This document shows, piece after piece, positions 1 through 48,054 of a stretch of DNA of 48,054 nt. The DNA comes from a virus (Duplodnaviria > Heunggongvirae > Uroviricota > Caudoviricetes). The position numbers and the translations under genes are program-made. A model generated the notes under the pieces. It was not told the origin of the DNA. It searched no databases and worked only from the letters and a program-made list of their open reading frames with translations. How positions within the stretch are numbered: position 1 is the first letter of the stretch; every line of letters starts with the position of its first letter. Location of the stretch: IMG/VR virus record IMGVR_UViG_2563366844_000004; one strand, given 5' to 3'.

Positions 1-10
1 TACTCCTCCT

Positions 11-715
11 TTATCCGATATCGCTTCGGGAAACGGATAACAACTTTAATTCTGACTCAAGTTCATCAACTCTTTCAGTCAGCTTCTGGATATGGTGAAT
101 CAGTGGAACAACCAGACGTTCGTACATTACACCTTCGGCAACAAGGCCATTGCTGGAAATAGCTTCCGGTGCATCATCTTCGTTAGCTGGTCGCCAGTGT
201 ACAAACTGAGGGGCAATTTCTCCTACTTCCTCGGCAATCAATCCGTAGAATCCCCAGTCACGCCTGTCATTTTCGCATTGTGACCTGTACCATACAGGGC
301 GCATCCTGAAAATGAGATCGGCGTGCTCTGAATCTATCGTCTCTACTGAATGCTTATAGCGGATAGACGATGTTGACCGCAGTACAGACGAAATTGCAGG
401 GTCAGGATTAAGATAAAGGTTTGCCGCCGCTGTAGTCGTGGCCAAATTCCATAAATAAAACGCTTCACGACCTGTCAGTGGATAAAAATCTCCGCCATAA
501 TGACCACTTTCCAGATCGTTCACTTCCACTTTGTTTTTCAGCTTATTATCAACTTCAGTTTTTGTGTATCTGGTGCTGATATCCTGCTTTGCACTGGCCA
601 TATCAGTCTGAAGCGTTGATACTTTTCCGTTAATAGAGGAAATATCTTCCTTTGCTTTACTAACATCTCCCTTCAGCGTGGTGATGTCCCCCGGAATTAC
701 TGTCGATGTAGCCAT
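11..715 (-). CDS. Tail fibre-associated protein with C-terminal intramolecular chaperone-like (peptidase S74-like) region
   Basis: 234 aa ORF at distal end of tail module; N-terminal coiled-coil-like region, C-terminal motifs SSIRYK (Ser..Lys spacing) and GFYGLIAEEV resembling the GxIAQEV signature of tail fibre/spike chaperone domains. Confidence 0.4.
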   Translation of the reverse strand: MATSTVIPGDITTLKGDVSKAKEDISSINGKVSTLQTDMASAKQDISTRYTKTEVDNKLKNKVEVNDLESGHYGGDFYPLTGREAFYLWNLATTTAAANLYLNPDPAISSVLRSTSSIRYKHSVETIDSEHADLIFRMRPVWYRSQCENDRRDWGFYGLIAEEVGEIAPQFVHWRPANEDDAPEAISSNGLVAEGVMYERLVVPLIHHIQKLTERVDELESELKLLSVSRSDIG

Positions 716-724
716 TTGTCTCCC

Positions 725-1006
725 TCACATCCAGCCACGAAGTTGATGTTCAACTACAACCGCGTATTCATCGAATATTGACGATTTTTTTGCATCATTA
801 ATGATGCGCACGTTTACAAAATATCCGTCTTCCTTAACACATATCGGTTCGCCATCTTCAGTCAGTTCTCCGGTTTCTTTGTACACGTTACCTATCACGT
901 CAATAAGAATATCATTCTGCATCGACTCGTCGTCATAATAGCCAGTGCTATCCATAAAGGCCGAAAAGTCGGCCCTGTCTGCAAATTTGAGTGTTAAATC
1001 TTTCAT
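725..1006 (-). CDS. Hypothetical protein (possible tail fibre accessory protein)
   Basis: 93 aa ORF, start overlaps the stf stop (ATGA-type coupling), position directly downstream of side tail fibre. Confidence 0.3.
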   Translation of the reverse strand: MKDLTLKFADRADFSAFMDSTGYYDDESMQNDILIDVIGNVYKETGELTEDGEPICVKEDGYFVNVRIINDAKKSSIFDEYAVVVEHQLRGWM

Positions 1007-3405
1007 TTAATACTCGCCCCCATTTGTGCCTCAGTTAATTCTTTATGCCAAATGCGTAAATTTTTCACATGACCGAACAGGTGTCTGTTGCCACTGGAGG
1101 ATTGTCCACCGATATTAATATTACCGGCAGTATAACGTTGCAATGTATGCAGAGACGGGGAGCTGCTACCTAAAATCCCATCAACAACAACCTGCAACTT
1201 TTTATCTTCTGTAAACTTAAAGCCAGTAACAAATTTCCTTTTCTCTCTATTCCCATATGCTTTATATTCTGTTTTTGTTCCTTTGCCATTGGTGATAATT
1301 AGCCTTTTACCACGAGTGGTAAAACCAAAATACATATAACTTTCATCAGAAACTTCAGTCGTCGCCCCTGTAATTGAGATATTAAGCAAACGCGCAGAGC
1401 CTTCTAAATTAGGCATTTCAGAATCCCAATTAACATTAACTTCCATGAGAACACTAACTGGTGGAGTTGCCCAGTTGAAAGGTATAGGTATGATTACCTG
1501 GTCACTTGCTCTCGTGGCACCGACCTCTGTTGTGATGATAAAAGATGAGGCGTTTAGTCCCTTTTCGAATTGAGGGGTTGTTAACATTAATTTATCGCCA
1601 GGCTTGATTGATCGTTGATGTGCTCCAAACTCAAAACGCCCATACATATTTTTTGCTTCTGGTGATTTGTAGGTAAACTCAACACGAATCCATCCATTAG
1701 ACTCTCTGAATATGTTATAAGTTGCCGCCTCACCTCCAGAATAACTCAACATATCGCCAGTCTCGCAATCAATATATGCGCCAGCGGTCAGTGTGTTACT
1801 TGAGCCATCGTCGTTAACATATGATATTCTTGGACGCAACGTGATAATACCATCCCCACTTACTTTTTTAACTCTGCAGGATAAAGTAACTGATTCATTT
1901 GCCGAAACTGAAATAACCCTGGTATATCCAGTAGAAATTAATGTCGCCCTTTCAGTTGTGGATGTTTCTTTAACGCCAAACAAACCATAACTGAAACCAT
2001 ACTCATCAACTCCCGTGGTAATAGTTAAGTTAGCAGTGTCATAGTTCCACGATTCTGGTGTATTCGTATAAGAAAAAGTATTCGTTCTCTGACCTTCAAT
2101 GAGCAGACCATCTTTTTCAAAACGAGGTTCATTTATCGCTGATTCAGCAAAACACCCAGACTTATCTATATACGTTGCAGTTGACGCCCTGGTAAATGAA
2201 ACAACCTTTTCAGACGGCAATGTAATAACATCGTCACCAACTGTGATGCTCTTATATCCAGGAGCAAACCCGGTAATCATATCCAGTGAATCGTTAAACG
2301 GTATCCACACATCGGGAAGCGGCTGCAAAACTTGTTTATACGGCTCCGCAGCCTGGCTTGCATACTCTCTGGCTGCGTCTTCACTTGCTTTTGCAGCCGT
2401 CTGGCTTGCTGCCGATGCTTGCGCCGAGTTCGCCGCCGCAGTCTCGCTCGCCTTTGCGTTGGTTTCACTGGTTTTTGCTGCTTTTTGACTGTTAGCTGAT
2501 GCAGTGGCAGAAGCAGCCGCCGCGCTTGCAGAACTGGCTGCGGCACTCTCGCTTTGGGCCGCTGCATCCTGACTGCTTTTCGCCGCAGTTTCACTGGCTT
2601 TGGCATTCGTTTCGCTGGTCTTCGCTGCCGTCTGGCTGGACTTTGCGTTAGTTTCACTCGTCTTCGCAGCTTTCTGGCTGTTAGCCGCAGCAGTTGCTGA
2701 TCCAGCTGCTGAAGTCGCAGAACCGGCTGCCGCGCTCTCGCTTTGGGCTGCTGCAACCTGGCTGTTTTTTGCCGCAGTTTCACTGGCTTTGGCATTCGTT
2801 TCGCTGGTTTTCGCTGCCGTCTGGCTGGACTTTGCGTTGGTTTCGCTCGTCTTTGCGGCTGTCTCGCTATTTTTCGCGTTGGTTTCTGATTTTTTGGCTG
2901 CTGTCGCGGAGTTTGCCGATGCAGTCTTTGAGGTCGCTGCCGCCTGTGCACTATTAGCTGCATTCGTTTCTGAGGTTTTCGCCGCGTTCTTTGATGATGC
3001 CGCTGCAGTTTCGGATTTCTTTGCCGCCGCTGCGCTCTGAGAGGCGGCTTCGGCGTTGCGTGCCACTTCTTCCACCATTGCCTCAAAACGACGCAATGCC
3101 TCCGGCATGACATCATCTTCCGTCATGGCACCGAGAAAATCATTCAGCGTACCTGGTCTGGAGCCTTCATAGACGGTAATGGTCCCGGCATGTGAAGGCG
3201 GAAAACCTTCAACCAGCAGGGTGACGCTGTACTGGCCATACTCAACATCCATGCTGTAACGTCCGGCTTCATCCGGATTTTCAGAAGCCACCGTGTTCAC
3301 CAGTACCGTGGTGCTGTTACGCTTTGCCTTCAGTTGAATAGTGCAGTTCTGTATTGGTTTTCCCGCACCATCTTTCAGCACACCTGAGATTTTTACTGCT
3401 GCCAT
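1003..3405 (-). CDS. stf: Side tail fibre protein (lambda Stf-like N-terminus, divergent C-terminal receptor-binding part)
   Basis: N-terminus MAAVKISGVLKDGAGKPIQNCTIQLKA matches the lambda Stf start; ORF track begins 2 codons upstream at a GTG; long Ala/Ser/Thr-rich repeat region (KTSETNAKSSQTAAK units); follows lom as in lambda. Confidence 0.85.
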   Translation of the reverse strand: MAAVKISGVLKDGAGKPIQNCTIQLKAKRNSTTVLVNTVASENPDEAGRYSMDVEYGQYSVTLLVEGFPPSHAGTITVYEGSRPGTLNDFLGAMTEDDVMPEALRRFEAMVEEVARNAEAASQSAAAAKKSETAAASSKNAAKTSETNAANSAQAAATSKTASANSATAAKKSETNAKNSETAAKTSETNAKSSQTAAKTSETNAKASETAAKNSQVAAAQSESAAAGSATSAAGSATAAANSQKAAKTSETNAKSSQTAAKTSETNAKASETAAKSSQDAAAQSESAAASSASAAAASATASANSQKAAKTSETNAKASETAAANSAQASAASQTAAKASEDAAREYASQAAEPYKQVLQPLPDVWIPFNDSLDMITGFAPGYKSITVGDDVITLPSEKVVSFTRASTATYIDKSGCFAESAINEPRFEKDGLLIEGQRTNTFSYTNTPESWNYDTANLTITTGVDEYGFSYGLFGVKETSTTERATLISTGYTRVISVSANESVTLSCRVKKVSGDGIITLRPRISYVNDDGSSNTLTAGAYIDCETGDMLSYSGGEAATYNIFRESNGWIRVEFTYKSPEAKNMYGRFEFGAHQRSIKPGDKLMLTTPQFEKGLNASSFIITTEVGATRASDQVIIPIPFNWATPPVSVLMEVNVNWDSEMPNLEGSARLLNISITGATTEVSDESYMYFGFTTRGKRLIITNGKGTKTEYKAYGNREKRKFVTGFKFTEDKKLQVVVDGILGSSSPSLHTLQRYTAGNINIGGQSSSGNRHLFGHVKNLRIWHKELTEAQMGASIK
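2330..3060. repeat. Imperfect tandem DNA repeats (about 190 bp units) inside stf
   Basis: Near-identical stretches such as ttcgccgcagtttcactggctttggcattcgtttcgctggt recur at about 2580 and 2770; protein shows repeated SQTAAKTSETNAKASETAAK blocks; repeats create long spurious antisense ORFs. Confidence 0.7.
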
Positions 3406-3415
3406 ATCCACTCCA

Positions 3416-3444
3416 CAAAAAAGCCCGCCTGAACCGGCGGGCTG
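3416..3444 (-). terminator. Rho-independent terminator-like hairpin downstream of lom
   Basis: Plus strand aaaaaagcccgcctgaaccggcgggct: GC stem gcccgcc/ggcgggc; on minus strand the stem is followed by a T-run. Confidence 0.5.
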
Positions 3445-3469
3445 TCATAACACTGTGTTACCTGGCTAA

Positions 3470-4069
3470 TCAGAATTTATAACCGACACCCACGATGAAA
3501 CCGTCAGTGCGCCAGTCACCACTGCCGGAGCCTTCATAAGCAATATCAATGGCCACGGATTCGGTCGGGTTAAACTGCACGCCAGCTCCCCACGCCAGAG
3601 ACGTGTTGCTGTGGCGACCGTCATCACTTCCGGTCAGCACATCGTGCGTTTTCCCCTTATTGTCAGTTACGCGGAGATAATCCCCGGAAAAAGTCGACAC
3701 ACGGCTGTAAGCCATACCCGCCATCGCATACGCGCTGAACCATTCATTCACGCGCACAGACGGCCCCACCATCACGCTGAACCAGCGGTTACGCACGGAA
3801 TCTTCATGCCAGCGGGTATTGCTGTAACGGGTAAGCTGGCGATTCTTGTCTCCTGCATAGCTGAATGACGTCACCAGCCCCAGTGTGTCCGTAAACTCAT
3901 AACGGTATTTCACGTTAATGCCCTTCAGGTCATCGTTGCCGGGCATATCAGTATGGGTCTGAAGATACCCGGCGCTTAGTGTGGACTGATGCTCTGCTGC
4001 GCTCGCTGGCGTACCAGCGGCGACCAGCCAGACTACTGTGGACAGAATAACAGCACATAATTTACGCAT
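3470..4069 (-). CDS. lom: Lom-family outer membrane protein (Ail/Lom/PagC beta-barrel)
   Basis: 199 aa, N-terminal signal peptide ([24 protein letters not shown]), ends in aromatic residue (GYKF), canonical position between J and stf. Confidence 0.85.
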
Positions 4070-4092
4070 AATTACCTCTCGCTTTTCTGCAA

Positions 4093-4117
4093 TAAAAAAG
4101 GCGCCATTTCTGGCGCC
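4093..4117 (-). terminator. Rho-independent terminator-like hairpin downstream of J
   Basis: Plus strand taaaaaaggcgccatttctggcgcc: stem ggcgcca/tggcgcc with tttc loop, T-run on minus strand. Confidence 0.5.
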
Positions 4118-4136
4118 CGTATCTGGGTTATAAAAT

Positions 4137-7100
4137 TCAGCTAATCGTGATGCCTGCAGTGGCTTTCTTCATCACAACAACCAGCAAATCGCTGATACTT
4201 GCTGTGGGATACCAGCCATTTACCCACCATGCTGATACAGAAAACTCCAGTGTCATTACGCCACTGCCTGCAGGCATATCAATAACACCCGTGTAAATCA
4301 GAGTATTATCCAGAGCCGTTCGGTTATAAATTTCAGCCCCGTTTTTCTTCACTATCAGGCGGCATGACGAATAAGTATCGCTATTCTCCCGTTCATGTCT
4401 GGCACCGCTGAAAGCCACCGCTGGAATAACAATTTGCCGGTCAAACGGCTGATCGTCATAAACCCTGACGGTAATGGTCCCTGATGGCCACCGCTCCGGT
4501 GCACGGGAGTCCCGGGGGAAAGCTTTGCCCACTGTTTTAACGAGATCGCCTTCAATCTGGTTCGCGGACAGTTTTCCCAGAACCCGACAGTTCTCGTTAA
4601 TCGTGACGTTGTTGAGCGTCCCGGAGTTCGCATTCACGCTACCGCTGATATCGGCATTTTTCGCCGTCAGCCGCCCGTCCGGTGTCAGGGAAAATGCCGG
4701 AGGATTACCGCCGCTGGTAATGGTGGGAGCCGTCAGATATTTCAGGAACACTTCGTTCATGAATATCTGATCGCCCTGACCAACAAACATCGGCTTTGTG
4801 TTGCCATTCGCAGGATTAACCATCGCAATCCTGTCCGCCGCCAGCAGCACCTGACTCTGCATGCCGTCAGGGGTGTTCTCAATACCGGCACCAATACCCG
4901 CGATATAAAGGCGTCCGTCCTGCATCTGCTGCAGCTTCACAGCCCACATGCTGTTCAGGTTATTATTTGTATCAACCTGAACCTTCTGTATCTGCTGAAT
5001 TGCCGCACTCTGGTCTTCCAGTTTCTTATTGACGGTCTGCGTGATTTCATTGCTGACATCCGTAATGGACGTCCTGATTTCAGCCAGGTCAGGCGCAAGC
5101 TGACCGTTATCAATCTGCGTCCACAGCTCCTGAGCCAGATGGCTTTTCCCTATCTCGCCTTTGAAAAAATCCAGATAGCCGGATGCATCATCACTCGGCT
5201 GGCCAACAGCCTCCACAAATGCCGATTTGCCAACGGTGTTCACACTGCGGATGTAAAAATAATAATCATGGCCCGGTTTGATATTGATACTGGCAGCTAT
5301 CCAGTACAGCGCCGTGCCAAGATAGCGGGCTGTGGTTTCAACCTGCCTGATATCCGCAATCCGCTTTTCCGAGAACCAGAACTCAAACTGTACCGTCGGA
5401 TCATAAACGGCAAGATGGGGCGTGGCGGTTATCTGAAAATAGCCCGGCGTCAGCTCAATCCGCGACGGCGCTGCCGGTGCGGCAATACGGAACGATACCG
5501 ATGCCGGATCGCCCTGCTGCCCCCAGGCATTTGCCGCCCGGACTGTCAGCCTGTAGTTCCCTGGCGCCAGTTGCGTGAAGCGGTATGTGGTTTCCGTCGT
5601 CCGGGCCGTGCTGACCAGCCGCTCACTGCCGTCATCCGCTGCCACGGTCAGGCGAAGCATAAAGCTCACGCCCTTCACCACCTTCGGCGTATCCCAGCGC
5701 GCCAGCACCTGGTATTCCCCGCTGTCTGCGGTGACTTCGGCGGTCAGGTGCTGCACCGCTGGCGGCGTGACACCATTCACCGTGCCGCTCTGGTCGCCGT
5801 CAAAGTGCGCCCCGTTATCCACGATGGCTTCTTTTTCCGGTACATGCTGCACGGCAGTGATGGCATACGTGCCGTCATCGTTCTCACGGATACTCACACA
5901 GCGGAACAGGCGCTGACGCAACGTCGGCAACTTCAGCCCCCACACACTGTATTCTGCAACGCCGTCAGGAACCCGATTCACTTTCACCTTAAGTCCGTCG
6001 GTGACGGACTGAACCTCCACGCTGACCGGATTGCCACTTCCGTCAACCAGGCTTATCAGCGTGGTACCGGAGGATGGCAGCGTGATTTCACGGTCGAGCG
6101 TCAGCGTCCGGGTCTGGCTGTTCACCGCCAACACGCGACCACCGGTGCTGATACCGGCATAGTCATCATCGCAGATTTCAATAACATCGCCCGGCACATG
6201 GCGAAGCCCTTCTGCGCCCACGCTGAAATCCACGGTCTGCGTTTCCAGCAGTTCCGTTTTAATCAGCCACAGCCCGGCGCGGTGTGCCTGCCCCCGGCTG
6301 GTACAGCCAAAGGCATCCATCTTCGTGACATTACGACCGTAACGGGCAATGGCCTGCGTATCTTCAACAAGCTCTGTCGCCGTCTCCCAGCCGTTGTTCG
6401 GGTCAATCCAGTTCACCTCAACGGCATTATGGCGGTCCTTCAGGGCGCTGAAGCTGTAGCGGAACGGCGCGCCATCATCCGGCATCACCACATTACTGCG
6501 GTTATAGGTCCACACCTTATCCGACTGTCGGTCCTGCACGAACGTCAGCGTCTGCCCGTTCCATACCGGCATACAGCGCATCGCCGAGCAGAAATCACTG
6601 AGCACATCCCACGCCTTGCGCTGTGTGGTCAGGTACGCATTACAGGTGATGCGCGGCTCCGTGCCGCCAAAGCCGTCCGGCACTGACTGGTCGCAGTACT
6701 GGCCGATGACATACAGCGCCCATTTGTCCACATCCGCCGCACCAAGACGTTTCCCCATGCCGTAGCGCGGGTGGGTCAGCATATCCCACAGACACCAGGC
6801 CATGTTGTTGCTGTATGCTGGTTTTAACGTTCCGTCCCAGATACCGCTGTATTGTCGCGTCTGCGGGTTATAGTTCGACGGCACCTGCAGAATGCGCCCG
6901 CGAAGATGATAATTACGGCTCACCTGCTGGCTGCCGAACTGCTCCGAGTCCACCTGTACGCCGACCAGTGCCGTGTTCGGGTAGCACTGTTTCACATCGA
7001 TGATCTCGGTGTATGACGACCAGAGCGTTTTGTTCTGCAGCTGGTCTGTGGTGCTGTCCGGCGTCATCCTGCGCATCCGGATATTGAACGGGCGCGGCGG

Positions 7101-7616
7101 CAGGTTATCCACCACCACCGAGGCCAGATACTGCGAGGTGGTTTTGCCCTTAATGGTGATGTCTTTTTCCGTCACCCAGCCACCGTTACGCTGTATCTGA
7201 ACCAGCAGGCGGACTTCCGACGGATTCCTGTCTCCCTTTGAGGTGGTTTCCACCAGTGCCTGTACACCGAAGGTAAAGCGCAGACGGTCGATGTTTGCCG
7301 ACGTGATGGTCCGGGTGATCGGCGTTTCATATTTCACTTCCGTACCCAGCACCGTCTCGGAACCGGAGGATTCAAATCCCTCCGGCGGTGACTGCTCCTG
7401 CTCACCTGCCCGGAACACCACCGTGACGCCGGAGATATTGGTATTCCCCTCACTGTCCAGCACCGGCGTACTGTTCAGCAGCACGCTTTTTAATCCATCC
7501 ACCGGACCTTCAATCGGCCCTTCACTGATGGCGTCTATCACGCTCAGCATCTGGGATGATTTCAGGTTGTCCTTCGCTTCGCGCGGGATATGCCCCTTAC
7601 TGCTGCCTTTACCCAT
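4137..7616 (-). CDS. J: Tail tip host specificity protein J (central tail fibre)
   Basis: 1159 aa ORF immediately after tail assembly protein I; size and order match lambda J. Confidence 0.9.
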
Positions 7617-7676
7617 TCCTCACGCTCCAGAAACGACAAAACCGCCCTGAGGCGGTTTCACACAAAACATTCTGCA

Positions 7677-8324
7677 TCAACGACCAATCACCACAACCTG
7701 ACCACCATCTCCTTCATCTGCCGTGCTGATCTCCTGCGAAATCACCCGTGACCCCACGCGCATTTCACCGTACAGAACCGGCAGAACATTGCCCTGGGCA
7801 ACCATGTTATCCAGTGAGGAGAAATAGGTGTTCTGTTTGCCGTTATCCGTTGTCTGTGTACGGGGAGTTCTGGCTTTCGGTGCCAGCATCTGCGCCACAC
7901 CACCGAGCACCATACTGGCCCCCGCACCATACATTCCTGTAATTGCGGCAGCCCCCAACCAACCTGCAGGGTTCCACCATGCCACCGCAATCAGCGCCGC
8001 CCCCAGCACAGCCTGAAAAAGACCGCCACTTTTGGCTCCCGCCAGACGCGGCACAATGTGGATCACGGCACCATTTGCCAGCGGTTCATTAAGACGGGCT
8101 GATAATTCAGTTTCACCTGCATCACGCCCGGCAATGCGTACCTGATACCAGCCGTCGCTCAGTTTCTGACGAAACGCCGGAAGCTGTGTGGTCAGCGCCC
8201 GGACTGCTTCGGCCCCCGTTTTCACACGCAGGTCGATGCGGCAGCCAAATCGTTGTAAATCCCCGTAAAGGCAGATTCGCGCCATGCCCGGTGACGCCAG
8301 AGGGAGTGTGTGCGTCGCTGCCAT
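7677..8324 (-). CDS. I: Tail assembly protein I
   Basis: 215 aa; MAATHTLPLASPGMARICLYGDLQRFG... and C-terminal QTTDNGKQNTYFSSLDNMVAQGNVLPVLYGEMRVGSRV closely resemble lambda I. Confidence 0.85.
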   Translation of the reverse strand: MAATHTLPLASPGMARICLYGDLQRFGCRIDLRVKTGAEAVRALTTQLPAFRQKLSDGWYQVRIAGRDAGETELSARLNEPLANGAVIHIVPRLAGAKSGGLFQAVLGAALIAVAWWNPAGWLGAAAITGMYGAGASMVLGGVAQMLAPKARTPRTQTTDNGKQNTYFSSLDNMVAQGNVLPVLYGEMRVGSRVISQEISTADEGDGGQVVVIGR

Positions 8325-8965
8325 TTGTCGGTATACCTCTCTCGTTTACTCAGTTGTTCAGGAATATGGTGCAGCAGCTCGCCGTCACCACAGTAAATGG
8401 CGGCATGATTCGGCACCGATGAACCAAAACAGCACAGCAGCACATCACCCGGTTGTGCTGATGACAACGGCACCTGATACAGCCCTGTGGCCTCCAGATT
8501 ATCCAGATAGAGATTCTGGTCGTTACGCCACCAGTCATCCTCACGATGAAAATCCGGCATCTCAATCCCCGCCAGATGGTAAGCGTCCCGGAACAGCGTG
8601 TAACAATCCGTCACCCCGTGCTCAAAGCGCCGCCCGGTAAGATGCGGCACACAGCGGAATTTATGAATCGCCCCCCGGCAGACCAGCCACCATGGCAAAT
8701 CACTCTGCACCTGCAGCCGCCGGTCAGCCTCACTCAGCCAGGGCAGGCCACCGGGGTGGCTGTGGACCAGCGCCACAATCTCACCCTGCATCTCTGCCCG
8801 CAGCCAGTCCTCCGGCGACATCCGGAAATAATCCTCCGGCTCACCGGAGATATTCACGCAGGGAAAATATCTTTCCCCTTCCGACGTTCTCACCACGAAG
8901 CCGCACGACTCCGCTGGCGCACATCGCCGGGCGTGCGCCAGAATCGCTGATTCTGTCTCTGTCAT
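8222..8965 (-). CDS. K: Tail assembly protein K (JAMM/MPN plus NlpC/P60 domains)
   Basis: 247 aa; HSHPGG JAMM-type metal-binding motif; position between L and I. Confidence 0.85.
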   Translation of the reverse strand: MTETESAILAHARRCAPAESCGFVVRTSEGERYFPCVNISGEPEDYFRMSPEDWLRAEMQGEIVALVHSHPGGLPWLSEADRRLQVQSDLPWWLVCRGAIHKFRCVPHLTGRRFEHGVTDCYTLFRDAYHLAGIEMPDFHREDDWWRNDQNLYLDNLEATGLYQVPLSSAQPGDVLLCCFGSSVPNHAAIYCGDGELLHHIPEQLSKRERYTDKWQRRTHSLWRHRAWRESAFTGIYNDLAAASTCV

Positions 8966-8970
8966 GGGAT

Positions 8971-9669
8971 TTACTGCGAAAATTTGTTAATGGAAAGGAA
9001 GCCGCCAAAGTTGCCGACATTATTGCGGAACTTACAGCCACTCAGGCATTTGCTGCATTTATCCTTCGTGATTTCGGATGTCGGCTGGTCATATTCATCC
9101 GCGACCGCCGGACCGTGATAACCGCACTCATCACCGCGATAGGTCCAGGTGCAGGTATTAGCAAGCATGATGCGCCCCGGAAAAACAGCGCCGTCCGTTT
9201 CCGTCGGCGTGGACAGTACAAAGGAGGCACTGACCGCGCTCAGTTCGCTGCACTGCTCAATACGCCAGCGGCTGATCACCTCCTGCTCCGGATCGGCGTC
9301 ACTGTTTCCGTTGACGAAGTTCACCGCATCCAGAAAACGGGCGTAAACCTTACGCCTGACCACCGTTCCGCCGACCAGACTCTGCAGGTCTTCCGCCATC
9401 CCGGTGACCATGCCGTGCAGATTAGAGACTTTCAGCGTTGGCCTTGCACTGGCACCTTTGCCGTTCATCTCAAATCCACTCCCCTGAATGGGATAGGCCT
9501 GATACTGCCGACTCTGCCAGGTGACAGACTCTCCTTTCTCGTTCTGCTCATTGCAGAAAAAGTAGCGATCCCCGCCTACCTCGGTCAGGTCGATTTCCCA
9601 GAGCACCACGCTGGCCGACTGCTCCGCACGAATGCATTCATTCAGCGTTTCCTGTTGTATGTCCTGCAT
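8971..9669 (-). CDS. L: Minor tail protein L
   Basis: 232 aa (same length as lambda L), position between M and K. Confidence 0.85.
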   Translation of the reverse strand: MQDIQQETLNECIRAEQSASVVLWEIDLTEVGGDRYFFCNEQNEKGESVTWQSRQYQAYPIQGSGFEMNGKGASARPTLKVSNLHGMVTGMAEDLQSLVGGTVVRRKVYARFLDAVNFVNGNSDADPEQEVISRWRIEQCSELSAVSASFVLSTPTETDGAVFPGRIMLANTCTWTYRGDECGYHGPAVADEYDQPTSEITKDKCSKCLSGCKFRNNVGNFGGFLSINKFSQ

Positions 9670-10007
9670 CAGATCACCACTTCGTCAAACTGACACGAAA
9701 AATCGGTATAGGTGATATGTTCTGTCGCTGACCACGTTCGACACACCACTCTGATTTTTCTGTTAATACCAGGCGGGCGCCAAAAAAAAGATTTATAGCC
9801 TTCATGCCGGGCTAAAAATTTTTCAAATGAATCACGTTCATTCGCCTCAACTTTGAAATCACAGGTGAAAACGCGCAGAGAATGATTAAGTCCATTTGGA
9901 CTTCGTTGCTCATAACCATCGCCAAATCTTACAGTTTTTATCGATGGTTTATTTTCTGTTTTCATTCCATCCTCTGGTAACCAGTGAAATTCTTCCGTAT
10001 TAGCCAC
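9669..10007 (-). CDS. M: Minor tail protein M
   Basis: 112 aa, directly downstream of tape measure gene, overlapping start/stop with neighbours. Confidence 0.8.
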
Positions 10008-13000
10008 TTAACATTCCCCCATCACGTCGCATATTTAACAGATTGCCCTGCACCCGCTGATCAACCATCCCCATAAGTGCTTTTATTGCCTGAGGGCCAA
10101 TCTCTCCATTCTGGCCGTCATTTTGAATAGTGATTTGGTATACAGGGGCATAGGTAATATCTCCGCCTCCATTACCACTTTTACTATTAATAGCTCTGAC
10201 ACCAAGAGAACCATCGGATGTTCGTGTTAATGGCATAATGGCTTCCGGACCAGCCTCACCAAAAACACCAGCCCCTTTTGCAAAAGCAAAAAATTGCGGG
10301 GAATCATAAATACCGTTCGAATACGTGTTCAATGACGGAGACTCATAAACACCGCCCTTTGCATTCGGAATAAATTTACTAATAGCACTCCCGATAGTTC
10401 CTAAAATCCCCCCCGAAGAACTGTTACTAATGCTGTCGAAAATCCCAGTAATTGAAGCCTTTAATGCTATTCGACTAAGATCCGAAATCACGGAAGTAGC
10501 GAAAGAACGAAAATTTGCCTTGCCTGTCGTGACAAAATCACCCAGCGCATCGGTCATTCCATCAAACATCTGAGTCGTGGTTGATTTTATCTGCTCACTG
10601 ATATCCTTAGTGTCATCCAGCCAGTTATTGAATCCCTGGGAGGCACCACTAACCCAGTCTCCTGCCTGAATATCGAGCTGCTCGTTTTTCTGTCTGACAA
10701 TTTCTTTTTCTCGTTCCAGAGCATCATTCAGAGCCTGCATTTTCTCCTGAAAAACATGATTTGACATCCCACGGGATTTATCTGCATAGTCACGTTCAAG
10801 TTGCAGACGCTGATTGTTATATTCACGTTCAATCCGCAGTAATTCCTGCTGGCGTTGCTGATTTTTATCGCCAACCCCATAACCAGCAATCTGAATATCA
10901 TATCCCTGTTGACGATTATCAATCGAAGCCTGCAATAAATCACGCCATGCAGCTATTTCGGCGGATTCCTTGATTAGCCTGTTATTTTTTTCAATCGCAA
11001 CATTTTTCTCCATCAACGCGGTTATTTCTTCCCGGTGTAAGAGAAGCGATTTCTGATCCTGGGTTAATTTCGATGACGGTCGTGACTCCAGGTCGGCAAT
11101 CTGCTGACGCCACTTAACCAGTTCCTGTTCAGAGGAACTTAATTTAACGGTTAATTCAGTTTGTGAACTTAGTAACGCATTCTGTTGATTCAGATGATCA
11201 ATCATTCGTTGGGCAGCATCATCCGAATAACCTTTCGCCTTTGGTTGCTTTGGATCTTTATAACGCTCATTTATTTGAGCGATAAAATTATTATATTCTT
11301 CCTTTGAATACTGACTCTTTAGCTTTTCCAGTTTTGCAAGTTCACTAGCTCTCTGCTGCTCCCGGGTCTGATATTGTTTTGAAAAGGCATCTGCTCTCTG
11401 TCTGAGTTCAATTCCTTCCTGTTGTCGCTTGTTGTAATCGTTTATTGATGAATTTAGGACGTCCTGAGCAATTTTTTCTGCTTGAAGTACGCCCAATTGC
11501 TGCTTTAATCGTGCCAGCCTTTTATTTTGAGCTCCGCCATCTCCAATGCCACCTAACCCGAAAACTCCGGGTCGGGTATTTTTTTCTATTTCATCAATTT
11601 GACGGAGAACATCTGAGATTTTTTGATCAAGGGAGGCCTCACGGCCAATGTCCAGCATGGAATCCCATGCCCATTTTGCGGAGTCTGCGACAGCTTTCCA
11701 TGCAGTCTCAAGATAACCAAGATTTTCTTTAATCTGGTTGGTGCGCTGGATCATTGAGGATGAGTATGCTTCTGTCGCAATGCGGGCGGCCTCCTGCTGG
11801 TTCCCTTCATCCTGTAGCGCCTTAATCTGGTTATAAGTCGCAATTGTCAGAAAATGGTACTGATCATTAAGTTTTGATATGGCACTGACAGGATCCTTTG
11901 CAATTTCATTGAAGTCATTAACCAGTTGTTCGGTTGATATTCCTGTTACTTCGCTCGTTTTTACTATCGCTGTCGTCACTTGCTCCAGCGAACTGCTCGC
12001 TACCTTTCCCGAACGCACAAGCTGGTTTAATACTGCCGCCGCAGCGCCAGTTGTCGAATCAGCCGCATTCCCGGCACGTTGAGCTATATCGGCCAATTGC
12101 CCGCTGGTTGTCCCCAACTGATTTCCGGTAAGAATAAGAGATTTATTAAATTCGTCCTGCTCCTGAGAGCCTTTATAGTAAGCCAGCCCTAAGACGCCAA
12201 CGGCTGCTGCGGCCAGGGTAAAAGGATTAATTAATCCCAGCACATAAGAACCAACACCTTTGATCGCCGGGCCAATCCCACCGAACATATCTTTTAGCTG
12301 GCCGCCCTGCTGCATTAACACCATAAAAGGCGACTGACCAGTGGACAACCCAACAACAATATCCGTCATTTGTGCAGGCAACATGCGCATAGCAAAAGCC
12401 GTTTGTTTTGCCGACATTCCGGTTTTGCTTAATTGAGATTGAGTAACCTCAAGCTCACTCCGCATAGCACGAAGTTTTCCAGAAAGTTCCTCATACATTT
12501 CAGGAGAGAGCATCCCCTTAGCTTTTGCTTCATTGAGCTGTTTCTGTTGTTCTACCAGACGATTAAAAGCAGTTCCGACAGGGTCAAGTTGAGCAATCAG
12601 ACGTTGCAAAGCAGCAACCTGTTCATCATGCGCTTTTGCTGCTTCTCGCTCTGCCTGAGCCTCTCCGGTAAGCTCTCGCCGTGTTTCCTGTATTTTTCGG
12701 CTATAATTCTCAAACTGAGAACCATTTATTTTCCCGGATGCAAACGCAGCATTAAGTTCATCCTGCTGTTGTTCAAGATTTCTTAGCGCCGCAGCCAGAG
12801 GGTCGATCTTGTCCAGCATTCTTTGAAAGGCCTGAGCCTGCGCTTCCTGCTGGGCGGCAGCAAGTTTTCCGGCCTTCTCGGCTTCTCTCTGCGCTTGCGC
12901 AACCCCGCTCAATTCCTCTGTGGTTTCATTAAGTTTACGGACAAGAAATTCATATTCTTCTTTATCAATAAGCCCTTTATCGAAAAATTTCTTTAATTCA

Positions 13001-13233
13001 GAATAGCGTCGACCGACAGTATCAATTGCGGCACCAACTGGATCAATAGCTGCTTTTAATTTTGCGAGCGCGTTCTTCTCATCTTCTGTTGCCTTAGTCA
13101 CTTTCCCTGCGCTATTTGCAGCAGTTTCCCCGGCCTGCGTCATTTTGACTAATGAGGAGGTCAGATTGTCAGCATTATTTTTTGCTCCAGTGCTATCAAT
13201 AATTATTGCGAGACGCGAGGTTTGCTCTGCCAT
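10000..13233 (-). CDS. Tail tape measure protein (H-like)
   Basis: 1077 aa, extended coiled-coil-rich sequence with Gly-rich C-terminal part, located after the G/T chaperone pair. Confidence 0.85.
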
Positions 13234-13396
13234 TTATTAAAACTCCAGACAACAAAAAGCCCACCGAAGTGGGTTTCAGGCGACATAATAGTAGATATAG
13301 CGATTACGAGGCCACGCAATGCTTTTCTCCAGGAGCATCATCGATTTAATTAAAGACACCATCACATCTCTGTAACAGAGTGTACGTAATTAACAA

Positions 13397-13716
13397 CTAC
13401 ACACACTGATCCTGAAAATACTGGTCATCCAGTGCAAAGATCACTGCTTCAAACTCATCGCGCTCAATCAATACCGGATGAGTGGCTAAATATTCATTTA
13501 TCTCTGTCAGAGATAAAGGCAAAGGCACCCCGGTCATTCCAGCATAACGTCGGGCACGGGATATTACCGAATAGGCGTACAACAATTCCTTAAGCACCGG
13601 GTCTATTTCTGGTTCCGGTATCGGTGGCAACCTGAGTTTTTCTCGCTTCCATCTTGCCTTTTCCCCCCTTTCTCCCCCGAACTCCGATAACCACCGCTGG
13701 GCGGCTATGGCTTTTT
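13397..13716 (-). CDS. T-like C-terminal extension of tail assembly chaperone, expressed as G-T fusion by -1 frameshift
   Basis: Frame open in -1 relative to the upstream chaperone ORF from the slippery site to the stop at 13397; ORF track fragment 13397..13630 begins at a TTG. Confidence 0.6.
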
Positions 13717-14166
13717 TATCGTATCCTGCTTCTGCTGCTCTTTACCCTGGGCGATGCTGGCTGCTTCTGCAAGGATCTGCCAGTACAACTCTGGATTCTG
13801 CTTAAGCAGCGCGATCCCTCGTTCTGGCGTATATTCCAGTGCAACCTCAGCACCATTAACCAGTTCACCAACCCCTTTCCAGTCTTTCAGCAGATAACGA
13901 GCAGCATTATCAATGAGTAAATCATCAACAGAATCTACCTCGGAAACCTTTGAAATATCAAACTCCTTCGTTCCGACGTGCAAACTGGCATCCATTTTCT
14001 CAATGTGACGACGGATTAATGCATTACGGGAGCGATACTGATCGTTATCGCTGCTTGCCACCAACAGTTTTAACCCGTCTACAGGTTTTAAGTCCTTCAT
14101 TGGCGTAAACCAGCGTTCTCCACCGATGATAATTTTCTGATTAAGAATAAACATCCATAACCTCAT
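13705..14166 (-). CDS. Tail assembly chaperone (lambda G-like)
   Basis: 153 aa acidic protein immediately upstream of tape measure; slippery heptamer just before its stop codon. Confidence 0.65.
   Translation of the reverse strand: MRLWMFILNQKIIIGGERWFTPMKDLKPVDGLKLLVASSDNDQYRSRNALIRRHIEKMDASLHVGTKEFDISKVSEVDSVDDLLIDNAARYLLKDWKGVGELVNGAEVALEYTPERGIALLKQNPELYWQILAEAASIAQGKEQQKQDTIKKP
13711..13717 (-). other. Programmed -1 ribosomal frameshift slippery heptamer A_AAA_AAG
   Basis: Minus-strand reading ...ata aaa aag cca tag; heptamer A AAA AAG two codons before the G stop; -1 frame continues open into the T ORF. Confidence 0.6.
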
Positions 14167-14214
14167 TCAATGCGTCCCCCTGTAGTGCAGTACCACAGGG
14201 GGAATAACGGAAAA

Positions 14215-15177
14215 TCAACTAATCGCATCAGCACTGGCTTTTGCGATCACGGCAGTCGGGGAGCATTTTTTTCTGGTTATCGTAGGTGCTTCATCTGCTG
14301 CGGTAATGCTCAATTGAACCTGGATAATGTCAGTATTACCCCCATCAGGCCATTCACCTGACACCTGAACCTTCGGGAAACTGAAAGTGTATGCCCCCTC
14401 TCCATTCGAAAGCGTGAAGCTGAACGGAACTGTTTCTCCAGTCAGTGTTTTACTCCAGATTTCCCACGCGGCTTTAGACCATGAAAGCGTCACCGTACCG
14501 GACGGTGTAAAAGTAGTCGGAATATTTGCTCCTGCATAAGGCGAGCCAGTCCCGATACAACGCTGTGTCTGGAGTTTGTTATCGAACTGAATATCAAAAC
14601 TGTCGATACAAAAACCGTTACCTCCGGCAACACCATTCAGGCTTACTGCTGAAACCTCCTTAAACGAATAGCGTAACTTTCCTGCACTATCCACAGGTTT
14701 GCCTTTGATAAAATTCGTATCATCGGCCTTTGTTTCCCAGCCCAGCCCGGCAAAGGTTACGGTCGCTGTAATATCGCCGTCGTTAGGGATCTGCATTTTC
14801 CATGAGCCAACCTGCGCTCCTCTGACGACAGAGGCAATTCCGACATCGGACGCATAGGTCGCCAGAGAAAATGTTATTCGCTCATTCCCCATTGTCAGAG
14901 AATCGCCTGACCATTCCGCGCCGAAACAGGATGCAAGAAAATCATCATGTTGACCCCAGCGAAATTTGGTACCAACATCACCGCCGACATCCACAGTGCC
15001 AGGCGTCGCCCCCTGAGCCATCCGGGAGCCACCAATCTCATTATTTTCGCCTTTATTCTGGGTGGGTTTTACTCCCCAGCTTGTGCGTTTTAATAAACTC
15101 CAGTCACCACTTGCTGGCGTAGTGCCTGCAACTGTCTCCCGGATAAATGCCGAGATAACCTTTGCACCTGAACTCAC
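14215..15177 (-). CDS. Major tail (tube) protein
   Basis: 320 aa ORF immediately upstream of the G/T chaperone pair; order-based assignment, not lambda V-like in sequence. Confidence 0.55.
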   Translation of the reverse strand: MSSGAKVISAFIRETVAGTTPASGDWSLLKRTSWGVKPTQNKGENNEIGGSRMAQGATPGTVDVGGDVGTKFRWGQHDDFLASCFGAEWSGDSLTMGNERITFSLATYASDVGIASVVRGAQVGSWKMQIPNDGDITATVTFAGLGWETKADDTNFIKGKPVDSAGKLRYSFKEVSAVSLNGVAGGNGFCIDSFDIQFDNKLQTQRCIGTGSPYAGANIPTTFTPSGTVTLSWSKAAWEIWSKTLTGETVPFSFTLSNGEGAYTFSFPKVQVSGEWPDGGNTDIIQVQLSITAADEAPTITRKKCSPTAVIAKASADAIS

Positions 15178-15203
15178 AGAAGCCTCCTATGTCATTAATT
15201 GCG

Positions 15204-15596
15204 CTAGAGCGCGCGATATGGAATTTGAAGATTAAGCTGGAACCAGCCATTCTTTTCGCCGACGGCTATTGAGGAAACAGCCTGGTAACTGAGACGATCG
15301 TCATCCTGAAACTCAAACAGTTCCCGCAATTTATCGGCTGTCTCAGTAATGAGTTTTGAACCAGAACCTGCGGGGACAAATAACTGAATAATGATTATCC
15401 CCGTGCGATAAACAACCGGCCCCGCGCCAATTTCATTAACCCCAGCCTGCCCGGGAATATTACTTAACCGCGCCCAGATTAACTTACCGGAAGGATCGAA
15501 CGTTGGCCCGTTCGGATACAATACGTCTTTTCCATCAATAATCGTCTGTGCCGTCATTCTGGAAATAACCGTATTTCTGATTTCAGTAAACTTCAT
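15204..15596 (-). CDS. Tail completion / tail terminator-like protein
   Basis: 130 aa ORF in the head-tail joining block between capsid and tail tube genes; order-based. Confidence 0.4.
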   Translation of the reverse strand: MKFTEIRNTVISRMTAQTIIDGKDVLYPNGPTFDPSGKLIWARLSNIPGQAGVNEIGAGPVVYRTGIIIIQLFVPAGSGSKLITETADKLRELFEFQDDDRLSYQAVSSIAVGEKNGWFQLNLQIPYRAL

Positions 15597-15973
15597 TTGT
15601 AAGCCTGTAAAACACCATAAAAAGCGTTGGCATACACGCCAGTTGGCGCTTGTTGTGAATGACCGTTTTCAAGAGCCTCTGCATAAGGAAGGTTATTCTG
15701 GATATAAATAACCCCGTAATTTGCAGCTTTCGAAATAACCCCGATCCCACGCTGAACAGCAATCGTACCGTTCGGATCCACGTTATCAGATATACCAAAA
15801 TCGGGATGCTGTAACGACACCAGGTTGTTATTTCTGAAATGTCCGGTATCAACCGGAGCAGCAATATCAATAGCAGTAAGAATCTGCATAGCGATGTAGC
15901 GAATCTTCAGCCCTACATCTTCCTCAATCATCCCGGCAAATATTGACGGTTCTATATCCCATGCCTTTGCCAT
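15593..15973 (-). CDS. Head-tail joining protein (order-based)
   Basis: 126 aa ORF, overlapping start/stop with neighbours in the connector block. Confidence 0.4.
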   Translation of the reverse strand: MAKAWDIEPSIFAGMIEEDVGLKIRYIAMQILTAIDIAAPVDTGHFRNNNLVSLQHPDFGISDNVDPNGTIAVQRGIGVISKAANYGVIYIQNNLPYAEALENGHSQQAPTGVYANAFYGVLQAYK

Positions 15974-16357
15974 TTACGCTCTCCTTAACTGGATAGAGTA
16001 AACTGATGCGGAAGGATCTAAACTTGCTGTAATTACCTCGTATCGTTGTAACTGCCTTGATACAGGATCATAAATCTCAATAATATGGTCGACAGCTGGT
16101 TTATCCGTAACCTCGCATACCAGAGCGGTTAATTTAAGGTCACCATGCAAAATATTAATCCCATCAATTCTGCCCAGCTTATAACGTGTCAACACGCCTC
16201 GCCCGGTATAGATTGCGGTGGATTCGCCGCCAGTTTCCGTCACAGGATCCCAGTGCCGGTGCGTAACGTAAGAACCAGAAAAATCACTCACGGCGTCCGC
16301 TAAATCCTCATCAAAAGCAGCGGCAACCTCTGACTGAATCTCTTCACGAAGCCCCAT
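15974..16357 (-). CDS. Head-tail joining / head closure protein (order-based)
   Basis: 127 aa ORF in connector block. Confidence 0.4.
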   Translation of the reverse strand: MGLREEIQSEVAAAFDEDLADAVSDFSGSYVTHRHWDPVTETGGESTAIYTGRGVLTRYKLGRIDGINILHGDLKLTALVCEVTDKPAVDHIIEIYDPVSRQLQRYEVITASLDPSASVYSIQLRRA

Positions 16358-16752
16358 TATCCCCCCCTCACAACCCTGACTTGTGAGCGACTAAGTCCGT
16401 ACGGTTTCAGCAGTGCTATCGCAAGCTGTAAATCGGGTTCAAGCAATGCAGTGCTGTTTGCTGGCAACTCAGAAAATGATTTCGATACACTGACCCCGTC
16501 AGCCGACACGGCTTTACTGATAACAACGCCAGAATCATTTTTCTGCTGAAACAACTTACCGAATGAGGCAATTCTGGCTGCATATGCTCCCGCAAGTTTT
16601 ACCTCTTCCGGAATACGGGATGGGTTAATTTTCAGGTTGAAGCCATTAAGCCAGGCATTAGCCATTAAAACAGCTTTATTTTTAGCGTTCTCACTCGTCC
16701 AGGCGTTCCCAAACGCATTATCAACGTCATCACAGGTCACGTAAGTGATCAT
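16357..16752 (-). CDS. Head-tail connector / DNA packaging protein (order-based)
   Basis: 131 aa ORF in connector block downstream of major capsid gene. Confidence 0.4.
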   Translation of the reverse strand: MITYVTCDDVDNAFGNAWTSENAKNKAVLMANAWLNGFNLKINPSRIPEEVKLAGAYAARIASFGKLFQQKNDSGVVISKAVSADGVSVSKSFSELPANSTALLEPDLQLAIALLKPYGLSRSQVRVVRGG

Positions 16753-16755
16753 GTG

Positions 16756-16932
16756 TTACTCCTGAGTTTTCCAGCCCATAGCCTTCCAGTTGTCAACTTC
16801 ATCAGGATGAACATTAGCGATAGTTGGTGCGCCGGGAAACATCTGATAATCGGTCACCATAACCACTAACTCAATTTGCGTTTTTTGTGCGGCTTCACGC
16901 TGTGCTCTTTGCTCTTTAGTTAATCCGGCCAT
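16756..16932 (-). CDS. Small hypothetical protein (about 58 aa) between major capsid and connector genes
   Basis: ATG at about 16932, translation MAGLTKEQRAQREAAQKTQIELVVMVTDYQ...; stop adjacent to start of next ORF; below the 60 aa track cutoff. Confidence 0.35.
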   Translation of the reverse strand: MAGLTKEQRAQREAAQKTQIELVVMVTDYQMFPGAPTIANVHPDEVDNWKAMGWKTQE

Positions 16933-16943
16933 ATGCCCCCCAT

Positions 16944-16966
16944 TAAAAATGGGGCCGAAGCCCCGT
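16944..16966 (-). terminator. Terminator-like hairpin immediately after major capsid gene
   Basis: Plus strand aaaaatggggccgaagccccgttt: stem ggggc/gcccc, loop cgaa, T-run on minus strand. Confidence 0.45.
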
Positions 16967-16974
16967 TTGAATGT

Positions 16975-18114
16975 TTAACCAAGAATCAGACAACCATGTG
17001 CCGGCTTCACTGATGAAACACCCCATGCCAGTCCAACTTCATAGCGCACCTGGCGATACTGACGATACAGTGCAATCTGGAACGTAATCCCTGAAATCGG
17101 GTCCGTAACATTCATTACATCATCAGCATTATCGCCACCTTCCGGCATTGCCGGAGTACGGGATGCCAGCAGAAACGCGTTGCGATCAAACGCCATATTT
17201 GCAGTAAAGGCCCCAACAACTGTGATGGCAGTATCATCGGCCAGATCCTGACGCAGTCCGGGCGCTGCAAGAGTAATCAGATTGCTGGTCGCTGCTGCCA
17301 CAACATACTGATTCGGATCACCAGCGAACGTAACAATCTGACCTGCAGAAATACTCCCCGAACCAGTATCAATGGAAATAAGAACATCGCCTTCTTTTTT
17401 CTCTCCATTCACGAGATAACCAGTTGCAGCAACCTTTGGCGCTCGTTTCACACCTGCCGAACTGTGAATATTGAATCCCTCCAGACGCCCCAACACGCCC
17501 TCACGCAGTAGCTGTTCAGTGCCGGATTCATTCACTTTAAACAATACAGACTGTTTTCCGCGCAAATTAGCAATGGCAGTGGAGCCAAGCACCATCTGCA
17601 GATCGGTTGTCGGTGCGCCGTTATCCTCCAGAACCTGACGAGCCAGAGCAGCATCAGAAAGATCATCTTTAACACCAAACGGCGTTGTCCCTGCGGTTCC
17701 CACGGCGCGGGAAGCACCGAAATACAACGCACCAAGATCAGCCTCAACCTCGTTTGCAAGGGCGCGAAAAGCCTGCTTGAACTGATCAGCCAGAATGGTG
17801 TTGTAAGTCCCTGAAGGACCAAGAGCCAGTTGTTCTTCACCATTCCATTTAACCGGTGCCATTTTGGATTTAGTAATTTTTACATCAACAGTGCCAATAT
17901 TTTGATCACCGGTATTCGGAGCTGACGGCCCCGGTACGATATCTTCGGTTTTCGCCTCAGGCGCAACTGGCGCGGTTACCGTCTGATCTTTTGCTGCGGC
18001 GTCAGCTTTTGCGTTTTTTGCTACCGCAGGGATAAAACCTACCTGCTCACGGGATACAACATCCAGGGCGGTATAAATAGTCGGGATCAACCCGGTCAGG
18101 GTATTTCCAGCCAT
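16975..18114 (-). CDS. Major capsid protein
   Basis: About 379 aa from MAGNTLTGL (the track ORF begins 31 codons upstream); follows scaffold gene; followed by a terminator hairpin typical of highly expressed capsid genes. Confidence 0.7.
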   Translation of the reverse strand: MAGNTLTGLIPTIYTALDVVSREQVGFIPAVAKNAKADAAAKDQTVTAPVAPEAKTEDIVPGPSAPNTGDQNIGTVDVKITKSKMAPVKWNGEEQLALGPSGTYNTILADQFKQAFRALANEVEADLGALYFGASRAVGTAGTTPFGVKDDLSDAALARQVLEDNGAPTTDLQMVLGSTAIANLRGKQSVLFKVNESGTEQLLREGVLGRLEGFNIHSSAGVKRAPKVAATGYLVNGEKKEGDVLISIDTGSGSISAGQIVTFAGDPNQYVVAAATSNLITLAAPGLRQDLADDTAITVVGAFTANMAFDRNAFLLASRTPAMPEGGDNADDVMNVTDPISGITFQIALYRQYRQVRYEVGLAWGVSSVKPAHGCLILG

Positions 18115-18212
18115 AATTAAATATTCCTTAAAAATTTGCGTAATTGTGAATAGATGGAGTAATGAGCTATCCAGCCCTGACACCAGCTCCCATCCGGAAG
18201 CTGACAAATGTG

Positions 18213-18977
18213 TTAATCAACGATTGTGATACCGTCTTTCAATGCGTTTTGCTTACCTGCAACATCCAGTGCATCAAAAGCAGAGCGTTTCATCGTTTTC
18301 TGACCAATATCATGCTGTGTCGGACGGGAGCCGCCGCCATTGTTGCCACTGGCTTTCAGGATGTAGTCTTTCTGAGGGTAATTTTCGACAAGGAACTCCA
18401 GCGCCTCATCAAACTGCGCCAGTTCGCCAGGCTTCGCGCGGGAATAAATTTTGTTGCCGGAAGCGTCATAAGCAACGATCCTCCCTTCTTCCACTTTGAA
18501 TGCCTGCCCGAAGCGTGATTGTAATAAATCTGCCGGGATCGCAATTTTATCGGCAATATATTTTGAACCCGCAAAACTACCGCCAATCATAGAATCGTAA
18601 AGCTGCTTCTCCAGCATCTGAGAGCGTTGCTTTTCTTCATCTAATTGCTGCTGAAAATTTTTCGTAATTTCTGCCTTAACCTGGTCAACCTGTCCCGCAT
18701 CGAGCAGCTTTTTCTGGTCGATTTTTGACAGCATTTCCAGTGCCTCGATCGCCTTCTTCGGGTCTTCGATAGCGGCAAACTTAGCCAGTTTTTCCTCTGC
18801 AGCTTCTTTAGCCAGGCGATGATTTTTTGCCTCGCTATTAAGCTCTGTAATTTTTTTTGTCGCCAGCGGTGCATCGAAGCCAATTTCTTTACCATCGTCG
18901 TGCACATAAACTGGCAGGCCAGCAGTATCAATTTCTGCGTATTGTTTTCCGTTAATCTCGACCGTTTTCAGTTTCAT
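18213..18977 (-). CDS. Head scaffolding protein
   Basis: Probable start MKLKTVEINGKQ; charged coiled-coil-rich (EEKLAKFAAIEDPKKAIEALE...), located between head morphogenesis and capsid genes. Confidence 0.5.
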   Translation of the reverse strand: MKLKTVEINGKQYAEIDTAGLPVYVHDDGKEIGFDAPLATKKITELNSEAKNHRLAKEAAEEKLAKFAAIEDPKKAIEALEMLSKIDQKKLLDAGQVDQVKAEITKNFQQQLDEEKQRSQMLEKQLYDSMIGGSFAGSKYIADKIAIPADLLQSRFGQAFKVEEGRIVAYDASGNKIYSRAKPGELAQFDEALEFLVENYPQKDYILKASGNNGGGSRPTQHDIGQKTMKRSAFDALDVAGKQNALKDGITIVD

Positions 18978-19081
18978 ATTAGTACCTGGTTTAAGTCTTC
19001 CGACAGTTACGCTGCTCACCATCCGGATCGCAGCAATAAAAAAGGCCACCCGAAGGTAGCCTGTTGTAATAAATGATTTAT

Positions 19082-20197
19082 TTAAATCCCTGCTTTTCTG
19101 AATACCTGTGCATCACGCTCACGGAGCTGCTTCAGCGTCAGCCATTCGCCTTTATCGGTGTAAAATTCATCTGGCGACATACCACCATCCCGAATCAGCT
19201 TTGCTCGGGTTTCCCCCACAATCTGTTTTTGTCTGGTGTAAGGCTGACGCAAAAACCATTCCCTGTAGGTTGTATCTCCGGCCACCACGCCATCCATGCT
19301 GGCCCGCTCAGCCGGGGAAATATCGCGAACATCAATACCCAGTTCCTTCGCTGATTTCAGAATGAACGTTTCCGTTGAGCGGCAGCAGAAATGAATTTTT
19401 CCCGGCCCCTGCAAATAAGGCACGCTGTGACCTACAGGTTTATTATTCAGCGTATATTTGAGGCGATCCCTGATTCGACATTGTGGCGTAGTACGATTAT
19501 CAAGCGTTGATAACCATTGCTTACCCTTAATCAAATCATTATTCGCGCTGGCAAAACTCTCACGGGCAGTAGCAGCAAGATGTCCAACCGCTGTTTTTGC
19601 AATGCTGGCCGCATTAGCCCGGCTCATCTGCAATGCACCATCCTGAAATCCCTTACTGACATGTCCCCGAATTTTTCTTGCGATCTGCTCATTGGTATCC
19701 CCCAGCAAAAAACCCTGACGCACTGTATTTGTTATGCGTCTGAGCCGATCCGCCTCAAGATCTGAGGCCCACTCACTGAGCAGTCGTCCCTGAAATGGTC
19801 GCGCCATTGCAGCGGCATAAAGTGCATCAGGAGAGATACCAACCAGAGGGTGAACATCAGCAACAAAATCAGGTAGCATAGAATCAAACAGACTTAACTG
19901 ATAACCAGCCTCATAAATTGCCAGCTCGTTCAGCTCTCCGGAGAGACTGGTAAACATGCTGTTAATAGCAGTGCGGTTAACCTCTCTGACGCTCGCCAGA
20001 AGTGACTCCAGGCGCTTAACGGTAAAACTACCTGGATCGAGGCTGTCCAGTGCTATCAGCAGGCGAGCAGTAAGTTCCGCATCGCTGTCATTCAGTATTT
20101 TCACCATTCTGGCAGCCACGCCAGTGCTATAGCGGGATATCCAGACTGCATGAGCAATTGATTCATCACGCAGCCGTTCATTCACGGTTTGCATCAT
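19082..20197 (-). CDS. Head morphogenesis protein (Mu F-like / SPP1 gp7 family)
   Basis: 371 aa, immediately downstream of portal with overlapping start, typical portal-associated minor head protein position. Confidence 0.65.
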   Translation of the reverse strand: MMQTVNERLRDESIAHAVWISRYSTGVAARMVKILNDSDAELTARLLIALDSLDPGSFTVKRLESLLASVREVNRTAINSMFTSLSGELNELAIYEAGYQLSLFDSMLPDFVADVHPLVGISPDALYAAAMARPFQGRLLSEWASDLEADRLRRITNTVRQGFLLGDTNEQIARKIRGHVSKGFQDGALQMSRANAASIAKTAVGHLAATARESFASANNDLIKGKQWLSTLDNRTTPQCRIRDRLKYTLNNKPVGHSVPYLQGPGKIHFCCRSTETFILKSAKELGIDVRDISPAERASMDGVVAGDTTYREWFLRQPYTRQKQIVGETRAKLIRDGGMSPDEFYTDKGEWLTLKQLRERDAQVFRKAGI

Positions 20198-21584
20198 TGA
20201 TTTCCATCAGCATTACACTCTGATTTTTTAATTCATCGATCACTTCCTCTGGACGGGAATCCTGATCGATAAATTTCAACGCCTGCAACACCCGAATCGC
20301 ATCAATCTGACGTATATCACCGCCCTGACGCAATGACTGAACAGCCAGCGCGGAGGATGAGTCAAACACCTGGGCAGATACATCCAGTTCAGTGCGCACA
20401 TCCACATTGCCACCGCAACTCTCTCCGATCCATTCCGCCATTATCTGGAGAATATTATCGAGGGCATCTTCGAGGGAGTTCGCCATTGTATAAAGCGGCG
20501 AGTTTTCCTGCATTCGCTCTTCATTAGTCTGATCAACAGATTTGGTGGATGTATTTTCAGCACGCAGAAGTTTAGCGCCGGCATGACGCATCTGATTTTC
20601 CAGCTTCTCAAGTGATGTTTCGCCAGATTCTATCGCTGCGCCACTATGTTCAACATATTCGAGGCCATTTTTTGTTCTGTCCTCAAAAATCGTAGCGGTG
20701 GATGCACCAACCGTCAGTTCTTCATTCCTGTCCAGCCCGTAGGCCACCAGCAATGGAACGCGGGCAACATGAAGAATATTGTCCTGCTCGCTCTGGCTTT
20801 GCCAGTGCTTGATATTCAGCAAGCCAAGATTAAGCAATGGCGGTGTACCACGCATAAATCCTGTTTTCTTCGTGTACAGTGTTACCAGAGGAATATCATC
20901 ACGGCTGGTATTCCATGACTCATGAAGCGTCCAGACAGATTCGCCATTAGTGCCTTCGCTACGTCGATAAATTTCAACTCGACGGGGCATAATATGGCGG
21001 ATCTGCTCCACCTTCTTCTGCCCGAAATCATCACCATCAATAATGATGACCTCTTTTATACGCAAATCAGTGAGAACAACTTTCCCTTTTTCAACTTTCG
21101 ATTTCCATCCAATAACCTGGCGTGGATTCAGCATCGTAACGTACGGACGACTACCGGCCGCGTTTTCATCGGCTTTTGTCCGAATCTCTTTCATATCCGT
21201 TCGTGGATAGTCCACCAGCGCATGTGCCACACCATACTGAAATGCGAGGCTGAAAAATTGCTGCGCCCACACATCCAGTCGGCTTCCCTCCATGTCGATA
21301 TTTTCTGCATATTCTCTGATTTTTGCCGGCGTTTCCTCACTCAATACTGTCGGCTCTGCAAATATGCGCCCAATATTTTGCTTGATGCTTTCTTCATACA
21401 CAGGAAGTAGCGTAGCCACAGACAGGCGTTTTTTATAAGCGTCTTCATCTTCGTTAGGCCATTTTGGGAGATAATTTTCCCCCTGCCTGCGCATTTCAAG
21501 CGTACCGCCCATCAGTGCGTCGTTAATATCCCACGCCTCCAGCATATCGTTATAGTCGAGGTTGGGTGTTGATATATCAGCCAT
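20178..21584 (-). CDS. Portal protein
   Basis: 468 aa ORF directly downstream of terminase large subunit. Confidence 0.7.
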   Translation of the reverse strand: MADISTPNLDYNDMLEAWDINDALMGGTLEMRRQGENYLPKWPNEDEDAYKKRLSVATLLPVYEESIKQNIGRIFAEPTVLSEETPAKIREYAENIDMEGSRLDVWAQQFFSLAFQYGVAHALVDYPRTDMKEIRTKADENAAGSRPYVTMLNPRQVIGWKSKVEKGKVVLTDLRIKEVIIIDGDDFGQKKVEQIRHIMPRRVEIYRRSEGTNGESVWTLHESWNTSRDDIPLVTLYTKKTGFMRGTPPLLNLGLLNIKHWQSQSEQDNILHVARVPLLVAYGLDRNEELTVGASTATIFEDRTKNGLEYVEHSGAAIESGETSLEKLENQMRHAGAKLLRAENTSTKSVDQTNEERMQENSPLYTMANSLEDALDNILQIMAEWIGESCGGNVDVRTELDVSAQVFDSSSALAVQSLRQGGDIRQIDAIRVLQALKFIDQDSRPEEVIDELKNQSVMLMEINDANRE

Positions 21585-21586
21585 AA

Positions 21587-22897
21587 TTAAATCCGAAGTG
21601 ATGTGACTCTTCCGGTCGGTTTGACAATAGGGAATTGCTTAACGATGAAATAACCTCCGGCATCATTCGGGTGATCATTGCCAGATTTTTTATCAGGCTC
21701 CCCCTTCTCATCCCAGACCTGTTGCTCCAGAGATTCGGCATATAACGGGCAACGCTTCACATTAACTTTATAGCGACGCTCACCATTGGCATTGCAGAAC
21801 ATTGCATTCATTGAGTTAACGCGATCTTTTACTGGCGGGTTCGAGCTGTTCACCACAACGTTAAAACCAGCCTGCTTAAGCTGGGCTATATCCGTCGTAC
21901 TTGCGTTACTTGATTTTCTGGAATCCCCGGAAGCATCTGGATAAATATAAATTTCCCTCACTTTCCGGTAATCATTCCCATCATACAGCCAGAAGCGTTC
22001 TTTAATGATGCGGATCATATCCGGCGTATCGTAGGCATTGATGATTTCAGTTACCGCACATGGAAGCCCCAAACGCAGCACATGGACGATTCCCGCCATC
22101 TTTCCAACGTTAAAATCCATCCCAATATAAATCGGCTCCCCTGGCTGCTCCACTTCTTCGCAATTATTCAGTTTCCGGTCAAACTGATGGTAAACAGTAC
22201 CACTTGTCAGGTTAGTAAACTGTCCTCGCAGATAGGCTTTAATCAGCTCTGGAGGGTATGATTCAAGAAGCGAAGGAATGTAATCTGCTGGCAGGTTCTT
22301 TTCATTATCGAAAGTAGATGCCTGCACCAGACCATACAGTGAGGCCAGCTCTGTTTTTTCACGCACGGCTTTAACAAACTGCTCGTAGACAAATTTGAAT
22401 CCTTCCGGCGTGGTTGTAACGTCAATACCGTTGCGAAGTCCATCAATCTTATAACGCATACGCGCAATTATCTTGCGCCACGCCGTTCTGGCTTTTTCCT
22501 TCGGCAAAATGTCCAGTTCATCCACCAACGCATTACCAATTTTGAAACCGACGATCGTTTGTGGCTTCTCCATCGATCTGCAGATAGTGGTTCCCCGATA
22601 CTGGCGTCCGTAATAAAAGTGAACCTCTTTATTTCCCTCATTAATTTTTACGTTCAATCCCCAGTCAGCAGCAACTTCTTCCACTGTAGGGTAAAAAATA
22701 TCGCGAATTTGGGGATACGTTGGCGCAAAATATCCCTGATTTATACCTGGATGCTCCCAAATCCCCTTGCATATGCCGCCACACCCAACCCATGTTTTGC
22801 CCGAGCCAAAACCAGCAATATAGGCTTTAAATTTATGGGGCATTGAAAGAAATCGCGCCTGAGGCACATTAAGCGTCGGAGAGATCATCTTCATCAC
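21587..22897 (-). CDS. Terminase large subunit
   Basis: 436 aa; Walker A-like YIAGFGSGKT near N-terminus; C-terminal nuclease-sized domain; upstream of portal. Confidence 0.8.
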   Translation of the reverse strand: MMKMISPTLNVPQARFLSMPHKFKAYIAGFGSGKTWVGCGGICKGIWEHPGINQGYFAPTYPQIRDIFYPTVEEVAADWGLNVKINEGNKEVHFYYGRQYRGTTICRSMEKPQTIVGFKIGNALVDELDILPKEKARTAWRKIIARMRYKIDGLRNGIDVTTTPEGFKFVYEQFVKAVREKTELASLYGLVQASTFDNEKNLPADYIPSLLESYPPELIKAYLRGQFTNLTSGTVYHQFDRKLNNCEEVEQPGEPIYIGMDFNVGKMAGIVHVLRLGLPCAVTEIINAYDTPDMIRIIKERFWLYDGNDYRKVREIYIYPDASGDSRKSSNASTTDIAQLKQAGFNVVVNSSNPPVKDRVNSMNAMFCNANGERRYKVNVKRCPLYAESLEQQVWDEKGEPDKKSGNDHPNDAGGYFIVKQFPIVKPTGRVTSLRI

Positions 22898-23963
22898 TCC
22901 TTACTCTGGCATCAACCACATTAATATTGATCGCCACAGGCTGGGGATGTTCATTATCTTCCACCGTTTCGATCTCTTTGCGCAGCTTCTGGTTTTCCAT
23001 TCTGCGCCGTTCAATTTCCAGTTCCTGTAGCCGCTTATCTGCACATAAAGCCCCGCCAGCAGAAAGCAAACGCAACAATTCACGCCGGGCGGCAGCCTTA
23101 TCCTCCAGCAGGATCTCAACGCCGAATTTTCCGAATTTTGCCCCTGCATATAATTGCCGCGCATCCCCATCAAGCAGAGTGGTATCAGCCATATAAAGCT
23201 GTCCCGTTCCCTCACCGCAGCACTTCGGGCAGTCCGGATTGGGTATGGCGTTATCAACAAAGCCGAGGCCTCCATATTCCGGTTCGGGTTTGCCATCTCT
23301 GGAAGCCTGCGCCGCTGCCTTGTCGAATTCTGCTATATCGCGCCACTGGTAGAGATGATTCTCGCCCCAGCAATAACGGCAGTTAACACGGCGAAATTGT
23401 GCAAGCTGATTGGGGTCGGCCAGGACAATAGCCATCAACTGACTCACTAGTAAATCCAGGTCTGCGGTATAGCGTTTCTGGTACTGATTGCGGAAGTAGC
23501 TGATAGCGCGAAAAACCCTGGCATTTCTAAGCATACGACTGGCGTTGCTGTTAGCTGTCGCACCTTGCCCCTCATAACCGGCTAGTCGGTACGCCTCTGT
23601 CGGCTTTTTACCCTGAGCAACAAGCATCGCAAACTTAGCCTGCTGGTCAGAAATGCCGAATTCATCGGGACAGAACGAAAATTCCTCCGCGTCGCCCTCA
23701 TTCAGGCCCGCATCGAATACTGGCTTTTTTTCCTGAGATTTTTCGTTCCGCTTTTGTGCAGTCTGCGCAGATTTTTTCTGCGCACTTTTTTGCGCAGTTT
23801 TGCACATTTCTGTCTGCGCATTTTTCGGAGTTTTTTTGATGTAACGACGGGCTGTTGCGTAATTCAGTCCCCTTGCTTCACACCATGCCACCGGAGATAT
23901 ACCGGAGCGGGTGTATTCAGCAATATACTCCTGCTGCAACGCCCCCCAGTCCGGTCTGCTCAT
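22869..23963 (-). CDS. Putative terminase small subunit / DNA packaging protein with zinc ribbon
   Basis: 364 aa, N-terminal HTH-like region, Lys/Gln-rich linker, Cys cluster (CRYCWGE...CPKCCGEG); overlaps start of large terminase. Confidence 0.5.
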   Translation of the reverse strand: MSRPDWGALQQEYIAEYTRSGISPVAWCEARGLNYATARRYIKKTPKNAQTEMCKTAQKSAQKKSAQTAQKRNEKSQEKKPVFDAGLNEGDAEEFSFCPDEFGISDQQAKFAMLVAQGKKPTEAYRLAGYEGQGATANSNASRMLRNARVFRAISYFRNQYQKRYTADLDLLVSQLMAIVLADPNQLAQFRRVNCRYCWGENHLYQWRDIAEFDKAAAQASRDGKPEPEYGGLGFVDNAIPNPDCPKCCGEGTGQLYMADTTLLDGDARQLYAGAKFGKFGVEILLEDKAAARRELLRLLSAGGALCADKRLQELEIERRRMENQKLRKEIETVEDNEHPQPVAININVVDARVRSDEDDLSDA

Positions 23964-23966
23964 CAG

Positions 23967-24218
23967 TTAGTCCTGATTTTTATCCACCCTGAGTAGTTCG
24001 CGCAGAGCAAAGGCATCCCCTTTTCTGGCAAGCTTAAACAATGCCGCTCGTAACTCGGCTTCACCTTTCGCTCTGCCCTTACGGATGGCCGCATAAAAAT
24101 CTGTCATTGCTTCCCGATTTTCTTTCAGTCGGTTCAGATCAACATCCAGAACGTCAGCGATTTGTTGTGCAGTCATCCGGCACGCTGCCAGAGACTCGAC
24201 TTTCGAATACGGAATCAT
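23967..24218 (-). CDS. Hypothetical small protein
   Basis: 83 aa ORF immediately upstream of the terminase small subunit. Confidence 0.3.
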   Translation of the reverse strand: MIPYSKVESLAACRMTAQQIADVLDVDLNRLKENREAMTDFYAAIRKGRAKGEAELRAALFKLARKGDAFALRELLRVDKNQD

Positions 24219-25107
24219 TTGTCACCCCCATTGATATGCAGGGTGTCTTCTTCCTGTATTTTTCGTGAAGGATTTTTACTGCAGCGTTGTTCCAGGTGAC
24301 CTGATGGTGAATGCGTTTATGGCTGGCACCCATCAGTGAGATTTTTACGCACGACGGCGCATACATGACGGAGTAAAAACTTTTAACGTAGGTTCCGGAA
24401 TCCAGATACAGCTCGGTCATTCCGCCGCTGTTTTTCTGCGTCTGTTTCTGCCCTAACTGGACAGCACCGATCGTCATAAACAATTCACCACAGCGACCGA
24501 GATTCGTGTACGTATTCACATCCTCGTTAATGCGCCCCATGAATGAGAACGGTCGATCAACCGAACAGATAAAGCTGTTCATTGCCTTGCGTTTCACCCA
24601 CGAAGCATGGCCGCCATTGTCACCAAGAAAATCCCCGCCCTGCGACATAGCGATGGAAAGAGCAGGTATTGATTCGTAGTACGCCAGCATTTCAGAAAGG
24701 ATCGCATCCAGTTTCCTTATCGGAAAATAGGCCTGGTCATAGTTGCGATCCACCCGAAACTGGAACTCGTGATAATCATCATCGAGCTGAATGAAGTATT
24801 TACACCCGACCAGTTTTGCCAGGTCGAAACAGGCATTACGGGCGTAAAAAATTGAGCGGCGGTCACAGAAATTATCGGCTTCGTCAAAACGACTGGCGAT
24901 ATCGGCTTTGGAAAACACCAGCACCTGTTCACCAAATTCAGCCATGTACTGATTCCGTGTCTTATCTTCATCATCAACAACGATAAAAATTTTCCCGGTA
25001 TAGCCAGCACGACGCAACGTCCGGTAAGTCAGAACTTTGTCCGGTCGCCCGTGAGTCAGAATAAAGGCGCAAAAATCATCACGCATATTCCTCCTCCTCA
25101 CCACCAT
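24154..25107 (-). CDS. Hypothetical protein (YdaY-position protein; LDDDY acidic motif)
   Basis: 317 aa ORF translationally coupled to the upstream ParB-like gene; occupies the position of ydaY in Rac. Confidence 0.35.
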   Translation of the reverse strand: MVVRRRNMRDDFCAFILTHGRPDKVLTYRTLRRAGYTGKIFIVVDDEDKTRNQYMAEFGEQVLVFSKADIASRFDEADNFCDRRSIFYARNACFDLAKLVGCKYFIQLDDDYHEFQFRVDRNYDQAYFPIRKLDAILSEMLAYYESIPALSIAMSQGGDFLGDNGGHASWVKRKAMNSFICSVDRPFSFMGRINEDVNTYTNLGRCGELFMTIGAVQLGQKQTQKNSGGMTELYLDSGTYVKSFYSVMYAPSCVKISLMGASHKRIHHQVTWNNAAVKILHEKYRKKTPCISMGVTNDSVFESRVSGSVPDDCTTNR

Positions 25108-25870
25108 GCATGATCTCCACCATGCGCTGCGTCATCCGGACAAATCCATTTTCAATAGCCTGCTGATAATCAATGATCACCAGCGCCGACTCCTCGAAAA
25201 AACACTGAATTTCAGAGGGGGCGTGAGCGTAATAGTCCGCAATTCTGCTGAAATTAAACACCGTGTGACGTTCTGCCGCACACAGGAGGAATTTCTCAAT
25301 ATCAGGCTCAAGGGACGCCGAACGTATCCGGCTGATCAGCTCCTGAGTTTTCGTATCGTCGTACAGTTCACTGATATCCGGTTTACCGCCCGACGGCTCA
25401 TAAACAGGCGTATCAATTTTCGTCGTATACGGCTCCTCCTCATTTCCTGTACCGGGCAAAACATCCGTCAACAGTTCATCAATTTCTGTCGGGATGAAGC
25501 CTGTCAGGGAGACATCAAAATCAGCATTGATTAGGTCCGACAGCTCCATCCGCAACAGATCTTCATCCCAGCCAGCATTCATCGGCAGGCGATTATCTGC
25601 CAGGCGGTACGCCTTTTTCTGCTCATCCGTCAGGCCAGACAGAACAATGACCGGAACAGAATCCATTTTGAGCATTTCAGCCGCCATAACACGACCGTGA
25701 CCCGCAATAATTTCGCCCTTTTCGTCAATCAGCACCGGATTAGTCCAGCCGAATTGCTTAATACTTTCTACCAGTTGTGCCACCTGCTCAGGGCTGTGCG
25801 TCCTGGCGTTGTGCGCATACGGTGACAATTCTTGTAATGGGCGATAGACTATCTTTAATTTCTCGCTCAT
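25079..25870 (-). CDS. ParB-like nuclease domain protein (YnaK-like, full length)
   Basis: 263 aa; N-terminal ParB/sulfiredoxin-type motif ...PVLIDEKGEIIAGHGRVMAA...; acidic C-terminus. Confidence 0.7.
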   Translation of the reverse strand: MSEKLKIVYRPLQELSPYAHNARTHSPEQVAQLVESIKQFGWTNPVLIDEKGEIIAGHGRVMAAEMLKMDSVPVIVLSGLTDEQKKAYRLADNRLPMNAGWDEDLLRMELSDLINADFDVSLTGFIPTEIDELLTDVLPGTGNEEEPYTTKIDTPVYEPSGGKPDISELYDDTKTQELISRIRSASLEPDIEKFLLCAAERHTVFNFSRIADYYAHAPSEIQCFFEESALVIIDYQQAIENGFVRMTQRMVEIMHGGEEEEYA

Positions 25871-26007
25871 ACAGCCTTGCTTTATGAATAAAACGCACCC
25901 CAGCAGCCAGTGCTACTGGGGACGGAGGGGTTGCTGGTAAAGTTAGGTATTGGATCAATGAGTGAGTCAACATAATATTAAACTCACAATTATAAATCAG
26001 CCATATA

Positions 26008-27465
26008 TTAGGAGCGCCAAAAAAAACCTGAAAACAATATAATAACAGGATAAATTTCAAGGCGACCAAGAATCATAGCTATGCACATTAAACATTTTGC
26101 AATGTCATTAAGCACTCCGAATGACGATGCAGTAGCCCCAAAACCTAATCCCATATTATTAATACATGCAGCCACTGTTGCAAATGATGTAAGAAAATCA
26201 TATCCCATACCATTTAACACCAGTATAAAAAACACCGTGAAGAGAGTATAAAGAAAAAAGAAACTCCATACAGACCTCATTACACGATCTGTAACTATCT
26301 TCCCTCCTACATTTACACTCAACAACGCTCTGGGATGAGAAAGCTGATTTATCTCGTGTTTGCTTTGTTTGAAAAGTATAAGAAATCGAAGTGACTTAAT
26401 TCCACCACAAGTTGAACCTATACATCCCCCAAAGAAACTTGACAACAGCAAAAACACTATCGTGTGCGTGGGCCAACTTGCATAATCCTGCGTAGCTAAA
26501 CCATTATCAGTGAGCATGGAGCTGGCAAGAAAAAACGAATGAATAAAACTTCCATGCAAGTCATACATACCTATATGCCAGACCTGGAAAGAGGTAACAA
26601 TGATCACCCCTAAGGCTATTAACAGAAAGAAACGAAGTTCAATATCTCTGATTAAAGGTTTTATCGTTTTCCTGCTAATAACAATATACCAAAGAGTGAA
26701 GTTGAAAGCCGATAGCAGGGAAAAAGAACCAGCCACCAGCTCAACCAAATAGTTATTAAAATATCCGATACTCTCGCTATGAGTTGAGAAACCACCAAGC
26801 GAAACTGTGGAAATCCCGTGACAAATAGCATCAAACAAAGGCATTCCTGCAAGTCTATAACAGACAATACAAGCAATACCTAATAAAGAATAAGTTATCC
26901 ACAGTGTCCGTGACGTATCGGCCAGGCGGGGAGTGAGTTTGTCATCCTTAAATGGCCCCGGCATTTCTGACTGATAAAGCTTTGCACCACCAATACCCAA
27001 TAATGGCAATACAGCAACCGCCAGAACAATAACTCCTAAACCACCTATAAAATTTAACTGTGACCGATAGTACAAATATGCCCGAGGTAATGAACTAACA
27101 TCATCAATTACAGTTGCTCCTGTTGTTGTTATTCCAGAAACCCCTTCAAACAGAGCATCAATGAACGTTAAATTAAGTTCTGAGTCAATCCATAAAGGGA
27201 ATGCACTAATAACAGAAAACAAAATCCAAAACATTACAATTATAATAAACCCATCACGGGTACGTAATTGAATGCCAGATTTCTTAGTTGTATACCACGC
27301 TCCGCCACCAATGCAAAAAAATATAACGAAAGTTATAAAGAAAACGAACAGGCTTTTTTCTTTATAAAACAATGCTACAACCATTGGTGGCAACATTGAA
27401 AGACTATAGAGCCAAACCAGGAACCCACACATATGAGTAACAACTCTTACATGAGATGTATTCAT
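26008..27465 (-). CDS. trkG: Trk-type potassium uptake membrane protein TrkG
   Basis: Polytopic membrane protein, visibly AT-rich gene, position after lysis genes as in Rac; probable start MNTSHVRVVT. Confidence 0.85.
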   Translation of the reverse strand: MNTSHVRVVTHMCGFLVWLYSLSMLPPMVVALFYKEKSLFVFFITFVIFFCIGGGAWYTTKKSGIQLRTRDGFIIIVMFWILFSVISAFPLWIDSELNLTFIDALFEGVSGITTTGATVIDDVSSLPRAYLYYRSQLNFIGGLGVIVLAVAVLPLLGIGGAKLYQSEMPGPFKDDKLTPRLADTSRTLWITYSLLGIACIVCYRLAGMPLFDAICHGISTVSLGGFSTHSESIGYFNNYLVELVAGSFSLLSAFNFTLWYIVISRKTIKPLIRDIELRFFLLIALGVIIVTSFQVWHIGMYDLHGSFIHSFFLASSMLTDNGLATQDYASWPTHTIVFLLLSSFFGGCIGSTCGGIKSLRFLILFKQSKHEINQLSHPRALLSVNVGGKIVTDRVMRSVWSFFFLYTLFTVFFILVLNGMGYDFLTSFATVAACINNMGLGFGATASSFGVLNDIAKCLMCIAMILGRLEIYPVIILFSGFFWRS

Positions 27466-27602
27466 ATCTAAATATTCTTTCAATTATAACCACCTTGCTG
27501 CAATATTATGATTATACTGTATAAAATTTAACTCCTCTTAGATCTTACTTCACTGTTCCTTATGAAACAATCATCAAAATGAATCATATTGTAGTTAAGA
27601 TT

Positions 27603-28067
27603 TTACTTTAAACACTGCTCGGTTATGTATTGCTGAGCACCTTCAAGTTGGGCCTGCATCATTACCAGTCGTTCCCGGAGGGTGAAATAATCCCGTTCAG
27701 CGGTGTCTGCCAGTCGGGGGGAGGCTGCATTATCCACGCCGGAGGCGGTGGTGGCTTCACGCACTGACTGACAGACTGCTTTGATGTGCAACCGACGACG
27801 ACCAGCGGCAACATCATCACGCAGAACATCATTTTCAGCTTTCGCATCAGCTAACTCCTTCGTGTATTTTGCATCGAGCGCAGCAACATCACGCTGACGC
27901 ATCTGCATGTCAGTAATTGCCGCGTTCGCCAGCTTCAGTTCTCTGGCATTTTTGTCGCGCTGTTCTTTGTAGGCGATGGCGTTATCACGGTAATGATTAA
28001 CAGCCCATGACAGGCAGACGACGATGCAGATAACCAGAGCGGAGATAATCGCGGTTACTCTGTTCAT
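27603..28067 (-). CDS. Rz i-spanin
   Basis: N-terminal TM segment ([18 protein letters not shown]) followed by coiled-coil region; overlaps endolysin stop; contains embedded Rz1. Confidence 0.75.
27662..27847 (-). CDS. Rz1 o-spanin lipoprotein (embedded in Rz in +1 frame)
   Basis: 61 aa: lipobox LVVVGC, Pro-rich ([15 protein letters not shown]). Confidence 0.7.
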
Positions 28068-28561
28068 TGCTGACCCCACAAACAGATTTCACGCTCAATC
28101 TCACGACGAGTCATGAGACCTTTCCATTGCTTACCGCCAGCATATGTCCAGCGACGTAGCTGATCACATGCGCCTTTGATATCGCCCTGGTTTATTTTGC
28201 GAAGAAGCGTCGATGTTCTGAAATTGCCAGCACCCACGTTGTAAACGAATGAGTAAAGAGCGCCGCGCGTTGTTTCCGGTATATCGACTTTGATGTACGG
28301 GTTAATTTGTCTGGCGACCGTGGCAAGGTCTTTATTCAGGAGGGCTTTGCATTCTGCTTCGGTATACGTTTTACCGGGAATGATGTCTTTTCCGGTGTGT
28401 CCGTGACATACAGTCCATACACCAACGATATCTTTATATGGTATGTAGCTGACACCTTCCAGACCATCGTTACCACTTGGGCCAGTGATTAACACTGATG
28501 CTATAGCAATTGCTCCGCCACCAATAGCAGCAGCAACGGCTTTTCGTAATGATGGAGGCAT
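28064..28561 (-). CDS. SAR endolysin (P21 R / RrrD-like lysozyme)
   Basis: 165 aa; N-terminal signal-anchor-release segment ([16 protein letters not shown]), lysozyme core [19 protein letters not shown]; start overlaps holin stop. Confidence 0.9.
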
Positions 28562-28776
28562 TATTCACCTCTCGCAGCCTTGCGCTTATCTTCTTTAATC
28601 TTGAAATAAAGGTTTGTCAGGTACGTCAGCAGGCCAAATACCAGACTACCCAGCACACCGATTGCAGCCCACTGTGACGGAGTTACTCTATCGAGCAACT
28701 GTAAAAACCAGTAGCCAGCACTGCCTGCGGAGGTGCCATAGGCGACACCCGTTGTTAACTTATCCATGGATTTCAT
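28561..28776 (-). CDS. Pinholin (P21 S21 / EssD-like) with dual-start motif
   Basis: 71 aa from [18 protein letters not shown]...; two TM segments; Met1 and Met4 dual start typical of holin/antiholin. Confidence 0.85.
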
Positions 28777-29165
28777 AACCCCCACCTCGCAGATGCGGGC
28801 GCTGTGTAATGGAAACAAAAAATGGCCACCAGCGGCCCGTAAAAAACACCCCGTCAAAAGCACCGGCATCCGCAGATGCCCTTTGCGTGGCGTTATTTGA
28901 TGCGCGCCAGATGTGGCGCAAAGAAATGAAATAAGACTTATCGAAAATTAAGGTCAATTTGATGATTTAAACCACTTCTGAAGCTTAGTAGTATGAACAT
29001 GTCCCCAGAAGGGGGCCAATACTTATTATTCTTCATGGACTTTGTCCCGCGGTCTTAATCCGACGACCGCGCTACTTTTTCACCCTCTCGCAAATTGCTA
29101 TCTAAAGGACTTTGTCCCACGAGTATTCCAGGATGCTCGTGTCTTTTTTTGTCCTGAGGAAGGAA

Positions 29166-29191
29166 TAAAAAAAACCGCCAAATATGGCGGT
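29166..29191 (-). terminator. Rho-independent terminator-like hairpin (minus strand) downstream of the tRNA genes
   Basis: Plus strand aaaaaaaaccgccaaatatggcggt: stem ccgcca/tggcgg, loop aata, preceded by A-run (T-run on minus strand). Confidence 0.5.
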
Positions 29192-29550
29192 TGGTCACTG
29201 CATGAGATAAATCATTTTATTGTAATAAGAATCGAGGTGTCGGGTGCCTCCCGAAATATCCATCTCTACAACAGATATTGTGATTCCCCGCCAAACCACT
29301 ATCTAAACCACCCTCGCACTGAGGAACACCTCTGCGGTGCTTTTACAACACCAGAATGATGCATCACCGACCCTGCCAGGAAATACAAAATCTCCACCGA
29401 TAATGCACCATTCTGCTGCCGTAAAAAAATTAGCACTGTGACTACAACCGACCTCCAATCATAGTCAGAGAACGGATTGTCTTTTTAAAACAACCCACCC
29501 CACGTAATAAAAAATACGCCAGTGCCACGATACAATAAGGCTTGTTTCTC

Positions 29551-29625
<75 letters not shown>

Positions 29626-29628
29626 ATA

Positions 29629-29704
<76 letters not shown>

Positions 29705-29944
29705 ATTGGTTCTTCAGGGGAGCGATATCACCGAGCAAAGAAGAGTTCCCCCTCAGAACCGTTTTCGATAATACGATTTAATATTCCAATCGCAACAACA
29801 CGTTGCGTCAAGTTATGTAAATTTATTTATATGTTTTTATTTTATGTGAATAATTCACTTTCACTTAAAATATATACAACAACATATAAATAAATTTATT
29901 TTGAAGGCGATGATTAAATGTCGTTTCTGATATCACACCACAGA

Positions 29945-29975
29945 AACAACAAAACCCGCTCGATGGCGGGTTCTA
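29945..29975 (-). terminator. Terminator-like hairpin about 90 nt downstream of the Q-like gene (candidate tR-prime)
   Basis: Plus strand aaacccgctcgatggcgggtt; on minus strand stem acccgc/gcgggt followed by ttttgttgtttct. Confidence 0.4.
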
Positions 29976-30057
29976 TTAAAGTTTAATTGCGCTTGATTCG
30001 CCTCGCGATACAGCTTTGCGAAGCGTAGCAAAATTGAAGCAGTTTATGCGTAAAAAA

Positions 30058-30600
30058 TCAAGCCGTTTTTTGAGCGAATGATTCTCGCATGGGAATGTAT
30101 AGCGCATACTCAGCAACGGCCAACCAATTAGCAATTCGCTTTTCGCATGTGCTAAAACACCACTCTGGGTGTGCATCATTTAGCAATTCAGCCATTTTGC
30201 GTTTGGTCATCCCCCGCCCCTCATACCGTTGCCGAAGGACGCTAATCAATCCTGGATGCTCTGCCAGCACCTCACTTATGACCCGATCAATACATAACGC
30301 CTCTGCATCAGTACAATGCGCCAGCCAGCTCTTTTGCTTACCGTTAATCATATCCCGCAAAAAAGCCTCAAGTTCAGACTTGTTCAGACCTGCTTTTTTC
30401 ATCCTCCGGAGCGCCTCGTTAATTGCCGTTTTTGTCAGCTTTTTAGAGGCCAACAACTGGTTGAACATATTCCCCGTCTTACCGCCGCCAATATACGACC
30501 AGCGCCCCCACATGCGCAGTTTTCCCTGAATCCAGACACTTTCCAGCGTGGTGAGACGAAGGTGTTCCCCGCTTTTGCCTGTATTTGTTGGGTAAATCAT
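30058..30600 (-). CDS. Putative late antiterminator Q-like protein
   Basis: About 181 aa from MIYPTNTGKSG...; motif GKLRMWGRWS; located immediately upstream of tRNAs and lysis cassette; family assignment from memory, unverified. Confidence 0.5.
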   Translation of the reverse strand: MIYPTNTGKSGEHLRLTTLESVWIQGKLRMWGRWSYIGGGKTGNMFNQLLASKKLTKTAINEALRRMKKAGLNKSELEAFLRDMINGKQKSWLAHCTDAEALCIDRVISEVLAEHPGLISVLRQRYEGRGMTKRKMAELLNDAHPEWCFSTCEKRIANWLAVAEYALYIPMRESFAQKTA

Positions 30601-30887
30601 AAATAACCTTCCTTTCTCCAGATTTCTTGCGTGCGAAAAACACCTTCTGCATGCATCAGGCGTAAATCTTCTTTGGTGTAATCGCTTGTTTTTACCCGCC
30701 CGTCGATTAAATCGTGGCATGAGCTACAGGCAATCGCCGCCTGCATATCGTGTGGTTTTGTCGCTGTTCCGCACGTTCCCGCCAGTCGGTAATGCGCCAG
30801 CACAGACGTTTCCGGATCGTGATTGCAGTAGCCAAGAATTCTGACGGTGCACATCCGCCCCCGCGCCGCTTTACGTAAATCCACCAT
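30597..30887 (-). CDS. YbcO-like protein (DUF1364, putative Zn-binding nuclease)
   Basis: 96 aa, Cys/His-rich (CTVRILGYCNHDPE...CSSCHDLIDGR), start codon overlaps upstream gene; nin-region position upstream of Q. Confidence 0.55.
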   Translation of the reverse strand: MVDLRKAARGRMCTVRILGYCNHDPETSVLAHYRLAGTCGTATKPHDMQAAIACSSCHDLIDGRVKTSDYTKEDLRLMHAEGVFRTQEIWRKEGYL

Positions 30888-31486
30888 TACGCAAACTCCA
30901 GCAGCTGCGCGGCCACATTTTCGACTTGTTCCGGAGAGGAAAATTTACGGAACAGAATCCAGTTCCACAGCACATTCAGAACAGATTTATAAACCTGCTG
31001 AAACTCGGTTTCGTCCATATTCGCAAAAGCGATAGATTTTGCCCGACGCCCGCGGCTACCGTCCGGATAAAAATGTTCGGTGTAAAATCCAGCCTGAATG
31101 GTTACCCACTCGCGAAAAGCCTCAAACGACTTTAGCAATGCCGTATCCCGGGTTCTGCGTGTCGCAACTGTATTCAGATATTGCTCTGCGGCATCACTCA
31201 GGGCTGGCGTGTGTTCCCGACCAACTGATTCGCACAGGTAATCAACGAAACCAGACAGCAGTTCTCGTTCGCGAGGCGTGATCGCCCCACCGACCGGAGT
31301 CCAGTAATCGAATCCCAGTTGCAGGAGTTTGAAAAAACGCTTGTGGAATGCGTAGTTACGCACACGCTTAAAGTCTGCGTGTATCCACTCGCCTATTTTG
31401 ATTTGATGCAGAAAATCACAACTCTCCGGCGTCGCCGGGAGAAGTAATCCGGAAGAGGTTTGTTTGACCAGTTGTATATGCGCCAT
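30887..31486 (-). CDS. Hypothetical nin-region protein (DUF1367-like)
   Basis: 199 aa ORF overlapping the start of the YbcO-like gene. Confidence 0.45.
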   Translation of the reverse strand: MAHIQLVKQTSSGLLLPATPESCDFLHQIKIGEWIHADFKRVRNYAFHKRFFKLLQLGFDYWTPVGGAITPRERELLSGFVDYLCESVGREHTPALSDAAEQYLNTVATRRTRDTALLKSFEAFREWVTIQAGFYTEHFYPDGSRGRRAKSIAFANMDETEFQQVYKSVLNVLWNWILFRKFSSPEQVENVAAQLLEFA

Positions 31487-31758
31487 TTCTTAATCTCTCG
31501 ATGGCGCAGCGCAGCAGATGCCAGTTGTTCAGGCTGACATATGAAGTATAAATAAACTGGCTCCAGTGTAAAGCCCCACCTTAATGGAATAAAAACCAAA
31601 AAACAGATTGCTGGGATACAAACAACGCTTATTATTAAAAGCGGTTAAACAAATTAAATTTTAATGTTATGCAAATCTGCCAGATCACCATAATATCTCA
31701 TTTGAAAACCGCTGAAATAACAACCCTATCAGGGTTAATCATATTAAGGTGAGTAAAT

Positions 31759-31845
31759 ATGGAAAACAACAAATCTGCACATTACGTTCCTTTTTTATCT
31801 ATAATACTTTTTGTATTTTGTTGTGTATGGGCGGTATTTTTATAA
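31759..31845 (+). CDS. Candidate 28 aa hydrophobic peptide (MENNKSAHYVPFLSIILFVFCCVWAVFL)
   Basis: ATG preceded by AAGGTGAG Shine-Dalgarno about 7 nt upstream; single predicted TM helix; followed by a GC hairpin; opposite strand to flanking genes in a 410 bp AT-rich intergenic region. Confidence 0.35.
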   Translation: MENNKSAHYVPFLSIILFVFCCVWAVFL

Positions 31846-31864
31846 AACACACCCACAAATAAAT

Positions 31865-31892
31865 CAAACCCGCTACAGCGGGTTTGATTTAT
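31865..31892. terminator. Bidirectional terminator-like hairpin between the small peptide ORF and the subtilase gene
   Basis: caaacccgctacagcgggtttg: stem caaacccgc/gcgggtttg, loop taca, T-rich flank on both strands. Confidence 0.45.
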
Positions 31893-31899
31893 ATAGTTG

Positions 31900-33506
31900 T
31901 TATACGGAAACTGGCACACGAGCAGGCAATGGATAGTGAGCCCAGTTATTAGCATTTAAAGCTCTTACGCCATCAGCATAAACTTGTGTGTTTCCATCTA
32001 ATGATTTTAAAGTTACTACAATAGTTACAGGTAAAGGCTCCATTAAGGCCGGTTCATTCGCTCTCAACGTTGTTTTAGCCTGAAGAGCCCAGTTACCCGA
32101 AGTAATTCCTTTATTAAATGCCTTGCGATGAATTTTTACTGGTAACCACTTTCCACCATGCTCAATTTGAGCTCTCTCATATCCAGATTGACCGTTTTCT
32201 CCTTCCATAGGCACTTTTCCTTTTATAGTATTATTCTCAATTAAGCCAAAACTTAGCTCTACGTTCGCGCGAACATATTCACTGCCGGCATTAGGGTTCA
32301 GTGGTGGTGCATATGCAGCAGTAATTACAATCTCACCTTTAAATTTTCCATTTTGAATAAGTGCCGATGGTATGGGATAGTTATCCTTTCTCCACCTCAC
32401 CCCAGGAACCAAGAATGTTTGGAAAATCAGAGTAAACCTATCATCACTATCATATAAGGTCTCAATAACTTCATTAGGAATTCCCGCTCCCAAATAGCGT
32501 CTTTCACTTGGCGAGTAATCAGGAGAAGATAATTGAGCGGAATGAATTAATAATGCTTTAATCAATGATGGTGAAACATTAAAGTCTGTATTAGTGGCTA
32601 TTCTCTGCCATGTATGCGCAGCTAAACTTGCCACAATTGGAGCAGCAAAACTAGTACCAAAATTAGAGCAAAGCCTATTATCTGGCCCTACGACCTTTAA
32701 ACTGCTTGCTCCTACATTCCAAGGTCTATGAACCCCACCGCCAGCATGGATTATATCTGGCTTTGGAGTAAATACAGGCCCAGGGCCACGACGAGTATAT
32801 GGTGTCGGTGTTCCAATTTCACTTAAAGCATCATTAGCTTCCATATGAGAAACTGAACCAACTGTTAGTGCTCGGACTGACTCTCCAGGAGAGGAAATTA
32901 AATCAGCACCTCCAAGCGGATCAGGATTTGGCCATGTACGTATAGGTTCATCTACATAATTACCTGCAGCAACTACAAACAAAATACCAAATTTATCGCT
33001 GAGCCGATCTAACTCCATCGCAAAATCACTAAACGTCTGCTCATTACATGGTCCGCCTCCCAAAGACAAATTCCAGACTTTTATATCTGGTCTTTTATTT
33101 ACAGCATCTGCTAGCCTCAGAATTAAATCTGATATATAAGATCCATTTTCATCTAAGGCACAAACATCATGGATTTTAGATTTTGTATCAGGAATCCATG
33201 GATGATTGTCATTTAAAAAATGAGCGCCTGATATCAATGAAGACACCATAGTCCCATGTTCATAACTCGTATCAGGAGGAATTACGTATGTTTCCCTACT
33301 CACTACCCAAGGAGTAATTGTTGCCGCGATGGGGCTTACCCCAGTGTCAAATACAGCAACAATGGGTAATTCTTCTGATGGTACGGGAAAGCTATTTGTT
33401 TCAATGCCAACAGAATCACTTACACTAACCGGGAATGCTGAATATTTTGGTTCAGGAATTAACGTTCTTATACCCGGGTAATCAATGAGAATGTCTAATA
33501 TATATC
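31900..33506 (-). pseudogene. S8 subtilisin-like serine peptidase, 3-prime fragment (catalytic domain plus C-terminal domain) of an IS903-interrupted gene
   Basis: Catalytic motifs all present: VAVFDTGV (Asp), HGTMVSS (His), AAGN (oxyanion Asn), GTSFAAP (Ser); reading frame open from the IS boundary at 33506 (track ORF begins at an internal GTG at 33303). Confidence 0.8.
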
Positions 33507-34562
33507 GGCTTTGTTGAATAAATAAGATTTCGTGCGAACGACCCTGTAGCTGGCTGGATTTTCAGGCAATACGCACGCTTTCTGGCATCCCAGCCTTTGT
33601 CATCCTGTTCAACGCACGCACCATGGCCATAGCTTCCGCTACCTGACCATCGTAGTCACGCAGCGTCAGTGAATCTCCCAACAACTGCTTCATTCTGTAC
33701 ATTGCCGTTTCCGCTATCGAGCGACGGTTATATTCCGTTGTCCATTTCCACCGTGCATTGCTTCCGCTCAGCCGCTGATTAGCAACGGCACGGTTGCGGT
33801 CTGCGTACTCACCGGGCCAGTAACCTGCTCCTTTTCGGGGAGGAATAAGCGCGCTGATTTTTTTGCGGCGCAGTTCATCGTGACAGAGCCGGGTATCGTA
33901 AGCCCCGTCTGCCGCGGCTGCCCTGATTTTTCTGTGAGTCTGCCGGATAAGGCCCGGGAAGGCTTCTGAGTCCGTGACGTTATTCAGCGACAGGTCTGCA
34001 CAGACAACTTCATGTGTGTTGCTGTCAACAGCAAGATGCAACTTTCGCCAGATACGACGGCGCTCTTTGCCGTGCTTTCTGACTTTCCATTCGCCTTCAC
34101 CAAAGACCTTCAGCCCGGTGGAATCAATCACCAGGTGTGCGATTTCACCCCGGGTGGACGTTTTGAAACTGACATTAACCGACTTTGCCCGCTTACTGAC
34201 ACTGGTGTAATCCGGGCAGCGCAACGGAACGTTCATCAGGGCAAAAATGGAATCAATAAAACCCTGCGCAGCCCGCAGGGTCAGCCGGAATACGCGTTTA
34301 ATCACCAGAACGGTGGTGATGGCGAGATCAGAATAGCGCTGGGGCCTTCCTCGTGATGAAGGCGTTGCCGACTCATACCAGGCCTGAATCGCTTCATCAT
34401 CCAGCCAGAAAGTGAGGGAGCCACGGTTGATGAGAGCTTTGTTGTAGGTGGACCAGTTGGTGATTCTGAACTTTTGCTTTGCCACGGAATGGTCTGTGTT
34501 GTCGGGAGGATGCGTGATCTGATCCTTCAACTCAGCAAAAGTTCGATTTATTCAACAAAGCC
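33507..34562 (-). mobile_element. IS903 (IS5 family) insertion sequence, about 1056 bp
   Basis: Terminal inverted repeats ggctttgttgaataaat at both ends; perfect 9 bp direct target duplication atatatatc at 33498-33506 and 34563-34571; encodes 307 aa transposase. Confidence 0.9.
33562..34485 (-). CDS. IS903 transposase (DDE)
   Basis: 307 aa from GTG: VAKQKFRITNWSTYNKALINRGSLTFWLDDEAIQAWY... matches IS903 transposase as I recall it; track ORF extends 15 codons upstream. Confidence 0.9.
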   Translation of the reverse strand: MAKQKFRITNWSTYNKALINRGSLTFWLDDEAIQAWYESATPSSRGRPQRYSDLAITTVLVIKRVFRLTLRAAQGFIDSIFALMNVPLRCPDYTSVSKRAKSVNVSFKTSTRGEIAHLVIDSTGLKVFGEGEWKVRKHGKERRRIWRKLHLAVDSNTHEVVCADLSLNNVTDSEAFPGLIRQTHRKIRAAAADGAYDTRLCHDELRRKKISALIPPRKGAGYWPGEYADRNRAVANQRLSGSNARWKWTTEYNRRSIAETAMYRMKQLLGDSLTLRDYDGQVAEAMAMVRALNRMTKAGMPESVRIA

Positions 34563-35229
34563 ATATATATCTATCATTTGGGGATAAATCCATTATCCTT
34601 AATAAGGGAAGACCACATTTTTGTCTAATCTCATCATATTTAACTCCGTGTTGTTCTAATATAGAAATAACGTTTTCATAGTTGTTGTAAGTTGCATCTT
34701 CACCTGTGTACTCAAATAGTCGTACAAGGATGTTTGATGATTCAAACAAACCATCAGTGCCTCCTGGAACCTTCCTATTCTCATCCCAAGGTTCAATGCG
34801 CTCAATCGCGCTTAGATTAGCCAAAATCGCTTTAATATTCCGATGTAAAATGACTGACTCTAATACGTCAAAACAGCCGGCATGAGCAGCAACCAACATT
34901 TCATCTATTTTGGCATGACCGGCATTTTGCAATCCAGCCTCTTGAGCAATTTTGTTCGGCCTATGCGTTTTGGCTATTCCCTGGTCTCTTAATTTGAAAA
35001 CCAAAGTACCCAAGCTTCCAGGGTACTCTGAAAGTTTGGATTCTAAATAATGTTTACTGGTTGTTAAATTTCTTACTAGCCCTTGTCTATATTCGGCTGT
35101 TACATCAACCAATACCTTTGCCCCACCGCCAGCGTTTACTATTGCACCCAAGTCACTACTGGAAAAAGGGATTCTTAACATTGGGTTTGTAACTTTTGCG
35201 TTACTAAACTGTGTACCCCTTCTGCTCAT
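34563..35229 (-). pseudogene. 5-prime fragment (N-terminal about 222 aa domain) of the IS903-interrupted S8 peptidase gene
   Basis: Frame ...PNDRYI runs into the IS (W-L-C-stop inside the inverted repeat); removing IS plus one TSD copy fuses it in frame to ...LDILIDYPG... of the downstream fragment; start overlaps ATPase stop. Confidence 0.75.
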
Positions 35230-36358
35230 ATGCTCCTGACTCCTTCAGAATGTTTGAAATTACTCTTGATGTAAGTTTGTACAAATTAGCAAGAACTCTG
35301 ATAGAAAATAATTTTTTATCTTTAGAACGTAACCAACGAATTTCATCTTCGTAAGTGCTTAAATTTACACCTTCCATAAGCGATTGAGCAAGATACAAAC
35401 GCCTATACAATTTATGGTGATTTATCACACTTGCACCTTCAATAACTGCATCCCTACGTGCATCCAAGCTCACCTGTTCAATTATTGCTCCGGATAATCC
35501 TTCCGATTTTCTTGATAAATCACTTAAATCTAGATCGCTACATATCATATTCTTTAAACGATTTTTCCAAATTAACTCTCTCTGATGTATGTCAGGCAGA
35601 GGCATTGGAATTCTGAAGCTAAATCGCCTCCAGATTGCAGGATCCAGAAGTTGCTCATGGTTAGTTGAGGCAATAATTACCGTATCCTCTGATGCCGCAT
35701 CCATATTCTGCAATAGTGAAATGACAACTCGCTGAAGCTCACCTATATCTCTCTCATTACCTCTTGCTCCAGCTAAAGCATCAAATTCGTCTAAAAAAAG
35801 CACTGATGGCCTCTGCATTACATAATCGAAAACCTGTCTAAGATTTTTGCTGGTTTGTCCCAATAAACTACTAATCAAAGTATCGCAACGCACTGTAAGA
35901 AGTGGAAAATCTAAGCGGGTAGCGATGTACTTAGATAACATAGTCTTACCTGTTCCTGGCTTTCCATACACGAGCATACGACTCGGCAATGCTGCATCAG
36001 CTTTAACAAACTCATCATAACGTTGAACATTAGTGATAAACTCTTCAACACGGGTACTGATTGCTGCAGGCAGAAAAATCTCTGAACTGTCTAATTTAGG
36101 ATAACTGACATCAACAGTGTTGAGTCGACTATCAATATCTACCGGTAATGAGCCCAGAGATATCCCACCTCCAGCCCTTTGAGCTCCTGCCAACGCCTGG
36201 GGAGCTCTAAGCAACCTTTCTCTTATCATTCTGGCTTGCTTGACCTCCCCTTTTTGTTCGAGCTTATCTGCCAGCAACCCAGCATAATTACTAGCCATCG
36301 AAGCATTTGCCTTTGTTGCACCTTCAATGATTTTTAACACTTCTGATAAATAATCCAT
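35204..36358 (-). CDS. AAA+ ATPase (classical AAA domain), partner of the S8 peptidase
   Basis: 384 aa; Walker A GKPGTGKT, Walker B LFLDEFDAL, sensor-1 IIASTN, Arg finger region WRRF; 190 bp AT-rich intergenic region upstream. Confidence 0.85.
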   Translation of the reverse strand: MDYLSEVLKIIEGATKANASMASNYAGLLADKLEQKGEVKQARMIRERLLRAPQALAGAQRAGGGISLGSLPVDIDSRLNTVDVSYPKLDSSEIFLPAAISTRVEEFITNVQRYDEFVKADAALPSRMLVYGKPGTGKTMLSKYIATRLDFPLLTVRCDTLISSLLGQTSKNLRQVFDYVMQRPSVLFLDEFDALAGARGNERDIGELQRVVISLLQNMDAASEDTVIIASTNHEQLLDPAIWRRFSFRIPMPLPDIHQRELIWKNRLKNMICSDLDLSDLSRKSEGLSGAIIEQVSLDARRDAVIEGASVINHHKLYRRLYLAQSLMEGVNLSTYEDEIRWLRSKDKKLFSIRVLANLYKLTSRVISNILKESGAYEQKGYTV

Positions 36359-36551
36359 TCAACACTCCCACAACAAAAAGCCACAGCAATCAAAAAATGA
36401 GCACGCAGAATCAAAATACTCTCTAATCGTAACGCATTTTGAGATTTTTGATACGTTTTTTTGGGATTATGTAACGCCAAATGGTCATTTTGTGTCAGAA
36501 AAATAAATCTTAGTACCGAGAATATGTAGCTTCCATCCTTCATCGTTCTAT

Positions 36552-36998
36552 TCATCCCTGATCTCCAAGCCTCTCTCGAAAACCATTCTGATAAAACGCC
36601 AGCACACGCTGCATAACTTCACTCTTCCGGCACTCGCGACAGATTATGTTCAGACGCCTGTCGTAGCGGCGTATTTCTCCGTCTGGTAATGACCAGATAA
36701 GGTCCGGATCAACCACAGATGGTTTCTTCACCTTTGCCCTGGATAGTTTTTTGCGGGCATTTTGCCAGTCCTTACGAGCCTGTTCAGACGGGAATAACCC
36801 GTAACCAGAGTTGTATACATCGCCACTGGCAACCAGCTCTCTGGCGAGAACGCTCATCAGATATCTTGTCGCACCTGTCTTGGCCTCCAGTTGTCGTAAC
36901 GTCTCGCGTCCACTCCGGCGTACTAGCTCAACAACCTGCCCTTTAATTTTTTCCCGCTCTTCTTGTGTAAATACTTTTGCCATAAGCGCCTCCGGCAA
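36552..36998 (-). CDS. Hypothetical protein
   Basis: 148 aa basic protein translationally coupled to upstream wHTH gene. Confidence 0.4.
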   Translation of the reverse strand: MPEALMAKVFTQEEREKIKGQVVELVRRSGRETLRQLEAKTGATRYLMSVLARELVASGDVYNSGYGLFPSEQARKDWQNARKKLSRAKVKKPSVVDPDLIWSLPDGEIRRYDRRLNIICRECRKSEVMQRVLAFYQNGFRERLGDQG

Positions 36999-37811
36999 TC
37001 ACTTTTCCGATACAACACGGCGGGAAGAATCAGCAATCTGTCGAACAATATCCCGGTGCTTGTTCAGCTCCCGCAGCGCGGCGCAGACTCGCTCCCACTT
37101 CTGGACATGATTTTTCGCCCGACGCAGTTCGCGGTTTGCCATATGCAGCGATGGCAAAATCAGGTCATCAGCTCGCGTTTCAGTAAACGATGGCAGCGAC
37201 TGCACAATGTCCGCCACAGTTTCTGTTTTAATATCTTCCTGTGTTGCAGCTTCCTGTACTGGTAACGCAACATCTGCTGGCTGAGGAAAGGCTTTAAAAT
37301 CAGTTTCCGTTACCGATGCAGCTTTCGGCTTTGCTGGTAAATTATCGCCCGGTATGCAGTAACGAAATTTACCGTTCTGATTAACGCGAATCAGACGACC
37401 TTTGCTGATTGCCATTGCCAGCGTTGAAGCCACTTTGCGTGATGTGGTACCGAACCATGTAGCCAACTCATCCGCCGTTTGTGGTCCACGTTGTTCAATC
37501 GTCGCAGTTAAATCGCACTCCGAAATTTTCGCGACTGTTGCCGTGGTGGTTTCTTCCGGCGGTTCTGCCTGCTCTGGCTGTTCCTGCTGAACGTTGTTAT
37601 CAGCCACACGCCAGGTGTATACGCTTTTATCAACGAAACCAGCCTTTTTCAGCTCCCACAGCTCGTTCAGTACCTCTTCACGACTGATATCAAGTCGCGC
37701 AGCCAGTTCTACCGACGTGGCTTTTCCCATTGCTTTCAGTGCGTCAAAAACAGTCTCCATTAAAATTTCCTCCCGGTAAAAATCACTTCGCAATTCCTGG
37801 CTGGACGACAT
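36999..37811 (-). CDS. Hypothetical protein with two winged-helix-like segments and an acidic/Pro-rich linker
   Basis: 270 aa; [30 protein letters not shown] and [28 protein letters not shown] resemble wHTH motifs; directly follows DnaC-like gene. Confidence 0.45.
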
Positions 37812-38529
37812 TCGGACGCCAGCTCTCCCAGTTAAAATTCACCCAGCGTCCGCCGTTCATGGTCATGCGATCCATAATCCGCTCGCCGAGCAATGTTTTC
37901 ATGGCCTCATAGTTCAGGTTTGTCAGCATCCCCACGCTGCGCATCGACGCTGTCCGGCGATCAACAATCTGGTGCAGCACCACCTGCTCGTTTTTTGTCT
38001 CGCGCTGAATGCCAATTTCATCAAGAACCAGCAGATCCACTTCGCACAGTTCCCGCAAAAATTTTTCGCCTGACTGCCCATCGTCATAGCTGGCGTGCAG
38101 GGCACTCATAACATCAGCCACGGTAACCACAATCACTGTCTGACCGTCTTTCAGCAGGCGATTCCCGATAGCTGCCGCTAAGTGGTTCTTCCCGGTACCA
38201 GGTTTTCCGCTGAACGCAAAATTTGTACACCCGGTCATCAGTTCATCAGCGATGGATTTCGCCTGACTCAACGCGTATCGCTGCGCTTCGTTCTGCACCT
38301 GGTAATTCGAAAACGAGCATTTGCGGTGCAATGGCTGGATGCCAGAGCGATTCAGAATTTTTTCCACCCGCAACTGACGATTCTGACGGTTGATCTCCTC
38401 ACAACGTTTCTGGCCTTCGGAAAGTTGCCACTCGCGCCACTCCGCTACCGTCTTGAATGGCGCGGTTACATGTGACGGGGCCAGTCTGCGGATACGTTCA
38501 AGAACGTCGCCTGTCGCAATATTTTTCAT
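37783..38529 (-). CDS. ydaV: DnaC-like replication protein (helicase loader, IstB-like ATPase)
   Basis: 248 aa; Walker [16 protein letters not shown], Walker B LLVLDEIG. Confidence 0.8.
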
Positions 38530-38535
38530 GGACAG

Positions 38536-39393
38536 TTACCCCCTGAAGCCTGGCGGGATCGCACTATCCGGTAACGAGACGGTGTTAACCTGTCGGAGTA
38601 ACGTCTCAGGTCGAACACCTTTCGGCGCGAACAAGCCCTGGTATTCATTGGCGATGCTGTGTCTAATCACCTGCTCAGGTGAAAAACCCTGCTGGCGGAA
38701 TTTTTCCAGCTCCCGTATCGCCCCGTTAGCGCCCTGCTCCGTTCGAATCGGTTTTCGCAATGCCTGGCGAAATTCAACCCACTCACGCCAAAGCGAGACA
38801 GAAATCCAGTTCGGCAAAGCAATATCCAGAGGGTCAAACTTTTTGACACCTCGATTCCCCCGGGGGGGATTTAGGGGGGGATCTGTTTTTAGATCTTTAT
38901 CTGTATCTTTATTAGTTGCCTTTGTGTTGACATCATGTTCAAACACCACTTCAACATCTGTTTGAACACCTGTTAAATTTCTCTCTTGTTTTGTTTGAAC
39001 ATCTGCTTCCTTTCTGCTTCTTCTGGCCTGAACAGATGCTTTTCCTGCGGCTGATTTTTTGGTTAATTTTTCCCTAACTGATGCCAGATCTTCCGCAATC
39101 CGAAGATGCACCCATTCCTCGCCGTTATCGCAAAAAAACTCCTGCAAGGATGGTTCAACATCAGCCCATCGCTCGTTAGTCAGACGGGCAATTTTTGCCA
39201 GCCTGTTTTTAGGTATTGGCTTTCCTGTTTGCCAGTAATTGAACATCAGCAACAAATACGCACCATGCTCCTCTGCTGACAAATGCATGGTGTCAGCCAG
39301 GTAATCAGCTATGTACAGTTGCATGTATGGTAATGCGGCCATAATTGCCCCGTATGATGCTGCCCGGTGGCTTAGAATAAGCACAAACAGCAT
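38536..39393 (-). CDS. ydaU: Replication initiation O-like protein (DUF1376 N-terminus)
   Basis: 285 aa (possible start at internal MAALPYMQLYIADY), upstream of DnaC-like gene; contains candidate ori repeats within coding sequence. Confidence 0.7.
   Translation of the reverse strand: MLFVLILSHRAASYGAIMAALPYMQLYIADYLADTMHLSAEEHGAYLLLMFNYWQTGKPIPKNRLAKIARLTNERWADVEPSLQEFFCDNGEEWVHLRIAEDLASVREKLTKKSAAGKASVQARRSRKEADVQTKQERNLTGVQTDVEVVFEHDVNTKATNKDTDKDLKTDPPLNPPRGNRGVKKFDPLDIALPNWISVSLWREWVEFRQALRKPIRTEQGANGAIRELEKFRQQGFSPEQVIRHSIANEYQGLFAPKGVRPETLLRQVNTVSLPDSAIPPGFRG
38925..39006. repeat. Iteron-like repeats (candidate replication origin) inside the O-like gene
   Basis: Repeated TGTTTGAACA / TGTTCAAACA units with CATCTG flanks, preceded by a G-run and an AT-rich stretch (gatctttatctgtatctttattag). 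Confidence 0.35.
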
Positions 39394-39405
39394 GAAAACT
39401 TTTGC

Positions 39406-39828
39406 TTAATGAACAATGACAGAATCGTCGGAAGACCCGCCGCCGCTGAAATGCGCTTTCCGGTAAACGGCTTGGACTGCATCATCATGCGCATCAATTG
39501 CCGTACTTAACGCTTCCTGCGCCGCCAGTAATGCACGGCGTTCCAGGGTATCGAAGATGCAGAGTCGGTGACGCAGCTCGCGCGGAAGGATTGCCAGAAT
39601 TGCTGGGATCAGCTTCTGAATTTTTTCCCTTTGCGCATTCGTTTCACCTTTCAACCAACGGTGATAGATATTCTGCTGATTGTTCCAGTCCTTGCCTGGA
39701 ACCAGGGGCAATTCGCCGCCCCCCTGGCGCAGATATTCTTCAGTAATTGCATTGGCTACCCATGCCTGCCCTTTTTCGGCTGCCAGGGCAAACAACACCG
39801 ATTCGATGTGCTCATGCTTGATTTTCAT
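39406..39828 (-). CDS. ydaT: YdaT-like protein
   Basis: 140 aa ORF between the Cro-like ydaS and the O-like gene. Confidence 0.7.
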   Translation of the reverse strand: MKIKHEHIESVLFALAAEKGQAWVANAITEEYLRQGGGELPLVPGKDWNNQQNIYHRWLKGETNAQREKIQKLIPAILAILPRELRHRLCIFDTLERRALLAAQEALSTAIDAHDDAVQAVYRKAHFSGGGSSDDSVIVH

Positions 39829-39850
39829 GAATCATTTGCCTCTTGATGTT

Positions 39851-40147
39851 TCAGGTATGATCAAATGAGGATTTGTTACTGTCATTTAGTTGCTTCACTG
39901 ACATATTCTGCGAACAACATGCCGAACGTCGTAAATATGACCAGTCAATATCAGGACGAAGTTCTTCGCACAGCACCTCACCTCTTGTTGCACGTTCAAT
40001 TGCTGGACATCTCTCGGCAGGCAATTGACGTACCCCTTTGATCCATTGATTTACGCTTGGAGGTGATACACCTAAAAGCCTAGCCATTGCTGTTTGCCCA
40101 CCGACAACAGCACAAGCTTGCTTGAATGAATAGTTCTCTTTTTTCAT
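39851..40147 (-). CDS. ydaS: YdaS-like HTH protein (Cro-position)
   Basis: 98 aa, HTH-like QTAMARLLGVSPPSVNQWIKG; divergent from repressor gene across an operator-containing intergenic region. Confidence 0.75.
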   Translation of the reverse strand: MKKENYSFKQACAVVGGQTAMARLLGVSPPSVNQWIKGVRQLPAERCPAIERATRGEVLCEELRPDIDWSYLRRSACCSQNMSVKQLNDSNKSSFDHT

Positions 40148-40175
40148 CGAATGAACTCCAAAAACACACAGAGAT

Positions 40176-40248
40176 ATTAGGCGACGCCTAATACAAATGT
40201 CAATAGGCTATGCCTAATACAATGAGAGTAGGGATTGCCTAATGCAAT
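40176..40248. promoter_or_regulatory. Operator cluster (three palindromic sites) in the racR / ydaS divergent promoter region
   Basis: ATTAGGCGACGCCTAAT (about 40176-40192), AATAGGCTATGCCTAAT (about 40202-40218), ATTGCCTAATGCAAT (about 40234-40248); shared half-sites ATTAGGC / GCCTAAT. Confidence 0.55.
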
Positions 40249-40270
40249 GAGCATAGGAGAATATTAAGCA

Positions 40271-40747
40271 ATGCTTAGTGGTAAAGACTTAGGCCGAGCG
40301 ATAGAGCAGGCCATTAACAAAAAAATCGCATCGGGATCCGTCAAATCAAAGGCGGAGGTCGCACGCCACTTCAAAGTCCAACCACCATCAATCTATGACT
40401 GGATTAAGAAAGGCTCCATAAGTAAAGATAAACTTCCAGAATTATGGCGTTTCTTTGCTGATGTTGTTGGTCCAGAGCATTGGGGGCTTAACGAATACCC
40501 CATACCAACCCCCACCAATCCAGATACAAAAAGTGAACTTTTAGATATAAACAACCTTTATCAAGCAGCCTCTGATGAAATAAGAGCGATTGTAGCTTTC
40601 CTGTTATCTGGAAATGCTACAGAACCAGATTGGGTTGACCACGATGTTCGCGCCTACATAGCAGCGATGGAAATGAAAGTGGGTAAGTATCTGAAAGCTC
40701 TAGAATCTGAACGGAAAAGCCAGAACATCACAAAAACTGGAACTTAA
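40271..40747 (+). CDS. racR: Prophage repressor RacR-like (CI-position HTH protein)
   Basis: 158 aa, N-terminal HTH (SKAEVARHFKVQPPSIYDWIKKG), divergent to ydaS, flanked on both sides by operator-like palindromes. Confidence 0.75.
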   Translation: MLSGKDLGRAIEQAINKKIASGSVKSKAEVARHFKVQPPSIYDWIKKGSISKDKLPELWRFFADVVGPEHWGLNEYPIPTPTNPDTKSELLDINNLYQAASDEIRAIVAFLLSGNATEPDWVDHDVRAYIAAMEMKVGKYLKALESERKSQNITKTGT

Positions 40748-40823
40748 ACTTATATGGTCTGACGGAAAACTCCTGGATTCCGTTATTTAACCCCCCCATC
40801 ACTTTCTCCAGTCGCCATCACCT

Positions 40824-40884
40824 ATTAGGTTACGCTTAAAACATTAGGCATAGCCTATTGACAATCAATTAGGCATTACCTATA
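40824..40884. promoter_or_regulatory. Second operator-like cluster downstream of racR (OL-like)
   Basis: ATTAGGCATAGCCTATT (about 40843-40859, exact reverse complement of the second OR site) and ATTAGGCATTACCTATA (about 40868-40884), plus ATTAGGT half-site at about 40824. Confidence 0.45.
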
Positions 40885-41055
40885 GTTCCAGCATACCACC
40901 CACCCCGCCCCACAGAACGCCAGGCAATACTTCGAGTTACCAGGCAGTGGTCAGGGGTTAAGTAGCCAGCCCGAGGCGTATGAACATGACGGCGGGATTC
41001 AAATTTTGCAGTGCAGCAGTTAGTTCCGCCACCCGGCGTTAAGGGGAGAGATAAG

Positions 41056-41190
41056 ATGGTGCATTACGAAGTAGTTCAGTATTTGATGGATTGTTGCGGT
41101 ATCACTTACAGCCAGGCTGTGCAGGCTTTACGTAGCAACGACTGGGATCTCTGGCAAGCAGAAGCCTCTATCCGCAACAACAAGATGTGA
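41056..41190 (+). CDS. ydaG: YdaG-like small protein
   Basis: 44 aa: MVHYEVVQYLMDCCGITYSQAVQALRSNDWDLWQAEASIRNNKM; below track cutoff, read directly from sequence. Confidence 0.7.
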   Translation: MVHYEVVQYLMDCCGITYSQAVQALRSNDWDLWQAEASIRNNKM

Positions 41191-41200
41191 GGTGCGAAAA

Positions 41201-41353
41201 ATGCAAAAAATCGACCTCGGCAATAACGAATCCATGGTGTGCGGCGTGTTCCCTAACCAAGATGGAACGTTCACTGCTATGACGTATACCAAAAGCAAAA
41301 CATTTAAAACAGAAACAGGCGCACGTCGCTGGCTTGCCAGAAATACTTGCTAA
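41201..41353 (+). CDS. ydaF: YdaF-like small protein
   Basis: 50 aa: MQKIDLGNNESMVCGVFPNQDGTFTAMTYTKSKTFKTETGARRWLARNTC; read directly from sequence. Confidence 0.7.
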   Translation: MQKIDLGNNESMVCGVFPNQDGTFTAMTYTKSKTFKTETGARRWLARNTC

Positions 41354-41773
41354 TCCATTATTTGGATTAATTCAATATTCTCGCTGTAGGGGTATAGCAG
41401 AAACCACCAAAGCCCGGAGGTGGTGAAATAAAACCGGGCACAACACGAAGGCGCATTTCCGATATCCATAAAGAGTCGGTCTTGTCTGTTAAATTTAAAT
41501 GGTGGGAGTGCGCCTCCGGTTGTGGATAACAACACTGCTATGTGTAGTCTTGGCGGCATCAGTTTTTTCTTGAAGTTCGACTGATGCCCGCCCTTTTTAA
41601 AGTGAATTTTGTGATGCGGTGAATGCGGCTAAGCGCACGCGGCACAGTTAAAAGTCATGTTAGTCCTTATTGGTTTGGGTGGGAAAGCCGACTGTAATTG
41701 TTAACTGGTTGCAGTCACCTGGAGGCACCAGGCACCGCATCAACAAAGTTCATTTGTAAAAATGGAGATAATT

Positions 41774-41995
41774 ATGATTGCACATCACTTCGGAACTGAT
41801 GAAATACCACGTCAGTGTGTGACTCCTGGTGACTATGTTCTTCATGAAGGCCGGACATATATTGCCTCGGCAAACAATATTAAAAAGCGAAAACTTTATA
41901 TTCGTAACCTGACCACAAAAACATGCATTACTGACTGCATGATTAAAGTCTTCCTCGGTCGTAATGGTTTACCTGTAAAGGCGGAGTCATGGTGA
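41774..41995 (+). CDS. kilR: KilR cell division (FtsZ) inhibitor
   Basis: 73 aa from [54 protein letters not shown]... Confidence 0.9.
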
Positions 41996-42165
41996 TGACT
42001 AAGAAAATAAAATGTGCTTACCACCTTTGCAATAAAGAAATTGAAGAAAGCAAAAGTATCAAAAGACCACTTCATTTCATGCGTGGAGTTATCCAAACGA
42101 CGGAAATGAAAAAATATTGTAGTGAAAGTTGTGCCGAAAAAGACCAGATGGCACACGAACTTTAA
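41995..42165 (+). CDS. ydaE: YdaE-like Cys-rich small protein
   Basis: 56 aa: [56 protein letters not shown]; start overlaps kilR stop; read directly from sequence. Confidence 0.7.
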   Translation: MTKKIKCAYHLCNKEIEESKSIKRPLHFMRGVIQTTEMKKYCSESCAEKDQMAHEL

Positions 42166-42239
42166 TTAACTGACTATGCGAAACTGAATTTATGCCAGCA
42201 ATGGCAGGGATTCGCTCAACCTTAATTAAGGAGAAAAAC

Positions 42240-42515
42240 ATGATTACCAGTTATGAAGCCACTGTTGTAACTACTGATGACATTGTTCACGAGGTTAATC
42301 TGGAAGGAAAGCGTATTGGCTACGTGATTAAAACAGAAAATAAAGAAACCCCATTCACTGTGGTTGATATCGACGGTCCATCAGGCAACGTTAAAACACT
42401 TCACGAAGGTGTCAAAAAAATGTGCCTGGTGCATACCGGAAAGAATCTGCCCGCAGAAAAAAAAGCCGAATTTCTGGCAACTCTAATTGCAATGAAATTA
42501 AAAGGTGAAATCTGA
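42240..42515 (+). CDS. racC: RacC protein
   Basis: 91 aa from MITSYEATVVTTDDIVHEVNLEGKRIGYVIKTENKETPF... (track ORF begins 16 codons upstream). Confidence 0.85.
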   Translation: MITSYEATVVTTDDIVHEVNLEGKRIGYVIKTENKETPFTVVDIDGPSGNVKTLHEGVKKMCLVHTGKNLPAEKKAEFLATLIAMKLKGEI

Positions 42516-42616
42516 AAGAAATAGCCTGCGTATGGCGCAGGCTATGAACAGTGTGTATCCGGCAAGATCATTCACTGAACAAAACGAATTTTAATCTGAG
42601 TTGAGGTTAAAAAACA

Positions 42617-45268
42617 ATGAGCACAAAACCACTCTTCCTGTTACGGAAAGCGAAAAAATCATCCGGTGAACCTGACGTCGTCCTGTGGGCAAGCGACGAT
42701 TTTGAATCGACCTGTGCCACTCTGGACTACCTGATCGTTAAGTCAGGTAAAAAACTGAGCAACTATTTTAAAGCTGTTGCCACAAATTTTCCTGTCGTTA
42801 ATGACCTTCCCCCTGAAGGTGAGATCGATTTTACCTGGAGTGAACGCTATCAACTCAGCAAAGACTCCATGACATGGGAACTAAAACCGGGAGCAGCGCC
42901 AGACGACGTTCACCACCAGGATAATGCTCAAGAAACCAACGAACTGGCGGGAGGCCAGGAAGAAAACGCGCAGGCAGACGCCCACGAGGATTGCCAGGAT
43001 TGCGAAGTCTCTGTAGCCACTTTGCGGTTCACACAGCGTCTTCTGCACATTTTTACGTATGCGGCCGGGGATCGGAAATACCTGCATCATGCCACCCGAG
43101 AACAACGCGAACACATTACTGCTCTTGAGATGGATCAGGAAAACAGCTATGTCCAGAATCTGCTGTTGGCCATACGCGGCATGGCAGAACCGACAACTCT
43201 GGATAATGCCGCCCTGCTCCGCCTGACTGATGCAATTAAGGCAGTTTTCTCTATCACTAAAAAACATCAGCCCTATGAATTTAAGAATTTCATTTCAGCC
43301 TGGCTGGATACCGAACACATTGATCGCGGTCTTCTGACAAAAGAATGGCGAAAAGGGAATCGTGTTTCACGCATCACTCGCACGGCTTCCGGTGCTAATG
43401 CTGGCGGCGGGAACCTCACAGATCGCGGCGAAGGTTTCGTCCACGATCTGACGTCACTGGCGCGCGATATAGCCACTGGCGTACTGGCCCGTTCAATGGA
43501 CGTGGACATCTATAACCTTCATCCGGCACACGCTAAACGCATTGAGGAAATTATCGCTGAAAATAAACCGCCCTTTTCTGTTTTCCGCGACAAATTCATC
43601 ACCATGCCTGGCGGGCTGGATTATTCCCGCGCCATCGTGGTTGCGTCCGTGAAAGAAGCACCAATTGGGATCGAGGTCATCCCCGCTCACGTCACTGCAT
43701 ATCTGAACAAAGTACTGACTGAAACCGATCATGCCAACCCTGATCCGGAAATCGTGGATATTGCCTGCGGTCGCTCCTCTGCCCCGATGCCGCAGCGAGT
43801 AACAGAAGAAGGAAAACAGGATGATGAAGAAAAACTGCAACCATCTGGAACAACGGCAGATGAACAGGGAGAGGCTGAAACAATGGAACCGGACGCAACT
43901 AAACATCATCAGGACACGCAGCCGCTGGATGCTCAGTCACAGGTAAATTCTGTTGATGCGAAATATCAGGAACTGCGGGCAGAACTCCATGAAGCTCGGA
44001 AAAACATTCCATCAAAAAATCCTGTCGATGCCGATAAATTGCTTGCTGCATCACGTGGTGAATTTGTTGACGGAATTAGCGACCCGAACGATCCGAAATG
44101 GGTTAAGGGGATCCAGACTCGCGATTCTGTGTACCAGAACCAGCCAGAAACGGAAAAAACCAGCCCGGATATGAAACAACCTGAGCCAGTAGTGCAACAG
44201 GAACCGGAAATAGCCTGCAATGCCTGCGGCCAGACTGGCGGGGATAACTGCCCTGACTGTGGTGCGGTGATGGGCGACGCAACAAACCAGGAAACATTCG
44301 ATGAAGAGAATCAGGTTGAAGCTAAGGAAAATGATCCGGAGGAAATGGAAGGCGCTGAACATCCGCACAATGAGAATGCTGGCAGCGATCCGCATCGCGA
44401 TTGCAGTGATGAAACTGGCGAAGTCGCAGATCCCGTAATCGTAGAAGACATAGAGCCAGGTATTTATTACGGAATTTCGAATGAGAATTACCACGCAGGT
44501 CCCGGTGTCAGTAAGTCTCAGCTCGATGACATTGCTGATACTCCGGCACTGTATTTGTGGCGTAAAAATGCCCCCGTGGACACCACAAAGACAAAAACGC
44601 TCGATTTAGGAACCGCTTTCCACTGCCGGGTACTTGAACCGGAAGAATTCAGTAACCGCTTTATCGTAGCACCTGAATTTAACCGCCGTACAAACGCCGG
44701 AAAAGAAGAAGAGAAAGCGTTTCTGATGGAATGCGCAAGCACAGGAAAAATGGTTATCACTGCGGAAGAAGGCCGGAAAATTGAACTGATGTATCAAAGC
44801 GTTATTGCTTTGCCGCTGGGGCAATGGCTTGTTGAAAGCGCCGGACACGCTGAATCATCAATTTACTGGGAAGATCCTGAAACAGGAATTTTGTGTCGGT
44901 GCCGTCCGGACAAAATTATCCCTGAATTTCACTGGATCATGGACGTGAAAACTACGGCGGATATTCAACGATTCAAAACCGCTTATTACGACTACCGCTA
45001 TCACGTTCAGGATGCATTCTACAGTGACGGTTATGAAGCACAGTTTGGAGTGCAGCCAACTTTCGTTTTTCTGGTTGCCAGCACAACTATTGAATGCGGA
45101 CGTTATCCGGTTGAAATTTTCATGATGGGCGAAGAAGCAAAACTAGCAGGTCAGCTGGAATATCACCGCAATCTGCGAACCCTGGCTGACTGCCTCAATA
45201 CCGATGAATGGCCAGCTATTAAGACGTTATCACTGCCCCGCTGGGCTAAGGAATATGCAAATGACTAA
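42617..45268 (+). CDS. recE: Exodeoxyribonuclease VIII RecE
   Basis: 883 aa; acidic low-complexity middle region, C-terminal nuclease domain; overlaps recT start; canonical recE-recT order. Confidence 0.95.
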
Positions 45269-46070
45269 GCAACCACCAATCGCAAAAGCCGATCTGCAAA
45301 AAACTCAGGAAAACCGTGCACCAGCAGCAATTAAAAATAACGACGTGATTAGTTTTATTAACCAGCCATCAATGAAAGAGCAACTGGCAGCAGCTCTTCC
45401 ACGCCATATGACGGCTGAACGTATGATCCGTATCGCCACCACAGAAATTCGTAAAGTTCCGGCGTTAGGAAACTGTGACACTATGAGTTTTGTCAGTGCA
45501 ATCGTACAGTGTTCACAGCTCGGACTTGAGCCAGGTAGCGCCCTCGGTCATGCATATTTACTGCCTTTTGGTAATAAAAACGAAAAGAGCGGTAAAAAAA
45601 ACGTTCAGCTAATCATTGGCTATCGCGGCATGATTGATCTGGCTCGCCGTTCAGGTCAAATCGCCAGTCTGTCAGCCCGTGTTGTCCGTGAAGGTGACGA
45701 ATTTAATTTCGAATTTGGCCTTGATGAAAAGTTAATACACCGCCCAGGAGAAAACGAAGATGCCCCGGTTACCCACGTCTATGCTGTCGCAAGACTGAAA
45801 GACGGAGGTACTCAGTTTGAAGTTATGACGCGCAGACAGATTGAGCTGGTGCGCAGCCAGAGTAAAGCTGGTAATAACGGGCCGTGGGTAACTCACTGGG
45901 AAGAAATGGCAAAGAAAACAGCTATTCGTCGCCTGTTCAAATATCTGCCCGTATCAATTGAGATCCAGCGTGCAGTATCAATGGATGAAAAGGAACCACT
46001 GACAATCGATCCTGCAGATTCCTCTGTATTAACCGGGGAATACAGTGTAATCGATAATTCAGAGGAATAA
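45261..46070 (+). CDS. recT: Single-strand annealing recombinase RecT
   Basis: 269 aa from [50 protein letters not shown]...; track ORF begins 19 codons upstream. Confidence 0.95.
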
Positions 46071-46126
46071 TTCAGTCTGGCGGTGTAATGCACCGCCAAC
46101 TTGAAATATTTTTTATGAGAAAAATT

Positions 46127-46321
46127 ATGAGATATGACAATGTTAAACCATGTCCATTTTGTGGTTGTCCATCAGTAACGGTGAAAGCCATTTCAGGATA
46201 TTACCGAGCGAAGTGTAACGGATGCGAATCCCGAACCGGTTATGGTGGAAGTGAAAAAGAAGCACTCGAAAGATGGAATAAACGAACCACTGGAAATAAT
46301 AATGGAGGTGTTCATGTATAA
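46127..46321 (+). CDS. ralR: Restriction alleviation protein RalR (Lar)
   Basis: 64 aa from MRYDNVKPCPFCGCPSVTVKAISGYYRAKCNGCESRTGYGGSEKEALERWNKRTTG...; four-Cys zinc ribbon. Confidence 0.9.
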   Translation: MRYDNVKPCPFCGCPSVTVKAISGYYRAKCNGCESRTGYGGSEKEALERWNKRTTGNNNGGVHV

Positions 46322-46502
46322 AATTACCGCCACTATTGAAAAGGAAGGTGGCACTCCTACTAACTGGACAAGATATTCAAAATCTAAACTAACGAAATCA
46401 GAATGCGAAAAAATGCTCTCAGGTAAAAAAGAAGCAGCCGTTTCCAGAGAGCAGAAAGTAAAACTGATAAATTTTAATTGCGAGAGACTTCAGTCCTCGT
46501 GA
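46314..46502 (+). CDS. ydaC: YdaC-like small protein
   Basis: 62 aa from MYKITATIEKEGGTPTNWTRYSKSKLTKSECEKMLSGKKEA...; start overlaps ralR stop. Confidence 0.7.
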   Translation: MYKITATIEKEGGTPTNWTRYSKSKLTKSECEKMLSGKKEAAVSREQKVKLINFNCERLQSS

Positions 46503-46601
46503 ATTGCATTGTATTCAAATTAAAACTTCATAGCTGATTATTAATAATCAACATCGGGCGTCAATTTCAGTCTAACATTGGCGCCTGCCAGAGGTGATGC
46601 G

Positions 46602-46817
46602 ATGGCACAAGTAATCTTTAATGAAGAGTGGATGGTTGAATACGGCCTGATGCTTCGCACTGGTCTGGGGGCCAGACAAATTGAAGCATACCGCCAGAAC
46701 TGTTGGGTGGAAGGCTTCCACTTCAAACGAGTATCTCCTTTAGGGAAGCCAGACAGTAAGCGAGGGATTATCTGGTACAACTATCCAAAGATAAATCAGT
46801 TTATCAAAGACTCATGA
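46602..46817 (+). CDS. xisR: Excisionase (XisR / YdaQ-like)
   Basis: 71 aa from [44 protein letters not shown]...; immediately upstream of integrase. Confidence 0.7.
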
Positions 46818-46818
46818 T

Positions 46819-48054
46819 ATGTCTAAATTACCAACAGGTGTCGAGATTAGAGGTAGATACATTCGCATCTGGTTCATGTTTCGAGGAAAACGATGTCGGG
46901 AAACATTAAAAGGCTGGGAGATTACAAACAGTAATATTAAAAAGGCCGGAAATTTAAGATCGCTGATAGTTCATGAAATAAACTCCGGTGAATTTGAGTA
47001 TTTAAGACGTTTTCCCCAGTCCAGCACTGGGGCAAAAATGGTGACAACGAGAGTCATAAAAACGTTCGGAGAACTTTGTGATATCTGGACAAAAATTAAA
47101 GAGACAGAGTTAACAACAAACACAATGAAGAAAACGAAATCACAATTAAAAACACTCAGAATAATAATTTGTGAAAGTACCCCGATATCACATATTCGTT
47201 ATAGCGATATCTTAATCTACCGGAATGAACTGCTGCATGGAGAAACGCTTTACCTGGATAATCCAAGATCCAACAAAAAAGGAAGAACCGTGCGCACAGT
47301 TGATAACTATATCGCCCTGCTCTGTTCGCTGTTGCGTTTTGCGTATCAGTCGGGATTTATATCAACCAAACCATTTGAAGGAGTAAAAAAATTACAGCGA
47401 AACAGAATAAAGCCTGATCCGTTATCTAAAACAGAATTCAATGCATTAATGGAAAGTGAAAAAGGACAGAGCCAGAACTTGTGGAAATTTGCCGTTTACT
47501 CAGGACTTCGTCACGGGGAACTGGCAGCTCTGGCGTGGGAGGATGTGGATCTCGAAAAGGGAATAGTGAATGTCAGAAGAAACCTGACGATACTTGATAT
47601 GTTCGGTCCCCCAAAAACAAATGCCGGGATCCGGACAGTAACACTACTGCAGCCTGCTCTTGAAGCACTGAAGGAGCAATACAAACTGACCGGGCATCAT
47701 CGCAAAAGCGAAATCACTTTTTATCATCGGGAGTACGGCAGAACCGAAAAGCAAAAACTGCATTTTGTTTTCATGCCCAGAGTGTGTAACGGAAAACAGA
47801 AACCTTATTACTCGGTAAGCAGTTTGGGTGCGAGATGGAATGCAGCAGTAAAACGTGCTGGTATTCGCCGCCGTAATCCGTACCATACGCGGCATACTTT
47901 TGCCTGCTGGCTGTTGACGGCAGGAGCGAACCCGGCGTTTATAGCCAGCCAGATGGGGCATGAAACTGCGCAGATGGTGTATGAAATTTACGGTATGTGG
48001 ATTGATGACATGAACGACGAACAGGTAGCCATGTTGAATGCGCGGTTATCGTAG
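46819..48054 (+). CDS. intR: Tyrosine integrase IntR (Rac prophage integrase)
   Basis: 411 aa; C-terminal catalytic region with HTRHTFACWLLTAGANPAFIASQMGHETAQM and Tyr in VYEIYGMW; stop codon is the last codon of the window. Confidence 0.9.
   Translation: MSKLPTGVEIRGRYIRIWFMFRGKRCRETLKGWEITNSNIKKAGNLRSLIVHEINSGEFEYLRRFPQSSTGAKMVTTRVIKTFGELCDIWTKIKETELTTNTMKKTKSQLKTLRIIICESTPISHIRYSDILIYRNELLHGETLYLDNPRSNKKGRTVRTVDNYIALLCSLLRFAYQSGFISTKPFEGVKKLQRNRIKPDPLSKTEFNALMESEKGQSQNLWKFAVYSGLRHGELAALAWEDVDLEKGIVNVRRNLTILDMFGPPKTNAGIRTVTLLQPALEALKEQYKLTGHHRKSEITFYHREYGRTEKQKLHFVFMPRVCNGKQKPYYSVSSLGARWNAAVKRAGIRRRNPYHTRHTFACWLLTAGANPAFIASQMGHETAQMVYEIYGMWIDDMNDEQVAMLNARLS

Follow-up and report, generated by a model that had tools for sequence, protein, structure and literature searches.

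The locus analysed here raises the question of whether a Rac-family prophage, known from Escherichia coli K-12 as a cryptic element, is complete in this strain and whether it might still act as a phage. An earlier note had read the window (the whole 48,054-nucleotide stretch of DNA) as a structurally complete Rac-family prophage, in contrast to the cryptic Rac of K-12, and this reading held on exact analysis by alignment, profiles, indel checks, and tblastn. The span 1-48054 itself is a gene-bounded cut that falls short of the whole prophage: it contains neither att core, since it stops at the intR stop codon. In relatives 99.97% identical to the window, a 26-bp ttcA core (TTGTTCAGGTTGTATTGTTCTTTCTT) flanks both sides of the element; the right core lies 76-101 bp beyond the intR stop (L001) and the left core lies 4.48 kb left of position 1, past sitABCD (L009/L010). 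In these relatives, about 4.5 kb of the element falls outside the window together with sitABCD and the att cores, giving a total of ~52.6 kb from att to att. The sequence suggests that the window is, with good confidence, most of a full-length, apparently intact Rac-type E. coli prophage of ~52.6 kb at ttcA, and the structural intactness of the element is held with slightly greater confidence still.

Relationship to K-12 Rac

Whole-prophage alignment to K-12 Rac (NC_000913.3, 1411899-1434958) gave seven colinear blocks on the window with 90-99.7% DNA identity. The two elements have in common int/xis, the early-left genes, RacR-YdaS-YdaT, ydaU/ydaV, trkG, and the order of the late remnants, and the 26-bp ttcA core is common to K-12 Rac and the relatives of the window. 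The element has diverged from K-12 about as far as the chromosomal flanks have (97-98% identity). Features of the Rac lineage borne by the window include the IntR/XisR module, RacR with divergent ydaS-ydaT, recE-recT, ralR/RalA, kilR, and late colinearity. A tblastn search of the window with the K-12 Rac proteins recovered all 17 Rac genes named in the earlier note, with 73-100% amino acid identity.

The early-left arm runs in the order int-xis, ralR/RalA, recET, and kilR, followed by racR and the divergent ydaS (Cro-like) and ydaT (CII-like). The xisR and intR genes (46602..48054, + strand; Pfam DUF1233, Arm-DNA-bind_2, and Phage_integrase) encode products with 100% and 99.3% identity to those of K-12, respectively, and the window ends on the intR stop. 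The ralR toxin gene (100%) and rcbA/ydaC (95.7%) were located on the + strand at 46127..46520 by tblastn, with the antisense RalA sRNA at 46320-46498 on the - strand (Rfam RF02694, 220 bits). The recE (883 aa vs. 866 aa in K-12, 85.2%) and recT (269 aa, 97.8%) genes occupy 42617..46070 (+; Pfam Exonuc_VIII, DUF3799, and RecT), and the small early-left genes ydaG (90.9%), ydaF (91.8%), kilR (95.9%), ydaE (73.2%), and racC (96.7%) occupy 41056..42515 (+; tblastn).

The immunity region (39406..40747; Pfam YdaS/P22_Cro and YdaT) contains ydaT (98.6%) and ydaS (99.0%) on the - strand and the divergent racR (40271-40747, +; 98.7%), which scored above the cutoff for the NCBIfam RacR equivalog. Promoter-like sites in this region were found at 40203-40174 (-) and 40858-40886 (+). 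The replication genes ydaV (DnaC-like, 99.6%) and ydaU (99.3%) lie at 37783..39393 (-; Pfam IstB_IS21/Bac_DnaA and DUF1376), and genes for a DUF977 protein and a full-length YdaW (DUF1627, 253 aa) lie at 36552..37760 (-; Pfam). The potassium transporter gene trkG (26008..27465, -; NCBIfam TrkH family), a cargo gene, encodes a protein with 100% amino acid identity to K-12 TrkG. In the same tblastn search, sieB, tfaR, pinR, and ynaE had no match in the window, and the sieB site is 46 bp where K-12 Rac has 554 bp, based on the boundaries of the alignment blocks.

Exactly three segments of the window are absent from K-12 Rac: 3868-12298 (8,431 bp), 14057-25616 (11,560 bp), and 28048-37310 (9,263 bp), which hold tail, head/packaging, and lysis/late-control genes. 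The K-12 junctions coincide with the ends of these window-only segments with a microhomology of 0-2 bp. By tblastn, the chimeric K-12 ORFs ydaW, ynaK, ydaY, and ynaA proved to be pieces of full-length window genes; K-12 ydaW consists of the N-terminal 151 aa joined out of frame to Rz sequence, and K-12 ynaK is an 86-aa stump of the ParB_N-domain protein of the window. K-12 Rac is this element reduced by three illegitimate deletions of 8.4, 11.6, and 9.3 kb, with the insertion of IS5 into lom and the exchange of the fibre-tip module as further changes. The comparison provides an exact map of the K-12 Rac losses, three deletions with defined end-points, and accounts for the orphan ORFs ydaW, ynaK, ydaY, and ynaA as deletion chimeras. 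K-12 Rac also has a sieB gene and an IS5 copy within lomR and ends differently, in stfR-tfaR-pinR-ynaE, whereas the window has the IetAS system with an IS903-type insertion and its relatives have sitABCD in place of pinR/ynaE.

The late module could alternatively be a recent acquisition, in which the Rac early region was placed on unrelated late genes to form a hybrid as in Rac-SA53. Lambdoid prophages at ttcA are mosaic. Rac-SA53 (KU052037) and the full-size Rac-like prophages described from LT-II ETEC (Jobling; PMC5917428) have the same ttcA att core as the relatives of the window, and Rac-SA53 has the genes from int through kilR in common with the window. Rac-SA53 and the window both have int, xis, ralR, recET, kilR, ydaT/U/W, and irsA-ybcO-q, but Rac-SA53 has dicA/dicC-type immunity, toxin cargo, other lysis genes, and another late module including baseplate-type genes, and 36% of the right half of the window was alignable to it, at 92.6%. 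Prophages at other loci also carry the fibre-tip cassette seen in the window. However, the order of the K-12 late remnants rzpR/rzoR, trkG, ynaK, ydaY, ynaA, and lomR is that of the window, to which they align with 98.6-99.7% DNA identity, and the K-12 deletion end-points fall within window genes; therefore, the late module is that from which K-12 Rac descended. Only the distal fibre region (1-3052) differs from K-12, and the hybrid origin is largely refuted and very improbable.

Completeness could also be an artefact of the assembly or the window, such as two prophages chimerically joined in a draft scaffold, and the source assembly dates from 2013 and is at the scaffold level. Nevertheless, the same continuous arrangement is found in many closed genomes: a single match covers at least 80% of the structural half (1-24000) in 667 of 5,426 complete E. 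coli genomes and at least 80% of the right half (24001-48054) in 68 closed genomes, and NZ_AP022287 is colinear with the window over both halves. A chimeric origin is thus exceedingly improbable, and we prefer the reading of the window as a single, undeleted Rac-type prophage.

Head, tail, lysis, and late-control genes

The gene order was that of a working lambdoid siphovirus, and the late genes are arranged as terminase, portal, MuF-like, DUF6651, P22-type coat, connectors, tube, G/GT, tape measure, M-L-K-I-J, lom, and side fibre. The terminase, portal, capsid, tail, tape measure, and J genes, described as full-length in the earlier note, showed profile coverage essentially from end to end (Pfam; PHROGs). 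The coat is the exception, with a partial match to a distant P22 model, yet its identity to the relatives' coat is 100%. By profiles, the packaging/head, connector, and tail sets are complete, including the G/GT frameshift.

All of these genes are on the - strand. The terminase small subunit (364 aa, 22869..23963; Pfam Terminase_2) and large subunit (433 aa, 21587..22888; Pfam Terminase_6N 3-213/215 and Terminase_6C 1-154/155) are followed by the portal (DUF4055, 468 aa, 20178..21584; Pfam DUF4055 1-140/140) and a MuF/SPP1 gp7-like minor head protein (19082..20197; Pfam Phage_Mu_F and NCBIfam phageSPP1_gp7). Isolated Salmonella/Escherichia phages with genomes of 40-45 kb have terminases with 40-51% identity to the large subunit. 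A DUF6651 protein (18213..18977; Pfam DUF6651 3-113/113) stands at the scaffold position, and from this position we infer that it is the scaffold. It precedes the major capsid protein of the P22-coat family (379 aa, 16975..18114; Pfam P22_CoatProtein). The connector genes at 15204..16932 encode the tail terminator, tail completion/Neck1, head closure Hc1, head-tail adaptor Ad1, and a 58-aa protein (PHROGs 179, 169, 161, 493, and 1514).

The tail genes include those for the tail tube (320 aa, 14215..15177; Pfam Phage_tube_2 1-266/266) and the assembly chaperones G/GT (13397..14166; PHROG 313), with G (153 aa) at 13705-14166 and the GT extension at 13397-13717. A slippery A-AAA-AAG at 13717-13711 and an open -1 frame of 106 codons mark the -1 frameshift. 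The tape measure (1077 aa, 10000..13233; Pfam TMP_2, TMP_4, and Tape_meas_lam_C) has no internal stop, and its codon 833, a stop in NZ_AP022287, is Gln in the window. Genes for tail-tip assembly proteins I, K, L, and M (7677..10007; PHROGs 32, 30, 18, and 14) have compensating indels relative to L003. The tail tip attachment protein J (1159 aa, 4137..7616) has six J-specific Pfam domains, all full-length, and the Ail/Lom outer-membrane protein gene lom (3470..4069; Pfam Ail_Lom 1-199/199) is intact; the K-12 lomR fragments, broken by IS5, align to this gene.

The side tail fibre (800 aa, 1003..3405; Pfam phage_tail_N 2-131/134 and NCBIfam GTA_spike_fiber) is composed of a lambda Stf-type N-terminus, Ala/Ser/Thr-rich repeats, and a spike-fibre C-terminal domain. 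PGAP calls of a pseudogene for this fibre in relatives (split in L003) were set aside as an annotation artefact, as the 802-codon ORF is continuous. The fibre cassette also encodes a 93-aa protein (725..1006), which had no family match and is kept beside the fibre in L006-L011, and a tail-fibre tip of 234 aa (11..715) with an S74 intramolecular-chaperone domain (Pfam Peptidase_S74). The exact 234-aa tip protein is present in many prophages at several loci.

The early-right genes, also on the - strand, run from ydaU/ydaV through a variable cargo slot, here occupied by IetAS, to DUF1367, ybcO, the Q-like gene, and two tRNAs. Genes for DUF1367/IrsA (30887-31486) and a YbcO nuclease-like protein (30597-30887) were identified by Pfam (DUF1367 and YbcO). 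The Q-like antiterminator gene (DUF1133, 30058-30600) is present and full-length (Pfam DUF1133 1-175/176, with a weak Phage_antitermQ match), in agreement with the earlier note, and its product is a predicted late-gene activator. Between Q and the lysis genes lie tRNA-Gly(TCC) and tRNA-Thr(TGT) (29551..29704; ARAGORN and Rfam tRNA).

The lysis side is ordered as S21-type holin, SAR lysozyme, Rz/Rz1, trkG, and ParB/TAGT. The holin (28561-28776), SAR-type lysozyme (28064-28561), and Rz (27603-28067) genes make up 27603..28776 (Pfam Phage_holin_2_1, Phage_lysozyme, and Phage_lysis), and a 61-aa lipoprotein ORF embedded in Rz (27662-27847) encodes Rz1. Holin, endolysin, and spanins are all present, so that the lysis cassette is complete as previously proposed. 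Beyond trkG, genes for a ParB_N-domain protein (25079-25870) and a TAGT-like glycosyltransferase (24154-25086) were found at 24154..25870 (Pfam ParB_N and TAGT; tblastn of ynaK). PADLOC detected no further defence genes among the ParB, TAGT, DUF1367, DUF977, YdaW, and fibre-tip proteins; the sole signal in this set was ParB-like, a partial match to the N-terminus of a methyltransferase.

The absence of hidden frameshifts was borne out by comparison with NZ_CP042899, in which all indels were compensating or intergenic, and no nonsense change was found relative to NZ_AP022287, with 9 substitutions in 26 kb. Missense differences from relatives include TerS D305A and RecE F534C. All listed phage genes for morphogenesis, packaging, lysis, replication, and integration are full-length, and Rz1 and the programmed-frameshift site are kept.

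The IetAS system and its IS903-type insertion

The only disrupted gene of the element is ietS of the IetA/IetS defence pair, consistent with the earlier statement that the IS903 disruption strikes accessory cargo. The ietA gene for an AAA+ ATPase (35204..36358, -; PADLOC IetA 1-371/374, NCBIfam IteA above cutoff) is intact. The ietS gene for an S8 peptidase (31900..35229, -; PADLOC IetS and NCBIfam IteS) is split after about codon 223, and its fragments match profile positions 3-209 and 281-748. Removal of the IS and one duplication copy restored a 754-aa ORF that differs by a single substitution from the gene of a relative, whose intact 754-aa ietS passes the NCBIfam IteS cutoff. An IetAS anti-phage system is present, but with IetA intact and IetS split it is inactivated; the element documents a defence system knocked out by an IS within a prophage.

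Members of the IS903 group are ~1057 bp long with inverted repeats of roughly 18 bp (GGCTTTGTTGAATAAATC), a 9-bp target duplication, and a single DDE transposase. The insertion (IS5 family, 1056 bp, 33507..34562, -) was delimited by junction analysis and agrees with this group in size, repeats, duplication, and transposase. Its terminal inverted repeats are GGCTTTGTTGAATAAAT, a 9-bp duplication (ATATATATC) flanks it at 33498-33506 and 34563-34571, and its transposase matches DDE_Tnp_1_5 and DDE_Tnp_1 over the full length (Pfam). The IS is 99.3-99.6% identical to E. coli IS5-family copies. The insertion was seen only in GCA_000407765.1 and SRR640939, and no closed genome in the complete-genome set shares it. 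The locus L012 is 100% identical to window positions 31552-38229, and the window almost certainly derives from scaffold KE136626.1 of assembly GCA_000407765.1.

The site of the insertion bears on a rival reading, in which the prophage is functionally defective despite intact ORFs: a fault of regulation or size, not gene loss, would hold it in place or stop it short of a full lytic cycle. The defect could come from polarity of the IS903-type element on Q, from a genome too long to fit the head, from an inactivating missense change, or from missing antitermination. In the early-right operon, the IS separates the replication genes from Q, shares their orientation, and contains a terminator-like hairpin at 34282-34260. 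Because it is upstream of Q in the same orientation with a hairpin inside, a polar effect on late-gene activation is possible. On the other hand, a strong hairpin terminator (31859-31892) already stands 3' of ietS in IS-free relatives and a promoter-like site (31572-31545) precedes DUF1367-ybcO-Q; therefore, Q expression must already bypass cargo terminators.

Prospects for an active phage cycle

Size and regulation provide further arguments for a functional defect. At ~52.6 kb with sitABCD and the IS, the element is longer than both KingRac (46.8 kb) and HK639 (49.6 kb) and may approach or exceed head capacity. No SOS link was recognisable in the Pfam search of RacR or the LexA box search of the window. 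RacR had no Pfam domain, hence no S24-type self-cleavage module was detected, and CI-like self-cleavage was dropped as a candidate on the same ground; the LexA box CTGT-N8-ACAG had 0 matches in the window, which therefore gives no evidence for an SOS-controlled antirepressor. Moreover, the sister lineage NZ_AP022287 is already decaying, with a nonsense codon in its tape measure gene. Against these points, coat relatives package 47-56 kb, and about 45 phage genes are still open at a flank-like divergence from K-12 (97-98%), which argues for continued selection on phage function. HK639 (NC_016158) is a viable lambdoid phage with a coat 75% identical to that of the window, the coat alone being compared, and is a different phage overall; genomes of 47-56 kb belong to more distant coat relatives. 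Taken together, a functional defect behind intact ORFs is a serious possibility with somewhat less than an even chance.

If the preferred reading of an intact Rac-type prophage extends to function, relief from repression by RacR would trigger the YdaS/YdaT switch, XisR/IntR would excise the element at the 26-bp core, and YdaU/YdaV would replicate it. Q would then drive late transcription, with headful-type packaging followed by pinholin-SAR endolysin lysis. In this cycle, the element would act like the published active Rac-like phage KingRac. As the two RacR proteins are 98.7% identical, rac+ K-12 would be expected to show immunity to it. K-12 IntR/XisR are excision-proficient (PMC4632033). 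Inducibility is not readable from the sequence and is put at about an even chance, and the production of infectious particles by the element is likewise evenly balanced.

KingRac, a complete Rac-like prophage of 46.8 kb, occupies ttcA in place of K-12 Rac (Frazao et al. 2019, PMC6731689). It is weakly mitomycin C-inducible, forms tailed particles, and lysogenises K-12 (PMC6731689), and it probably transduces adjacent chromosomal DNA (PMC6731689, PMC12251178). Its likeness to the present element, which at ~52.6 kb is larger, is taken from the published description, as only SRA reads are deposited. Sp10/CP-933R of E. coli O157:H7, likened to the window by published description, are also Rac-like prophages at ttcA and reportedly retain replication functions and are transferable (PMC4632033). 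The GenBank record ON470595 ('Escherichia phage vB_EcoS-683R6') and its sister records are 99.7-99.9% identical to window positions 5565-48054 except for the IS; ON470595 has shifted boundaries and is without the IS insertion. This record is an 'intact' PHASTER prediction from a clinical isolate, with no isolated phage (bioRxiv 10.1101/2022.06.29.498070), and as predictions of this kind, it and its sister records were not retained as proof of particles.

Active or full-size Rac-like prophages are already in print (PMC6731689, PMC12251178, PMC5917428, and PMC4632033), so that their difference from the cryptic Rac of K-12 is not a new observation. The present finding is ordinary and already known because full-size Rac-like prophages are common and published. 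Its practical value is modest and present understanding is unchanged, and the GCA_000407765.1 strain is a possible starting point for inducing a Rac-immunity phage. Tentatively, and at somewhat less than an even chance, the element may be a live 'phage Rac', the fully open and undeleted counterpart of the K-12 fossil, and ttcA a site of long-term selection for an active lifestyle as opposed to simple domestication. If true, a live Rac would be capable, like KingRac, of headful/lateral transduction of the adjoining chromosome and would carry sitABCD and trkG from strain to strain.

Relationship to the Rac prophage of K-12

All 17 early-region genes by which the earlier note had assigned the window to the Rac family were identified by tblastn with K-12 Rac proteins, at 73–100% amino-acid identity (85–100% for 16 of them, 73% for ydaE); sieB, tfaR, pinR, and ynaE of K-12 had no match in the window. 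The whole-prophage alignment proposed in that note placed K-12 Rac DNA on the window in seven colinear blocks (90–99.7% identity), skipping exactly three window-only segments. The first (3868–12298, 8,431 bp) contained the tape-measure C-terminus, M, L, K, I, J, and part of lom; the second (14057–25616, 11,560 bp) contained the chaperone N-terminus, tube, connectors, coat, DUF6651 protein, MuF-like protein, portal, terminase, TAGT, and the ParB C-terminus; the third (28048–37310, 9,263 bp) contained the Rz N-terminus, lysozyme, holin, tRNAs, Q-like gene, ybcO, DUF1367, ietS, ietA, DUF977, and the ydaW C-terminus. Microhomology at the K-12 deletion junctions was 0–2 bp only.

From these alignments, the odd K-12 ORFs are deletion chimeras: ydaW joins the N-terminus of YdaW to out-of-frame Rz sequence, ynaK encodes only residues 1–86 of the ParB-like protein, ydaY corresponds to the tail chaperone from residue 4 onward, and ynaA joins the first 312 tape-measure residues to lom sequence. 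The skipped segments and the resolved chimeric ORFs indicate that K-12 Rac descended from the late module seen in the window, and argue against an unrelated graft. Chromosomal flanks of the window's relatives were 97.2–97.9% identical to K-12, similar to the prophage blocks (95.5–99.7%), which is compatible with, but does not prove, long residence at the locus with phage function kept by selection.

The trkG block (25617–28047) showed 99.7% DNA identity to K-12, with a 100% identical TrkG protein, clearly above the flanks and other prophage blocks; this could reflect recent exchange or strong constraint. In place of sieB (554 bp in K-12), the window has 46 bp (41333–41378), and a 69-codon minus-strand ORF at 41350–41559 showed no sieB similarity. 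An internal recE segment (42914–43321) had no DNA alignment to K-12, RecE being 883 aa vs. 866 aa with 85% identity overall.

Integrity of the phage genes and inserted elements

The phage modules are complete. Minus-strand genes tile nearly all of 11–40147 and plus-strand genes tile 40271–48054, with two tRNA genes at 29551–29704. Pfam and PHROG profiles were covered essentially end to end for packaging and head proteins (TerS, TerL, portal, MuF-like protein, and DUF6651 protein), tail proteins (tube, tape measure, J, M/L/K/I, four connectors, and chaperone G), lysis and late control (holin, lysozyme, Rz, and Q-like protein), and replication and recombination (YdaU, YdaV, RecE, RecT, Xis, and Int). 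An A-AAA-AAG heptamer (13717–13711) closes the G gene, and the -1 frame has no stop for 106 codons, reaching just before the tape-measure start, in the canonical G/GT arrangement. Rz contains an embedded ORF for a 61-residue Rz1 lipoprotein. In the alignment to NZ_CP042899 (97.4% identity across 25.3 kb), the only indels were compensating clusters in J and I, a 2-bp intergenic change, and, where TAGT and ParB overlap, a net change of 3 bp; NZ_AP022287 had nine substitutions over the right 26 kb, with no nonsense change among them. The full-length structural, lysis, and Q-like genes without frameshifts reported earlier were thus upheld. In NZ_AP022287, the closest closed-genome lineage (right half 99.96% identical), tape-measure codon 833 is a stop (gene at 22410–25643 of its locus, equivalent to window 10000–13233) and Gln in the window; because of this nonsense codon, the sister prophage is predicted to be defective, whereas that of the window is not.

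The side fibre is a continuous ORF of 800 residues. RefSeq PGAP annotates a truncated pseudogene and a separate 'head spike fiber domain' CDS in the NZ_CP042899 locus (12712–15120) and the NZ_AP022287 locus (13440–15815), which we regard as an annotation artefact since an 802-codon ORF is continuous there. Internal direct repeats (2434–2871, ~83% identical) code for Ala/Ser/Thr-rich segments; the fibre of the related locus L006 is shorter (688 aa vs. 800 aa), and repeat number therefore varies. The fibre-tip cassette (1–1006) comprises a 93-aa ORF and a 234-aa S74-chaperone protein; it recurs in prophages at other chromosomal loci, near zinT and near pinR/ynaE (L007, L008, and L011), where the 234-aa protein is identical, indicating that the module is exchanged between prophages.

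The note had also described an IS903 affecting only accessory cargo. Comparison with an IS-free relative placed an IS of 1,056 bp at 33507–34562, with terminal inverted repeats GGCTTTGTTGAATAAAT, a flanking 9-bp duplication ATATATATC, and a full DDE transposase, fitting the IS903 group of the IS5 family. It splits ietS, the S8 peptidase gene of the IetA/IetS anti-phage pair (PADLOC; NCBIfam), and in silico excision restored a 754-residue ORF; ietA is intact. The hit on accessory cargo was thus confirmed, but this cargo is part of the early-right operon, where it separates the replication genes from Q. The IS is oriented like the operon and contains a terminator-like hairpin; in the IS-free state, a strong hairpin lies 3' of ietS and a promoter-like site upstream of DUF1367-ybcO-Q. 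Polarity of the IS is possible and would not likely be decisive. The insertion was seen only in GCA_000407765.1 and in one SRA run; scaffold KE136626.1 of the former is 100% identical to window 31552–38229 and hence its probable source.

ParB_N-domain and TAGT-family (TET-associated glycosyltransferase/'GREB1-related') proteins, encoded directly upstream of the terminase genes (24154–25870, minus strand), may form a DNA-modification pair. In the head region of some relatives in GenBank, an 'NAD+--asparagine ADP-ribosyltransferase' is annotated; it may correspond to the MuF-like minor head protein (19082–20197, minus strand), for which the window showed a MuF domain only (residues 154–275), with no match for the C-terminal ~95 residues. 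The Q-to-holin interval (28777–30057) harbored tRNA-Gly(TCC), tRNA-Thr(TGT), and several terminator-like hairpins; Stx phages and Rac-SA53 carry toxin genes in this slot, whereas the window has no recognised protein cargo.

Extent and occurrence of the element

The left edge of the window immediately follows a neighbouring gene's start codon, and the right edge coincides with the stop codon of intR; the window is therefore a gene-bounded excerpt, not an att-to-att element. The Rac 26-bp core was absent from the window. The att sites sought beyond it were located on both sides in near-identical relatives: in L001 (99.97% identical to the right half), the core lies 76–101 bp past the intR stop, inside ttcA, and in L009 and L010 (99.97–99.98% identical to window 1–10715), its position is 4,482 bp to the left of the window start, with a 97-residue ORF and sitDCBA in between and uspF adjoining. 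Thus, the span of 1–48054 claimed for the prophage covers most of a Rac-type element but not its ends. These core positions suggest a full element of ~52.6 kb, with sitABCD as extra cargo beyond the window edge. In L009/L010 (10716–15197), sitABCD (iron/manganese uptake) lies inside the att bounds, replacing the K-12 pinR-ynaE end; this region of the NZ_CP042899 locus also contains a diguanylate cyclase gene with a frameshift.

The arrangement is common in E. coli. Using megablast, a single match spanning at least 80% of the half-window was found for positions 1–24000 in 667 of 5,426 complete genomes and for 24001–48054 in 68. In NZ_AP022287, the region is flanked by uspF-sitABCD and ttcA-dbpA, the Rac locus.

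Predicted lytic cycle and known relatives

Based on lambdoid biology and the Rac literature (PMC5917428, PMC4632033), RacR would repress divergent promoters, and promoter-like sites were found at 40203–40174 and 40858–40886. Derepression would turn on YdaS (Cro-like) and YdaT (CII-like) along with the replication proteins YdaU/YdaV and the early-left arm, kil-recET-xis-int; the Q-like protein would then switch on a late operon of tRNAs, S21-type pinholin, SAR endolysin, Rz/Rz1, trkG, and packaging/morphogenesis genes. Neither a self-cleavage domain in RacR nor a LexA box in the window was detected. Inducibility seems plausible, and we consider it evenly balanced.

The terminase has a two-domain T4-type architecture and is 40–51% identical to terminases from Salmonella and Escherichia phage isolates whose genomes are 40–45 kb. 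Since these relatives belong to headful-packaging groups (Jersey-, Dhillon-, and Kagunavirus-like), headful packaging and transduction appear plausible. Coat identity to the viable phage HK639 (49.6 kb) is 75%, and phages with more distantly related coats have genomes of 47–56 kb; a 52.6-kb genome would therefore be borderline for head capacity, though possible.

Among known elements, KingRac, a Rac-like prophage of 46.8 kb at ttcA, shows weak mitomycin induction with tailed particles; in the mouse gut it displaces K-12 Rac, and it has been linked to the transfer of ~120 kb of adjacent chromosome (PMC6731689, PMC12251178). It is deposited as reads only. [quoted passage not shown] Rac-SA53 has the att core and left arm in common with the window but differs in immunity and late genes. 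GenBank ON470595 is 99.7–99.9% identical to most of the window; its reading as an isolated phage was rejected, as the record is a PHASTER prediction. Taken together, the element appears to be a structurally intact Rac-type lambdoid prophage of an ordinary kind, one more example of elements already known.

Follow-up and report, generated by a model that had tools for sequence, protein, structure and literature searches.

The TET-associated glycosyltransferases (TAGTs, Pfam PF20691) include the β-glucosyl-HMC-α-glucosyltransferase of phages T2 and T6 and the GT-A enzymes linked to TET/5mYOX dioxygenases. To our knowledge, the only pyrimidines on which phages have been seen to glycosylate DNA are hydroxymethylated or hydroxylated ones; Iyer et al. 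(2013) reportedly defined the TAGT family and discussed links to ParB. The characterized phage members of the family glycosylate DNA (PMC13216743; bioRxiv 10.1101/2023.12.21.572611), and phage GT-A DNA glycosyltransferases are structural homologs of the trypanosomatid base-J glucosyltransferase (JGT), with which they share the motif R…DDD…ED (bioRxiv 10.1101/2023.12.21.572611). Recent surveys could not account for most phage GT-A genes: “solitary” TAGTs were found in 288 of 753 TAGT-encoding phages, and about 65% of the GT contigs had no known base-modifying neighbor. GTs of the latter kind were judged “less likely” to modify DNA (bioRxiv 10.1101/2023.12.21.572611).

Canonical ParB, Noc, and KorB proteins are CTP-dependent DNA clamps. 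In other proteins, a ParB-type domain is fused to a DNA methyltransferase, and the genes for these fusions often lie just upstream of terminase genes. Such fusions are widespread in prophages (PMC12704722). Some phage ParB homologs consist of an NTP-binding domain and a C-terminal domain (CTD), lack a DNA-binding domain, and must be present to activate 5mYOX enzymes on dsDNA, whereas GTs accompanied the ParB-independent 5mYOX clade (PMC13229309).

In a Rac-like prophage within the 48,054-nt stretch of viral DNA that we analyzed (the window), a ParB-like gene of 263 amino acids (25079..25870; ORF call, Pfam ParB_N, phrog_620) is followed by a TAGT-family GT-A glycosyltransferase gene of 310 amino acids (24154..25086; PF20691, homolog starts). 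Both are on the minus strand, and the end of the ParB-like gene and the start of the TAGT gene share 8 nt that include the stop codon of the one and the start codon of the other (ATGCGTGA, 25079..25086), as expected from the original prediction of two coupled genes. The longest ORF for the glycosyltransferase, from which the prediction had read a 317-amino acid product, does exist in the ORF list (25107-24154, minus strand). However, the true start is most likely the ATG at 25086, because the aligned homologs begin with MRDDFCAF and the PGAP call in Escherichia coli SE11 gives the 310-residue form. Just upstream of this ATG lies GAGGAGGAGG (25090-25099, minus strand). At its 3′ end, the glycosyltransferase gene shares 23 nt with the small gene that follows it (as judged from the corresponding SE11 genes), and the two overlaps therefore indicate a tight operon.

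This next gene codes for a small terminase-small-subunit-like protein (24176-23967, longest ORF from 24218) and is followed by terS (23963-22869) and terL (22897-21587), all on the minus strand and assigned by phrog_309, phrog_51, Terminase_2, and the SE11 annotation. On the upstream side, trkG (27483-26008) separates the pair from the lysis genes (28561-27603). The pair is thus located between the lysis and packaging modules, as had been predicted, and at the start of the late (packaging) operon. The gap that separates the trkG stop from the start of the ParB-like gene holds a terminator-like hairpin on the minus strand (25898..25921; 10 pairs, 7 of them G-C, then TGCGTTTTAT), and no convincing promoter was found 3′ of this hairpin ahead of the pair. 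From its place in the late operon behind the terminator-like site, the pair is probably silent in lysogens, and a role in lysogenic conversion was rejected on the same grounds. Of 5426 complete E. coli genomes, 867 carry at least 80% of the 2.1-kb segment at an identity of ≥90%, indicating that the two genes are not chance ORFs.

Although the original prediction held the larger protein to be of unknown function, it scores far above threshold for PF20691 (121 bits against a cut-off of 27.5, E 8.4e-35, residues 15-229), matches PHROG 842 (E 1.2e-103, residues 8-305), and has a GT-A fold. As judged by these profiles, the enzyme is a clear member of the TAGT family. We aligned 33 sequences from bacteria, the archaeal virus HHTV-2, and Lactobacillus and Vibrio phages. 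Arg-14, Asp-102–Asp-103–Asp-104, and Asn-187–Glu-188–Asp-189 are invariant in all of them, as are D71-N72, Y81-A-R83, V190, and R258/H260/H261. The catalytic motifs are intact, with R14, DDD102-104, and NED187-189 fitting the published R…DDD…ED motif. The acidic LDDDY stretch singled out in the original prediction (D102-D103-D104-Y105; codons at 24772..24783, minus strand) is present and invariant among the homologs, and we assign it as the DxD metal/nucleotide-sugar motif. A PDB sequence search returned no meaningful relatives of the enzyme, and neither PADLOC nor NCBIfam holds a family for it. In the AF2 models, confidence is low over residues 186-310 of the enzyme and over the CTD of its partner, and we drew no conclusions from these regions. 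Residues 281-310 are a tail of the E. coli lineage that arose from the overlap with the next gene. In UniRef, the prophage enzyme carries the name “GREB1-related.”

The enzyme shares its profile, fold, and motif with the described TAGTs and, like them, is phage-encoded. It is only 22-24% identical to the T4-like TAGT that we sampled (Aeromonas phage 65) and forms a distinct sub-family. Whereas the gene of phage 65 has no ParB neighbor, the enzyme described here always has a partner gene of the ParB-CTD type. It is unaccompanied by an α/β-GT, a TET/5mYOX enzyme, or a hydroxymethylase. It corresponds to the “solitary TAGT” class, the function of which has been called undefined (PMC13216743).

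The 263-residue partner is composed of a ParB/Srx-fold NTP-binding N-domain (about residues 1-135, 25466..25870, minus strand; profile alignment and Foldseek), an acidic linker, and the CTD (linker and CTD together residues 141-263, 25082..25450, minus strand; conservation in homologs). It matches Pfam ParB_N (PF02195; 28.9 bits, cut-off 26.3) and phrog_620 (E 8.5e-91), and full-length homologs are spread over many genera. The N-domain profile aligns with the CTPase domains of Noc and Spo0J, with the GHGR of box II (“AGHGR,” residues 56-60) opposite the GERR of Noc, and Asn-21 and Asp-92–Asn-93 are invariant. Foldseek matches the N-domain to ParB-CDP (E 7e-7), Noc, PadC, and KorB (E 7e-7 to 1e-4). 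The N-domain therefore resembles the NTP-binding ParB/Noc/KorB clamps in fold and nucleotide-binding motifs, and nothing supports the nuclease role that had been predicted for it. In contrast to the canonical clamps, the protein comes without HTH, ParA, or parS, falls below the TIGR00180 cut-off (38.5 against 58.45), and is acidic (pI 4.5, net charge −25). Because of this acidity, and because Pfam detects no recognizable DNA-binding or HTH domain in the protein, DNA binding by the accessory protein cannot be assumed.

The N-domain also matches phage DNA methyltransferase fusions, both in phrog_498 (residues 3-141, E 1.2e-50) and in the PADLOC family MTase_II PDLC03229 (residues 10-144, E 2.2e-38), and 24 of 60 sampled phage matches to the N-domain are annotated as DNA methylases. 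It belongs to the same subfamily as the N terminus of these fusions. The match ends at residue ∼144, and the 263-residue protein contains no methyltransferase domain. Whereas the catalytic module is fused in the methyltransferase proteins, the glycosyltransferase here is a separate polypeptide, linked through the CTD. There is also a likeness to the 5mYOX176/ParB176 system. Both ParB-type proteins have an NTP-binding domain, a long linker, and a CTD but no DNA-binding domain (for ParB176 by published description), and both are encoded beside an enzyme of a DNA-modifying type (5mYOX being post-replicative) and retain the NTP-binding residues. The partner of ParB176 is a dioxygenase, whereas the partner here is a glycosyltransferase with no adjacent 5mYOX.

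The CTD is preceded by the invariant motif Y-T-x-K-I-x-x-P-x-Y-E-P (residues 148-159, 25394-25429, minus strand), a Tyr/Thr/Pro-containing element in an apparently disordered linker, and consists of a helical domain with the pattern FL..AA.RH..F.F..IA.YY…Q.L.E.SALVIID. Among 1.84 billion proteins, CTDs form 1189 clusters at 50% identity. The CTD has no Pfam family, no PHROG family of its own, and no relative in the PDB, where sequence searches with it gave no meaningful matches. Among the 150 best representatives, none is a fusion of the CTD to a TAGT or to another enzyme. The single 161-residue “fusion,” P0241, was rejected because it is a fragment that runs across the junction of the overlapping genes in E. 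coli. In Vibrio phages (e.g. Vibrio phage pv27), the partner is the CTD alone, without the ParB domain, indicating that NTP switching is inessential to the chemistry; in this respect the system differs from ParB176. The CTD, rather than the ParB domain, is thus the conserved partner of the enzyme. The original idea of a ParB protein paired with an enzyme that may act on DNA is supported by the conserved coupling, by the DNA-glycosyltransferase family of the enzyme, and by the N-domain subfamily shared with the methyltransferase fusions, but it had pointed to the ParB domain as the paired part.

The two genes were conserved together in every locus examined, irrespective of which of them served as the anchor. 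The CTD gene is located upstream of the TAGT gene and overlaps its start in 90 of 90 TAGT-anchored loci; conversely, the TAGT gene is found downstream on the same strand in all 76 CTD-anchored viral loci and is adjacent or overlapping in 74 of these. Over both anchorings, the neighbor of the CTD gene is a TAGT gene in 166/166 loci. Among the loci examined, the pairing is obligate in both directions. The original prediction had called for this search and had named as contrary outcomes a structural or unrelated fold and a pair not conserved together; we found a glycosyltransferase fold and a conserved pair. In other phages, the genes overlap by 4-29 nt, mostly by 4, 8, or 11 nt (annotated or called pairs). 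Over 65 non-redundant pairs, enzyme and partner co-diverge (Mantel r 0.59, p 0.001).

The pair occurs in phages of Enterobacteria, Lactobacillus, Nocardia, Porphyromonas, and Vibrio and in one haloarchaeal virus. It is kept at 27-47% identity in the Lactobacillus, Nocardia, and Porphyromonas phages and in the archaeal virus HHTV-2, with 41-44% identity between bacterial and archaeal virus versions. At least three terminase families adjoin it (Terminase_6, TerL_ATPase, and GpA). In the cos phage c5 the pair forms the first two genes after cos, and in Vibrio phages the cassette is located among replication genes. A tie to one packaging mechanism was rejected, as cos and headful packaging and several terminase families all occur.

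JGT works on 5hmU produced by JBP, whereas this prophage encodes no equivalent oxidase. We looked for a TET/JBP dioxygenase, a thymidylate-synthase-like hydroxymethylase, and a cytosine methyltransferase, and found none in the window or its SE11 copy, in the complete phage c5 genome (annotation), or in the surrounding 8-10 kb of eleven distinct phage contexts. Likewise, no α/β-GT was found near the TAGT gene in the prophage, in c5, or in the sampled neighborhoods, and no dioxygenase family was seen beside the ParB-CTD genes in the 166 loci. In the non-conserved cargo of the window, where a base-modifying enzyme might be hidden, Pfam gives only IetA/IetS, IS5, and standard lambdoid genes. Because no recognized source enzyme for a hydroxymethyl base was found, the known TAGT acceptors (5hmC, glucosyl-5hmC, and 5hmU) are missing, and the acceptor must therefore differ from that of the characterized family members. 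Our literature search turned up no experiments on DNA modification, either for HHTV-2 or for other phages that carry the pair.

We propose that the pair encodes a late-made two-component DNA glycosyltransferase that targets phage DNA and has the ParB-like protein as its activator or clamp, a reading to which we give an even chance of being correct. The 310-residue catalytic subunit would be a metal-dependent GT-A enzyme that draws its sugar from a nucleotide-sugar. The 263-residue protein would be its dedicated accessory, presumably in physical contact with the enzyme, with the CTD as the part bound to the function of the enzyme. By analogy with the ParB proteins needed by a subclass of phage thymine dioxygenases on dsDNA, the ParB-type N-domain may act as a switch or clamp that activates the enzyme or holds it on dsDNA. 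Both genes would be expressed late, at the start of the packaging operon, when Q-antiterminated transcription presumably reads through the hairpin. The likely acceptor would be newly replicated phage DNA, glycosylated shortly before packaging, and the packaged genome might then be protected, or marked, on the next infection. Only tentatively, and with considerable doubt, do we suggest that the cassette sugars a canonical DNA component (a base exocyclic amine, a DNA end, or the backbone) without prior hydroxymethylation.

Alternatively, the enzyme might glycosylate protein, either its own partner at the invariant Tyr/Thr residues of YTxKIxxPxYEP or a virion or packaging protein, with the ParB-like protein as substrate or adaptor. 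The TAGT domain of GREB1, a large cytoplasmic animal protein, reportedly O-GlcNAcylates a protein, and GREB1 is relevant here only as a sign that the TAGT fold is not DNA-restricted. The apparently disordered Tyr/Thr/Pro motif before the CTD, the very acidic partner without a DNA-binding domain, the missing hydroxylated base, and the adjoining head/packaging module also fit a protein target. We nevertheless consider it unlikely, since this ParB N-domain subfamily is otherwise joined to DNA methyltransferases and the characterized phage TAGTs work on DNA (PMC13216743). Moreover, the cassette moves among phages with unrelated head and terminase genes and sits among replication genes in Vibrio phages, which argues against one specific virion-protein target, and the identity retained between bacterial and archaeal viruses suits a universal acceptor. 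An action on RNA, a nucleotide immune signal, or an envelope precursor as an anti-defense or metabolic module, with the ParB fold as a nucleotide sensor only, seems improbable to us. ParB-CTPase folds do occur joined to many domains that have no part in segregation, with a range of NTPs as their ligands (PMC12704722), and solitary TAGTs are termed “yet to be defined” (PMC13216743). However, no membrane segment, RNA-binding domain, or defense family was detected in the pair, PADLOC had no match for the enzyme, and both the methyltransferase-type ParB domain and the location of the pair where the packaging operon begins point to DNA.

Membership in PF20691, together with the second glucose that the T2/T6 TAGT adds to glucosyl-5hmC (PMC13216743), would also be compatible with a classical TAGT that uses the 5hmC, glucosyl-5hmC, or 5hmU of a co- or superinfecting T-even-like phage or the product of a distant hydroxymethylase. 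The low identity to the T4-like phage 65 protein, which lacks a ParB neighbor, the late-operon position behind a terminator-like site, and complete small genomes such as c5 without an annotated candidate hydroxymethylase make this quite improbable. In addition, we know of no hydroxymethylpyrimidines supplied by Lactobacillus, Nocardia, or Haloarcula. Some databases name the ParB-like protein a “chromosome (plasmid) partitioning protein” or a “ParB-like nuclease,” which would suit an ordinary partition protein or nuclease that lies beside an unrelated gene by chance. This explanation is extremely improbable, as it is contradicted by the reciprocal pairing with overlap across domains of life; a partition function was rejected, given the subthreshold TIGR00180 score, the missing HTH domain, and an integrated prophage in which no ParA is annotated.

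With its obligate ParB-type partner, this large and highly conserved TAGT sub-family cannot be called solitary, and it is tied to the newly found ability of ParB proteins to activate enzymes that modify DNA. If the cassette does sugar a canonical DNA component without prior hydroxymethylation, a ParB-type NTP switch would activate a glycosyltransferase, and this kind of DNA glycosylation, so far not described, would be present in about one in six sequenced E. coli genomes as well as in temperate phages that infect haloarchaea and at least four bacterial phyla. A sugar on DNA from this cassette would be a new DNA modification, would offer phages a new escape from restriction, and would matter for the sequencing and cloning of such DNA. 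If DNA is not the acceptor, the family would be redirected toward protein glycosylation. Since the prophage that carries the pair is inducible and common in E. coli and the glycosyltransferase gene is naturally and wholly absent from K-12, the acceptor and the role of the partner can be tested by standard genetics and nucleoside mass spectrometry. The original prediction had taken ynaK and ydaY of K-12 for truncated remnants of the pair. We found no literature on the function of ynaK, which is indeed an 87-residue N-terminal fragment of the ParB gene, whereas ydaY is no remnant of the glycosyltransferase gene but a tail-module gene joined to ynaK by a deletion.

The window is a Rac-like lambdoid prophage of Escherichia coli. 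Its minus strand carries the lysozyme and Rz genes (28561–27603, from ORF and family searches), then trkG (27483–26008), which lies between the lysis genes and the pair, and a terminator-like hairpin 3′ of trkG (25921–25898). The ParB-like gene, identified from its ORF and family matches, encodes 263 amino acids (25870–25079), and the adjoining gene (25107 or 25086 to 24154) encodes a TET-associated glycosyltransferase (TAGT). Between the latter and terS (23963–22869) lies a small gene resembling a terminase small subunit (24218 or 24176 to 23967); terL follows at 22897–21587. The annotation of E. coli SE11 shows this gene order too, with the TAGT gene labeled "hypothetical protein." Of 5426 complete E. 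coli genomes, 867 contain at least 80% of the 2.1-kb segment, as do ten phage records.

The two ORFs that the original prediction had described as coupled are both real and overlap at the start of the second. This start is most likely the ATG at 25086, giving 310 instead of 317 residues, because homologues begin with MRDDFCAF and PGAP picks the same codon. The stretch GAGGAGGAGG lies just 5′ of this ATG, which overlaps the stop codon of the ParB-like gene as ATGCGTGA. By correspondence with the SE11 annotation, the 3′ end of the TAGT gene overlaps the small gene by 23 nt. The small ORF (23967–24218, minus strand, 69–83 amino acids) matches only the middle of phrog_309 (positions 145–218 of 319) and may represent a DNA-recognition segment detached from the small terminase; Yersinia prophages carry an 82-amino acid gene in its place.

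No convincing promoter was found between the hairpin and the ParB-like start, and trkG is a low-GC insert (35–41% GC versus 47–50% for the pair). Given these features and the hairpin after trkG, the pair appears to open the packaging portion of the late operon, presumably expressed by antiterminated late transcription. The late transcript must pass the hairpin (25898–25921) to reach the ParB-like, TAGT, and terminase genes.

The 310-residue protein, previously listed as of unknown function, clearly matches Pfam family PF20691 (TAGT; E = 8.4e-35, 121 bits, cut-off 27.5) and PHROG 842 ("beta-glucosyl-HMC-alpha-glucosyltransferase"; E = 1.2e-103). It is mildly basic (pI about 8). In an alignment of 33 enzymes, among them the ones encoded by archaeal virus HHTV-2, Lactobacillus phage phi jlb1, and Vibrio phage pv27, the residues R14, D71-N72, Y81-A-R83, D102-D-D-Y105, Q149/G151-D152, R166-K167, N187-E-D-V190, T216-Q217, R258, and H260-H261 are invariant in all 33. 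The acidic LDDDY motif noticed earlier is thus the DxD motif, and the overall pattern is the same as the R…DDD…ED signature reported for GT-A DNA glycosyltransferases of phages (bioRxiv 10.1101/2023.12.21.572611). Characterized phage TAGT members put sugars on DNA, and the T2/T6 enzyme adds a second glucose onto glucosyl-5hmC (PMC13216743).

Residues 1–135 of the partner form a ParB/Srx-fold nucleotide-binding domain, for which the Pfam ParB_N match is weak but over threshold. Its profile aligns with the CTPase domains of Noc and Spo0J, with GHGR facing the GERR box II, and Foldseek searches with the structure model return ParB-CDP, Noc, PadC, and KorB. This domain belongs to the same sub-family as the N terminus of phage DNA methyltransferases (phrog_498, E = 1e-50; PADLOC MTase_II, E = 2e-38); indeed, 24 of 60 sampled phage tblastn matches fall under genes annotated as DNA methylases. 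A canonical partition ParB was considered and rejected, as the score lies under the TIGR00180 cut-off, the search detected no helix-turn-helix, and the prophage annotation lists no ParA. The C-terminal domain (CTD, residues about 141–263) is conserved as strongly as the ParB domain. It comprises an invariant Y-T-x-K-I-x-x-P-x-Y-E-P motif, located in a low-confidence and probably disordered linker of the model, followed by a helical domain. Searches placed the CTD in no Pfam family and in no PHROG family of its own, and they returned no PDB relative. With a pI of 4.5 and a net charge of −25, the full-length protein is very acidic, a property shared by its relatives.

Profiles built for the enzyme, the ParB domain, and the CTD were run on six-frame ORFs of all collected loci. 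The pair proved to be obligate, with the CTD as its link, which bears out the expectation that the two genes would be kept together in other phages. All 90 enzyme-anchored loci have a CTD-bearing gene directly upstream on the same strand that overlaps the enzyme start. When viral contigs were scanned in the opposite direction, starting from the CTD alone, each of 76 new loci proved to possess a downstream same-strand TAGT gene, adjacent or overlapping in 74 and within 2.4 kb in the other two (L123, 949–1914, with a gap of about 1 kb, and L156, 3104–5474, with a gap of about 2.4 kb). Enzyme and partner also co-diverge (Mantel r = 0.59, p = 0.001; 65 pairs under 90% identity). Clustered at 50% identity, the CTD family falls into about 1,200 groups. 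Among its best 150 representatives, a ParB domain stands in front in 119, 19 are short, 12 have an N-terminal part outside the recognition of the ParB profile, and none is fused to another enzyme. Several metagenomic contigs carry apparent CTD-only genes internal to the contig, and 191-kb Vibrio phages encode, among replication genes, a 139-residue partner consisting of the CTD only. Therefore, the ParB domain is a usual yet dispensable front end, and the CTD is what the enzyme needs. In Vibrio phage pv27 (L010, 6459–7888), the pair sits amid primase, helicase, and exonuclease genes, away from the terminase.

Copies of the cassette that are 60–85% identical occur in Salmonella, Klebsiella, Serratia, Pantoea, Yersinia, and further genera. 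Identity falls to 39–47% for the copies in haloarchaeal virus HHTV-2 and in cultured phages infecting Nocardia (NTR1) and Lactobacillus (phi jlb1, c5, and relatives), and to 27% for one in a Porphyromonas prophage. Most of these carriers have the cassette directly upstream of terS/terL. Because the adjoining terminases are of differing families (Terminase_6, Terminase_4/TerL_ATPase, GpA) and packaging modes differ (cos in c5, headful in HHTV-2), the cassette is taken to travel as a unit among otherwise unrelated phages. In a metagenomic prophage (L172, 8310–10861), a single ParB-CTD gene precedes two tandem TAGT paralogues that are 61% identical, which recalls sequential glycosyltransferases building disaccharides (bioRxiv 10.1101/2023.12.21.572611) and suggests stepwise addition of two sugars. 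Two Glycos_transf_2 genes 3′ of the major capsid gene in another metagenomic phage with the cassette (L002, 15837–16894) could serve a separate glycosylation of virion or envelope.

To our knowledge, every characterized TAGT-family acceptor is a hydroxymethylated or already glucosylated pyrimidine. Such acceptors are made by TET/JBP-type dioxygenases or thymidylate-synthase-like hydroxymethylases. Neither of these enzymes, nor a cytosine methyltransferase, was found in the window, in the SE11 copy, in the complete 31.8-kb c5 genome, or, for the remaining contexts inspected, within 8–10 kb of the pair. The T4-like TAGT of Aeromonas phage 65, from a 5hmC-type lineage, is only 22–24% identical and lacks a ParB neighbor. 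The ParB-partnered sub-family thus matches the "solitary TAGT" class, reported for 288 of 753 TAGT-encoding phage genomes and called undefined in function (PMC13216743). In the survey by Pyle et al. (bioRxiv 10.1101/2023.12.21.572611), it falls within the roughly 65% of glycosyltransferase contigs that lacked a base-modifying neighbor and were set aside.

We give an even chance to a two-component DNA glycosyltransferase, a reading supported by the strict pairing, the methyltransferase-type N-domain of the partner, the location in the late operon, and the action of related enzymes on DNA. The proposal draws on an analogy with ParB activators of other DNA-modifying enzymes. The GT-A protein would be the catalyst, with a nucleotide-sugar as donor; the CTD would bind or complete the enzyme, and the ParB domain would contribute a switch or clamp under NTP control. 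Replicated phage DNA would be modified shortly ahead of packaging, and the sugar might protect it. ParB proteins had earlier been suggested to direct modification enzymes to DNA around packaging, and phage ParB homologues were recently shown to be required activators of a thymine dioxygenase subclass on dsDNA (PMC13229309, 2026). These activators, built like the partner, consist of an NTP-binding domain, a long linker, and a CTD, without a DNA-binding domain; both domains are needed, and cognate pairs are specific. If the acceptor is a canonical DNA component, the modification would be of a new kind.

The main rival is a protein acceptor, which we regard as unlikely given the DNA-directed relatives, though the acidic partner without a DNA-binding domain, its invariant Tyr/Thr motif, and the lack of a hydroxylated base at hand all speak for it. 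In addition, GREB1, an animal protein with a TAGT domain, has a protein as its glycosylation substrate. A target that is neither DNA nor protein seems improbable, and action on foreign DNA that is already hydroxymethylated more improbable still. A plain partition or nuclease role beside an unrelated neighbor is effectively excluded by the pairing census. For the two-component DNA glycosyltransferase, the enzyme family, the general connection between ParB and DNA modification, and the function of ParB as an activator are already known. An obligate partner of a large TAGT sub-family appears undescribed in the literature searched (Iyer et al. 2013 may mention TAGT–ParB neighborhoods). The same appears to hold for the partner being defined by a new CTD instead of its ParB domain, and for the occurrence of such a system, lacking any source of hydroxymethylpyrimidine, in an E. 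coli prophage that is very common and across bacterial and archaeal viruses.

Both ynaK and ydaY of K-12 had been taken as truncated remnants of the pair. This is correct for ynaK, an 87-residue N-terminal ParB fragment, but not for ydaY, a tail-module gene in intact relatives. A deletion joins the two in K-12, and the TAGT gene is therefore entirely lost.

The window and a related locus also carry other cargo. Between the Q-region and the replication genes, the window carries an IetAS anti-phage/anti-plasmid system (31900–36358, minus strand) with a match to the AAA ATPase IetA (35204–36358, minus strand; PADLOC E = 9e-143). The subtilase IetS is split by an IS5-family transposase gene (33562–34530) into an N-terminal piece (34552–35229, minus strand, IetS positions 3–209) and a C-terminal piece (31900–33303, minus strand, positions 281–748), and the system is probably inactivated. 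SE11 differs in having DUF262 and TPR proteins at this site. In a Yersinia enterocolitica contig (L004, 2180–3332), family matches to heat-labile enterotoxin A (PF01375, Scabin-like) and the LT-IIB B-subunit lie just upstream of the cassette and possibly represent a phage-borne AB5 toxin; the otherwise similar locus L005 is free of these genes.

What the first reader, a model, noticed from the sequence alone, without database searches (positions are those of the whole stretch)
31487..31899. Candidate 28 aa hydrophobic peptide gene in a 410 bp AT-rich intergenic gap
On the opposite strand to its neighbours lies a short ORF (MENNKSAHYVPFLSIILFVFCCVWAVFL) with a strong Shine-Dalgarno (AAGGTGAG) and a GC hairpin terminator directly downstream. 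Size and hydrophobicity are typical of type I toxin peptides or small membrane proteins; I do not recognise it as Hok, Ldr, Ibs, ShoB, TisB or DinQ. The long 5-prime untranslated gap could encode a cis-antisense RNA.
Basis: inference. Interest (0 to 1): 0.5.

Follow-up and report, generated by a model that had tools for sequence, protein, structure and literature searches.

The report
Unannotated 28-codon membrane-peptide gene in prophage
The short hydrophobic ORF is real and is part of a 338-bp module kept intact in Rac-like prophages of about a fifth of complete E. coli genomes, so it is probably a genuine but never-annotated small membrane-peptide gene; whether it is a toxin with an RNA antidote remains unproven.

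Summary
A 28-codon ORF lies at 31759-31845 (+), with Shine-Dalgarno AAGGTGAG at 31746-31753 and a perfect 16-bp hairpin at 31859-31892. All sit in a 413-bp gap of 34.6% GC between a DUF1367 gene and iteS, both on the minus strand.

The ORF alone is not remarkable: 85% of shuffles of the gap contain an ATG ORF of this length. The evidence is comparative.
- The ORF ends a 338-bp module (31509-31846) found in 1177 of 5426 complete E. coli genomes, never annotated in the rows listed.
- All 127 uninterrupted copies I could read keep exactly 28 codons, in 13 peptide variants.
- Three unrelated flanks join the module one base after the stop codon.
- Between the two deep lineages, codon positions 1+2 diverge 12%, position 3 diverges 31% and the adjacent 5' UTR 45%.

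It matches no known toxin, protein or RNA family, and occurs only in Escherichia and Shigella.

The terminator is not conserved. An antisense promoter is predicted, but its terminator and the occlusion of the Shine-Dalgarno are weak.

Verdict: probably a real small membrane-peptide gene of a new family. The type I toxin reading is plausible but untested.

The parts
31509..31846 (+). Conserved 338-bp module: Block A, spacer, Block B, 5' UTR, SD and ORF. It sits between the variable cargo/defence island and the nin-like genes of Rac/Qin-type prophages.
   Evidence: Matches in the E. coli genomes end at query positions equal to window 31846-31847. In CFT073 the match starts at 31509, next to a different downstream gene.
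31759..31845 (+). 28-codon ORF (MENNKSAHYVPFLSIILFVFCCVWAVFL), stop TAA at 31843-31845. It has a polar N-terminus of 9 residues and a C-terminal hydrophobic stretch of 19.
   Evidence: 127/127 intact, 13 peptide variants; pN/pS 0.30, the only frame without stops; differences by codon position 2/5/9.
31746..31753 (+). Shine-Dalgarno AAGGTGAG, 5 nt before the ATG. Variants elsewhere are AAAGTGAG, AAAGCGAG, AAGGTAAG and AAGGTGGT.
31664..31696 (+). Conserved 5'-UTR hairpin P1. Outer stem ATGTTATG (31664-31671) pairs with CATAATAT (31689-31696). The inner stem ATCT/AGAT is replaced by different but still pairing sequences in other lineages.
   Evidence: it folds in all but one sequence variant (126 of the 127 copies tabulated). 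Some lineages have G.U where others have G-C, and some have extra pairs.
31627..31675 (.). Block B, an AT-rich block far more conserved than its surroundings: 14% divergence between deep lineages, against 36-45% in the spacers.
31509..31573 (.). Block A, nearly invariant (8% divergence). It holds a strong promoter-like site on the minus strand, TTTACA (31572-31567), 16 nt, TATACT (31550-31545), pointing at DUF1367. It also holds the inverted repeat GCCAGTT (31520-31526) / AACTGGC (31555-31561).
   Evidence: The inverted repeat is read from the sequence.
31608..31635 (+). Candidate promoter of the ORF transcript: TTGCTG, 16 nt, TATTAT. The predicted start near 31642 would give a 5' UTR of about 115 nt.
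   Evidence: present in 9 of 10 lineage representatives, but not in the most divergent lineage, which has an 8-nt insertion there. Prediction only.
31738..31765 (-). Candidate antisense promoter overlapping the SD and ATG: TTTCCA, 16 nt, TATGAT. The predicted start near 31731 would give an RNA complementary to the 5' UTR.
   Evidence: found in all 10 representatives, with scores of 3.1-6.6. The promoter count in the region does not exceed that of shuffles. Prediction only.
31697..31753 (+). Possible SD-occluding helix: CTCATTT (31697-31703) pairs with AGGTGAG (31747-31753).
   Evidence: 97.7% of cells paired, with an A-U > G.U > G-C series at one pair; predicted SD accessibility does not differ from shuffled-UTR controls. 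Weak.
31859..31892 (.). Bidirectional terminator-like hairpin, read as shared by the ORF transcript and iteS. It is specific to this lineage's flank and is not part of the module.
   Evidence: The iteS stop lies at 31900.

Best explanation
The gap holds a conserved, self-contained prophage module. Its end on the plus strand is a real 28-codon gene, read against the phage's early operon.

The product is a peptide with a short polar cytoplasmic head (MENNKSAHY) and a single C-terminal hydrophobic helix that would insert in the inner membrane. The gene looks like a moron: it has its own 5' UTR with a conserved hairpin (P1) and an unusually conserved AT-rich block. It travels with the junction between the variable defence/cargo island (here iteA-iteS, more often hokD) and the nin-like genes.

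The most likely mode of action is a membrane-active, potentially toxic peptide kept at low expression by its 5' UTR, possibly helped by an RNA made from the antisense promoter that overlaps its SD and ATG. That would be type-I-toxin-like.

Shown: presence, conservation, ORF integrity, a coding-type substitution pattern, the P1 hairpin, and absence from known families. Inferred: translation, membrane insertion, toxicity, and any RNA antitoxin.
For: Distribution. The module is in 1176-1177 of 5426 complete E. coli genomes at 73-100% identity. No feature was annotated under the match in any row listed.

ORF integrity. Copies were fetched with patterns taken from the non-ORF blocks, which do not require the ORF. 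Of 133 copies, 127 have an intact 28-codon ORF, 3 are cut by contig ends and 3 are interrupted by IS elements. None has a frameshift or nonsense mutation.

Module boundary. Three unrelated flanks (iteS type, hokD type, DUF1971 type) all diverge one base after the TAA.

Substitution pattern between the two deep lineages:
- The ORF diverges 18% with no gap columns; the adjacent 5' UTR diverges 45% with 2 gap columns.
- Differences by codon position are 2/5/9.
- Positions 1+2 versus UTR, Fisher p = 7e-5; position 3 versus UTR, p = 0.26; position 3 versus positions 1+2, p = 0.04.
- pN/pS is 0.30 in the ORF frame, the lowest of the six frames and the only one free of stops.

Peptide. Replacements in the hydrophobic part are mostly V/A/I/L/F/C swaps.

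Translation signals. The SD is at optimal spacing and the first codons are A-rich.

RNA structure. P1 is conserved with changed inner stems. G.U pairs in P1, H2 and H3 fit a plus-strand RNA.
Against: - There is no direct evidence of transcription or translation.
- A stricter single-step test against the consensus is not significant: 12 synonymous of 31 changes against 28% expected, p = 0.14. The probability of no disruption by chance is 0.06.
- Diversity is shallow, with two deep lineages only, and one sub-lineage changed 3 residues with no synonymous change.
- The ORF strand is T-rich, which produces hydrophobic codons for free.
- No plus-strand promoter is conserved in all lineages.
- The downstream terminator is not conserved.
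- SD occlusion is no stronger than in shuffled controls.
- The candidate antisense RNA has only a -5 kcal/mol hairpin, which is lost in one lineage.
- Blocks A and B are more conserved than the ORF, so part of the module's constraint is clearly not coding.
Confidence: 0.55

Rival explanations
1. The module is a non-coding regulatory unit and the ORF is incidental. Either a plus-strand RNA read against the early-right operon acts as an antisense or interference RNA, in the way lambda OOP does. Or a minus-strand small RNA made from the promoter overlapping the ATG carries the conserved AT-rich Block B as its seed.
For: - Blocks A and B are more conserved than the ORF, at 8% and 14% against 18%.
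- P1 is an RNA-type hairpin with covarying inner stems.
- In hokD-adjacent copies the plus-strand transcript has no T-run after the hairpin and would run antisense into hokD.
- An ORF of this length arises by chance in 85% of shuffles.
- The single-step synonymous test is not significant.
Against: - Substitutions are biased to third codon positions, and positions 1+2 are four-fold more conserved than the neighbouring UTR.
- There are no indels or stops in 127 copies, while the rest of the module carries several indels.
- Homology ends exactly at the stop codon for three different flanks.
- The SD is kept at fixed spacing.
- There is no Rfam match on either strand.
- The minus-strand hairpin is weak and not conserved.
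Confidence: 0.27
2. The module is cis-regulatory DNA of the phage, comprising a terminator, a promoter and operators that control the DUF1367-DUF1364-DUF1133 (nin/Q-like) operon. The plus-strand ORF is a by-product of conserved AT-rich DNA.
For: - The only strong promoter-like site conserved in every lineage is on the minus strand and points at the nin-like genes.
- It lies in the nearly invariant Block A, between the arms of a 7-bp inverted repeat.
- The module always sits directly upstream of those genes, whichever gene comes first.
Against: - This explains Block A but not the ORF end of the module, which lies 190-300 bp upstream of that promoter.
- It does not explain the codon-periodic substitution pattern, the kept SD and ATG, or the absence of indels.
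- G.U-containing helices fit RNA rather than protein-binding DNA.
Confidence: 0.13
3. The peptide is a signal-peptide-like lipoprotein precursor, or a spanin-like fragment, that is processed at its cysteines.
For: There are weak, sub-threshold similarities to lipoprotein and o-spanin signal peptides: NF033515 at E = 0.03-0.75 and phrog_6073 at E = 0.24. One lineage reads LFAC or FAGC before a cysteine.
Against: - In the window variant, and in most variants, the residue before the cysteine is F or L, which is not a lipobox. This rests on my own knowledge of the lipobox consensus.
- The mature product would be only 7-8 residues.
- The hits lie far below the curated cut-offs (14 bits against 35).
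- The gene is not near the lysis cassette.
Confidence: 0.03

Closest known systems
Type I toxin-antitoxin loci of enterobacteria (hok/sok, tisB/istR-1, zorO/orzO, shoB/ohsC, ibs/sib, ldr/rdl)
   Same: It is a very small hydrophobic single-helix peptide. Its mRNA has a long, structured 5' UTR. It is carried on a mobile element, in a defence hotspot, and in 69 of 124 copies sits directly beside hokD. A promoter-like site on the opposite strand would give an RNA complementary to the 5' UTR.
   Different: There is no sequence or profile similarity to any of these toxins. No antitoxin RNA is demonstrated. The candidate has no conserved terminator and there is no complementary repeat elsewhere in the prophage. 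SD occlusion is not stronger than in controls. The hydrophobic helix runs to the very C-terminus with no charged tail. Toxicity is unknown.
Small single-pass membrane proteins of E. coli found by ribosome profiling (for example YohP, MgtS, PmrR), and the unannotated 'SMP' sORFs reported for CFT073 (bioRxiv 10.64898/2026.09.28.754932)
   Same: The size (under 50 aa), the single predicted helix, omission from annotation because of length, and location in a horizontally acquired island. CFT073 carries this very ORF at complement(1338563..1338649).
   Different: There is no homology. I could not establish whether the ORF is in that catalogue: the coordinates printed in the main text (SMP3, SMP7, YohO) are elsewhere, and the supplementary tables are not held.
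Gifsy-1 isrK-orf45-anrP unit of Salmonella (PMC4825925)
   Same: By that paper's abstract, IsrK is a Gifsy-1 prophage RNA that exists both as a short regulatory RNA and as a longer, translationally inactive mRNA that the short form switches on, and it sits next to the antiterminator gene antQ. That this unit carries a small ORF (orf45) and is read against its neighbours is my recollection; I did not read the paper.
   Different: No sequence or Rfam similarity was found at any threshold I used. Here no gene follows the small ORF in most lineages, and no dual RNA isoforms are known.
Lambda OOP antisense RNA (own knowledge)
   Same: A short transcript read against the early-right operon of a lambdoid phage, ending at a strong hairpin next to the 3' end of the upstream gene.
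   Different: OOP is non-coding and overlaps cII. Here the conserved part is an ORF with an SD and a coding-type substitution pattern, and the hairpin is not conserved.

Membership tests
Type I toxin-antitoxin system | Small (under about 60 aa) hydrophobic peptide with one predicted transmembrane helix | tested here: met
   28 aa. Residues 10-28 have a mean Kyte-Doolittle value of +2.73. Hydrophobicity is kept in all 13 variants.
Type I toxin-antitoxin system | An RNA antitoxin that base-pairs with the toxin mRNA, either cis-antisense or a nearby divergent gene with a complementary stretch | tested here: inconclusive
   A promoter-like site at 31765-31738 (-) would give an RNA antisense to the 5' UTR. 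Its only hairpin is -5 kcal/mol and is absent in one lineage. Promoter-like sites are not enriched over shuffles. There is no complementary copy elsewhere in the window.
Type I toxin-antitoxin system | Toxin mRNA held translationally inactive by its own structure (occluded SD, long 5' UTR) | tested here: inconclusive
   The conserved hairpin P1 and a covarying SD-pairing helix exist. However, ensemble SD accessibility equals that of shuffled controls in 6 lineages. The 9-nt distal anti-SD is not conserved.
Type I toxin-antitoxin system | Growth arrest or killing on overexpression, relieved by the RNA | not testable with these tools
   Needs an experiment.
Known enterobacterial type I toxin families (Hok/Gef, Ldr, Ibs, ShoB, TisB, DinQ, ZorO) | Sequence or profile similarity to the family | tested here: not met
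   No such family appears among the Pfam-A or NCBIfam matches at E up to 10 for three variants. That these libraries hold models for all seven families is my recollection, not checked. tblastn finds only the same element.
Phage moron (independent accessory transcription unit) | A gene inserted between conserved phage genes, with its own promoter and terminator and an atypical composition | tested here: inconclusive
   It lies between the cargo island and the nin-like genes on the opposite strand. ORF GC is 27.6% against 47.3% for the window. The promoter is predicted in 9 of 10 lineages only. A terminator is present here but not in the other flank types.
Bacterial lipoprotein / o-spanin | A lipobox with a small residue before the cysteine, and a mature domain | tested here: not met
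   The window variant reads FVFCC, and only 7-8 residues would remain after cleavage. HMM hits are far below cut-off. The lipobox rule is from my own knowledge.
Any described RNA family (Rfam 15) | Covariance-model match at the gathering score | tested here: not met
   The best hits reach 28 bits against a cut-off of 55. All are driven by the terminator hairpin.

The most novel reading that the evidence does not exclude
The module is a new type I toxin-antitoxin family: a 28-aa membrane toxin plus a cis-antisense RNA from the promoter overlapping its SD and ATG. It marks the edge of the defence island in Rac-like prophages of a fifth of E. coli genomes. It is usually paired tail-to-tail with hokD, so that the two toxin transcripts share or invade each other's 3' ends.
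Probability: 0.22. Interest if true: 0.6.

Novelty: new member of a known kind. Interest (0 to 1): 0.45.

Why it matters
If translated, this is a widespread E. coli gene, present in about 22% of complete genomes, that every annotation pipeline misses. At 87 nt with its stop it is below the length at which common gene callers report a gene (my inference), and the peptide is absent from a collection of 15 billion predicted proteins.

It sits at a fixed boundary of a prophage defence hotspot next to hokD. A membrane-active peptide there could contribute to abortive infection, superinfection exclusion or prophage maintenance. It would also add a family to the short list of enterobacterial small toxins.

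It is directly testable with existing CFT073 Ribo-seq data and simple induction experiments.

Tried and rejected
- Rfam on both strands at E up to 10 gave only sub-threshold hits to the terminator.
- Pfam, NCBIfam, PHROGs and PADLOC on 3-4 peptide variants gave nothing meaningful.
Exact look-up of five variants found none in the 15-billion protein collection.
- tblastn against phages and plasmids found only the same element. The two 'plasmid' records are 4.8-4.9 Mb, that is chromosome-sized.
- A degenerate codon pattern over one genome per species found only Shigella flexneri and Escherichia ruysiae, both already-known variants.
- Patterns demanding other synonymous codons found nothing in IMG/VR.
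- A blastn 'distant' search found no third lineage.
- The element is absent from K-12 Qin and from Sakai Sp5, which carries hokW.
- The distal anti-SD CACCTTAAT (31577-31585) and the 9-nt direct repeat CAAATCTGC are not conserved, so I treat them as chance.
- RNAalifold on the whole module gave a covariation term of about zero.
- SD accessibility was no different from shuffled UTRs.
- The small minus-strand hairpin at 31626-31643 was rejected as a conserved terminator.
- There is no second copy or complementary stretch longer than 12 nt elsewhere in the window.
- The overlapping 37-aa GTG ORF (31749-31862) has an internal stop in one variant and, reading the sequence, stops after 7 codons in the divergent lineage.
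- Literature searches found no description of the peptide or locus. The CFT073 small-proteome preprint may contain it, but its tables are not available here.

Full report
**What is in the window.** The gap 31487-31899 is 413 bp at 34.6% GC, against 47.3% for the whole window. It lies between a DUF1367 gene (30887-31486) and the C-terminal part of iteS (31900-33303), both on the minus strand.

An almost identical locus in E. coli strain 144 shows the context. It is a Rac/Qin-type lambdoid prophage whose genes all read on the minus strand, in this order: ydaU, ydaV, DUF1627, DUF977, iteA, iteS, the gap, DUF1367, DUF1364, DUF1133, two tRNAs, then the lysis genes.

On the plus strand I confirm three features:
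- The ORF at 31759-31845, MENNKSAHYVPFLSIILFVFCCVWAVFL.
- AAGGTGAG at 31746-31753, five bases before the ATG.
- A perfect 16-nt inverted repeat at 31859-31892 with a T-rich tail.

**Is it more than chance?** Not by itself. In 3000 dinucleotide-preserving shuffles of the gap, 85% contain an ATG ORF of at least 28 codons, and 6% contain one with an SD-like pentamer upstream. The strand is T-rich (ORF GC 27.6%), which makes hydrophobic codons cheap. The case has to rest on comparison with other genomes.

**Distribution.** The gap sequence is present in 1176-1177 of 5426 complete E. coli genomes at 73-100% identity, usually once per genome. No feature was annotated under the match in any of the rows listed. 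It is also in four deposited phage genomes.

Among one genome per species, a degenerate codon pattern found it only in Shigella flexneri and Escherichia ruysiae. K-12 Qin and Sakai Sp5 lack it. The peptide is absent from a collection of 15 billion predicted proteins. I infer this is because 87 nt falls below the length at which common gene callers report a gene.

**The conserved unit.** Matches stop at window 31846-31847, one or two bases after the stop codon. What lies beyond falls into three unrelated types:
- The iteS flank with the hairpin, as here: 14 of the 124 copies read.
- A hokD flank. 69 of 124 copies have an intact hokD gene convergent with the ORF, with about 105 nt between the two stop codons. 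The hairpin there, followed by its T-run on the hok strand, reads as hok's own terminator, and it has no T-run on the ORF strand.
- A flank with no hairpin, followed after 440 nt by a DUF1971 gene.

At the other end, in CFT073 the homology starts at 31509, next to a different downstream gene. The unit is thus 31509-31846, and the 'terminator directly downstream' is not part of it.

**Coding evidence.** I fetched copies from IMG/VR with two patterns taken from the non-ORF blocks, so the patterns did not require the ORF. Of 133 copies, 127 have an intact 28-codon ORF, 3 run off contig ends and 3 are interrupted by IS elements. None has a frameshift or a nonsense codon. There are 17 distinct coding sequences and 13 peptides.

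Between the two deep lineages, divergence is as follows:

| Region | Divergence | Gap columns |
|---|---|---|
| Block A (31509-31573) | 8% | 0 |
| Spacer (31574-31626) | 36% | 8 |
| Block B (31627-31675) | 14% | 0 |
| 5' UTR spacer (31676-31745) | 45% | 2 |
| ORF (31759-31845) | 18% | 0 |

Within the ORF the differences fall 2/5/9 by codon position:
- Positions 1+2 are far more conserved than the UTR spacer (Fisher p = 7e-5).
- Position 3 is not (p = 0.26).
- Position 3 exceeds positions 1+2 (p = 0.04).

Pairwise pN/pS is 0.30 in the ORF frame. That is the lowest of the six frames, and it is the only frame without stops. Replacements in the helix are mostly V/A/I/L/F/C swaps.

Three cautions apply:
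- A single-step test against the consensus is not significant: 12 synonymous of 31 changes against 28% expected, p = 0.14. The chance of no disruption is 0.06.
- Recombination inflates the event counts.
- One sub-lineage changed three residues with no synonymous change.

I read the evidence as moderately strong for a translated gene, not as proof.

**The rest of the module.** Blocks A and B are more conserved than the ORF, so non-coding constraint is also present.

Block A contains the only strong promoter-like site conserved in all lineages: TTTACA, 16 nt, TATACT on the minus strand, pointing at the nin-like genes. It lies between the arms of the inverted repeat GCCAGTT / AACTGGC.

For the ORF transcript the best candidate promoter is TTGCTG, 16 nt, TATTAT at 31608-31635. 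It is present in 9 of 10 lineage representatives but not in the most divergent one.

The 5' UTR holds a hairpin, P1 (31664-31696). Its 8-bp outer stem is kept in every lineage, while the inner stem and loop are replaced by different but still pairing sequences. It folds in all but one sequence variant, which is 126 of the 127 copies tabulated.

A helix pairing CTCATTT with the SD shows an A-U > G.U > G-C series and is 97.7% paired. But the predicted accessibility of the SD is no lower than with shuffled UTRs, so I treat SD occlusion as unproven. G.U pairs in these helices fit a plus-strand RNA.

**An antitoxin?** A promoter-like site on the minus strand (31765-31738) overlaps the ATG and SD. 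It would make an RNA complementary to the 5' UTR, and it is recognisable in all lineages, though weak in one.

However, promoter-like sites are no more frequent here than in shuffles. The only hairpin that could end such an RNA is about -5 kcal/mol and disappears in one lineage. No complementary stretch longer than 12 nt exists elsewhere in the window. The antisense RNA remains a hypothesis.

**Comparison with what is known.**
- There is no Rfam match.
- There is no Pfam, NCBIfam, PHROGs or PADLOC match beyond chance-level resemblance to signal peptides.
- tblastn finds only the same element.

In architecture it resembles type I toxins and the small single-pass membrane proteins found by ribosome profiling.

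A 2026 preprint reports 338 unannotated translated sORFs in CFT073, six of them novel membrane peptides. CFT073 carries this ORF at complement(1338563..1338649). The printed coordinates (SMP3, SMP7, YohO) are elsewhere and the tables are not held, so I cannot say whether it is among them.

**Verdict.** This is most likely a real, unannotated small membrane-peptide gene that forms the end of a conserved prophage module (confidence 0.55). It is a new family of a known kind. The type I toxin-antitoxin reading fits the architecture and the neighbourhood, but its defining features (RNA antitoxin, toxicity) are untested or inconclusive; I give it about 0.2.

The main rival is a non-coding RNA or regulatory module with an incidental ORF (about 0.27). 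A purely cis-regulatory DNA reading comes next (about 0.13).

Noticed in passing
window 31900-35229: The anti-phage peptidase gene iteS is split by an IS5-family insertion (transposase ORF 33562-34530). IteS profile positions 279-747 lie at 31900-33303 and positions 1-208 at 34552-35229. iteA (35204-36358) is intact. In strain 144 iteS is one uninterrupted 2265-nt gene.
   Followed up: yes
L002 4338-4599, L005 4338-4622 and 67 other loci: In 69 of 124 copies read, the module is tail-to-tail with an intact hokD gene, with about 105 nt between the two stop codons. The hairpin between them has a T-run only on the hok strand, so a transcript of the small ORF could run antisense into hokD's 3' end.
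   Followed up: partly
window 31509-31573: This block is nearly invariant and more conserved than the ORF. It holds a strong minus-strand promoter-like site (TTTACA, 16 nt, TATACT) aimed at the DUF1367-DUF1364-DUF1133 genes, between the arms of the inverted repeat GCCAGTT (31520-31526) / AACTGGC (31555-31561). It may be a regulated promoter of the nin/Q-like operon.
   Followed up: partly
L127 (F2_81), L128 (XJ5.2), L134, L143: IS elements are inserted inside the module, always upstream of the ORF. An IS3-family element sits within the SD, an IS1 near window 31546, and an unidentified IS-like sequence near 31605 in two IMG/VR contigs. This recalls the IS-inactivated hok loci of K-12 (own knowledge), but AT-rich DNA is a common IS target anyway.
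   Followed up: partly
L003 4368-5152: In the divergent lineage no hairpin follows the ORF. About 440 nt downstream on the same strand lies a DUF1971 gene, preceded by a long perfect hairpin (CCTCCAAAAGATGCATT / AATGCATCTTTTGGAGG) that overlaps its ribosome-binding site.
   Followed up: no
L132, L135, L137, L140, L141 (ORF region): A sub-lineage encodes MENNNYAHLAPFLSVILFAGCFIWALFL. Compared with its closest relative it has three amino-acid changes (K5N, F6Y, C20G) and no synonymous change, and it keeps only one cysteine. The paired cysteines also shift by one position between the two deep lineages (VFCC versus ACCF).
   Followed up: no
window 29551-29704: tRNA-Gly(TCC) and tRNA-Thr(TGT) genes lie between the DUF1133 (Q-like) gene and the lysis genes. 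CFT073 has tRNA-Ile and two tRNA-Arg genes downstream of its antitermination gene.
   Followed up: no
Two PLSDB 'plasmid' records that carry the element are 4.8-4.9 Mb long, so they are chromosomes filed as plasmids. Three places in the E. coli collection are reported on plasmids, and I did not examine them.
   Followed up: no

Follow-up and report, generated by a model that had tools for sequence, protein, structure and literature searches.

An IS903-group insertion in the ietAS toxin/antitoxin-type anti-phage module of a Rac-type Escherichia coli prophage

The stretch of viral DNA analysed here, referred to as the window, is 48,054 nucleotides long and carries, in a slot of variable content that separates the replication genes from a Q-like antiterminator gene, two co-directional neighbouring genes, one for an AAA+ ATPase and, downstream of it, one for a subtilase that is interrupted by an insertion sequence (IS). 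The features of this region, listed in the direction of transcription, are the following.

36552..36998, minus strand: backbone gene upstream of the slot (DUF977 / LygF-like), forming its left border
31847..36571, minus strand: ietAS cargo cassette (moron), GC 39.9%, 3660 bp when the IS and the duplication are not counted, delimited by homology borders and GC
36359..36551, minus strand: spacer upstream of ietA, 193 bp from the end of the DUF977 gene to the start codon (ATG) of ietA, presumed promoter region
35204..36358, minus strand: ietA (iteA), intact gene for a 384-aa AAA+ ATPase, antitoxin component (PADLOC, NCBIfam, Pfam)
34563..35229, minus strand: ietS 5′ fragment, codons 1-222, PADLOC IetS profile positions 3-209
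34563..34571, no strand: target-site duplication copy 1, the 9-bp direct repeat GATATATAT
33507..34562, minus strand: insertion sequence of the IS903 group (IS5 family), 1056 bp, oriented as ietAS, recognised by its inverted repeats and transposase
33562..34530, minus strand: IS transposase ORF, 322 aa from TTG (307 aa according to gene callers), identified by Pfam and NCBIfam
33498..33506, no strand: target-site duplication copy 2, the same 9-bp direct repeat
31900..33497, minus strand: ietS 3′ fragment, codons 223-754 and stop, PADLOC IetS profile positions 281-748 (6.5e-219)
31859..31892, minus strand: intrinsic terminator hairpin from RNA folding, a 15-bp stem followed by a T-rich tail, directly 3′ of the ietS stop
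30887..31486, minus strand: backbone gene downstream of the slot (DUF1367), forming its right border and followed by DUF1364 and DUF1133 (Q-like) genes

In the ietA product, the Pfam AAA domain covers residues 128-253, and Walker A (GKPGTGKT, at residue 132), Walker B (VLFLDEFDAL, at residue 186) and the SRH are all present, which verifies the coordinates and motifs of the 384-aa ATPase given in an earlier note on this DNA. The protein matches the PADLOC model PDLC02196 over its full length (8.9e-143) and the NCBIfam IteA equivalog NF042959 over model positions 1-367 of 367, with 526.6 bits against a curated cut-off of 510 bits. Sequence searches for solved IetA structures returned none, the best matches being p97/Cdc48-type AAA modules. 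The stop of ietA and the start of ietS, an ATG at 35229 preceded by AGGAG, overlap by 26 nt, in line with the translational coupling proposed earlier, and both the gene order and this overlap are the same as in RefSeq iteA/iteS.

The 5′ ORF of ietS runs from 35229 into the IS and ends with ...DRYIWLC and a stop at 34552, and the 3′ fragment encodes the end of a pro-domain-like unit, the S8 catalytic domain and a C-terminal beta domain. When the IS and one 9-bp duplicate are taken out in silico, 35229..34563 joins 33497..31900 in frame to give 2265 nt and a protein of 754 aa, as the earlier reconstruction had estimated. The repaired IetS is a full-length match to the PADLOC model PDLC02197 (2.3e-299) and reaches 1039 bits with NCBIfam NF042956 (curated cut-off 900 bits) over model positions 1-747 of 747. 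Pfam Peptidase_S8 spans residues 268-544, and the Asp/His/Ser triad and the oxyanion Asn that had been read as a complete subtilase domain are all there, D273 (VAVFDTGV), H303 (HGTMV), N402 (AAGN) and S505 (GTSFAAP) being invariant in 40 homologues. The flanking domains are of other sizes than first described: the N-terminal one ends near residue 262 instead of about 220, and the C-terminal one comprises about 195 aa instead of about 230.

Judged by the two protein sequences, the locus is true ietAS (iteAS), with matches at the equivalog level, and this goes beyond the ietAS homologue or related ATPase-protease system suggested before, as both proteins fit the PADLOC models over their whole length and pass the curated cut-offs of NCBIfam. 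The possibility of an AAA/S8 pair unrelated to ietAS, such as one with a mycosin- or proteasome-type partner, was rejected because those models score far under their cut-offs. The ietAS / iteAS anti-phage system, which reportedly goes back to Gao et al. in 2020, is already known: it has a name, both PADLOC and NCBIfam provide models for it, and RefSeq annotates it at 100% identity. The empty-site allele, an exact match of 4136 bp (5201 - 1056 - 9), occurs with 100% identity in many complete E. coli chromosomes and in ON470595, and strain 266917_2 carries it too, so that uninterrupted alleles do exist in related prophages; RefSeq names its genes iteA/iteS, the IetA product being WP_000385105.1. 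Because an identical intact allele is thus already annotated in many RefSeq genomes, the novelty that the earlier note implied is lost.

IS903 is characterised by a length of about 1057 bp, by inverted repeats of 18 bp at its ends, by a 9-bp target duplication and by one IS5-family DDE transposase, and membership at the isoform level means, in ISfinder practice, near-identity to the reference sequence. The IS of the window resembles IS903 in its length, in its terminal repeats (GGCTTTGTTGAATAAATC), in the 9-bp target duplication and in its single transposase of the IS5-family DDE type (Pfam DDE_Tnp_1_5 and DDE_Tnp_1; NCBIfam transpos_IS5_2, 5.7e-106). Its terminal inverted repeats, GGCTTTGTTGAATAAAT(C/A), are perfect over 17 nt and are present in the whole window at these two places only. 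It shows all the structural hallmarks of IS903 but not near-identity, since it is only 87.7-88.0% identical in nucleotide sequence to the IS903 copies annotated in the phages P7 and HK022; it thus belongs to the IS903 group without being IS903 proper, and of the proposed split of the protease by IS903 the split itself stands, at codon 222/223, while the name of the element does not. Copies that are 100% identical are found in many E. coli genomes, annotated merely as “IS5 family transposase”, and the element is multi-copy, a single genome having it at up to 47 places. Since IS copies often cause misassembly, the insertion might be an assembly artefact in a strain that really has an intact ietS, a reading that we regard as extremely improbable: at the junctions the target duplication is clean and the inverted repeats are complete, and the same truncated product occurs in a GCA_000407765.1 scaffold and in the separately assembled Logan contig SRR640939, even though the two possibly represent one isolate.

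The insertion parts the N-terminal region of IetS from its catalytic domain. The first canonical start in the 3′ part is a GTG at 33303, downstream of the catalytic Asp273; the C-terminal ORF that begins there, the longest of those with such a start, lacks this residue and therefore an active protease cannot be made, and consequently neither toxicity nor defence is expected from the window copy. On these sequence grounds the copy is almost certainly dead, as the earlier note had thought probable, and it is a pseudogenised ietAS, a member of the system by descent whose two genes are no longer both intact. What remains is ietA as an intact orphan antitoxin gene, and, by analogy with characterised pairs, loss of the toxin may be a tolerated decay route for such a pair. 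That the locus is still functional in its interrupted form, either through an orphan IetA (perhaps with the 225-aa IetS fragment) neutralising an incoming ietS or through the IS acting as a reversible off-switch, would be compatible with the facts that ietA, the spacer before it and the ribosome-binding site of ietS are unaffected and have the same sequence as in functional alleles, and that precise excision between the perfect 9-bp repeats could reset ietS, the repaired ORF being in frame. We nevertheless consider it very unlikely. In the predicted structure, the N-terminal fragment breaks off inside helix 217-228, which belongs to the second ferredoxin-like unit, and is likely to misfold; moreover, in comparison with four intact reference copies, the 3′ part of ietS carries the private substitution S674L (window position 32144), consistent with relaxed selection or simple polymorphism. 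The interrupted allele is, finally, absent from all 5,426 complete E. coli genomes surveyed and was found in one NCBI assembly only (GCA_000407765.1) and in a few sequencing runs, a rarity that fits an insertion of recent date and of neutral or deleterious effect.

In the same survey the ietAS operon was found in 78 of the 5,426 genomes, invariably in a Rac-type prophage. Independent lesions of ietS with an intact ietA are present in three of the 78, with the reservation that NR3736 may have its lesion in common with 28Eco12 and that one lesion is a homopolymer indel and possibly an assembly error; together with the window this amounts to 3-4 lesions in ietS versus none in ietA. Recurrent inactivation of the toxin alone was considered as evidence of a toxin/antitoxin asymmetry and rejected as unproven, because ietS is twice as long as ietA (2:1) and the pattern is not statistically significant. 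Scanners can still call the window locus ietAS, as the broken C-terminal fragment alone matches the IetS model with the value given above, so that dead copies can enter tallies of “systems present”.

The borders of the cassette are given by homology to the ietAS-free prophages L005-L008, which stops at 31846 and restarts at 36572-36590, and by base composition, its GC content of 39.9% contrasting with 46-49% in the flanks; the pair is thus AT-rich in comparison with its surroundings, as had been remarked, and the upstream intergenic region of about 190 bp noted at the same time measures 193 bp. A promoter in this spacer is inferred; no convincing sigma-70 promoter was found in its 193 bp, the best candidate being GACACA-19 nt-CATAAT. 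The terminator hairpin folds with -26 kcal/mol (z = -6.4) and none of 200 shuffled sequences was equally stable. Rfam, run over the whole window, reported nothing in or beside the cassette. The accessory slot between the replication genes and Q to which the pair had been assigned is hypervariable between DUF977 and DUF1367, with other cargo in related prophages, and the DUF1367 flank is found in 1,329 genomes versus 78 for ietAS. Other occupants of the slot include Hok/Gef toxins and unannotated sets of ATP-binding/STAS-like and methyltransferase genes, and these latter sets may merit screening. In Rac-type prophages the DUF977–DUF1367 slot is a cargo hotspot.

Taken together, we conclude with a probability of roughly 93% that the locus is ietAS, a toxin/antitoxin-type anti-phage module, carried as self-contained cargo by a Rac-type lambdoid E. 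coli prophage and inactivated by an IS; none of the observations speaks against the identity of the pair. In homologues of this module the protease is the toxin and the active ATPase is the antitoxin, and it has been stated that the “anti-phage mechanism remains unknown” (PMC13069673). In Mycoplasma, deletion of the antitoxin is lethal and deletion of the toxin is viable (PMC8562856), the homologue in SGI1 is a functional TA pair that stabilises its island (PMC5006074), and abortive infection set off by a phage protein has been reported for a homologue (bioRxiv 10.1101/2022.08.27.505566). By analogy, in the intact system IetS would be an intracellular subtilase, toxic by proteolysis, and the AAA+ ATPase IetA would have to be active to keep it harmless; a phage protein made in infection would tip the balance between the two, and the freed IetS activity would kill or arrest the cell and thereby abort the infection.

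The pair could also serve mainly as a prophage addiction or stabilisation module acting by post-segregational killing, with phage defence secondary or absent for this allele. Such a role is possible, if on the whole unlikely. It is favoured by the discovery of ietAS as a plasmid-stability TA system on pTiC58 and by the stabilisation of SGI1 by its homologue (PMC13069673, PMC5006074), by the limited protection that the ietAS of E. coli ECOR52, itself prophage-located in this species, gives alone against 29 phages (bioRxiv 10.1101/2022.08.21.504612), and by the Hok/Gef toxins housed in the same slot of other prophages. By contrast, homologues protect by abortive infection, for which a phage trigger has been identified (PMC13069673; bioRxiv 10.1101/2022.08.27.505566), and the two roles can coexist. 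With its toxin gene broken, the window copy can serve neither addiction nor defence.

As to how an anti-phage ietAS might be controlled, the predicted structure of IetS begins with a long helix, which is followed by two ferredoxin-like units; the S8 domain comes next, and a C-terminal beta domain resembling that of KP-43 comes last. An I9-type pro-domain has a beta-alpha-beta-beta-alpha-beta fold set against the catalytic domain, as in pro-subtilisins, and in the model the second ferredoxin-like unit of IetS is apparently placed like such a subtilase pro-domain. The model superposes with pro-forms (pro-subtilisin E, ProN-Tk-SP, fervidolysin and CspB) over 310-420 residues and with KP-43 over 363 residues, the C-terminal beta domain included, and in structure comparison the N-domain resembles pro-peptide-type inhibitors. 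In sequence, Pfam on the N-domain of 20 IetS homologues gave at E <= 10 neither Inhibitor_I9 nor any consistent family, and searches for solved IetS structures returned none, the matches being generic subtilases only, with E values around 1e-5. Unlike the pro-subtilases and KP-43, IetS is cytoplasmic, would be controlled by a partner AAA+ ATPase, carries in front a long helix and an additional ferredoxin-like unit, and lacks the I9 sequence signature. If IetS is indeed built like a zymogen, as the model suggests, ATP-driven remodelling of the pro-domain-like region would be a plausible handle for IetA. A rather doubtful but specific version is that the second ferredoxin-like unit is the switch, that an IetA hexamer holds IetS off by ATP-dependent engagement of the N-terminus, and that the phage trigger diverts IetA so that the protease fires. 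If this were true, the N-terminal 260 residues, encoded here upstream of the IS, would be the regulatory handle of ietAS defence; the zymogen-like layout thus offers a concrete and testable idea for the ietAS mechanism.

Compared with known systems, the window pair has the two-gene architecture, the order and the overlap in common with ietAS/iteAS (NF042959, NF042956, PADLOC IetA/IetS), and it differs only by the IS in ietS, which makes it non-functional, and by the additional missense change S674L. With ietHAS (Liu-DS4), an ietAS variant with an SNF2 helicase (PMC13069673), it has the ATPase and protease core in common, but no helicase gene adjoins the window pair and its borders fit ietA and ietS only. 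IetA/IetS of pTiC58, S026/S025 (sgiAT) of SGI1 and TA132/133 of Mycoplasma likewise combine a subtilase toxin of ~750 aa with an AAA ATPase antitoxin that lies upstream of it, and in these pairs the toxin is dispensable and the antitoxin is not. They are plasmid-borne, part of a genomic island or chromosomal, and they have been studied for stability or toxicity, whereas the pair described here is the cargo of a prophage.

The ATPase gene and the split protease gene lie on the minus strand of the window, and the layout proposed in the earlier note agrees exactly with the ORF map and the sequence. The features concerned are the following.

36358-35204, minus strand: ietA, gene of the 384-aa ATPase (ORF map and sequence)
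35229, minus strand: start of the protease gene ietS, with AGGAG upstream, overlapping the ATPase gene by 26 nt
33507-34562, minus strand: insertion sequence (IS), 1056 bp, with 17-nt perfect terminal inverted repeats
31859-31892: hairpin terminator directly after the ietS stop (–26 kcal/mol, z = –6.4)

The interrupted ietS frame enters the IS, terminates (…DRYIWLC*) at 34552 (minus strand), resumes at 33497 and runs to a stop at 31900 (minus strand). The terminal inverted repeats of the IS have no further copy in the window. On either side of the element lies one copy of the 9-bp direct repeat GATATATAT (34563-34571 and 33498-33506), and removal of the IS and of one repeat copy gives an in-frame ietS ORF of 2265 nt, encoding 754 aa.

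By profile comparison, the pair is ietAS itself, and the homology to this system put forward in the earlier note proves firmer than proposed, since both proteins match the PADLOC models (IetA over its full length, 8.9e-143; repaired IetS, 2.3e-299), both clear the curated NCBIfam equivalog cut-offs (IteA, 526.6 bits against 510; repaired IteS, 1039 bits against 900), and the diagnostic motifs are conserved. IetA contains the Walker A and Walker B motifs together with the second region of homology, and D273, H303, N402 and S505 of IetS are invariant across 40 homologues, down to 50% identity. Pfam recognizes only two domains, AAA at IetA residues 128-253 and Peptidase_S8 at residues 268-544 of repaired IetS. 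Proteasomal ATPases, FtsH, mycosin and all other NCBIfam families score far under their own cut-offs. The system is already known and already annotated in public genomes.

Uninterrupted alleles, whose existence the earlier note had suggested checking, were retrieved with a 5201-bp query spanning the locus, at 100% identity in many complete E. coli chromosomes and in the sequenced “phage” vB_EcoS-683R6. The empty-site match is exactly 4136 bp long, that is 5201 – 1056 – 9, and RefSeq names the genes at these loci iteA and iteS. The operon is present in 78 of 5,426 complete genomes, always chromosomal, single-copy and at least 99% identical, and in none of these 78 is this IS present. The exact truncated product of the window is on record only in the NCBI assembly GCA_000407765.1 and a few sequencing runs, so the insertion is real and independently assembled, but restricted to a single lineage. 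As to the element, copies 100% identical to it are found in many E. coli genomes; its identity to the IS903 annotated in phages P7 and HK022 is only 88%, which places it as a relative within the IS903 group and not as IS903 itself.

The inactivation anticipated for this copy is borne out by the reading frames. A 225-aa IetS fragment can be made 5′ of the IS, while 3′ of it no canonical start precedes GTG at 33303, which is already past the catalytic Asp273. On this evidence the locus cannot yield an active protease, and should therefore provide neither toxin nor defence. The ietA gene is undamaged and does not differ from functional alleles. The 3′ part of ietS carries S674L at position 32144 (TTA, Leu674, instead of TCA, Ser674), private with respect to four intact reference copies and adjoining the invariant W673; the change may reflect drift following inactivation or no more than a polymorphism.

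A split iteS beside an intact iteA, independent of the lesion in the window, occurs in 3 of the 78 complete genomes.

28Eco12 (NZ_CP038505): iteS Y557*, TAT→TAA at codon 557; iteA intact
B19695 (NZ_CP196120): iteS –1 deletion within a CCCC run close to codon 278, perhaps an assembly error; iteA intact
NR3736 (NZ_AP040205): iteS split; iteA intact

This pattern fits decay of a toxin-antitoxin (TA) pair via its toxin, but the numbers are too small for proof, the more so because ietS has double the length of ietA. Both fragments in the window still strongly match the PADLOC IetS model (31903-33303, 6.5e-219; 34555-35229, 3.1e-55), and for this reason automated defence-system scans and censuses may count the dead copy as a complete ietAS.

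The window is ~99.9% collinear with a Rac-type lambdoid prophage integrated beside ttcA, with the order intR, xisR, recET, kilR, racR, ydaSTUV, DUF1627, DUF977, iteA-iteS, DUF1367, DUF1364, a DUF1133 Q-like gene, tRNA-Thr/Gly, lysis genes and trkG; the DUF1367 flank was found in 1,329 genomes. Because homology to ietAS-free prophages stops at 31846 and resumes at 36572-36590, a cassette of 3.66 kb is delimited, closed by the strong hairpin terminator behind ietS. Among the four genomes lacking ietAS that were sampled, the contents of the slot differ widely, and the assignment of the pair to an accessory slot was thus correct.

First genome: Hok/Gef, a nucleoid-associated protein and IS421
Second genome: two hypothetical proteins and a DUF1971 protein
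O157:H7 strain MB41-1 (prophage L007, 7600-11099): Dcm methyltransferase, O-methyltransferase and ATP-binding protein
Strain ETEC6335 (prophage L008, 8165-10122): ATP-binding protein, STAS-like protein and hypothetical protein, next to HokD/hokD

The last two sets are possible defence candidates. The cassette is AT-rich, as had been noticed (39.9% GC against 46-49% in the flanks), and a separate intergenic spacer of 193 bp precedes ietA; since a sigma-70 search gave no good match, a promoter belonging to the cassette is only presumed. A 73-aa ORF overlapping this spacer (36334-36555, minus strand), called by some gene finders and absent from PGAP, has no Pfam match and is probably spurious.

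Other prophage genes in the window include tRNA-Gly(TCC) and tRNA-Thr(TGT) (29551-29625 and 29629-29704, minus strand), between the Q-like and lysis genes, and the classical Rac cargo gene trkG, a very AT-rich stretch at ~26008-27483 (35% GC around 27000-27499), positioned from the annotation of ON470595.1 (Escherichia phage vB_EcoS-683R6). RalA sRNA (46320-46498, minus strand; Rfam RF02694, 220 bits) is the antitoxin of the Rac type I pair RalR/RalA, a second TA module of this prophage. Apart from the IS, the only structural differences from ON470595.1 are ~24 nt that the window lacks within the DUF1627 gene (37663-37665) and a stretch near 41.4 kb where the alignment breaks and overlaps (around 41375-41497). 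That record continues beyond the integrase into chromosomal ttcA, dbpA, zntB, dgcM and smrA, and is a prophage with host flank; its label for ietA is “cell division protein FtsH”, and that for the 73-aa ORF is “kinase (fragment)”.

No solved structure of IetA or IetS was found. An AlphaFold2 model of an intact IetS allele, with 40 homologues in the alignment, is confident (pLDDT 82.3, pTM 0.86) and predicts a long helix (residues 45-68), two β-α-β-β-α-β units (74-147 and 167-237), the S8 domain after the second unit, and a C-terminal β domain (576-720). The IS, at codon 222/223, falls within helix 217-228 of the second unit.

The feature is thus a known system, ietAS, pseudogenised by an IS, and what it retains of value is the description of a cargo hotspot, a caution for annotation and a structural idea open to testing. 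ietAS was first reported as a plasmid-stability TA pair of serine protease toxin and ATPase antitoxin; anti-phage defence, which needs the protease activity, was found later, constructs with mutated ietA were unobtainable, and the paper states that the mechanism against phage “remains unknown” (PMC13069673). The homologue carried by SGI1 works as a TA pair (PMC5006074), and in Mycoplasma deletion of the ATPase only is lethal, while the cells tolerate loss of the protease or of the two genes together (PMC8562856). For one ietAS of Bacillus the mode of action is abortive infection, with the expression of one phage protein as its trigger (bioRxiv 10.1101/2022.08.27.505566), and in E. coli the system typically resides in prophages and is weak by itself (bioRxiv 10.1101/2022.08.21.504612). 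From this literature on homologues, the best-supported model for the intact system is that IetS would be a self-sufficient toxic protease, which IetA would hold harmless in an ATP-dependent manner until infection disrupts this control.

Follow-up and report, generated by a model that had tools for sequence, protein, structure and literature searches.

The locus raises the question of how an S8 protease gene in a prophage came to be split by an insertion sequence, and what the split means for the system to which the protease belongs. The window, the whole 48,054-bp stretch of DNA analysed here, was examined by direct reading and by script. The element occupies positions 33507-34562 (1,056 bp, minus strand), and its limits were fixed by its boundaries, its inverted repeats and identical copies elsewhere. 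A repeat search placed the 17-nt terminal inverted repeat IRR, GGCTTTGTTGAATAAAT, at 33507-33523, the 3' end of the transposase gene, pairing with IRL at 34546-34562, the 5' end. The two are complementary at 17 of 17 positions, and the 18th base is mismatched (A at IRR versus C at IRL). The element is flanked by two identical copies of the 9-mer ATATATATC, at 33498-33506 (nt 659-667 of the protease gene ietS, read on the plus strand) and at 34563-34571. In the script search these were its sole occurrences on either strand of the whole window. We put the probability that the 9 bp next to the two repeat ends would agree by chance at about 4^-9. When 33507-34571 was deleted in silico, a single unbroken ORF of 754 aa was regained, reading ...SPNDRYILDILIDYPG... 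across the junction. A preliminary description of the sequence had claimed the inverted repeats, the 9-bp target duplication and the regained reading frame, and all were reproduced exactly, down to the residues it had given for the junction. The two outcomes that would have spoken against an insertion, repeats or a duplication that could not be reproduced and a frame that was not regained, were both checked, and neither occurred.

The transposase gene is intact and has the same orientation as ietS. In the public-assembly gene call it spans 33562-34485 (minus strand) and encodes 307 aa from a GTG at 34485, the length given in the preliminary description; in the ORF list it alternatively spans 33562-34530 (minus strand) and encodes 322 aa from a TTG. 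The product matches the Pfam families DDE_Tnp_1_5 (1e-38) and DDE_Tnp_1 (6.6e-32), and it scores 354 bits against the NCBIfam model NF033579 (IS5 transposase; cutoff 140). [quoted passage not shown] Members of this group measure about 1.05 kb, end in terminal inverted repeats of about 18 bp (GGCTTTGTTGAATAAATC) and make 9-bp target duplications, and the length, the repeats and the flanking 9-mers of the window element all correspond. Duplications of 9 bp also flank the reference copies in HK022, P7, Rts1 and Pluralibacter.

The element had been called IS903. The usual isoform threshold, by ISfinder convention, is about 90% nucleotide or about 95% amino acid identity. The IS903/IS903B copies (Tn903; Tn2680 of Rts1; phages HK022 and P7) share with the window element the group, the 17 terminal bases, a 307-aa transposase and the 9-bp duplication. 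However, they fall below that threshold: nucleotide identity was 87.7-88.0% to the IS903 annotated in HK022 and P7 and 89.6% to the original IS903B of Rts1, and the transposase matched these three references at 285-287 of 307 residues (92.8-93.5%). IS102 of pSC101, in contrast, lies within isoform range, at 94.9% nucleotide identity and 299 of 307 residues (97.4%). It also agrees in length (about 1,056-1,057 bp), in the same 17-bp termini, in its one transposase ORF and in the 9-bp duplication reported for the group. It differs in being 1 bp longer than the window element and in having C, where the latter has A, as the 18th terminal base at one end. In the orientation of the transposase, the first 733 bp of the two elements are 99.7% identical, whereas the last ~320 bp (324 alignment columns) are 84% identical, and over this part the pSC101 copy resembles IS903/IS903B. 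Either the window element or the pSC101 IS102 is therefore a mosaic. The IS102 of PMC12670165 is likewise 1,056 bp long, as calculated from a 5,424-bp transposon with a 3,312-bp passenger and halving of the remainder. By alignment to these references, the element is thus IS102-like and belongs to the IS903 group without being IS903 proper; the original label holds at the level of the group and fails at the level of the isoform. Full-length copies 100% identical to the element occur on plasmids and chromosomes of several genera and are widespread in Enterobacteriaceae; 543 E. coli records carry it at an identity of at least 99%.

The interrupted gene, described before as a subtilase gene, can be named more precisely. 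The restored 754-aa ORF is the S8 protease IetS (IteS), scoring 993 bits against PADLOC IetS PDLC02197 and 1039 bits against the NCBIfam equivalog NF042956 (IteS; cutoff 900). A Peptidase_S8 domain covers residues 268-544 and contains the catalytic motifs (D273, H303, S505). The element breaks the gene at codon 222-223 of 754, ahead of the catalytic Asp273. In the ORF list, the 5' fragment (34552-35229, minus strand) is a 225-aa ORF consisting of the native codons 1-222 followed by W-L-C-stop encoded by the element. The 3' fragment (31900-33506, minus strand; ORF and Pfam evidence) comprises codons ~220-754 with the whole S8 catalytic domain. A terminator-like hairpin with a 15-pair stem lies just downstream of ietS at 31859-31892; it was found by pattern matching only and is a candidate end of the two-gene operon. 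We searched the 3' fragment for an ATG, GTG or TTG start that would give the full catalytic triad and found none, the first being the GTG at 33303, past the catalytic Asp. A pattern search of the element found no promoter-like site pointing into the fragment, and an outward promoter driving it was rejected for want of a candidate site. Since the break precedes the catalytic Asp and no canonical start codon would rebuild an active protease, IetS activity is predicted to be lost, and we infer that the insertion yields a null allele. The inactivation proposed in the preliminary description is thereby supported, with the gene refined to the protease and toxin of the IetAS system.

The partner gene, ietA (iteA), is intact at 35204-36358 (minus strand), overlaps the start of ietS by 26 nt and shows zero differences from strain 144. 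Its product is an AAA+ ATPase (Pfam AAA, 2.6e-30) of the IetA type, with 474 bits against PADLOC IetA PDLC02196 and 526.6 bits against NCBIfam NF042959 (IteA; cutoff 510). In IetAS (IteAS) an AAA+ ATPase gene precedes and overlaps an S8 protease gene, and this arrangement is found here with the reconstructed ORF; in the window itself the protease gene is interrupted. E. coli alleles with the empty site are annotated iteS/iteA in RefSeq. PMC13069673 (citing Yamamoto 2009) and PMC5006074 name IetS as the toxin and IetA as the antitoxin. Abortive infection is its mode of action (bioRxiv 10.1101/2022.08.27.505566), defence needs the protease activity (PMC13069673), and the system is frequently prophage-borne in E. 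coli (bioRxiv 10.1101/2022.08.21.504612). By analogy with these homologues, the IetAS type in the window would have anti-phage and toxin-antitoxin activity. Unlike an intact IetAS, the window has its protease (toxin/effector) gene split and the antitoxin alone intact, which is predicted to leave the system without function.

Taken together, we consider it very probable that an active IS102-like element transposed into ietS of a Rac-type E. coli prophage and left a null protease allele. The ietA-ietS pair lies in such a prophage, integrated at or adjoining ttcA. The intact DDE transposase, the perfect 17-bp repeats and the perfect 9-bp duplication are marks of fresh transposition. The transposase would have made staggered cuts 9 bp apart, and repair would have doubled the 9-bp target. 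The null allele would represent loss of the abortive-infection toxin/effector with retention of the antitoxin ATPase IetA, so that the prophage-borne defence is probably switched off. The insertion presumably persists because the cell can do without the toxin but not without the antitoxin. The type of event is ordinary and well understood: a common insertion sequence knocking out a known two-gene system.

Comparison with relatives dates the event. The preliminary description had called for a search for empty-site alleles in related isolates, and genome comparison supplied them. Among 5,426 complete genomes of E. coli, 78 have the reconstructed empty site, with 100% identity over 1,636 and 3,506 bp and the operon in one piece; the empty alleles of these genomes and of a phage record range over 99.5-100% identity and carry the 9-mer in single copy. 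An intact ietS also occurs in phage vB_EcoS-683R6. None of the 5,426 complete genomes has an insertion at this site. The occupied site was found solely in assembly GCA_000407765.1, which matches the window at every base of the 20.7 kb aligned, and in one Logan read-set assembly, possibly from the same isolate; in the public collection the exact 225-aa truncated product is confined to two contigs, both identical to the window. The flanking prophage is 99.94-99.96% identical to the empty-site prophage of strain 144. With the empty site in 78 genomes and the occupied allele confined to those two assemblies, the insertion is recent and private, and natural empty-site alleles with near-identical flanks bear out the recent, clean insertion that had been claimed.

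We then considered the choice of target, for which a comparison with the target preference of IS903 had been suggested. A profile was built from 127 distinct flanks of the same variant of the element, 13 loci coming from genome contigs and the rest from metagenomes. On this profile the ietS site ranks in the 89th-91st percentile of possible sites, and its one-sided score is 1.22; the median is 1.74 among real sites and -1.49 among random positions. The published IS903 motif, taken from a table in PMC2577343, is matched at 6 of 10 positions, and 16% of the positions in ietS match it at least as well. The empirical profile has a T-T-Y-A signal at -14 to -11, one base farther from the duplication than in the published 5+9+5 register, and given this misfit we relied on the empirical profile. 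The site is a typical, moderately favoured target for this element, and the match to the published motif is unremarkable. An IS903-specific hotspot was rejected.

The preliminary description had further proposed the insertion as a route to silencing a costly or toxic protease. With IetS identified as a toxin, this idea is biologically reasonable. It would mean that the insertion was favoured since a prophage-borne IetS is costly or self-toxic, for instance through leaky activation or activation by another resident element. The role of IetS in a toxin-antitoxin/abortive-infection system fits this, as does the report in the IetAS literature that ietA mutants could not be constructed. Two complete genomes carry independent ietS nonsense mutations with ietA intact (Y557* in 28Eco12 and W519* in NR3736), which brings the independent hits to three in ietS and zero in ietA. 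However, given gene lengths of 2,265 and 1,155 nt, three of three hits would fall in ietS with a probability of about 0.29, so the excess is not significant. Survivorship would give the same asymmetry, since cells that lose the antitoxin die. Moreover, 76 of the 78 ietS alleles in complete genomes are intact, the insertion allele is found in one strain alone, and as a target of this element the site is nothing unusual. We therefore regard adaptive disarmament as unlikely. A stronger version, in which the insertion is a selected switch-off and belongs, with Y557* and W519*, to a series of recurrent, independent ietS knock-outs in which ietA is always left intact, is in our view distinctly improbable. 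Insertions of ISKpn/IS903B elements in mgrB of Klebsiella, listed in PMC10569121 and PMC6563726, resemble the present case in element family and as simple knock-outs with target duplication, but they differ from it in having a documented phenotype under selection, resistance to colistin. Neutral decay would leave the same picture, a private insertion, if the toxin gene is dispensable and the antitoxin gene is not. Of the silencing proposal, then, the toxic nature of the protease stands, and its loss may have been selected or neutral.

Could the split gene instead have kept or changed its activity, as a read-through fusion of the transposase to IetS(223-754) or as an N-terminally truncated protease? 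The transposase ORF and the 3' fragment do share a frame, with one TGA between them and an open frame from that TGA through the end of ietS, and one gene caller annotates a 542-aa S8 product that starts inside the end of the element. A shared frame is, however, a one-in-three coincidence; the earliest canonical start in the fragment omits the catalytic Asp, and the end of the element has no promoter-like site. In addition, an unregulated toxin domain is expected to be counter-selected, and the 3' fragment has acquired a private change, S674L (at 32144). Small amounts of a protease with a changed N-terminus could still arise if ribosomes occasionally read through the TGA or start at a non-canonical codon; neo-functionalisation is very unlikely.

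An assembly artefact, in which contigs with repeat ends were mis-joined so as to place the element in ietS, is still harder to credit. Short-read assemblies typically break at copies of insertion sequences, and the Logan contig indeed ends 30 bp inside the element. That contig was nevertheless assembled independently and has the same left junction, and the NCBI scaffold runs contiguously over both junctions. A mis-join would not produce a perfect 9-bp duplication with exact restoration of the frame, and this explanation was rejected. The converse history, in which the element was there first and precise excision produced the 78 empty sites, has a negligible probability and was likewise rejected: excision between 9-bp repeats is mechanistically possible, but it is rare, so that this model needs many independent excisions, and the empty alleles, at 99.5-100% identity and with a single 9-mer, are spread over 78 diverse genomes and a phage record against one occupied strain.

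The value of the insertion into ietS lies mainly in annotation; the kind of event is already known, and by itself it raises no new question. Defence-system finders should score this prophage as IetAS-negative, with ietS a pseudogene, and the element should be labelled IS102-like (IS903 group) rather than IS903. If the switch-off was selected, IetS would carry a measurable cost in lysogens, and the remaining IetA, alone or together with the 222-aa N-terminal fragment of IetS, might persist as an orphan antitoxin against incoming elements that bear IetAS. The locus offers a clean textbook case of inactivation by an insertion sequence, one for which empty-site alleles exist in nature for comparison, and it adds one more data point to the view that the defence and toxin-antitoxin modules of prophages generally decay through the toxin gene first.

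The insertion sequence (IS) is a 1,056-bp element at 33507-34562, seated between two copies of the 9-bp direct repeat ATATATATC at 33498-33506 and 34563-34571 (direct reading of 33300-34800 and script extraction). The 9-mer occurs twice in the window, complement counted, both times as a copy of the target site duplication. A repeat search identified terminal inverted repeats (GGCTTTGTTGAATAAAT) that are perfect over 17 bp; base 18 is mismatched (A versus C). The sole long ORF of the element (33562-34530, minus strand) encodes a transposase of 322 aa when read from TTG, and of 307 aa from GTG 34485 according to the gene call in a public assembly. When 33507-34571 was excised in silico by script, the minus-strand ORFs 34552-35229 and 31900-33303, together with the open stretch upstream of the latter, were fused into a single 754-aa ORF reading ...SPNDRYILDILIDYPG.... 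The preliminary description had proposed an element of about 1,056 bp with inverted repeats, a 307-aa transposase, identical 9-bp repeats at both flanks, and a reading frame restored by excision; each was recovered, the repeats and the junction exactly.

The transposase ORF carries the Pfam domains DDE_Tnp_1_5 and DDE_Tnp_1 and passed the NCBIfam IS5-transposase equivalog model (354 bits, cutoff 140). The element had been named IS903, which holds for the group and not for the isoform. In alignments, it shares 87.7-88.0% nucleotide identity with IS903 as annotated in phages HK022 and P7 and 89.6% with the original IS903B of Rts1/Tn2680, versus 94.9% with IS102 of pSC101. At the protein level, 285-287 of 307 residues are identical to IS903/IS903B copies and 299 of 307 to IS102. 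Judged against these aligned copies, we read the element as an IS102-like member of the IS903 group. IS102, IS602, and IS903 have been described as IS903-group members that are >94% identical, with figures implying an IS102 of 1,056 bp (PMC12670165, 2025). Compared with our element, the pSC101 IS102 copy (NC_002056, 6916-7972) is a mosaic: in transposase orientation, identity is 99.7% for the initial 733 bp and 84% for the final ~320 bp, a segment in which the pSC101 copy looks like IS903B. This pattern suggests recombination between IS903-group elements. Many Escherichia, Shigella, and E. albertii plasmids carry a full-length copy at 100% identity, and the plasmid search also returned copies at 99.9% in Klebsiella, Serratia, and Citrobacter. 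In E. coli, copies with ≥99% identity, some of them 100%, are present in 543 chromosome and plasmid records. Given these widespread identical copies, the element is evidently common and active.

The interrupted gene had been called a subtilase gene. It does encode an S8 protease, with a Peptidase_S8 domain at residues 268-544 of the reconstructed 754-aa protein, and can be refined to ietS, the toxin/effector of IetAS. The reconstructed protein scored 993 bits against PADLOC IetS (PDLC02197) and 1039 bits against the NCBIfam equivalog "S8 family anti-phage peptidase IteS" (cutoff 900). Directly upstream lies an AAA+ ATPase gene (35204-36358) that shares 26 nt with the start of ietS and whose product matches IetA/IteA (474 bits, PADLOC; 526.6 bits, NCBIfam, cutoff 510), and uninterrupted alleles carry the iteA/iteS names in RefSeq. 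IetAS of pTiC58 was first reported as a plasmid-stabilising toxin-antitoxin pair in which the protease IetS is the toxin and the ATPase IetA the antitoxin (Yamamoto 2009, as related in PMC13069673 and PMC5006074). It was later found to be anti-phage, with abortive-infection behaviour (bioRxiv 10.1101/2022.08.27.505566). Defence requires the protease activity, and attempts to obtain ietA mutants were unsuccessful (PMC13069673). In E. coli, IetAS is frequently prophage-borne (bioRxiv 10.1101/2022.08.21.504612).

The window itself is a Rac-type lambdoid prophage with intR at its right edge, carrying xisR, recET, ralR with the RalA sRNA, racR, ydaSTUV, and the IetAS pair, as well as nin-region genes, two tRNAs, lysis genes, trkG, and head and tail genes. 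IetAS forms a self-contained insert with replication genes on one side and the nin region on the other, and pattern matching placed a terminator-like hairpin directly after ietS. The RalA antitoxin sRNA (46320-46498, minus strand; Rfam RF02694, 220 bits) adjoins ralR, with which it makes up a type I toxin-antitoxin pair characteristic of Rac prophages. The tRNAs, tRNA-Gly(TCC) and tRNA-Thr(TGT), lie at 29551-29704 (minus strand), flanked by the antiterminator region and the lysis genes. IS aside, the window is 99.94-99.96% identical to the strain 144 prophage across a 34-kb overlap. Near its 3' end, the terminase-large-subunit ORF (21587-22897, minus strand) has an in-frame 78-bp stretch (21672-21749), edged by a short CGGG microhomology, that this otherwise 99.95%-identical prophage lacks. 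In the window, the DUF1376 replication gene ydaU (38536-39393, minus strand) is an uninterrupted ORF of 285 aa; its strain 144 counterpart (24772-25628 of locus L001) carries a frameshift annotation, and the two differ by a 1-bp indel at window position 38862.

We then searched 5,426 complete E. coli genomes with the reconstructed empty site (1,636 bp) and the reconstructed operon (3,506 bp). The empty site was present in 78 of them, chromosomal every time, with 100% identity in the 40 matches listed and ≥99% in the remaining 38. All 78 carried the whole operon unbroken and in one piece (99.5-100% identity in the 60 matches listed, ≥99% across all 78). One phage record, vB_EcoS-683R6, also holds the empty site. 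When the IS-containing sequence was the query, no complete genome among the 5,426 matched beyond the two flanks. A lookup of the exact truncated product (225 aa) among 153 billion gene positions yielded two contigs only, one being scaffold KE136626.1 (GCA_000407765.1) and the other from a Logan assembly of SRR640939. The scaffold agrees with the window at every base over 20.7 kb and the Logan contig over 10.7 kb; the latter has the same junction and ends 30 bp into the IS. With empty alleles in 78 genomes and the occupied site in these two contigs only, the insertion is, as judged by database comparison, real and derived, and confined to a single strain, in line with the recent, clean insertion originally proposed. 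Both assemblies may stem from the same isolate, and GCA_000407765.1 is almost certainly the source of the window.

The duplication spans nt 659-667 of ietS (codons 220-223), and the 5' product consists of 222 native residues followed by W-L-C. The break precedes all three S8 catalytic residues assigned from motifs, D273 (VFDTGV), H303 (HGTMV), and S505 (GTSFAAP). The earliest ATG/GTG/TTG past the IS in the ietS frame is GTG 33303, beyond the catalytic Asp, and no sigma-70-like site facing the 3' fragment was found in the IS end. A single TGA divides the transposase ORF from the ietS 3' fragment, and both are read in one frame (...PESVRIA*KSSQLQGRSHEILFIQQSRYILDILIDYPG...; 33507-33564 onward to 31900, minus strand). 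One public annotation even has an S8 product of 542 aa beginning within the IS end, at a non-canonical codon; we regard the shared frame as a coincidence and a curiosity. We infer that ietS is null and ietA intact, which would leave the IetAS system disarmed.

As to target choice, the site matches the IS903 motif WTTYA-N9-TRAAW (as tabulated in PMC2577343) at 6 of 10 specified positions, which is nothing unusual, since 16% of ietS positions do as well. With 8/9 A+T, the duplicated 9-mer falls in the top 6% of ietS 9-mers. An empirical profile built from 127 distinct flanks of the same end of the exact IS variant in genome and metagenome contigs (L007-L141) was weak but significant, with T at -14/-13, A at -11, and G/C at -9 and -1, the G/C preference falling on both ends of the duplication. 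It resembles the IS903 motif moved one base outward. By this profile the site ranks at the 89th percentile within ietS and the 91st within the window, and its one-sided score is 1.22 (median of real insertions, 1.74; random positions, -1.49). This marks a typical, acceptable target rather than a hotspot.

In two further complete E. coli genomes, ietS is broken with ietA intact, by the nonsense mutations Y557* in 28Eco12 (NZ_CP038505.1) and W519* in NR3736 (NZ_AP040205.1), which arose independently in the same ietS allele. We favour a tolerated, recent, and possibly neutral insertion because 76 of the 78 complete-genome alleles are intact. That selection against the toxin favoured the insertion seems unlikely: at least three independent hits in ietS and none in ietA would fit it, but they fit equally an antitoxin that cannot be lost first, the asymmetry is not significant by gene length (~0.29, our own calculation), and the prevalence of intact alleles also speaks against it. 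Within the 3' fragment, a base-by-base comparison identified S674L (TCA to TTA, window 32144) as a private change relative to strains 144, 28Eco12, and NR3736, and bit scores suggest that other top matches likewise differ from the window there. This single change may reflect relaxed constraint after inactivation.

The preliminary description was thus correct, every element lying where it had been placed, with two changes, the IS name (IS102-like, IS903 group) and the gene identity (ietS). The IS, the target system, and the type of event are all already known; the finding's worth lies in annotation and in a clean example with natural empty-site controls.

Follow-up and report, generated by a model that had tools for sequence, protein, structure and literature searches.

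Among systems studied by experiment, the sister prophage CP-933P comes closest to the downstream part of the Rac immunity region. Reporter assays placed its early-left promoter, PL933P, and operators OL1–3 behind the repressor operon (Jurenas 2021, PMC8630535). PL933P is repressed both by PaaR2, which forms an octamer, and by YdaS, and the two proteins have footprints in common (PMC8630535). The Rac locus resembles CP-933P in its chassis, with a YdaS-like Cro, a YdaT-like CII and an octameric repressor, in a predicted PL whose −35 and −10 hexamers copy those of PR, and in operators located behind the repressor operon. The two differ in that CP-933P has another repressor and another motif (GTTTAGTAA-type 18-bp repeats), carries three OL operators, and has its paaA2-parE2 toxin-antitoxin pair between the repressor gene paaR2 and PL.

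For Rac of E. coli K-12, in which RacR is among the few essential transcription factors (PMC11014345), the upstream side is well described. Three GCCTAA/TTAGGC repeats, three complexes in EMSA, enrichment in ChIP-qPCR and repression of a reporter were reported (Krishnamurthi 2017, PMC5700373). DNase I footprints gave an ATTAGGC monomer motif and (T/A)TAGGC-N3-GCCTA(T/A) operators, the last of which lies over the racR ATG, and primer extension mapped PydaST (TTGACA / TAATAT) and three racR promoters, one of them leaderless; racR is not repressed by YdaS (Negri 2022, PMC9638921). RacR was found to be an octamer by size exclusion, which was assigned to "four inverted repeats" upstream; its N-terminal fold is CI-like, its C-terminal domain is unrelated, and its regulon was described as not characterised in detail (NAR 2023, PMC11014345). 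YdaT is analogous to CII; a YdaT-box spans the ATG of ydaT, and a promoter resembling PRE lies within ydaS (NAR 2025, PMC11879457). In K-12 with reduced RacR, ydaG, ydaF, kilR, ydaE and racC go up 40–70-fold (PMC6765115), and ydaST, recET, xis and int also rise. Publications on K-12 already cover both the upstream operators and the RacR/YdaS/YdaT circuit (PMC5700373, PMC9638921, PMC11014345), and the upstream half of the present locus is therefore not new. Sites or a promoter downstream of racR find no mention in the Rac literature searched, a body that excludes the 1990s Rac papers and the older sbcA papers.

We analysed a stretch of 48,054 nucleotides, the window, from a tailed-phage record. 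Its right half matches the deposited genome of phage vB_EcoS-683R6 at 99.9% identity. A 2.1-kb segment around racR agrees fully with E. coli 266917_2 (100% identity) and at 97.3% with K-12 strains. The calls of racR on the plus strand and of ydaS and ydaT on the minus strand are correct. Gene racR (40271–40747, +) encodes a prophage repressor of 158 residues, named RacR in the identical and the 97%-identical E. coli records. Gene ydaS (39851–40147, −) encodes a Cro-like HTH protein of 98 residues (Pfam YdaS_toxin 2.9e-31, P22_Cro 3.6e-9; PHROG 35), and is separated from racR by 123 bp. Gene ydaT (39406–39828, −) encodes a CII-like regulator of 140 residues (Pfam YdaT_toxin 1.2e-11; PHROG 163, "CII-like transcriptional activator", 1.4e-37). 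A YdaT-box, ATGATT-N6-AATCAA with the ydaT ATG within its spacer, can be read at 39818–39835 on the minus strand and matches the footprinted box of K-12 (PMC11879457). The genes ydaT, ydaU and ydaV lie to the left of ydaS; ydaG, ydaF, kilR, ydaE, racC and recE lie to the right of racR. By annotation, ydaG (41056–41190, +) and ydaF (41192–41353, +) are the first genes of the early-left operon, and PHROG 14709, PHROG 751 and Pfam DUF1391 were matched in the stretch 41056–41353 that they occupy. Between ydaF and kilR there are also a diverged DicF-like sequence and an STnc100-like one.

This is the same element as K-12 Rac: racR is divergent from ydaS-ydaT, the three proteins match those of K-12 and the gene lengths are identical, as are the ATTAGGC half-sites, the PydaST hexamers and the YdaT-box. 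The present prophage is full-size and has decayed far less than that of K-12: it retains terminase, head and lysis genes as well as a DUF1627 gene of full length. The first-pass annotation had pointed to attachment to apparently intact replication genes as its distinction. That difference was rejected, as ydaU (858 nt) and ydaV (747 nt) are likewise intact in K-12. The same annotation had described racR-ydaS-ydaT of K-12 as behaving like a toxin-antitoxin-like essential repressor circuit, of which the repressor circuit stands and the toxin-antitoxin label does not fit the anatomy. The label is disputed, a published letter having argued for prophage immunity (Jobling, PMC5917428), and the immunity reading fits the anatomy better. 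The arrangement is not that of a type II toxin-antitoxin pair, for racR is divergent from ydaST and its product acts as a transcriptional repressor; a Cro-like YdaS and a CII-like YdaT are equally at odds with the label.

RacR of the window is 99–100% identical to that of the Escherichia loci. In Pfam it gives a single sub-threshold HTH_17 match (18.7 bits, the cut-off being 27), and an S24 peptidase domain was not detected in that search; relatives were found neither in PHROG nor in PDB at E up to 1. Judged by its sequence, RacR is outside the CI/LexA family, which combines HTH_3 with an S24 peptidase, though it is CI-like in its working.

The ydaST promoter, the analogue of PR, is on the minus strand with TTGACA at 40203–40198 and TAATAT at 40179–40174, separated by an 18-nt spacer. 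It shows 10/12 consensus matches in a promoter scan of 39800–41400, and its hexamers are those of the K-12 promoter that was mapped by primer extension and mutated (PMC9638921). Four palindromic sites overlap PydaST and the racR start, and correspond to the footprinted K-12 operators. OR-a (40176–40192, ATTAGGCGACGCCTAAT) is a perfect palindrome covering the spacer and the −10 of PydaST; it falls inside a K-12 DNase I footprint, and the variability of its core half-sites is 0.000 among 54 unique Escherichia sequences. OR-b (40202–40218, AATAGGCTATGCCTAAT) abuts the −35. OR-c (40227–40243, AGTAGGGATTGCCTAAT) is within the racR promoter region, and OR-d (40263–40279, ATTAAGCAATGCTTAGT) overlies the ATG of racR and the start of its leaderless transcript. 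Similar palindromic operators thus overlap divergent promoters of the PR and PRM type, as in a lambdoid immunity region. The 123-bp intergenic region is 96% identical to that of K-12, with eleven substitutions almost all in linkers and spacers and the half-sites unchanged. Three palindromes had been claimed for the racR/ydaS intergenic region, and the motif statistics below confirm them at 40176, 40202 and 40227. The count was one short, since the copy over the racR start codon, 40263–40279, had been missed; it is the published O3 (PMC9638921, 2022), counted as the fourth of "four operators" in later papers.

The operator consensus is ATTAGGC-N3-GCCTAAT, a palindrome of 17 bp. The annotation had called for a search of the palindrome across the prophage, and such a search finds the motif strongly enriched and almost confined to the flanks of racR. 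With up to 3 mismatches, ATTAGGCNNNGCCTAAT has 9 matches in the 48-kb window against 2.1 expected, a number reached by none of 100 shuffles, and seven of the nine are at 40176–40279 and 40824–40884. With at most 1 mismatch there are 3 matches (40176, 40202 and 40843) against 0.01 expected. The 750 bp of 40150–40900 hold 7/9 of the TTAGGC/GCCTAA hexamers of the window, where 0.03 would be expected. A weight matrix built from the four upstream sites alone gave 21.4 bits for 40843, level with the upstream sites, and 15.0 for 40868, the next, which is below them; 40824 scored 12.7, not above the best chance match (13.4 at 1408).

The downstream pair is located 96–137 bp past the racR stop codon. 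OL-2 (40843–40859, ATTAGGCATAGCCTATT) is the exact reverse complement of OR-b, and OL-3 (40868–40884, ATTAGGCATTACCTATA) always lies 25 bp from it, in the distant homologues described below as well. Two further copies downstream of racR had been noticed before, one of them as exactly reverse-complementary to a site upstream; both are real, and the correspondence was understated, as 40198–40218 and 40843–40863 form a perfect 21-nt inverted repeat that includes the TTGACA −35 hexamer. The enrichment and clustering of the motif, the matrix scores and this inverted repeat confirm the three upstream and two downstream copies of the annotation, to which the fourth upstream copy is added. A doubtful third downstream site, OL-1? 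(40824–40840, ATTAGGTTACGCTTAAA), has 3 mismatches. As an operator it is unsupported: its matrix score is at chance level, its variability is that of the background, and the distant homologues lack it.

Two sigma-70-like sites stand out in 39800–41400, PydaST and its mirror. The mirror, at 40858–40886 on the plus strand, is the best of the region, with 11/12 matches: TTGACA, a 17-nt spacer, TATAGT, and a predicted start near 40893. It is directed away from racR, toward ydaG, ydaF, kilR, recET, xis and int, and is predicted from its sequence to be a promoter of the PL type. OL-2 abuts this promoter, overlapping its −35 by 2 bp, and OL-3 fills the spacer and overlaps the −10. The placement is that of OR-b and OR-a on PydaST, and RacR probably binds both OL-2 and OL-3. 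The region is 99% identical in K-12, and the operator pair and the promoter are present in both. A second operator cluster behind the repressor, on an outward early-left promoter, is thus seen by sequence and comparison.

Between racR and the pair there is a candidate weak terminator hairpin at 40760–40785 (+), ACGGAA...TTCCGT followed by UUAUUUAA. Its fold is −11 kcal/mol with z = −1.7, and its counterpart in locus L003 is ACGGGAA...TTCCCGT, a paired insertion that preserves the stem. Its role as a terminator is tentative. As the left operon is read in the same direction as racR and the hairpin is weak, the sites might chiefly be a protein roadblock or terminator against read-through from racR into the early-left genes, rather than promoter operators. 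The OL-2 palindrome was also flagged as terminator-like, on the minus strand only. The sites sit, however, on a near-consensus promoter just as OR-a and OR-b sit on PydaST, and a roadblock role would add to the operator function, not replace it. We regard a role chiefly as roadblock as improbable, and read OL-2 and OL-3 as operators of the predicted PL.

The palindromes on one or both sides could be used chiefly by YdaS, the Cro analogue, instead of RacR, considering that PaaR2 and YdaS both repress PL933P in CP-933P with common footprints (PMC8630535). Yet RacR itself gives footprints on identical half-sites in K-12 (PMC9638921). Use by both proteins is the norm in lambda, and would fit assignment of the sites to RacR as well. 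Predominant use by YdaS seems about as improbable as the roadblock.

Conservation was examined within Escherichia as variability per core position in 54 unique Escherichia-type sequences. The four OR site cores have variabilities of 0.000–0.015, OL-2 0.002 and OL-3 0.012, and the predicted PL hexamers 0.006 (−35) and 0.003 (−10). The comparison values are 0.080 for non-operator intergenic DNA and 0.062 for the stretch from the racR stop to OL, so that OL-2 and OL-3 vary 5–30 times less than adjacent DNA. OL-1? shows 0.073, equal to non-operator DNA.

Homologues of RacR extend the comparison to other genera. Those of Mixta, Morganella and Proteus are 56–62% identical to RacR, and that of Achromobacter, with 365 residues, has the N-terminal domain alone in common. 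All four keep a downstream pair, ATTAGGCxxxGCCTAT-TGAC(A/T)-N-ATTAGGxxTTxCCTAAT-AT, spaced 25 bp centre to centre and located about 60–130 nt past the repressor stop. The pair sits amid unrelated flanking DNA, with ORFs of the same strand after it, and TTGAC(A/T)-17-TAATAT stands where the predicted PL stands in Rac. In two of the six distant loci, Klebsiella sp. (L013) and Pigmentiphaga (L015), no downstream pair was found within the DNA up to 1.5 kb past the match. In nearly all RacR loci compared, racR is flanked by a pair of the composite TAGGC-N3-GCCTATTGACA, one copy on the minus and the other on the plus strand.

These comparisons bear on the possibility that the downstream copies have no function and are left over from a duplication that inverted the OR-b/−35 segment. 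The perfect identity over 21 nt could stem from recent copying. A leftover would hardly be expected, however, to keep the pair, the 25-bp spacing and the promoter hexamers in four other genera amid unrelated flanks, or to vary 5–30 times less than adjacent DNA within Escherichia. This explanation is disfavoured and we consider it highly improbable. The preferred reading, that OL-2 and OL-3 are functional operators, agrees with the layout like that of lambda cI which the first-pass annotation had suggested: the strong promoter is mirrored, the pair is conserved in four genera, and it is within an exchanged unit.

The exchanged unit is evident from prophages with the same chassis and other immunities. 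Their homology to the window is lost at 39834 and regained at 40893–40898 (41020 for L006), and the resumption at 40893–40898 coincides with the predicted +1 of PL. Three other immunity types each have a repressor of their own, flanked on either side by distinct repeats, which shows that repressor and operators move as a unit, a single cassette of specificity. The alternative cassette in the Rac chassis (L004 and L005) has HK022-like, GTAC-type operators flanking its repressor. These recall HK022, the repressor and operator sequences of which are unrelated to those of RacR. Since HK022-type operators occur in the same Rac chassis, the cassette behaves as a classical exchangeable imm region. 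The interval that had first been delimited matches this natural cassette, OL and PL included, because the homology breaks at its borders. Gene ydaT sits outside the swappable part, with the YdaT-box at the right border. Very probably, 39835–40892 constitutes the immunity cassette of a lambdoid prophage of the Rac type, controlled by RacR on both arms and laid out as cro-OR-cI-OL/PL.

The likeness to lambda is extensive. Both have a divergent repressor/cro pair, a leaderless repressor mRNA and an octamer-forming repressor. Palindromic operators of 17 bp, about 24–26 bp apart, overlap PR, PRM and PL in both, and past the repressor gene a second operator set lies on the early-left promoter. The differences are that RacR is no sequence relative of CI, with no S24 peptidase domain detected, that YdaS does not repress racR (PMC9638921), that Rac has four OR and two OL sites and lambda three and three, and that OL is about 0.65 kb from OR in Rac but 2.4 kb in lambda, Rac being without rexAB-like genes in between.

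The proposed mechanism is as follows. RacR dimers bind the 17-bp ATTAGGC-N3-GCCTAAT palindromes; in K-12, binding at OR and repression of PydaST and of racR's own promoters have been shown. On OR-a and OR-b, RacR covers the −10, the spacer and the edge of the −35 of PydaST, the promoter that leads to the replication genes ydaU and ydaV. On OR-c and OR-d it overlies the promoters of racR and their leaderless start, resulting in negative autoregulation. On OL-2 and OL-3 it would occlude the PL analogue, in a mirror arrangement of OR-a and OR-b, and this promoter is expected to drive the early-left operon of ydaG, ydaF, kilR, racC, recE, recT, ralR, xis and int. With OR and OL both covered by RacR, the loss of RacR would thus open both arms at once. 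The rise of the left-arm genes upon RacR loss could also be partly indirect, via YdaS or YdaT.

The conserved 25–26-bp spacing may allow pairwise cooperation of RacR dimers. Lambda repressor dimers cooperate pairwise at OR1 and OR2 in this manner. One RacR octamer may further link the OR and OL pairs over about 640–690 bp, and by analogy an OR-OL loop held by the octamer is possible. We hold it somewhat less than an even chance that the octamer bridges OR-a/OR-b and OL-2/OL-3 in a loop of about 650 bp and, at the same time, that the shared PL leader is a cis-acting control element of the early-left operon. To the contrary, and with a similar chance just short of even, the downstream sites may repress PL alone, with no loop between OR and OL and with the RacR octamer wholly on the four upstream operators. 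The octamer was assigned to the four upstream sites by its authors (PMC11014345). The distance between OR and OL, 591–641 bp among the homologues, is also not conserved in helical phase, and phasing as a sign of looping was rejected on this ground. Against confinement to the upstream side, the distant homologues that have the pair possess three upstream and two downstream sites. The fourth upstream site of Escherichia resembles a duplication of a 25–26-bp unit, and as the distant homologues have three sites, "four sites upstream" is not a general requirement of the octamer. The lambda CI octamer pairs with an OL, and so does PaaR2, the other octamer former.

The predicted PL transcript leader extends from about 40893 to 41055 (+), and its 5′ part of about 85 nt (to about 40980) is nearly invariant. 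This 5′ part is common to phages and prophages of several immunity types and opens with a C-rich, G-poor run. ORFs of at least 20 residues are absent from the conserved 5′ part; one of 20 residues is at 40980–41042, in the variable 3′ part, and a small ORF in the conserved leader was rejected. The Rfam search of the leader gave no match. A stable fold is not predicted for the leader (z +0.7; z −0.5 for a 168-nt stretch), and compensatory changes were not seen across 12 sequence clusters. HK022 has put RNAs after PL, to which the Rac leader bears no convincing likeness: some vague words are common to it and putL/putR, a stable fold is lacking, and a put-like antiterminator RNA is not supported.

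The downstream OL/PL half appears to be an expected lambdoid feature, well supported by comparison and apparently unreported for Rac in the papers searched. The paradigm is unchanged; a lambda-like detail, ordinary in kind, is added to it. The precise borders 39835–40892 of the Rac-type exchangeable immunity cassette are useful in genome annotation. A further pair of operators, placed on a strong promoter that points outward, would directly explain the joint rise of kilR, recET, xis and int with ydaST when RacR falls, and the OL pair invites another interpretation of the RacR octamer. If true, an octamer loop around racR would tie the silencing of the two early arms to the autoregulation of racR, and the PL leader of these lambdoid prophages, which have no N, might serve, for instance, as an entry site for Rho or an anti-termination site. 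Mutations of the sbcA type are the classical recET-activating mutations, and the predicted OL/PL indicates where they might map.

The racR region lies in a full-size Rac-type prophage inserted at ttcA, which carries terminase, head and lysis genes, two tRNAs and trkG; about 19300–48054 of the window corresponds to coordinates 1–28755 of locus L002. An iteA/iteS anti-phage pair is flanked by replication genes on one side and by DUF1367, DUF1364 and DUF1133 genes on the other. L010 (JARKOR010000130.1), a contig of 5.2 kb assigned to a 'Candidatus Nanosynbacter' bin, also has a racR region of the E. coli type, 99% identical; the contig is almost certainly contamination introduced by binning.

The YdaT-box ATGATT-N6-AATCAA (39818–39835, minus strand), which covers the ydaT ATG, falls exactly where the immunity cassette has its right recombination border. 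The 30 nt of 39805–39834 are retained even in phages Tritos and Evi, despite different neighbouring genes.

Four operators precede racR in the Escherichia loci, at −95, −69, −44 and −8 from the ATG, versus three (−68, −43 and −8) in Mixta, Morganella, Proteus, Klebsiella, Pigmentiphaga and Achromobacter. Comparison of 40196–40245 with the distant RacR-homologue loci L011–L016, at about 1430–1475, suggests that the extra Escherichia unit arose as a tandem duplication of 25–26 bp, comprising an operator plus its linker.

Directly 3′ of racR is a candidate weak terminator hairpin (40760–40785), ACGGAA...TTCCGT followed by UUAUUUAA. The stem is kept in the 87%-identical group, where it reads ACGGGAA...TTCCCGT, with a paired insertion.

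K-12 Rac carries sieB between ydaF and kilR, whereas the present prophage does not have sieB. Two sub-threshold Rfam matches fall between ydaF and kilR here, a DicF-like sequence at 41539–41593 (34.4 bits against a gathering score of 48) and an STnc100-like sequence at 41595–41781 (37.4 bits against 47). Since L003, L098 and L099, relatives with other or diverged immunity, harbor full-scoring DicF (62–76 bits) at the equivalent relative position, the Rac-type version found here looks like a DicF that has diverged.

A non-coding leader (40893–41047) separates ydaG from the predicted PL start, and its 5′ segment of about 85 nt (CCCACAGAACGC...GAGGCGTA) shows almost no variation. Copies of the segment with 85–89% identity follow the repressors of at least four immunity types, namely Rac, the alternative HK022-like type, phage Tritos and phage Evi. 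The 2.1-kb query around racR has matches in 3604 E. coli genomes, and the rows sampled suggest that most of these also match this segment. The leader core contains no ORF of 20 or more amino acids, and searches of the leader found no Rfam match, stable fold, covariation or clear likeness to HK022 putL or putR. The leader opens with a G-poor, C-rich run (ATACCACCCACCCCGCCCCACAGAAC), and it may serve as a Rho entry site or as some other element controlling transcription elongation.
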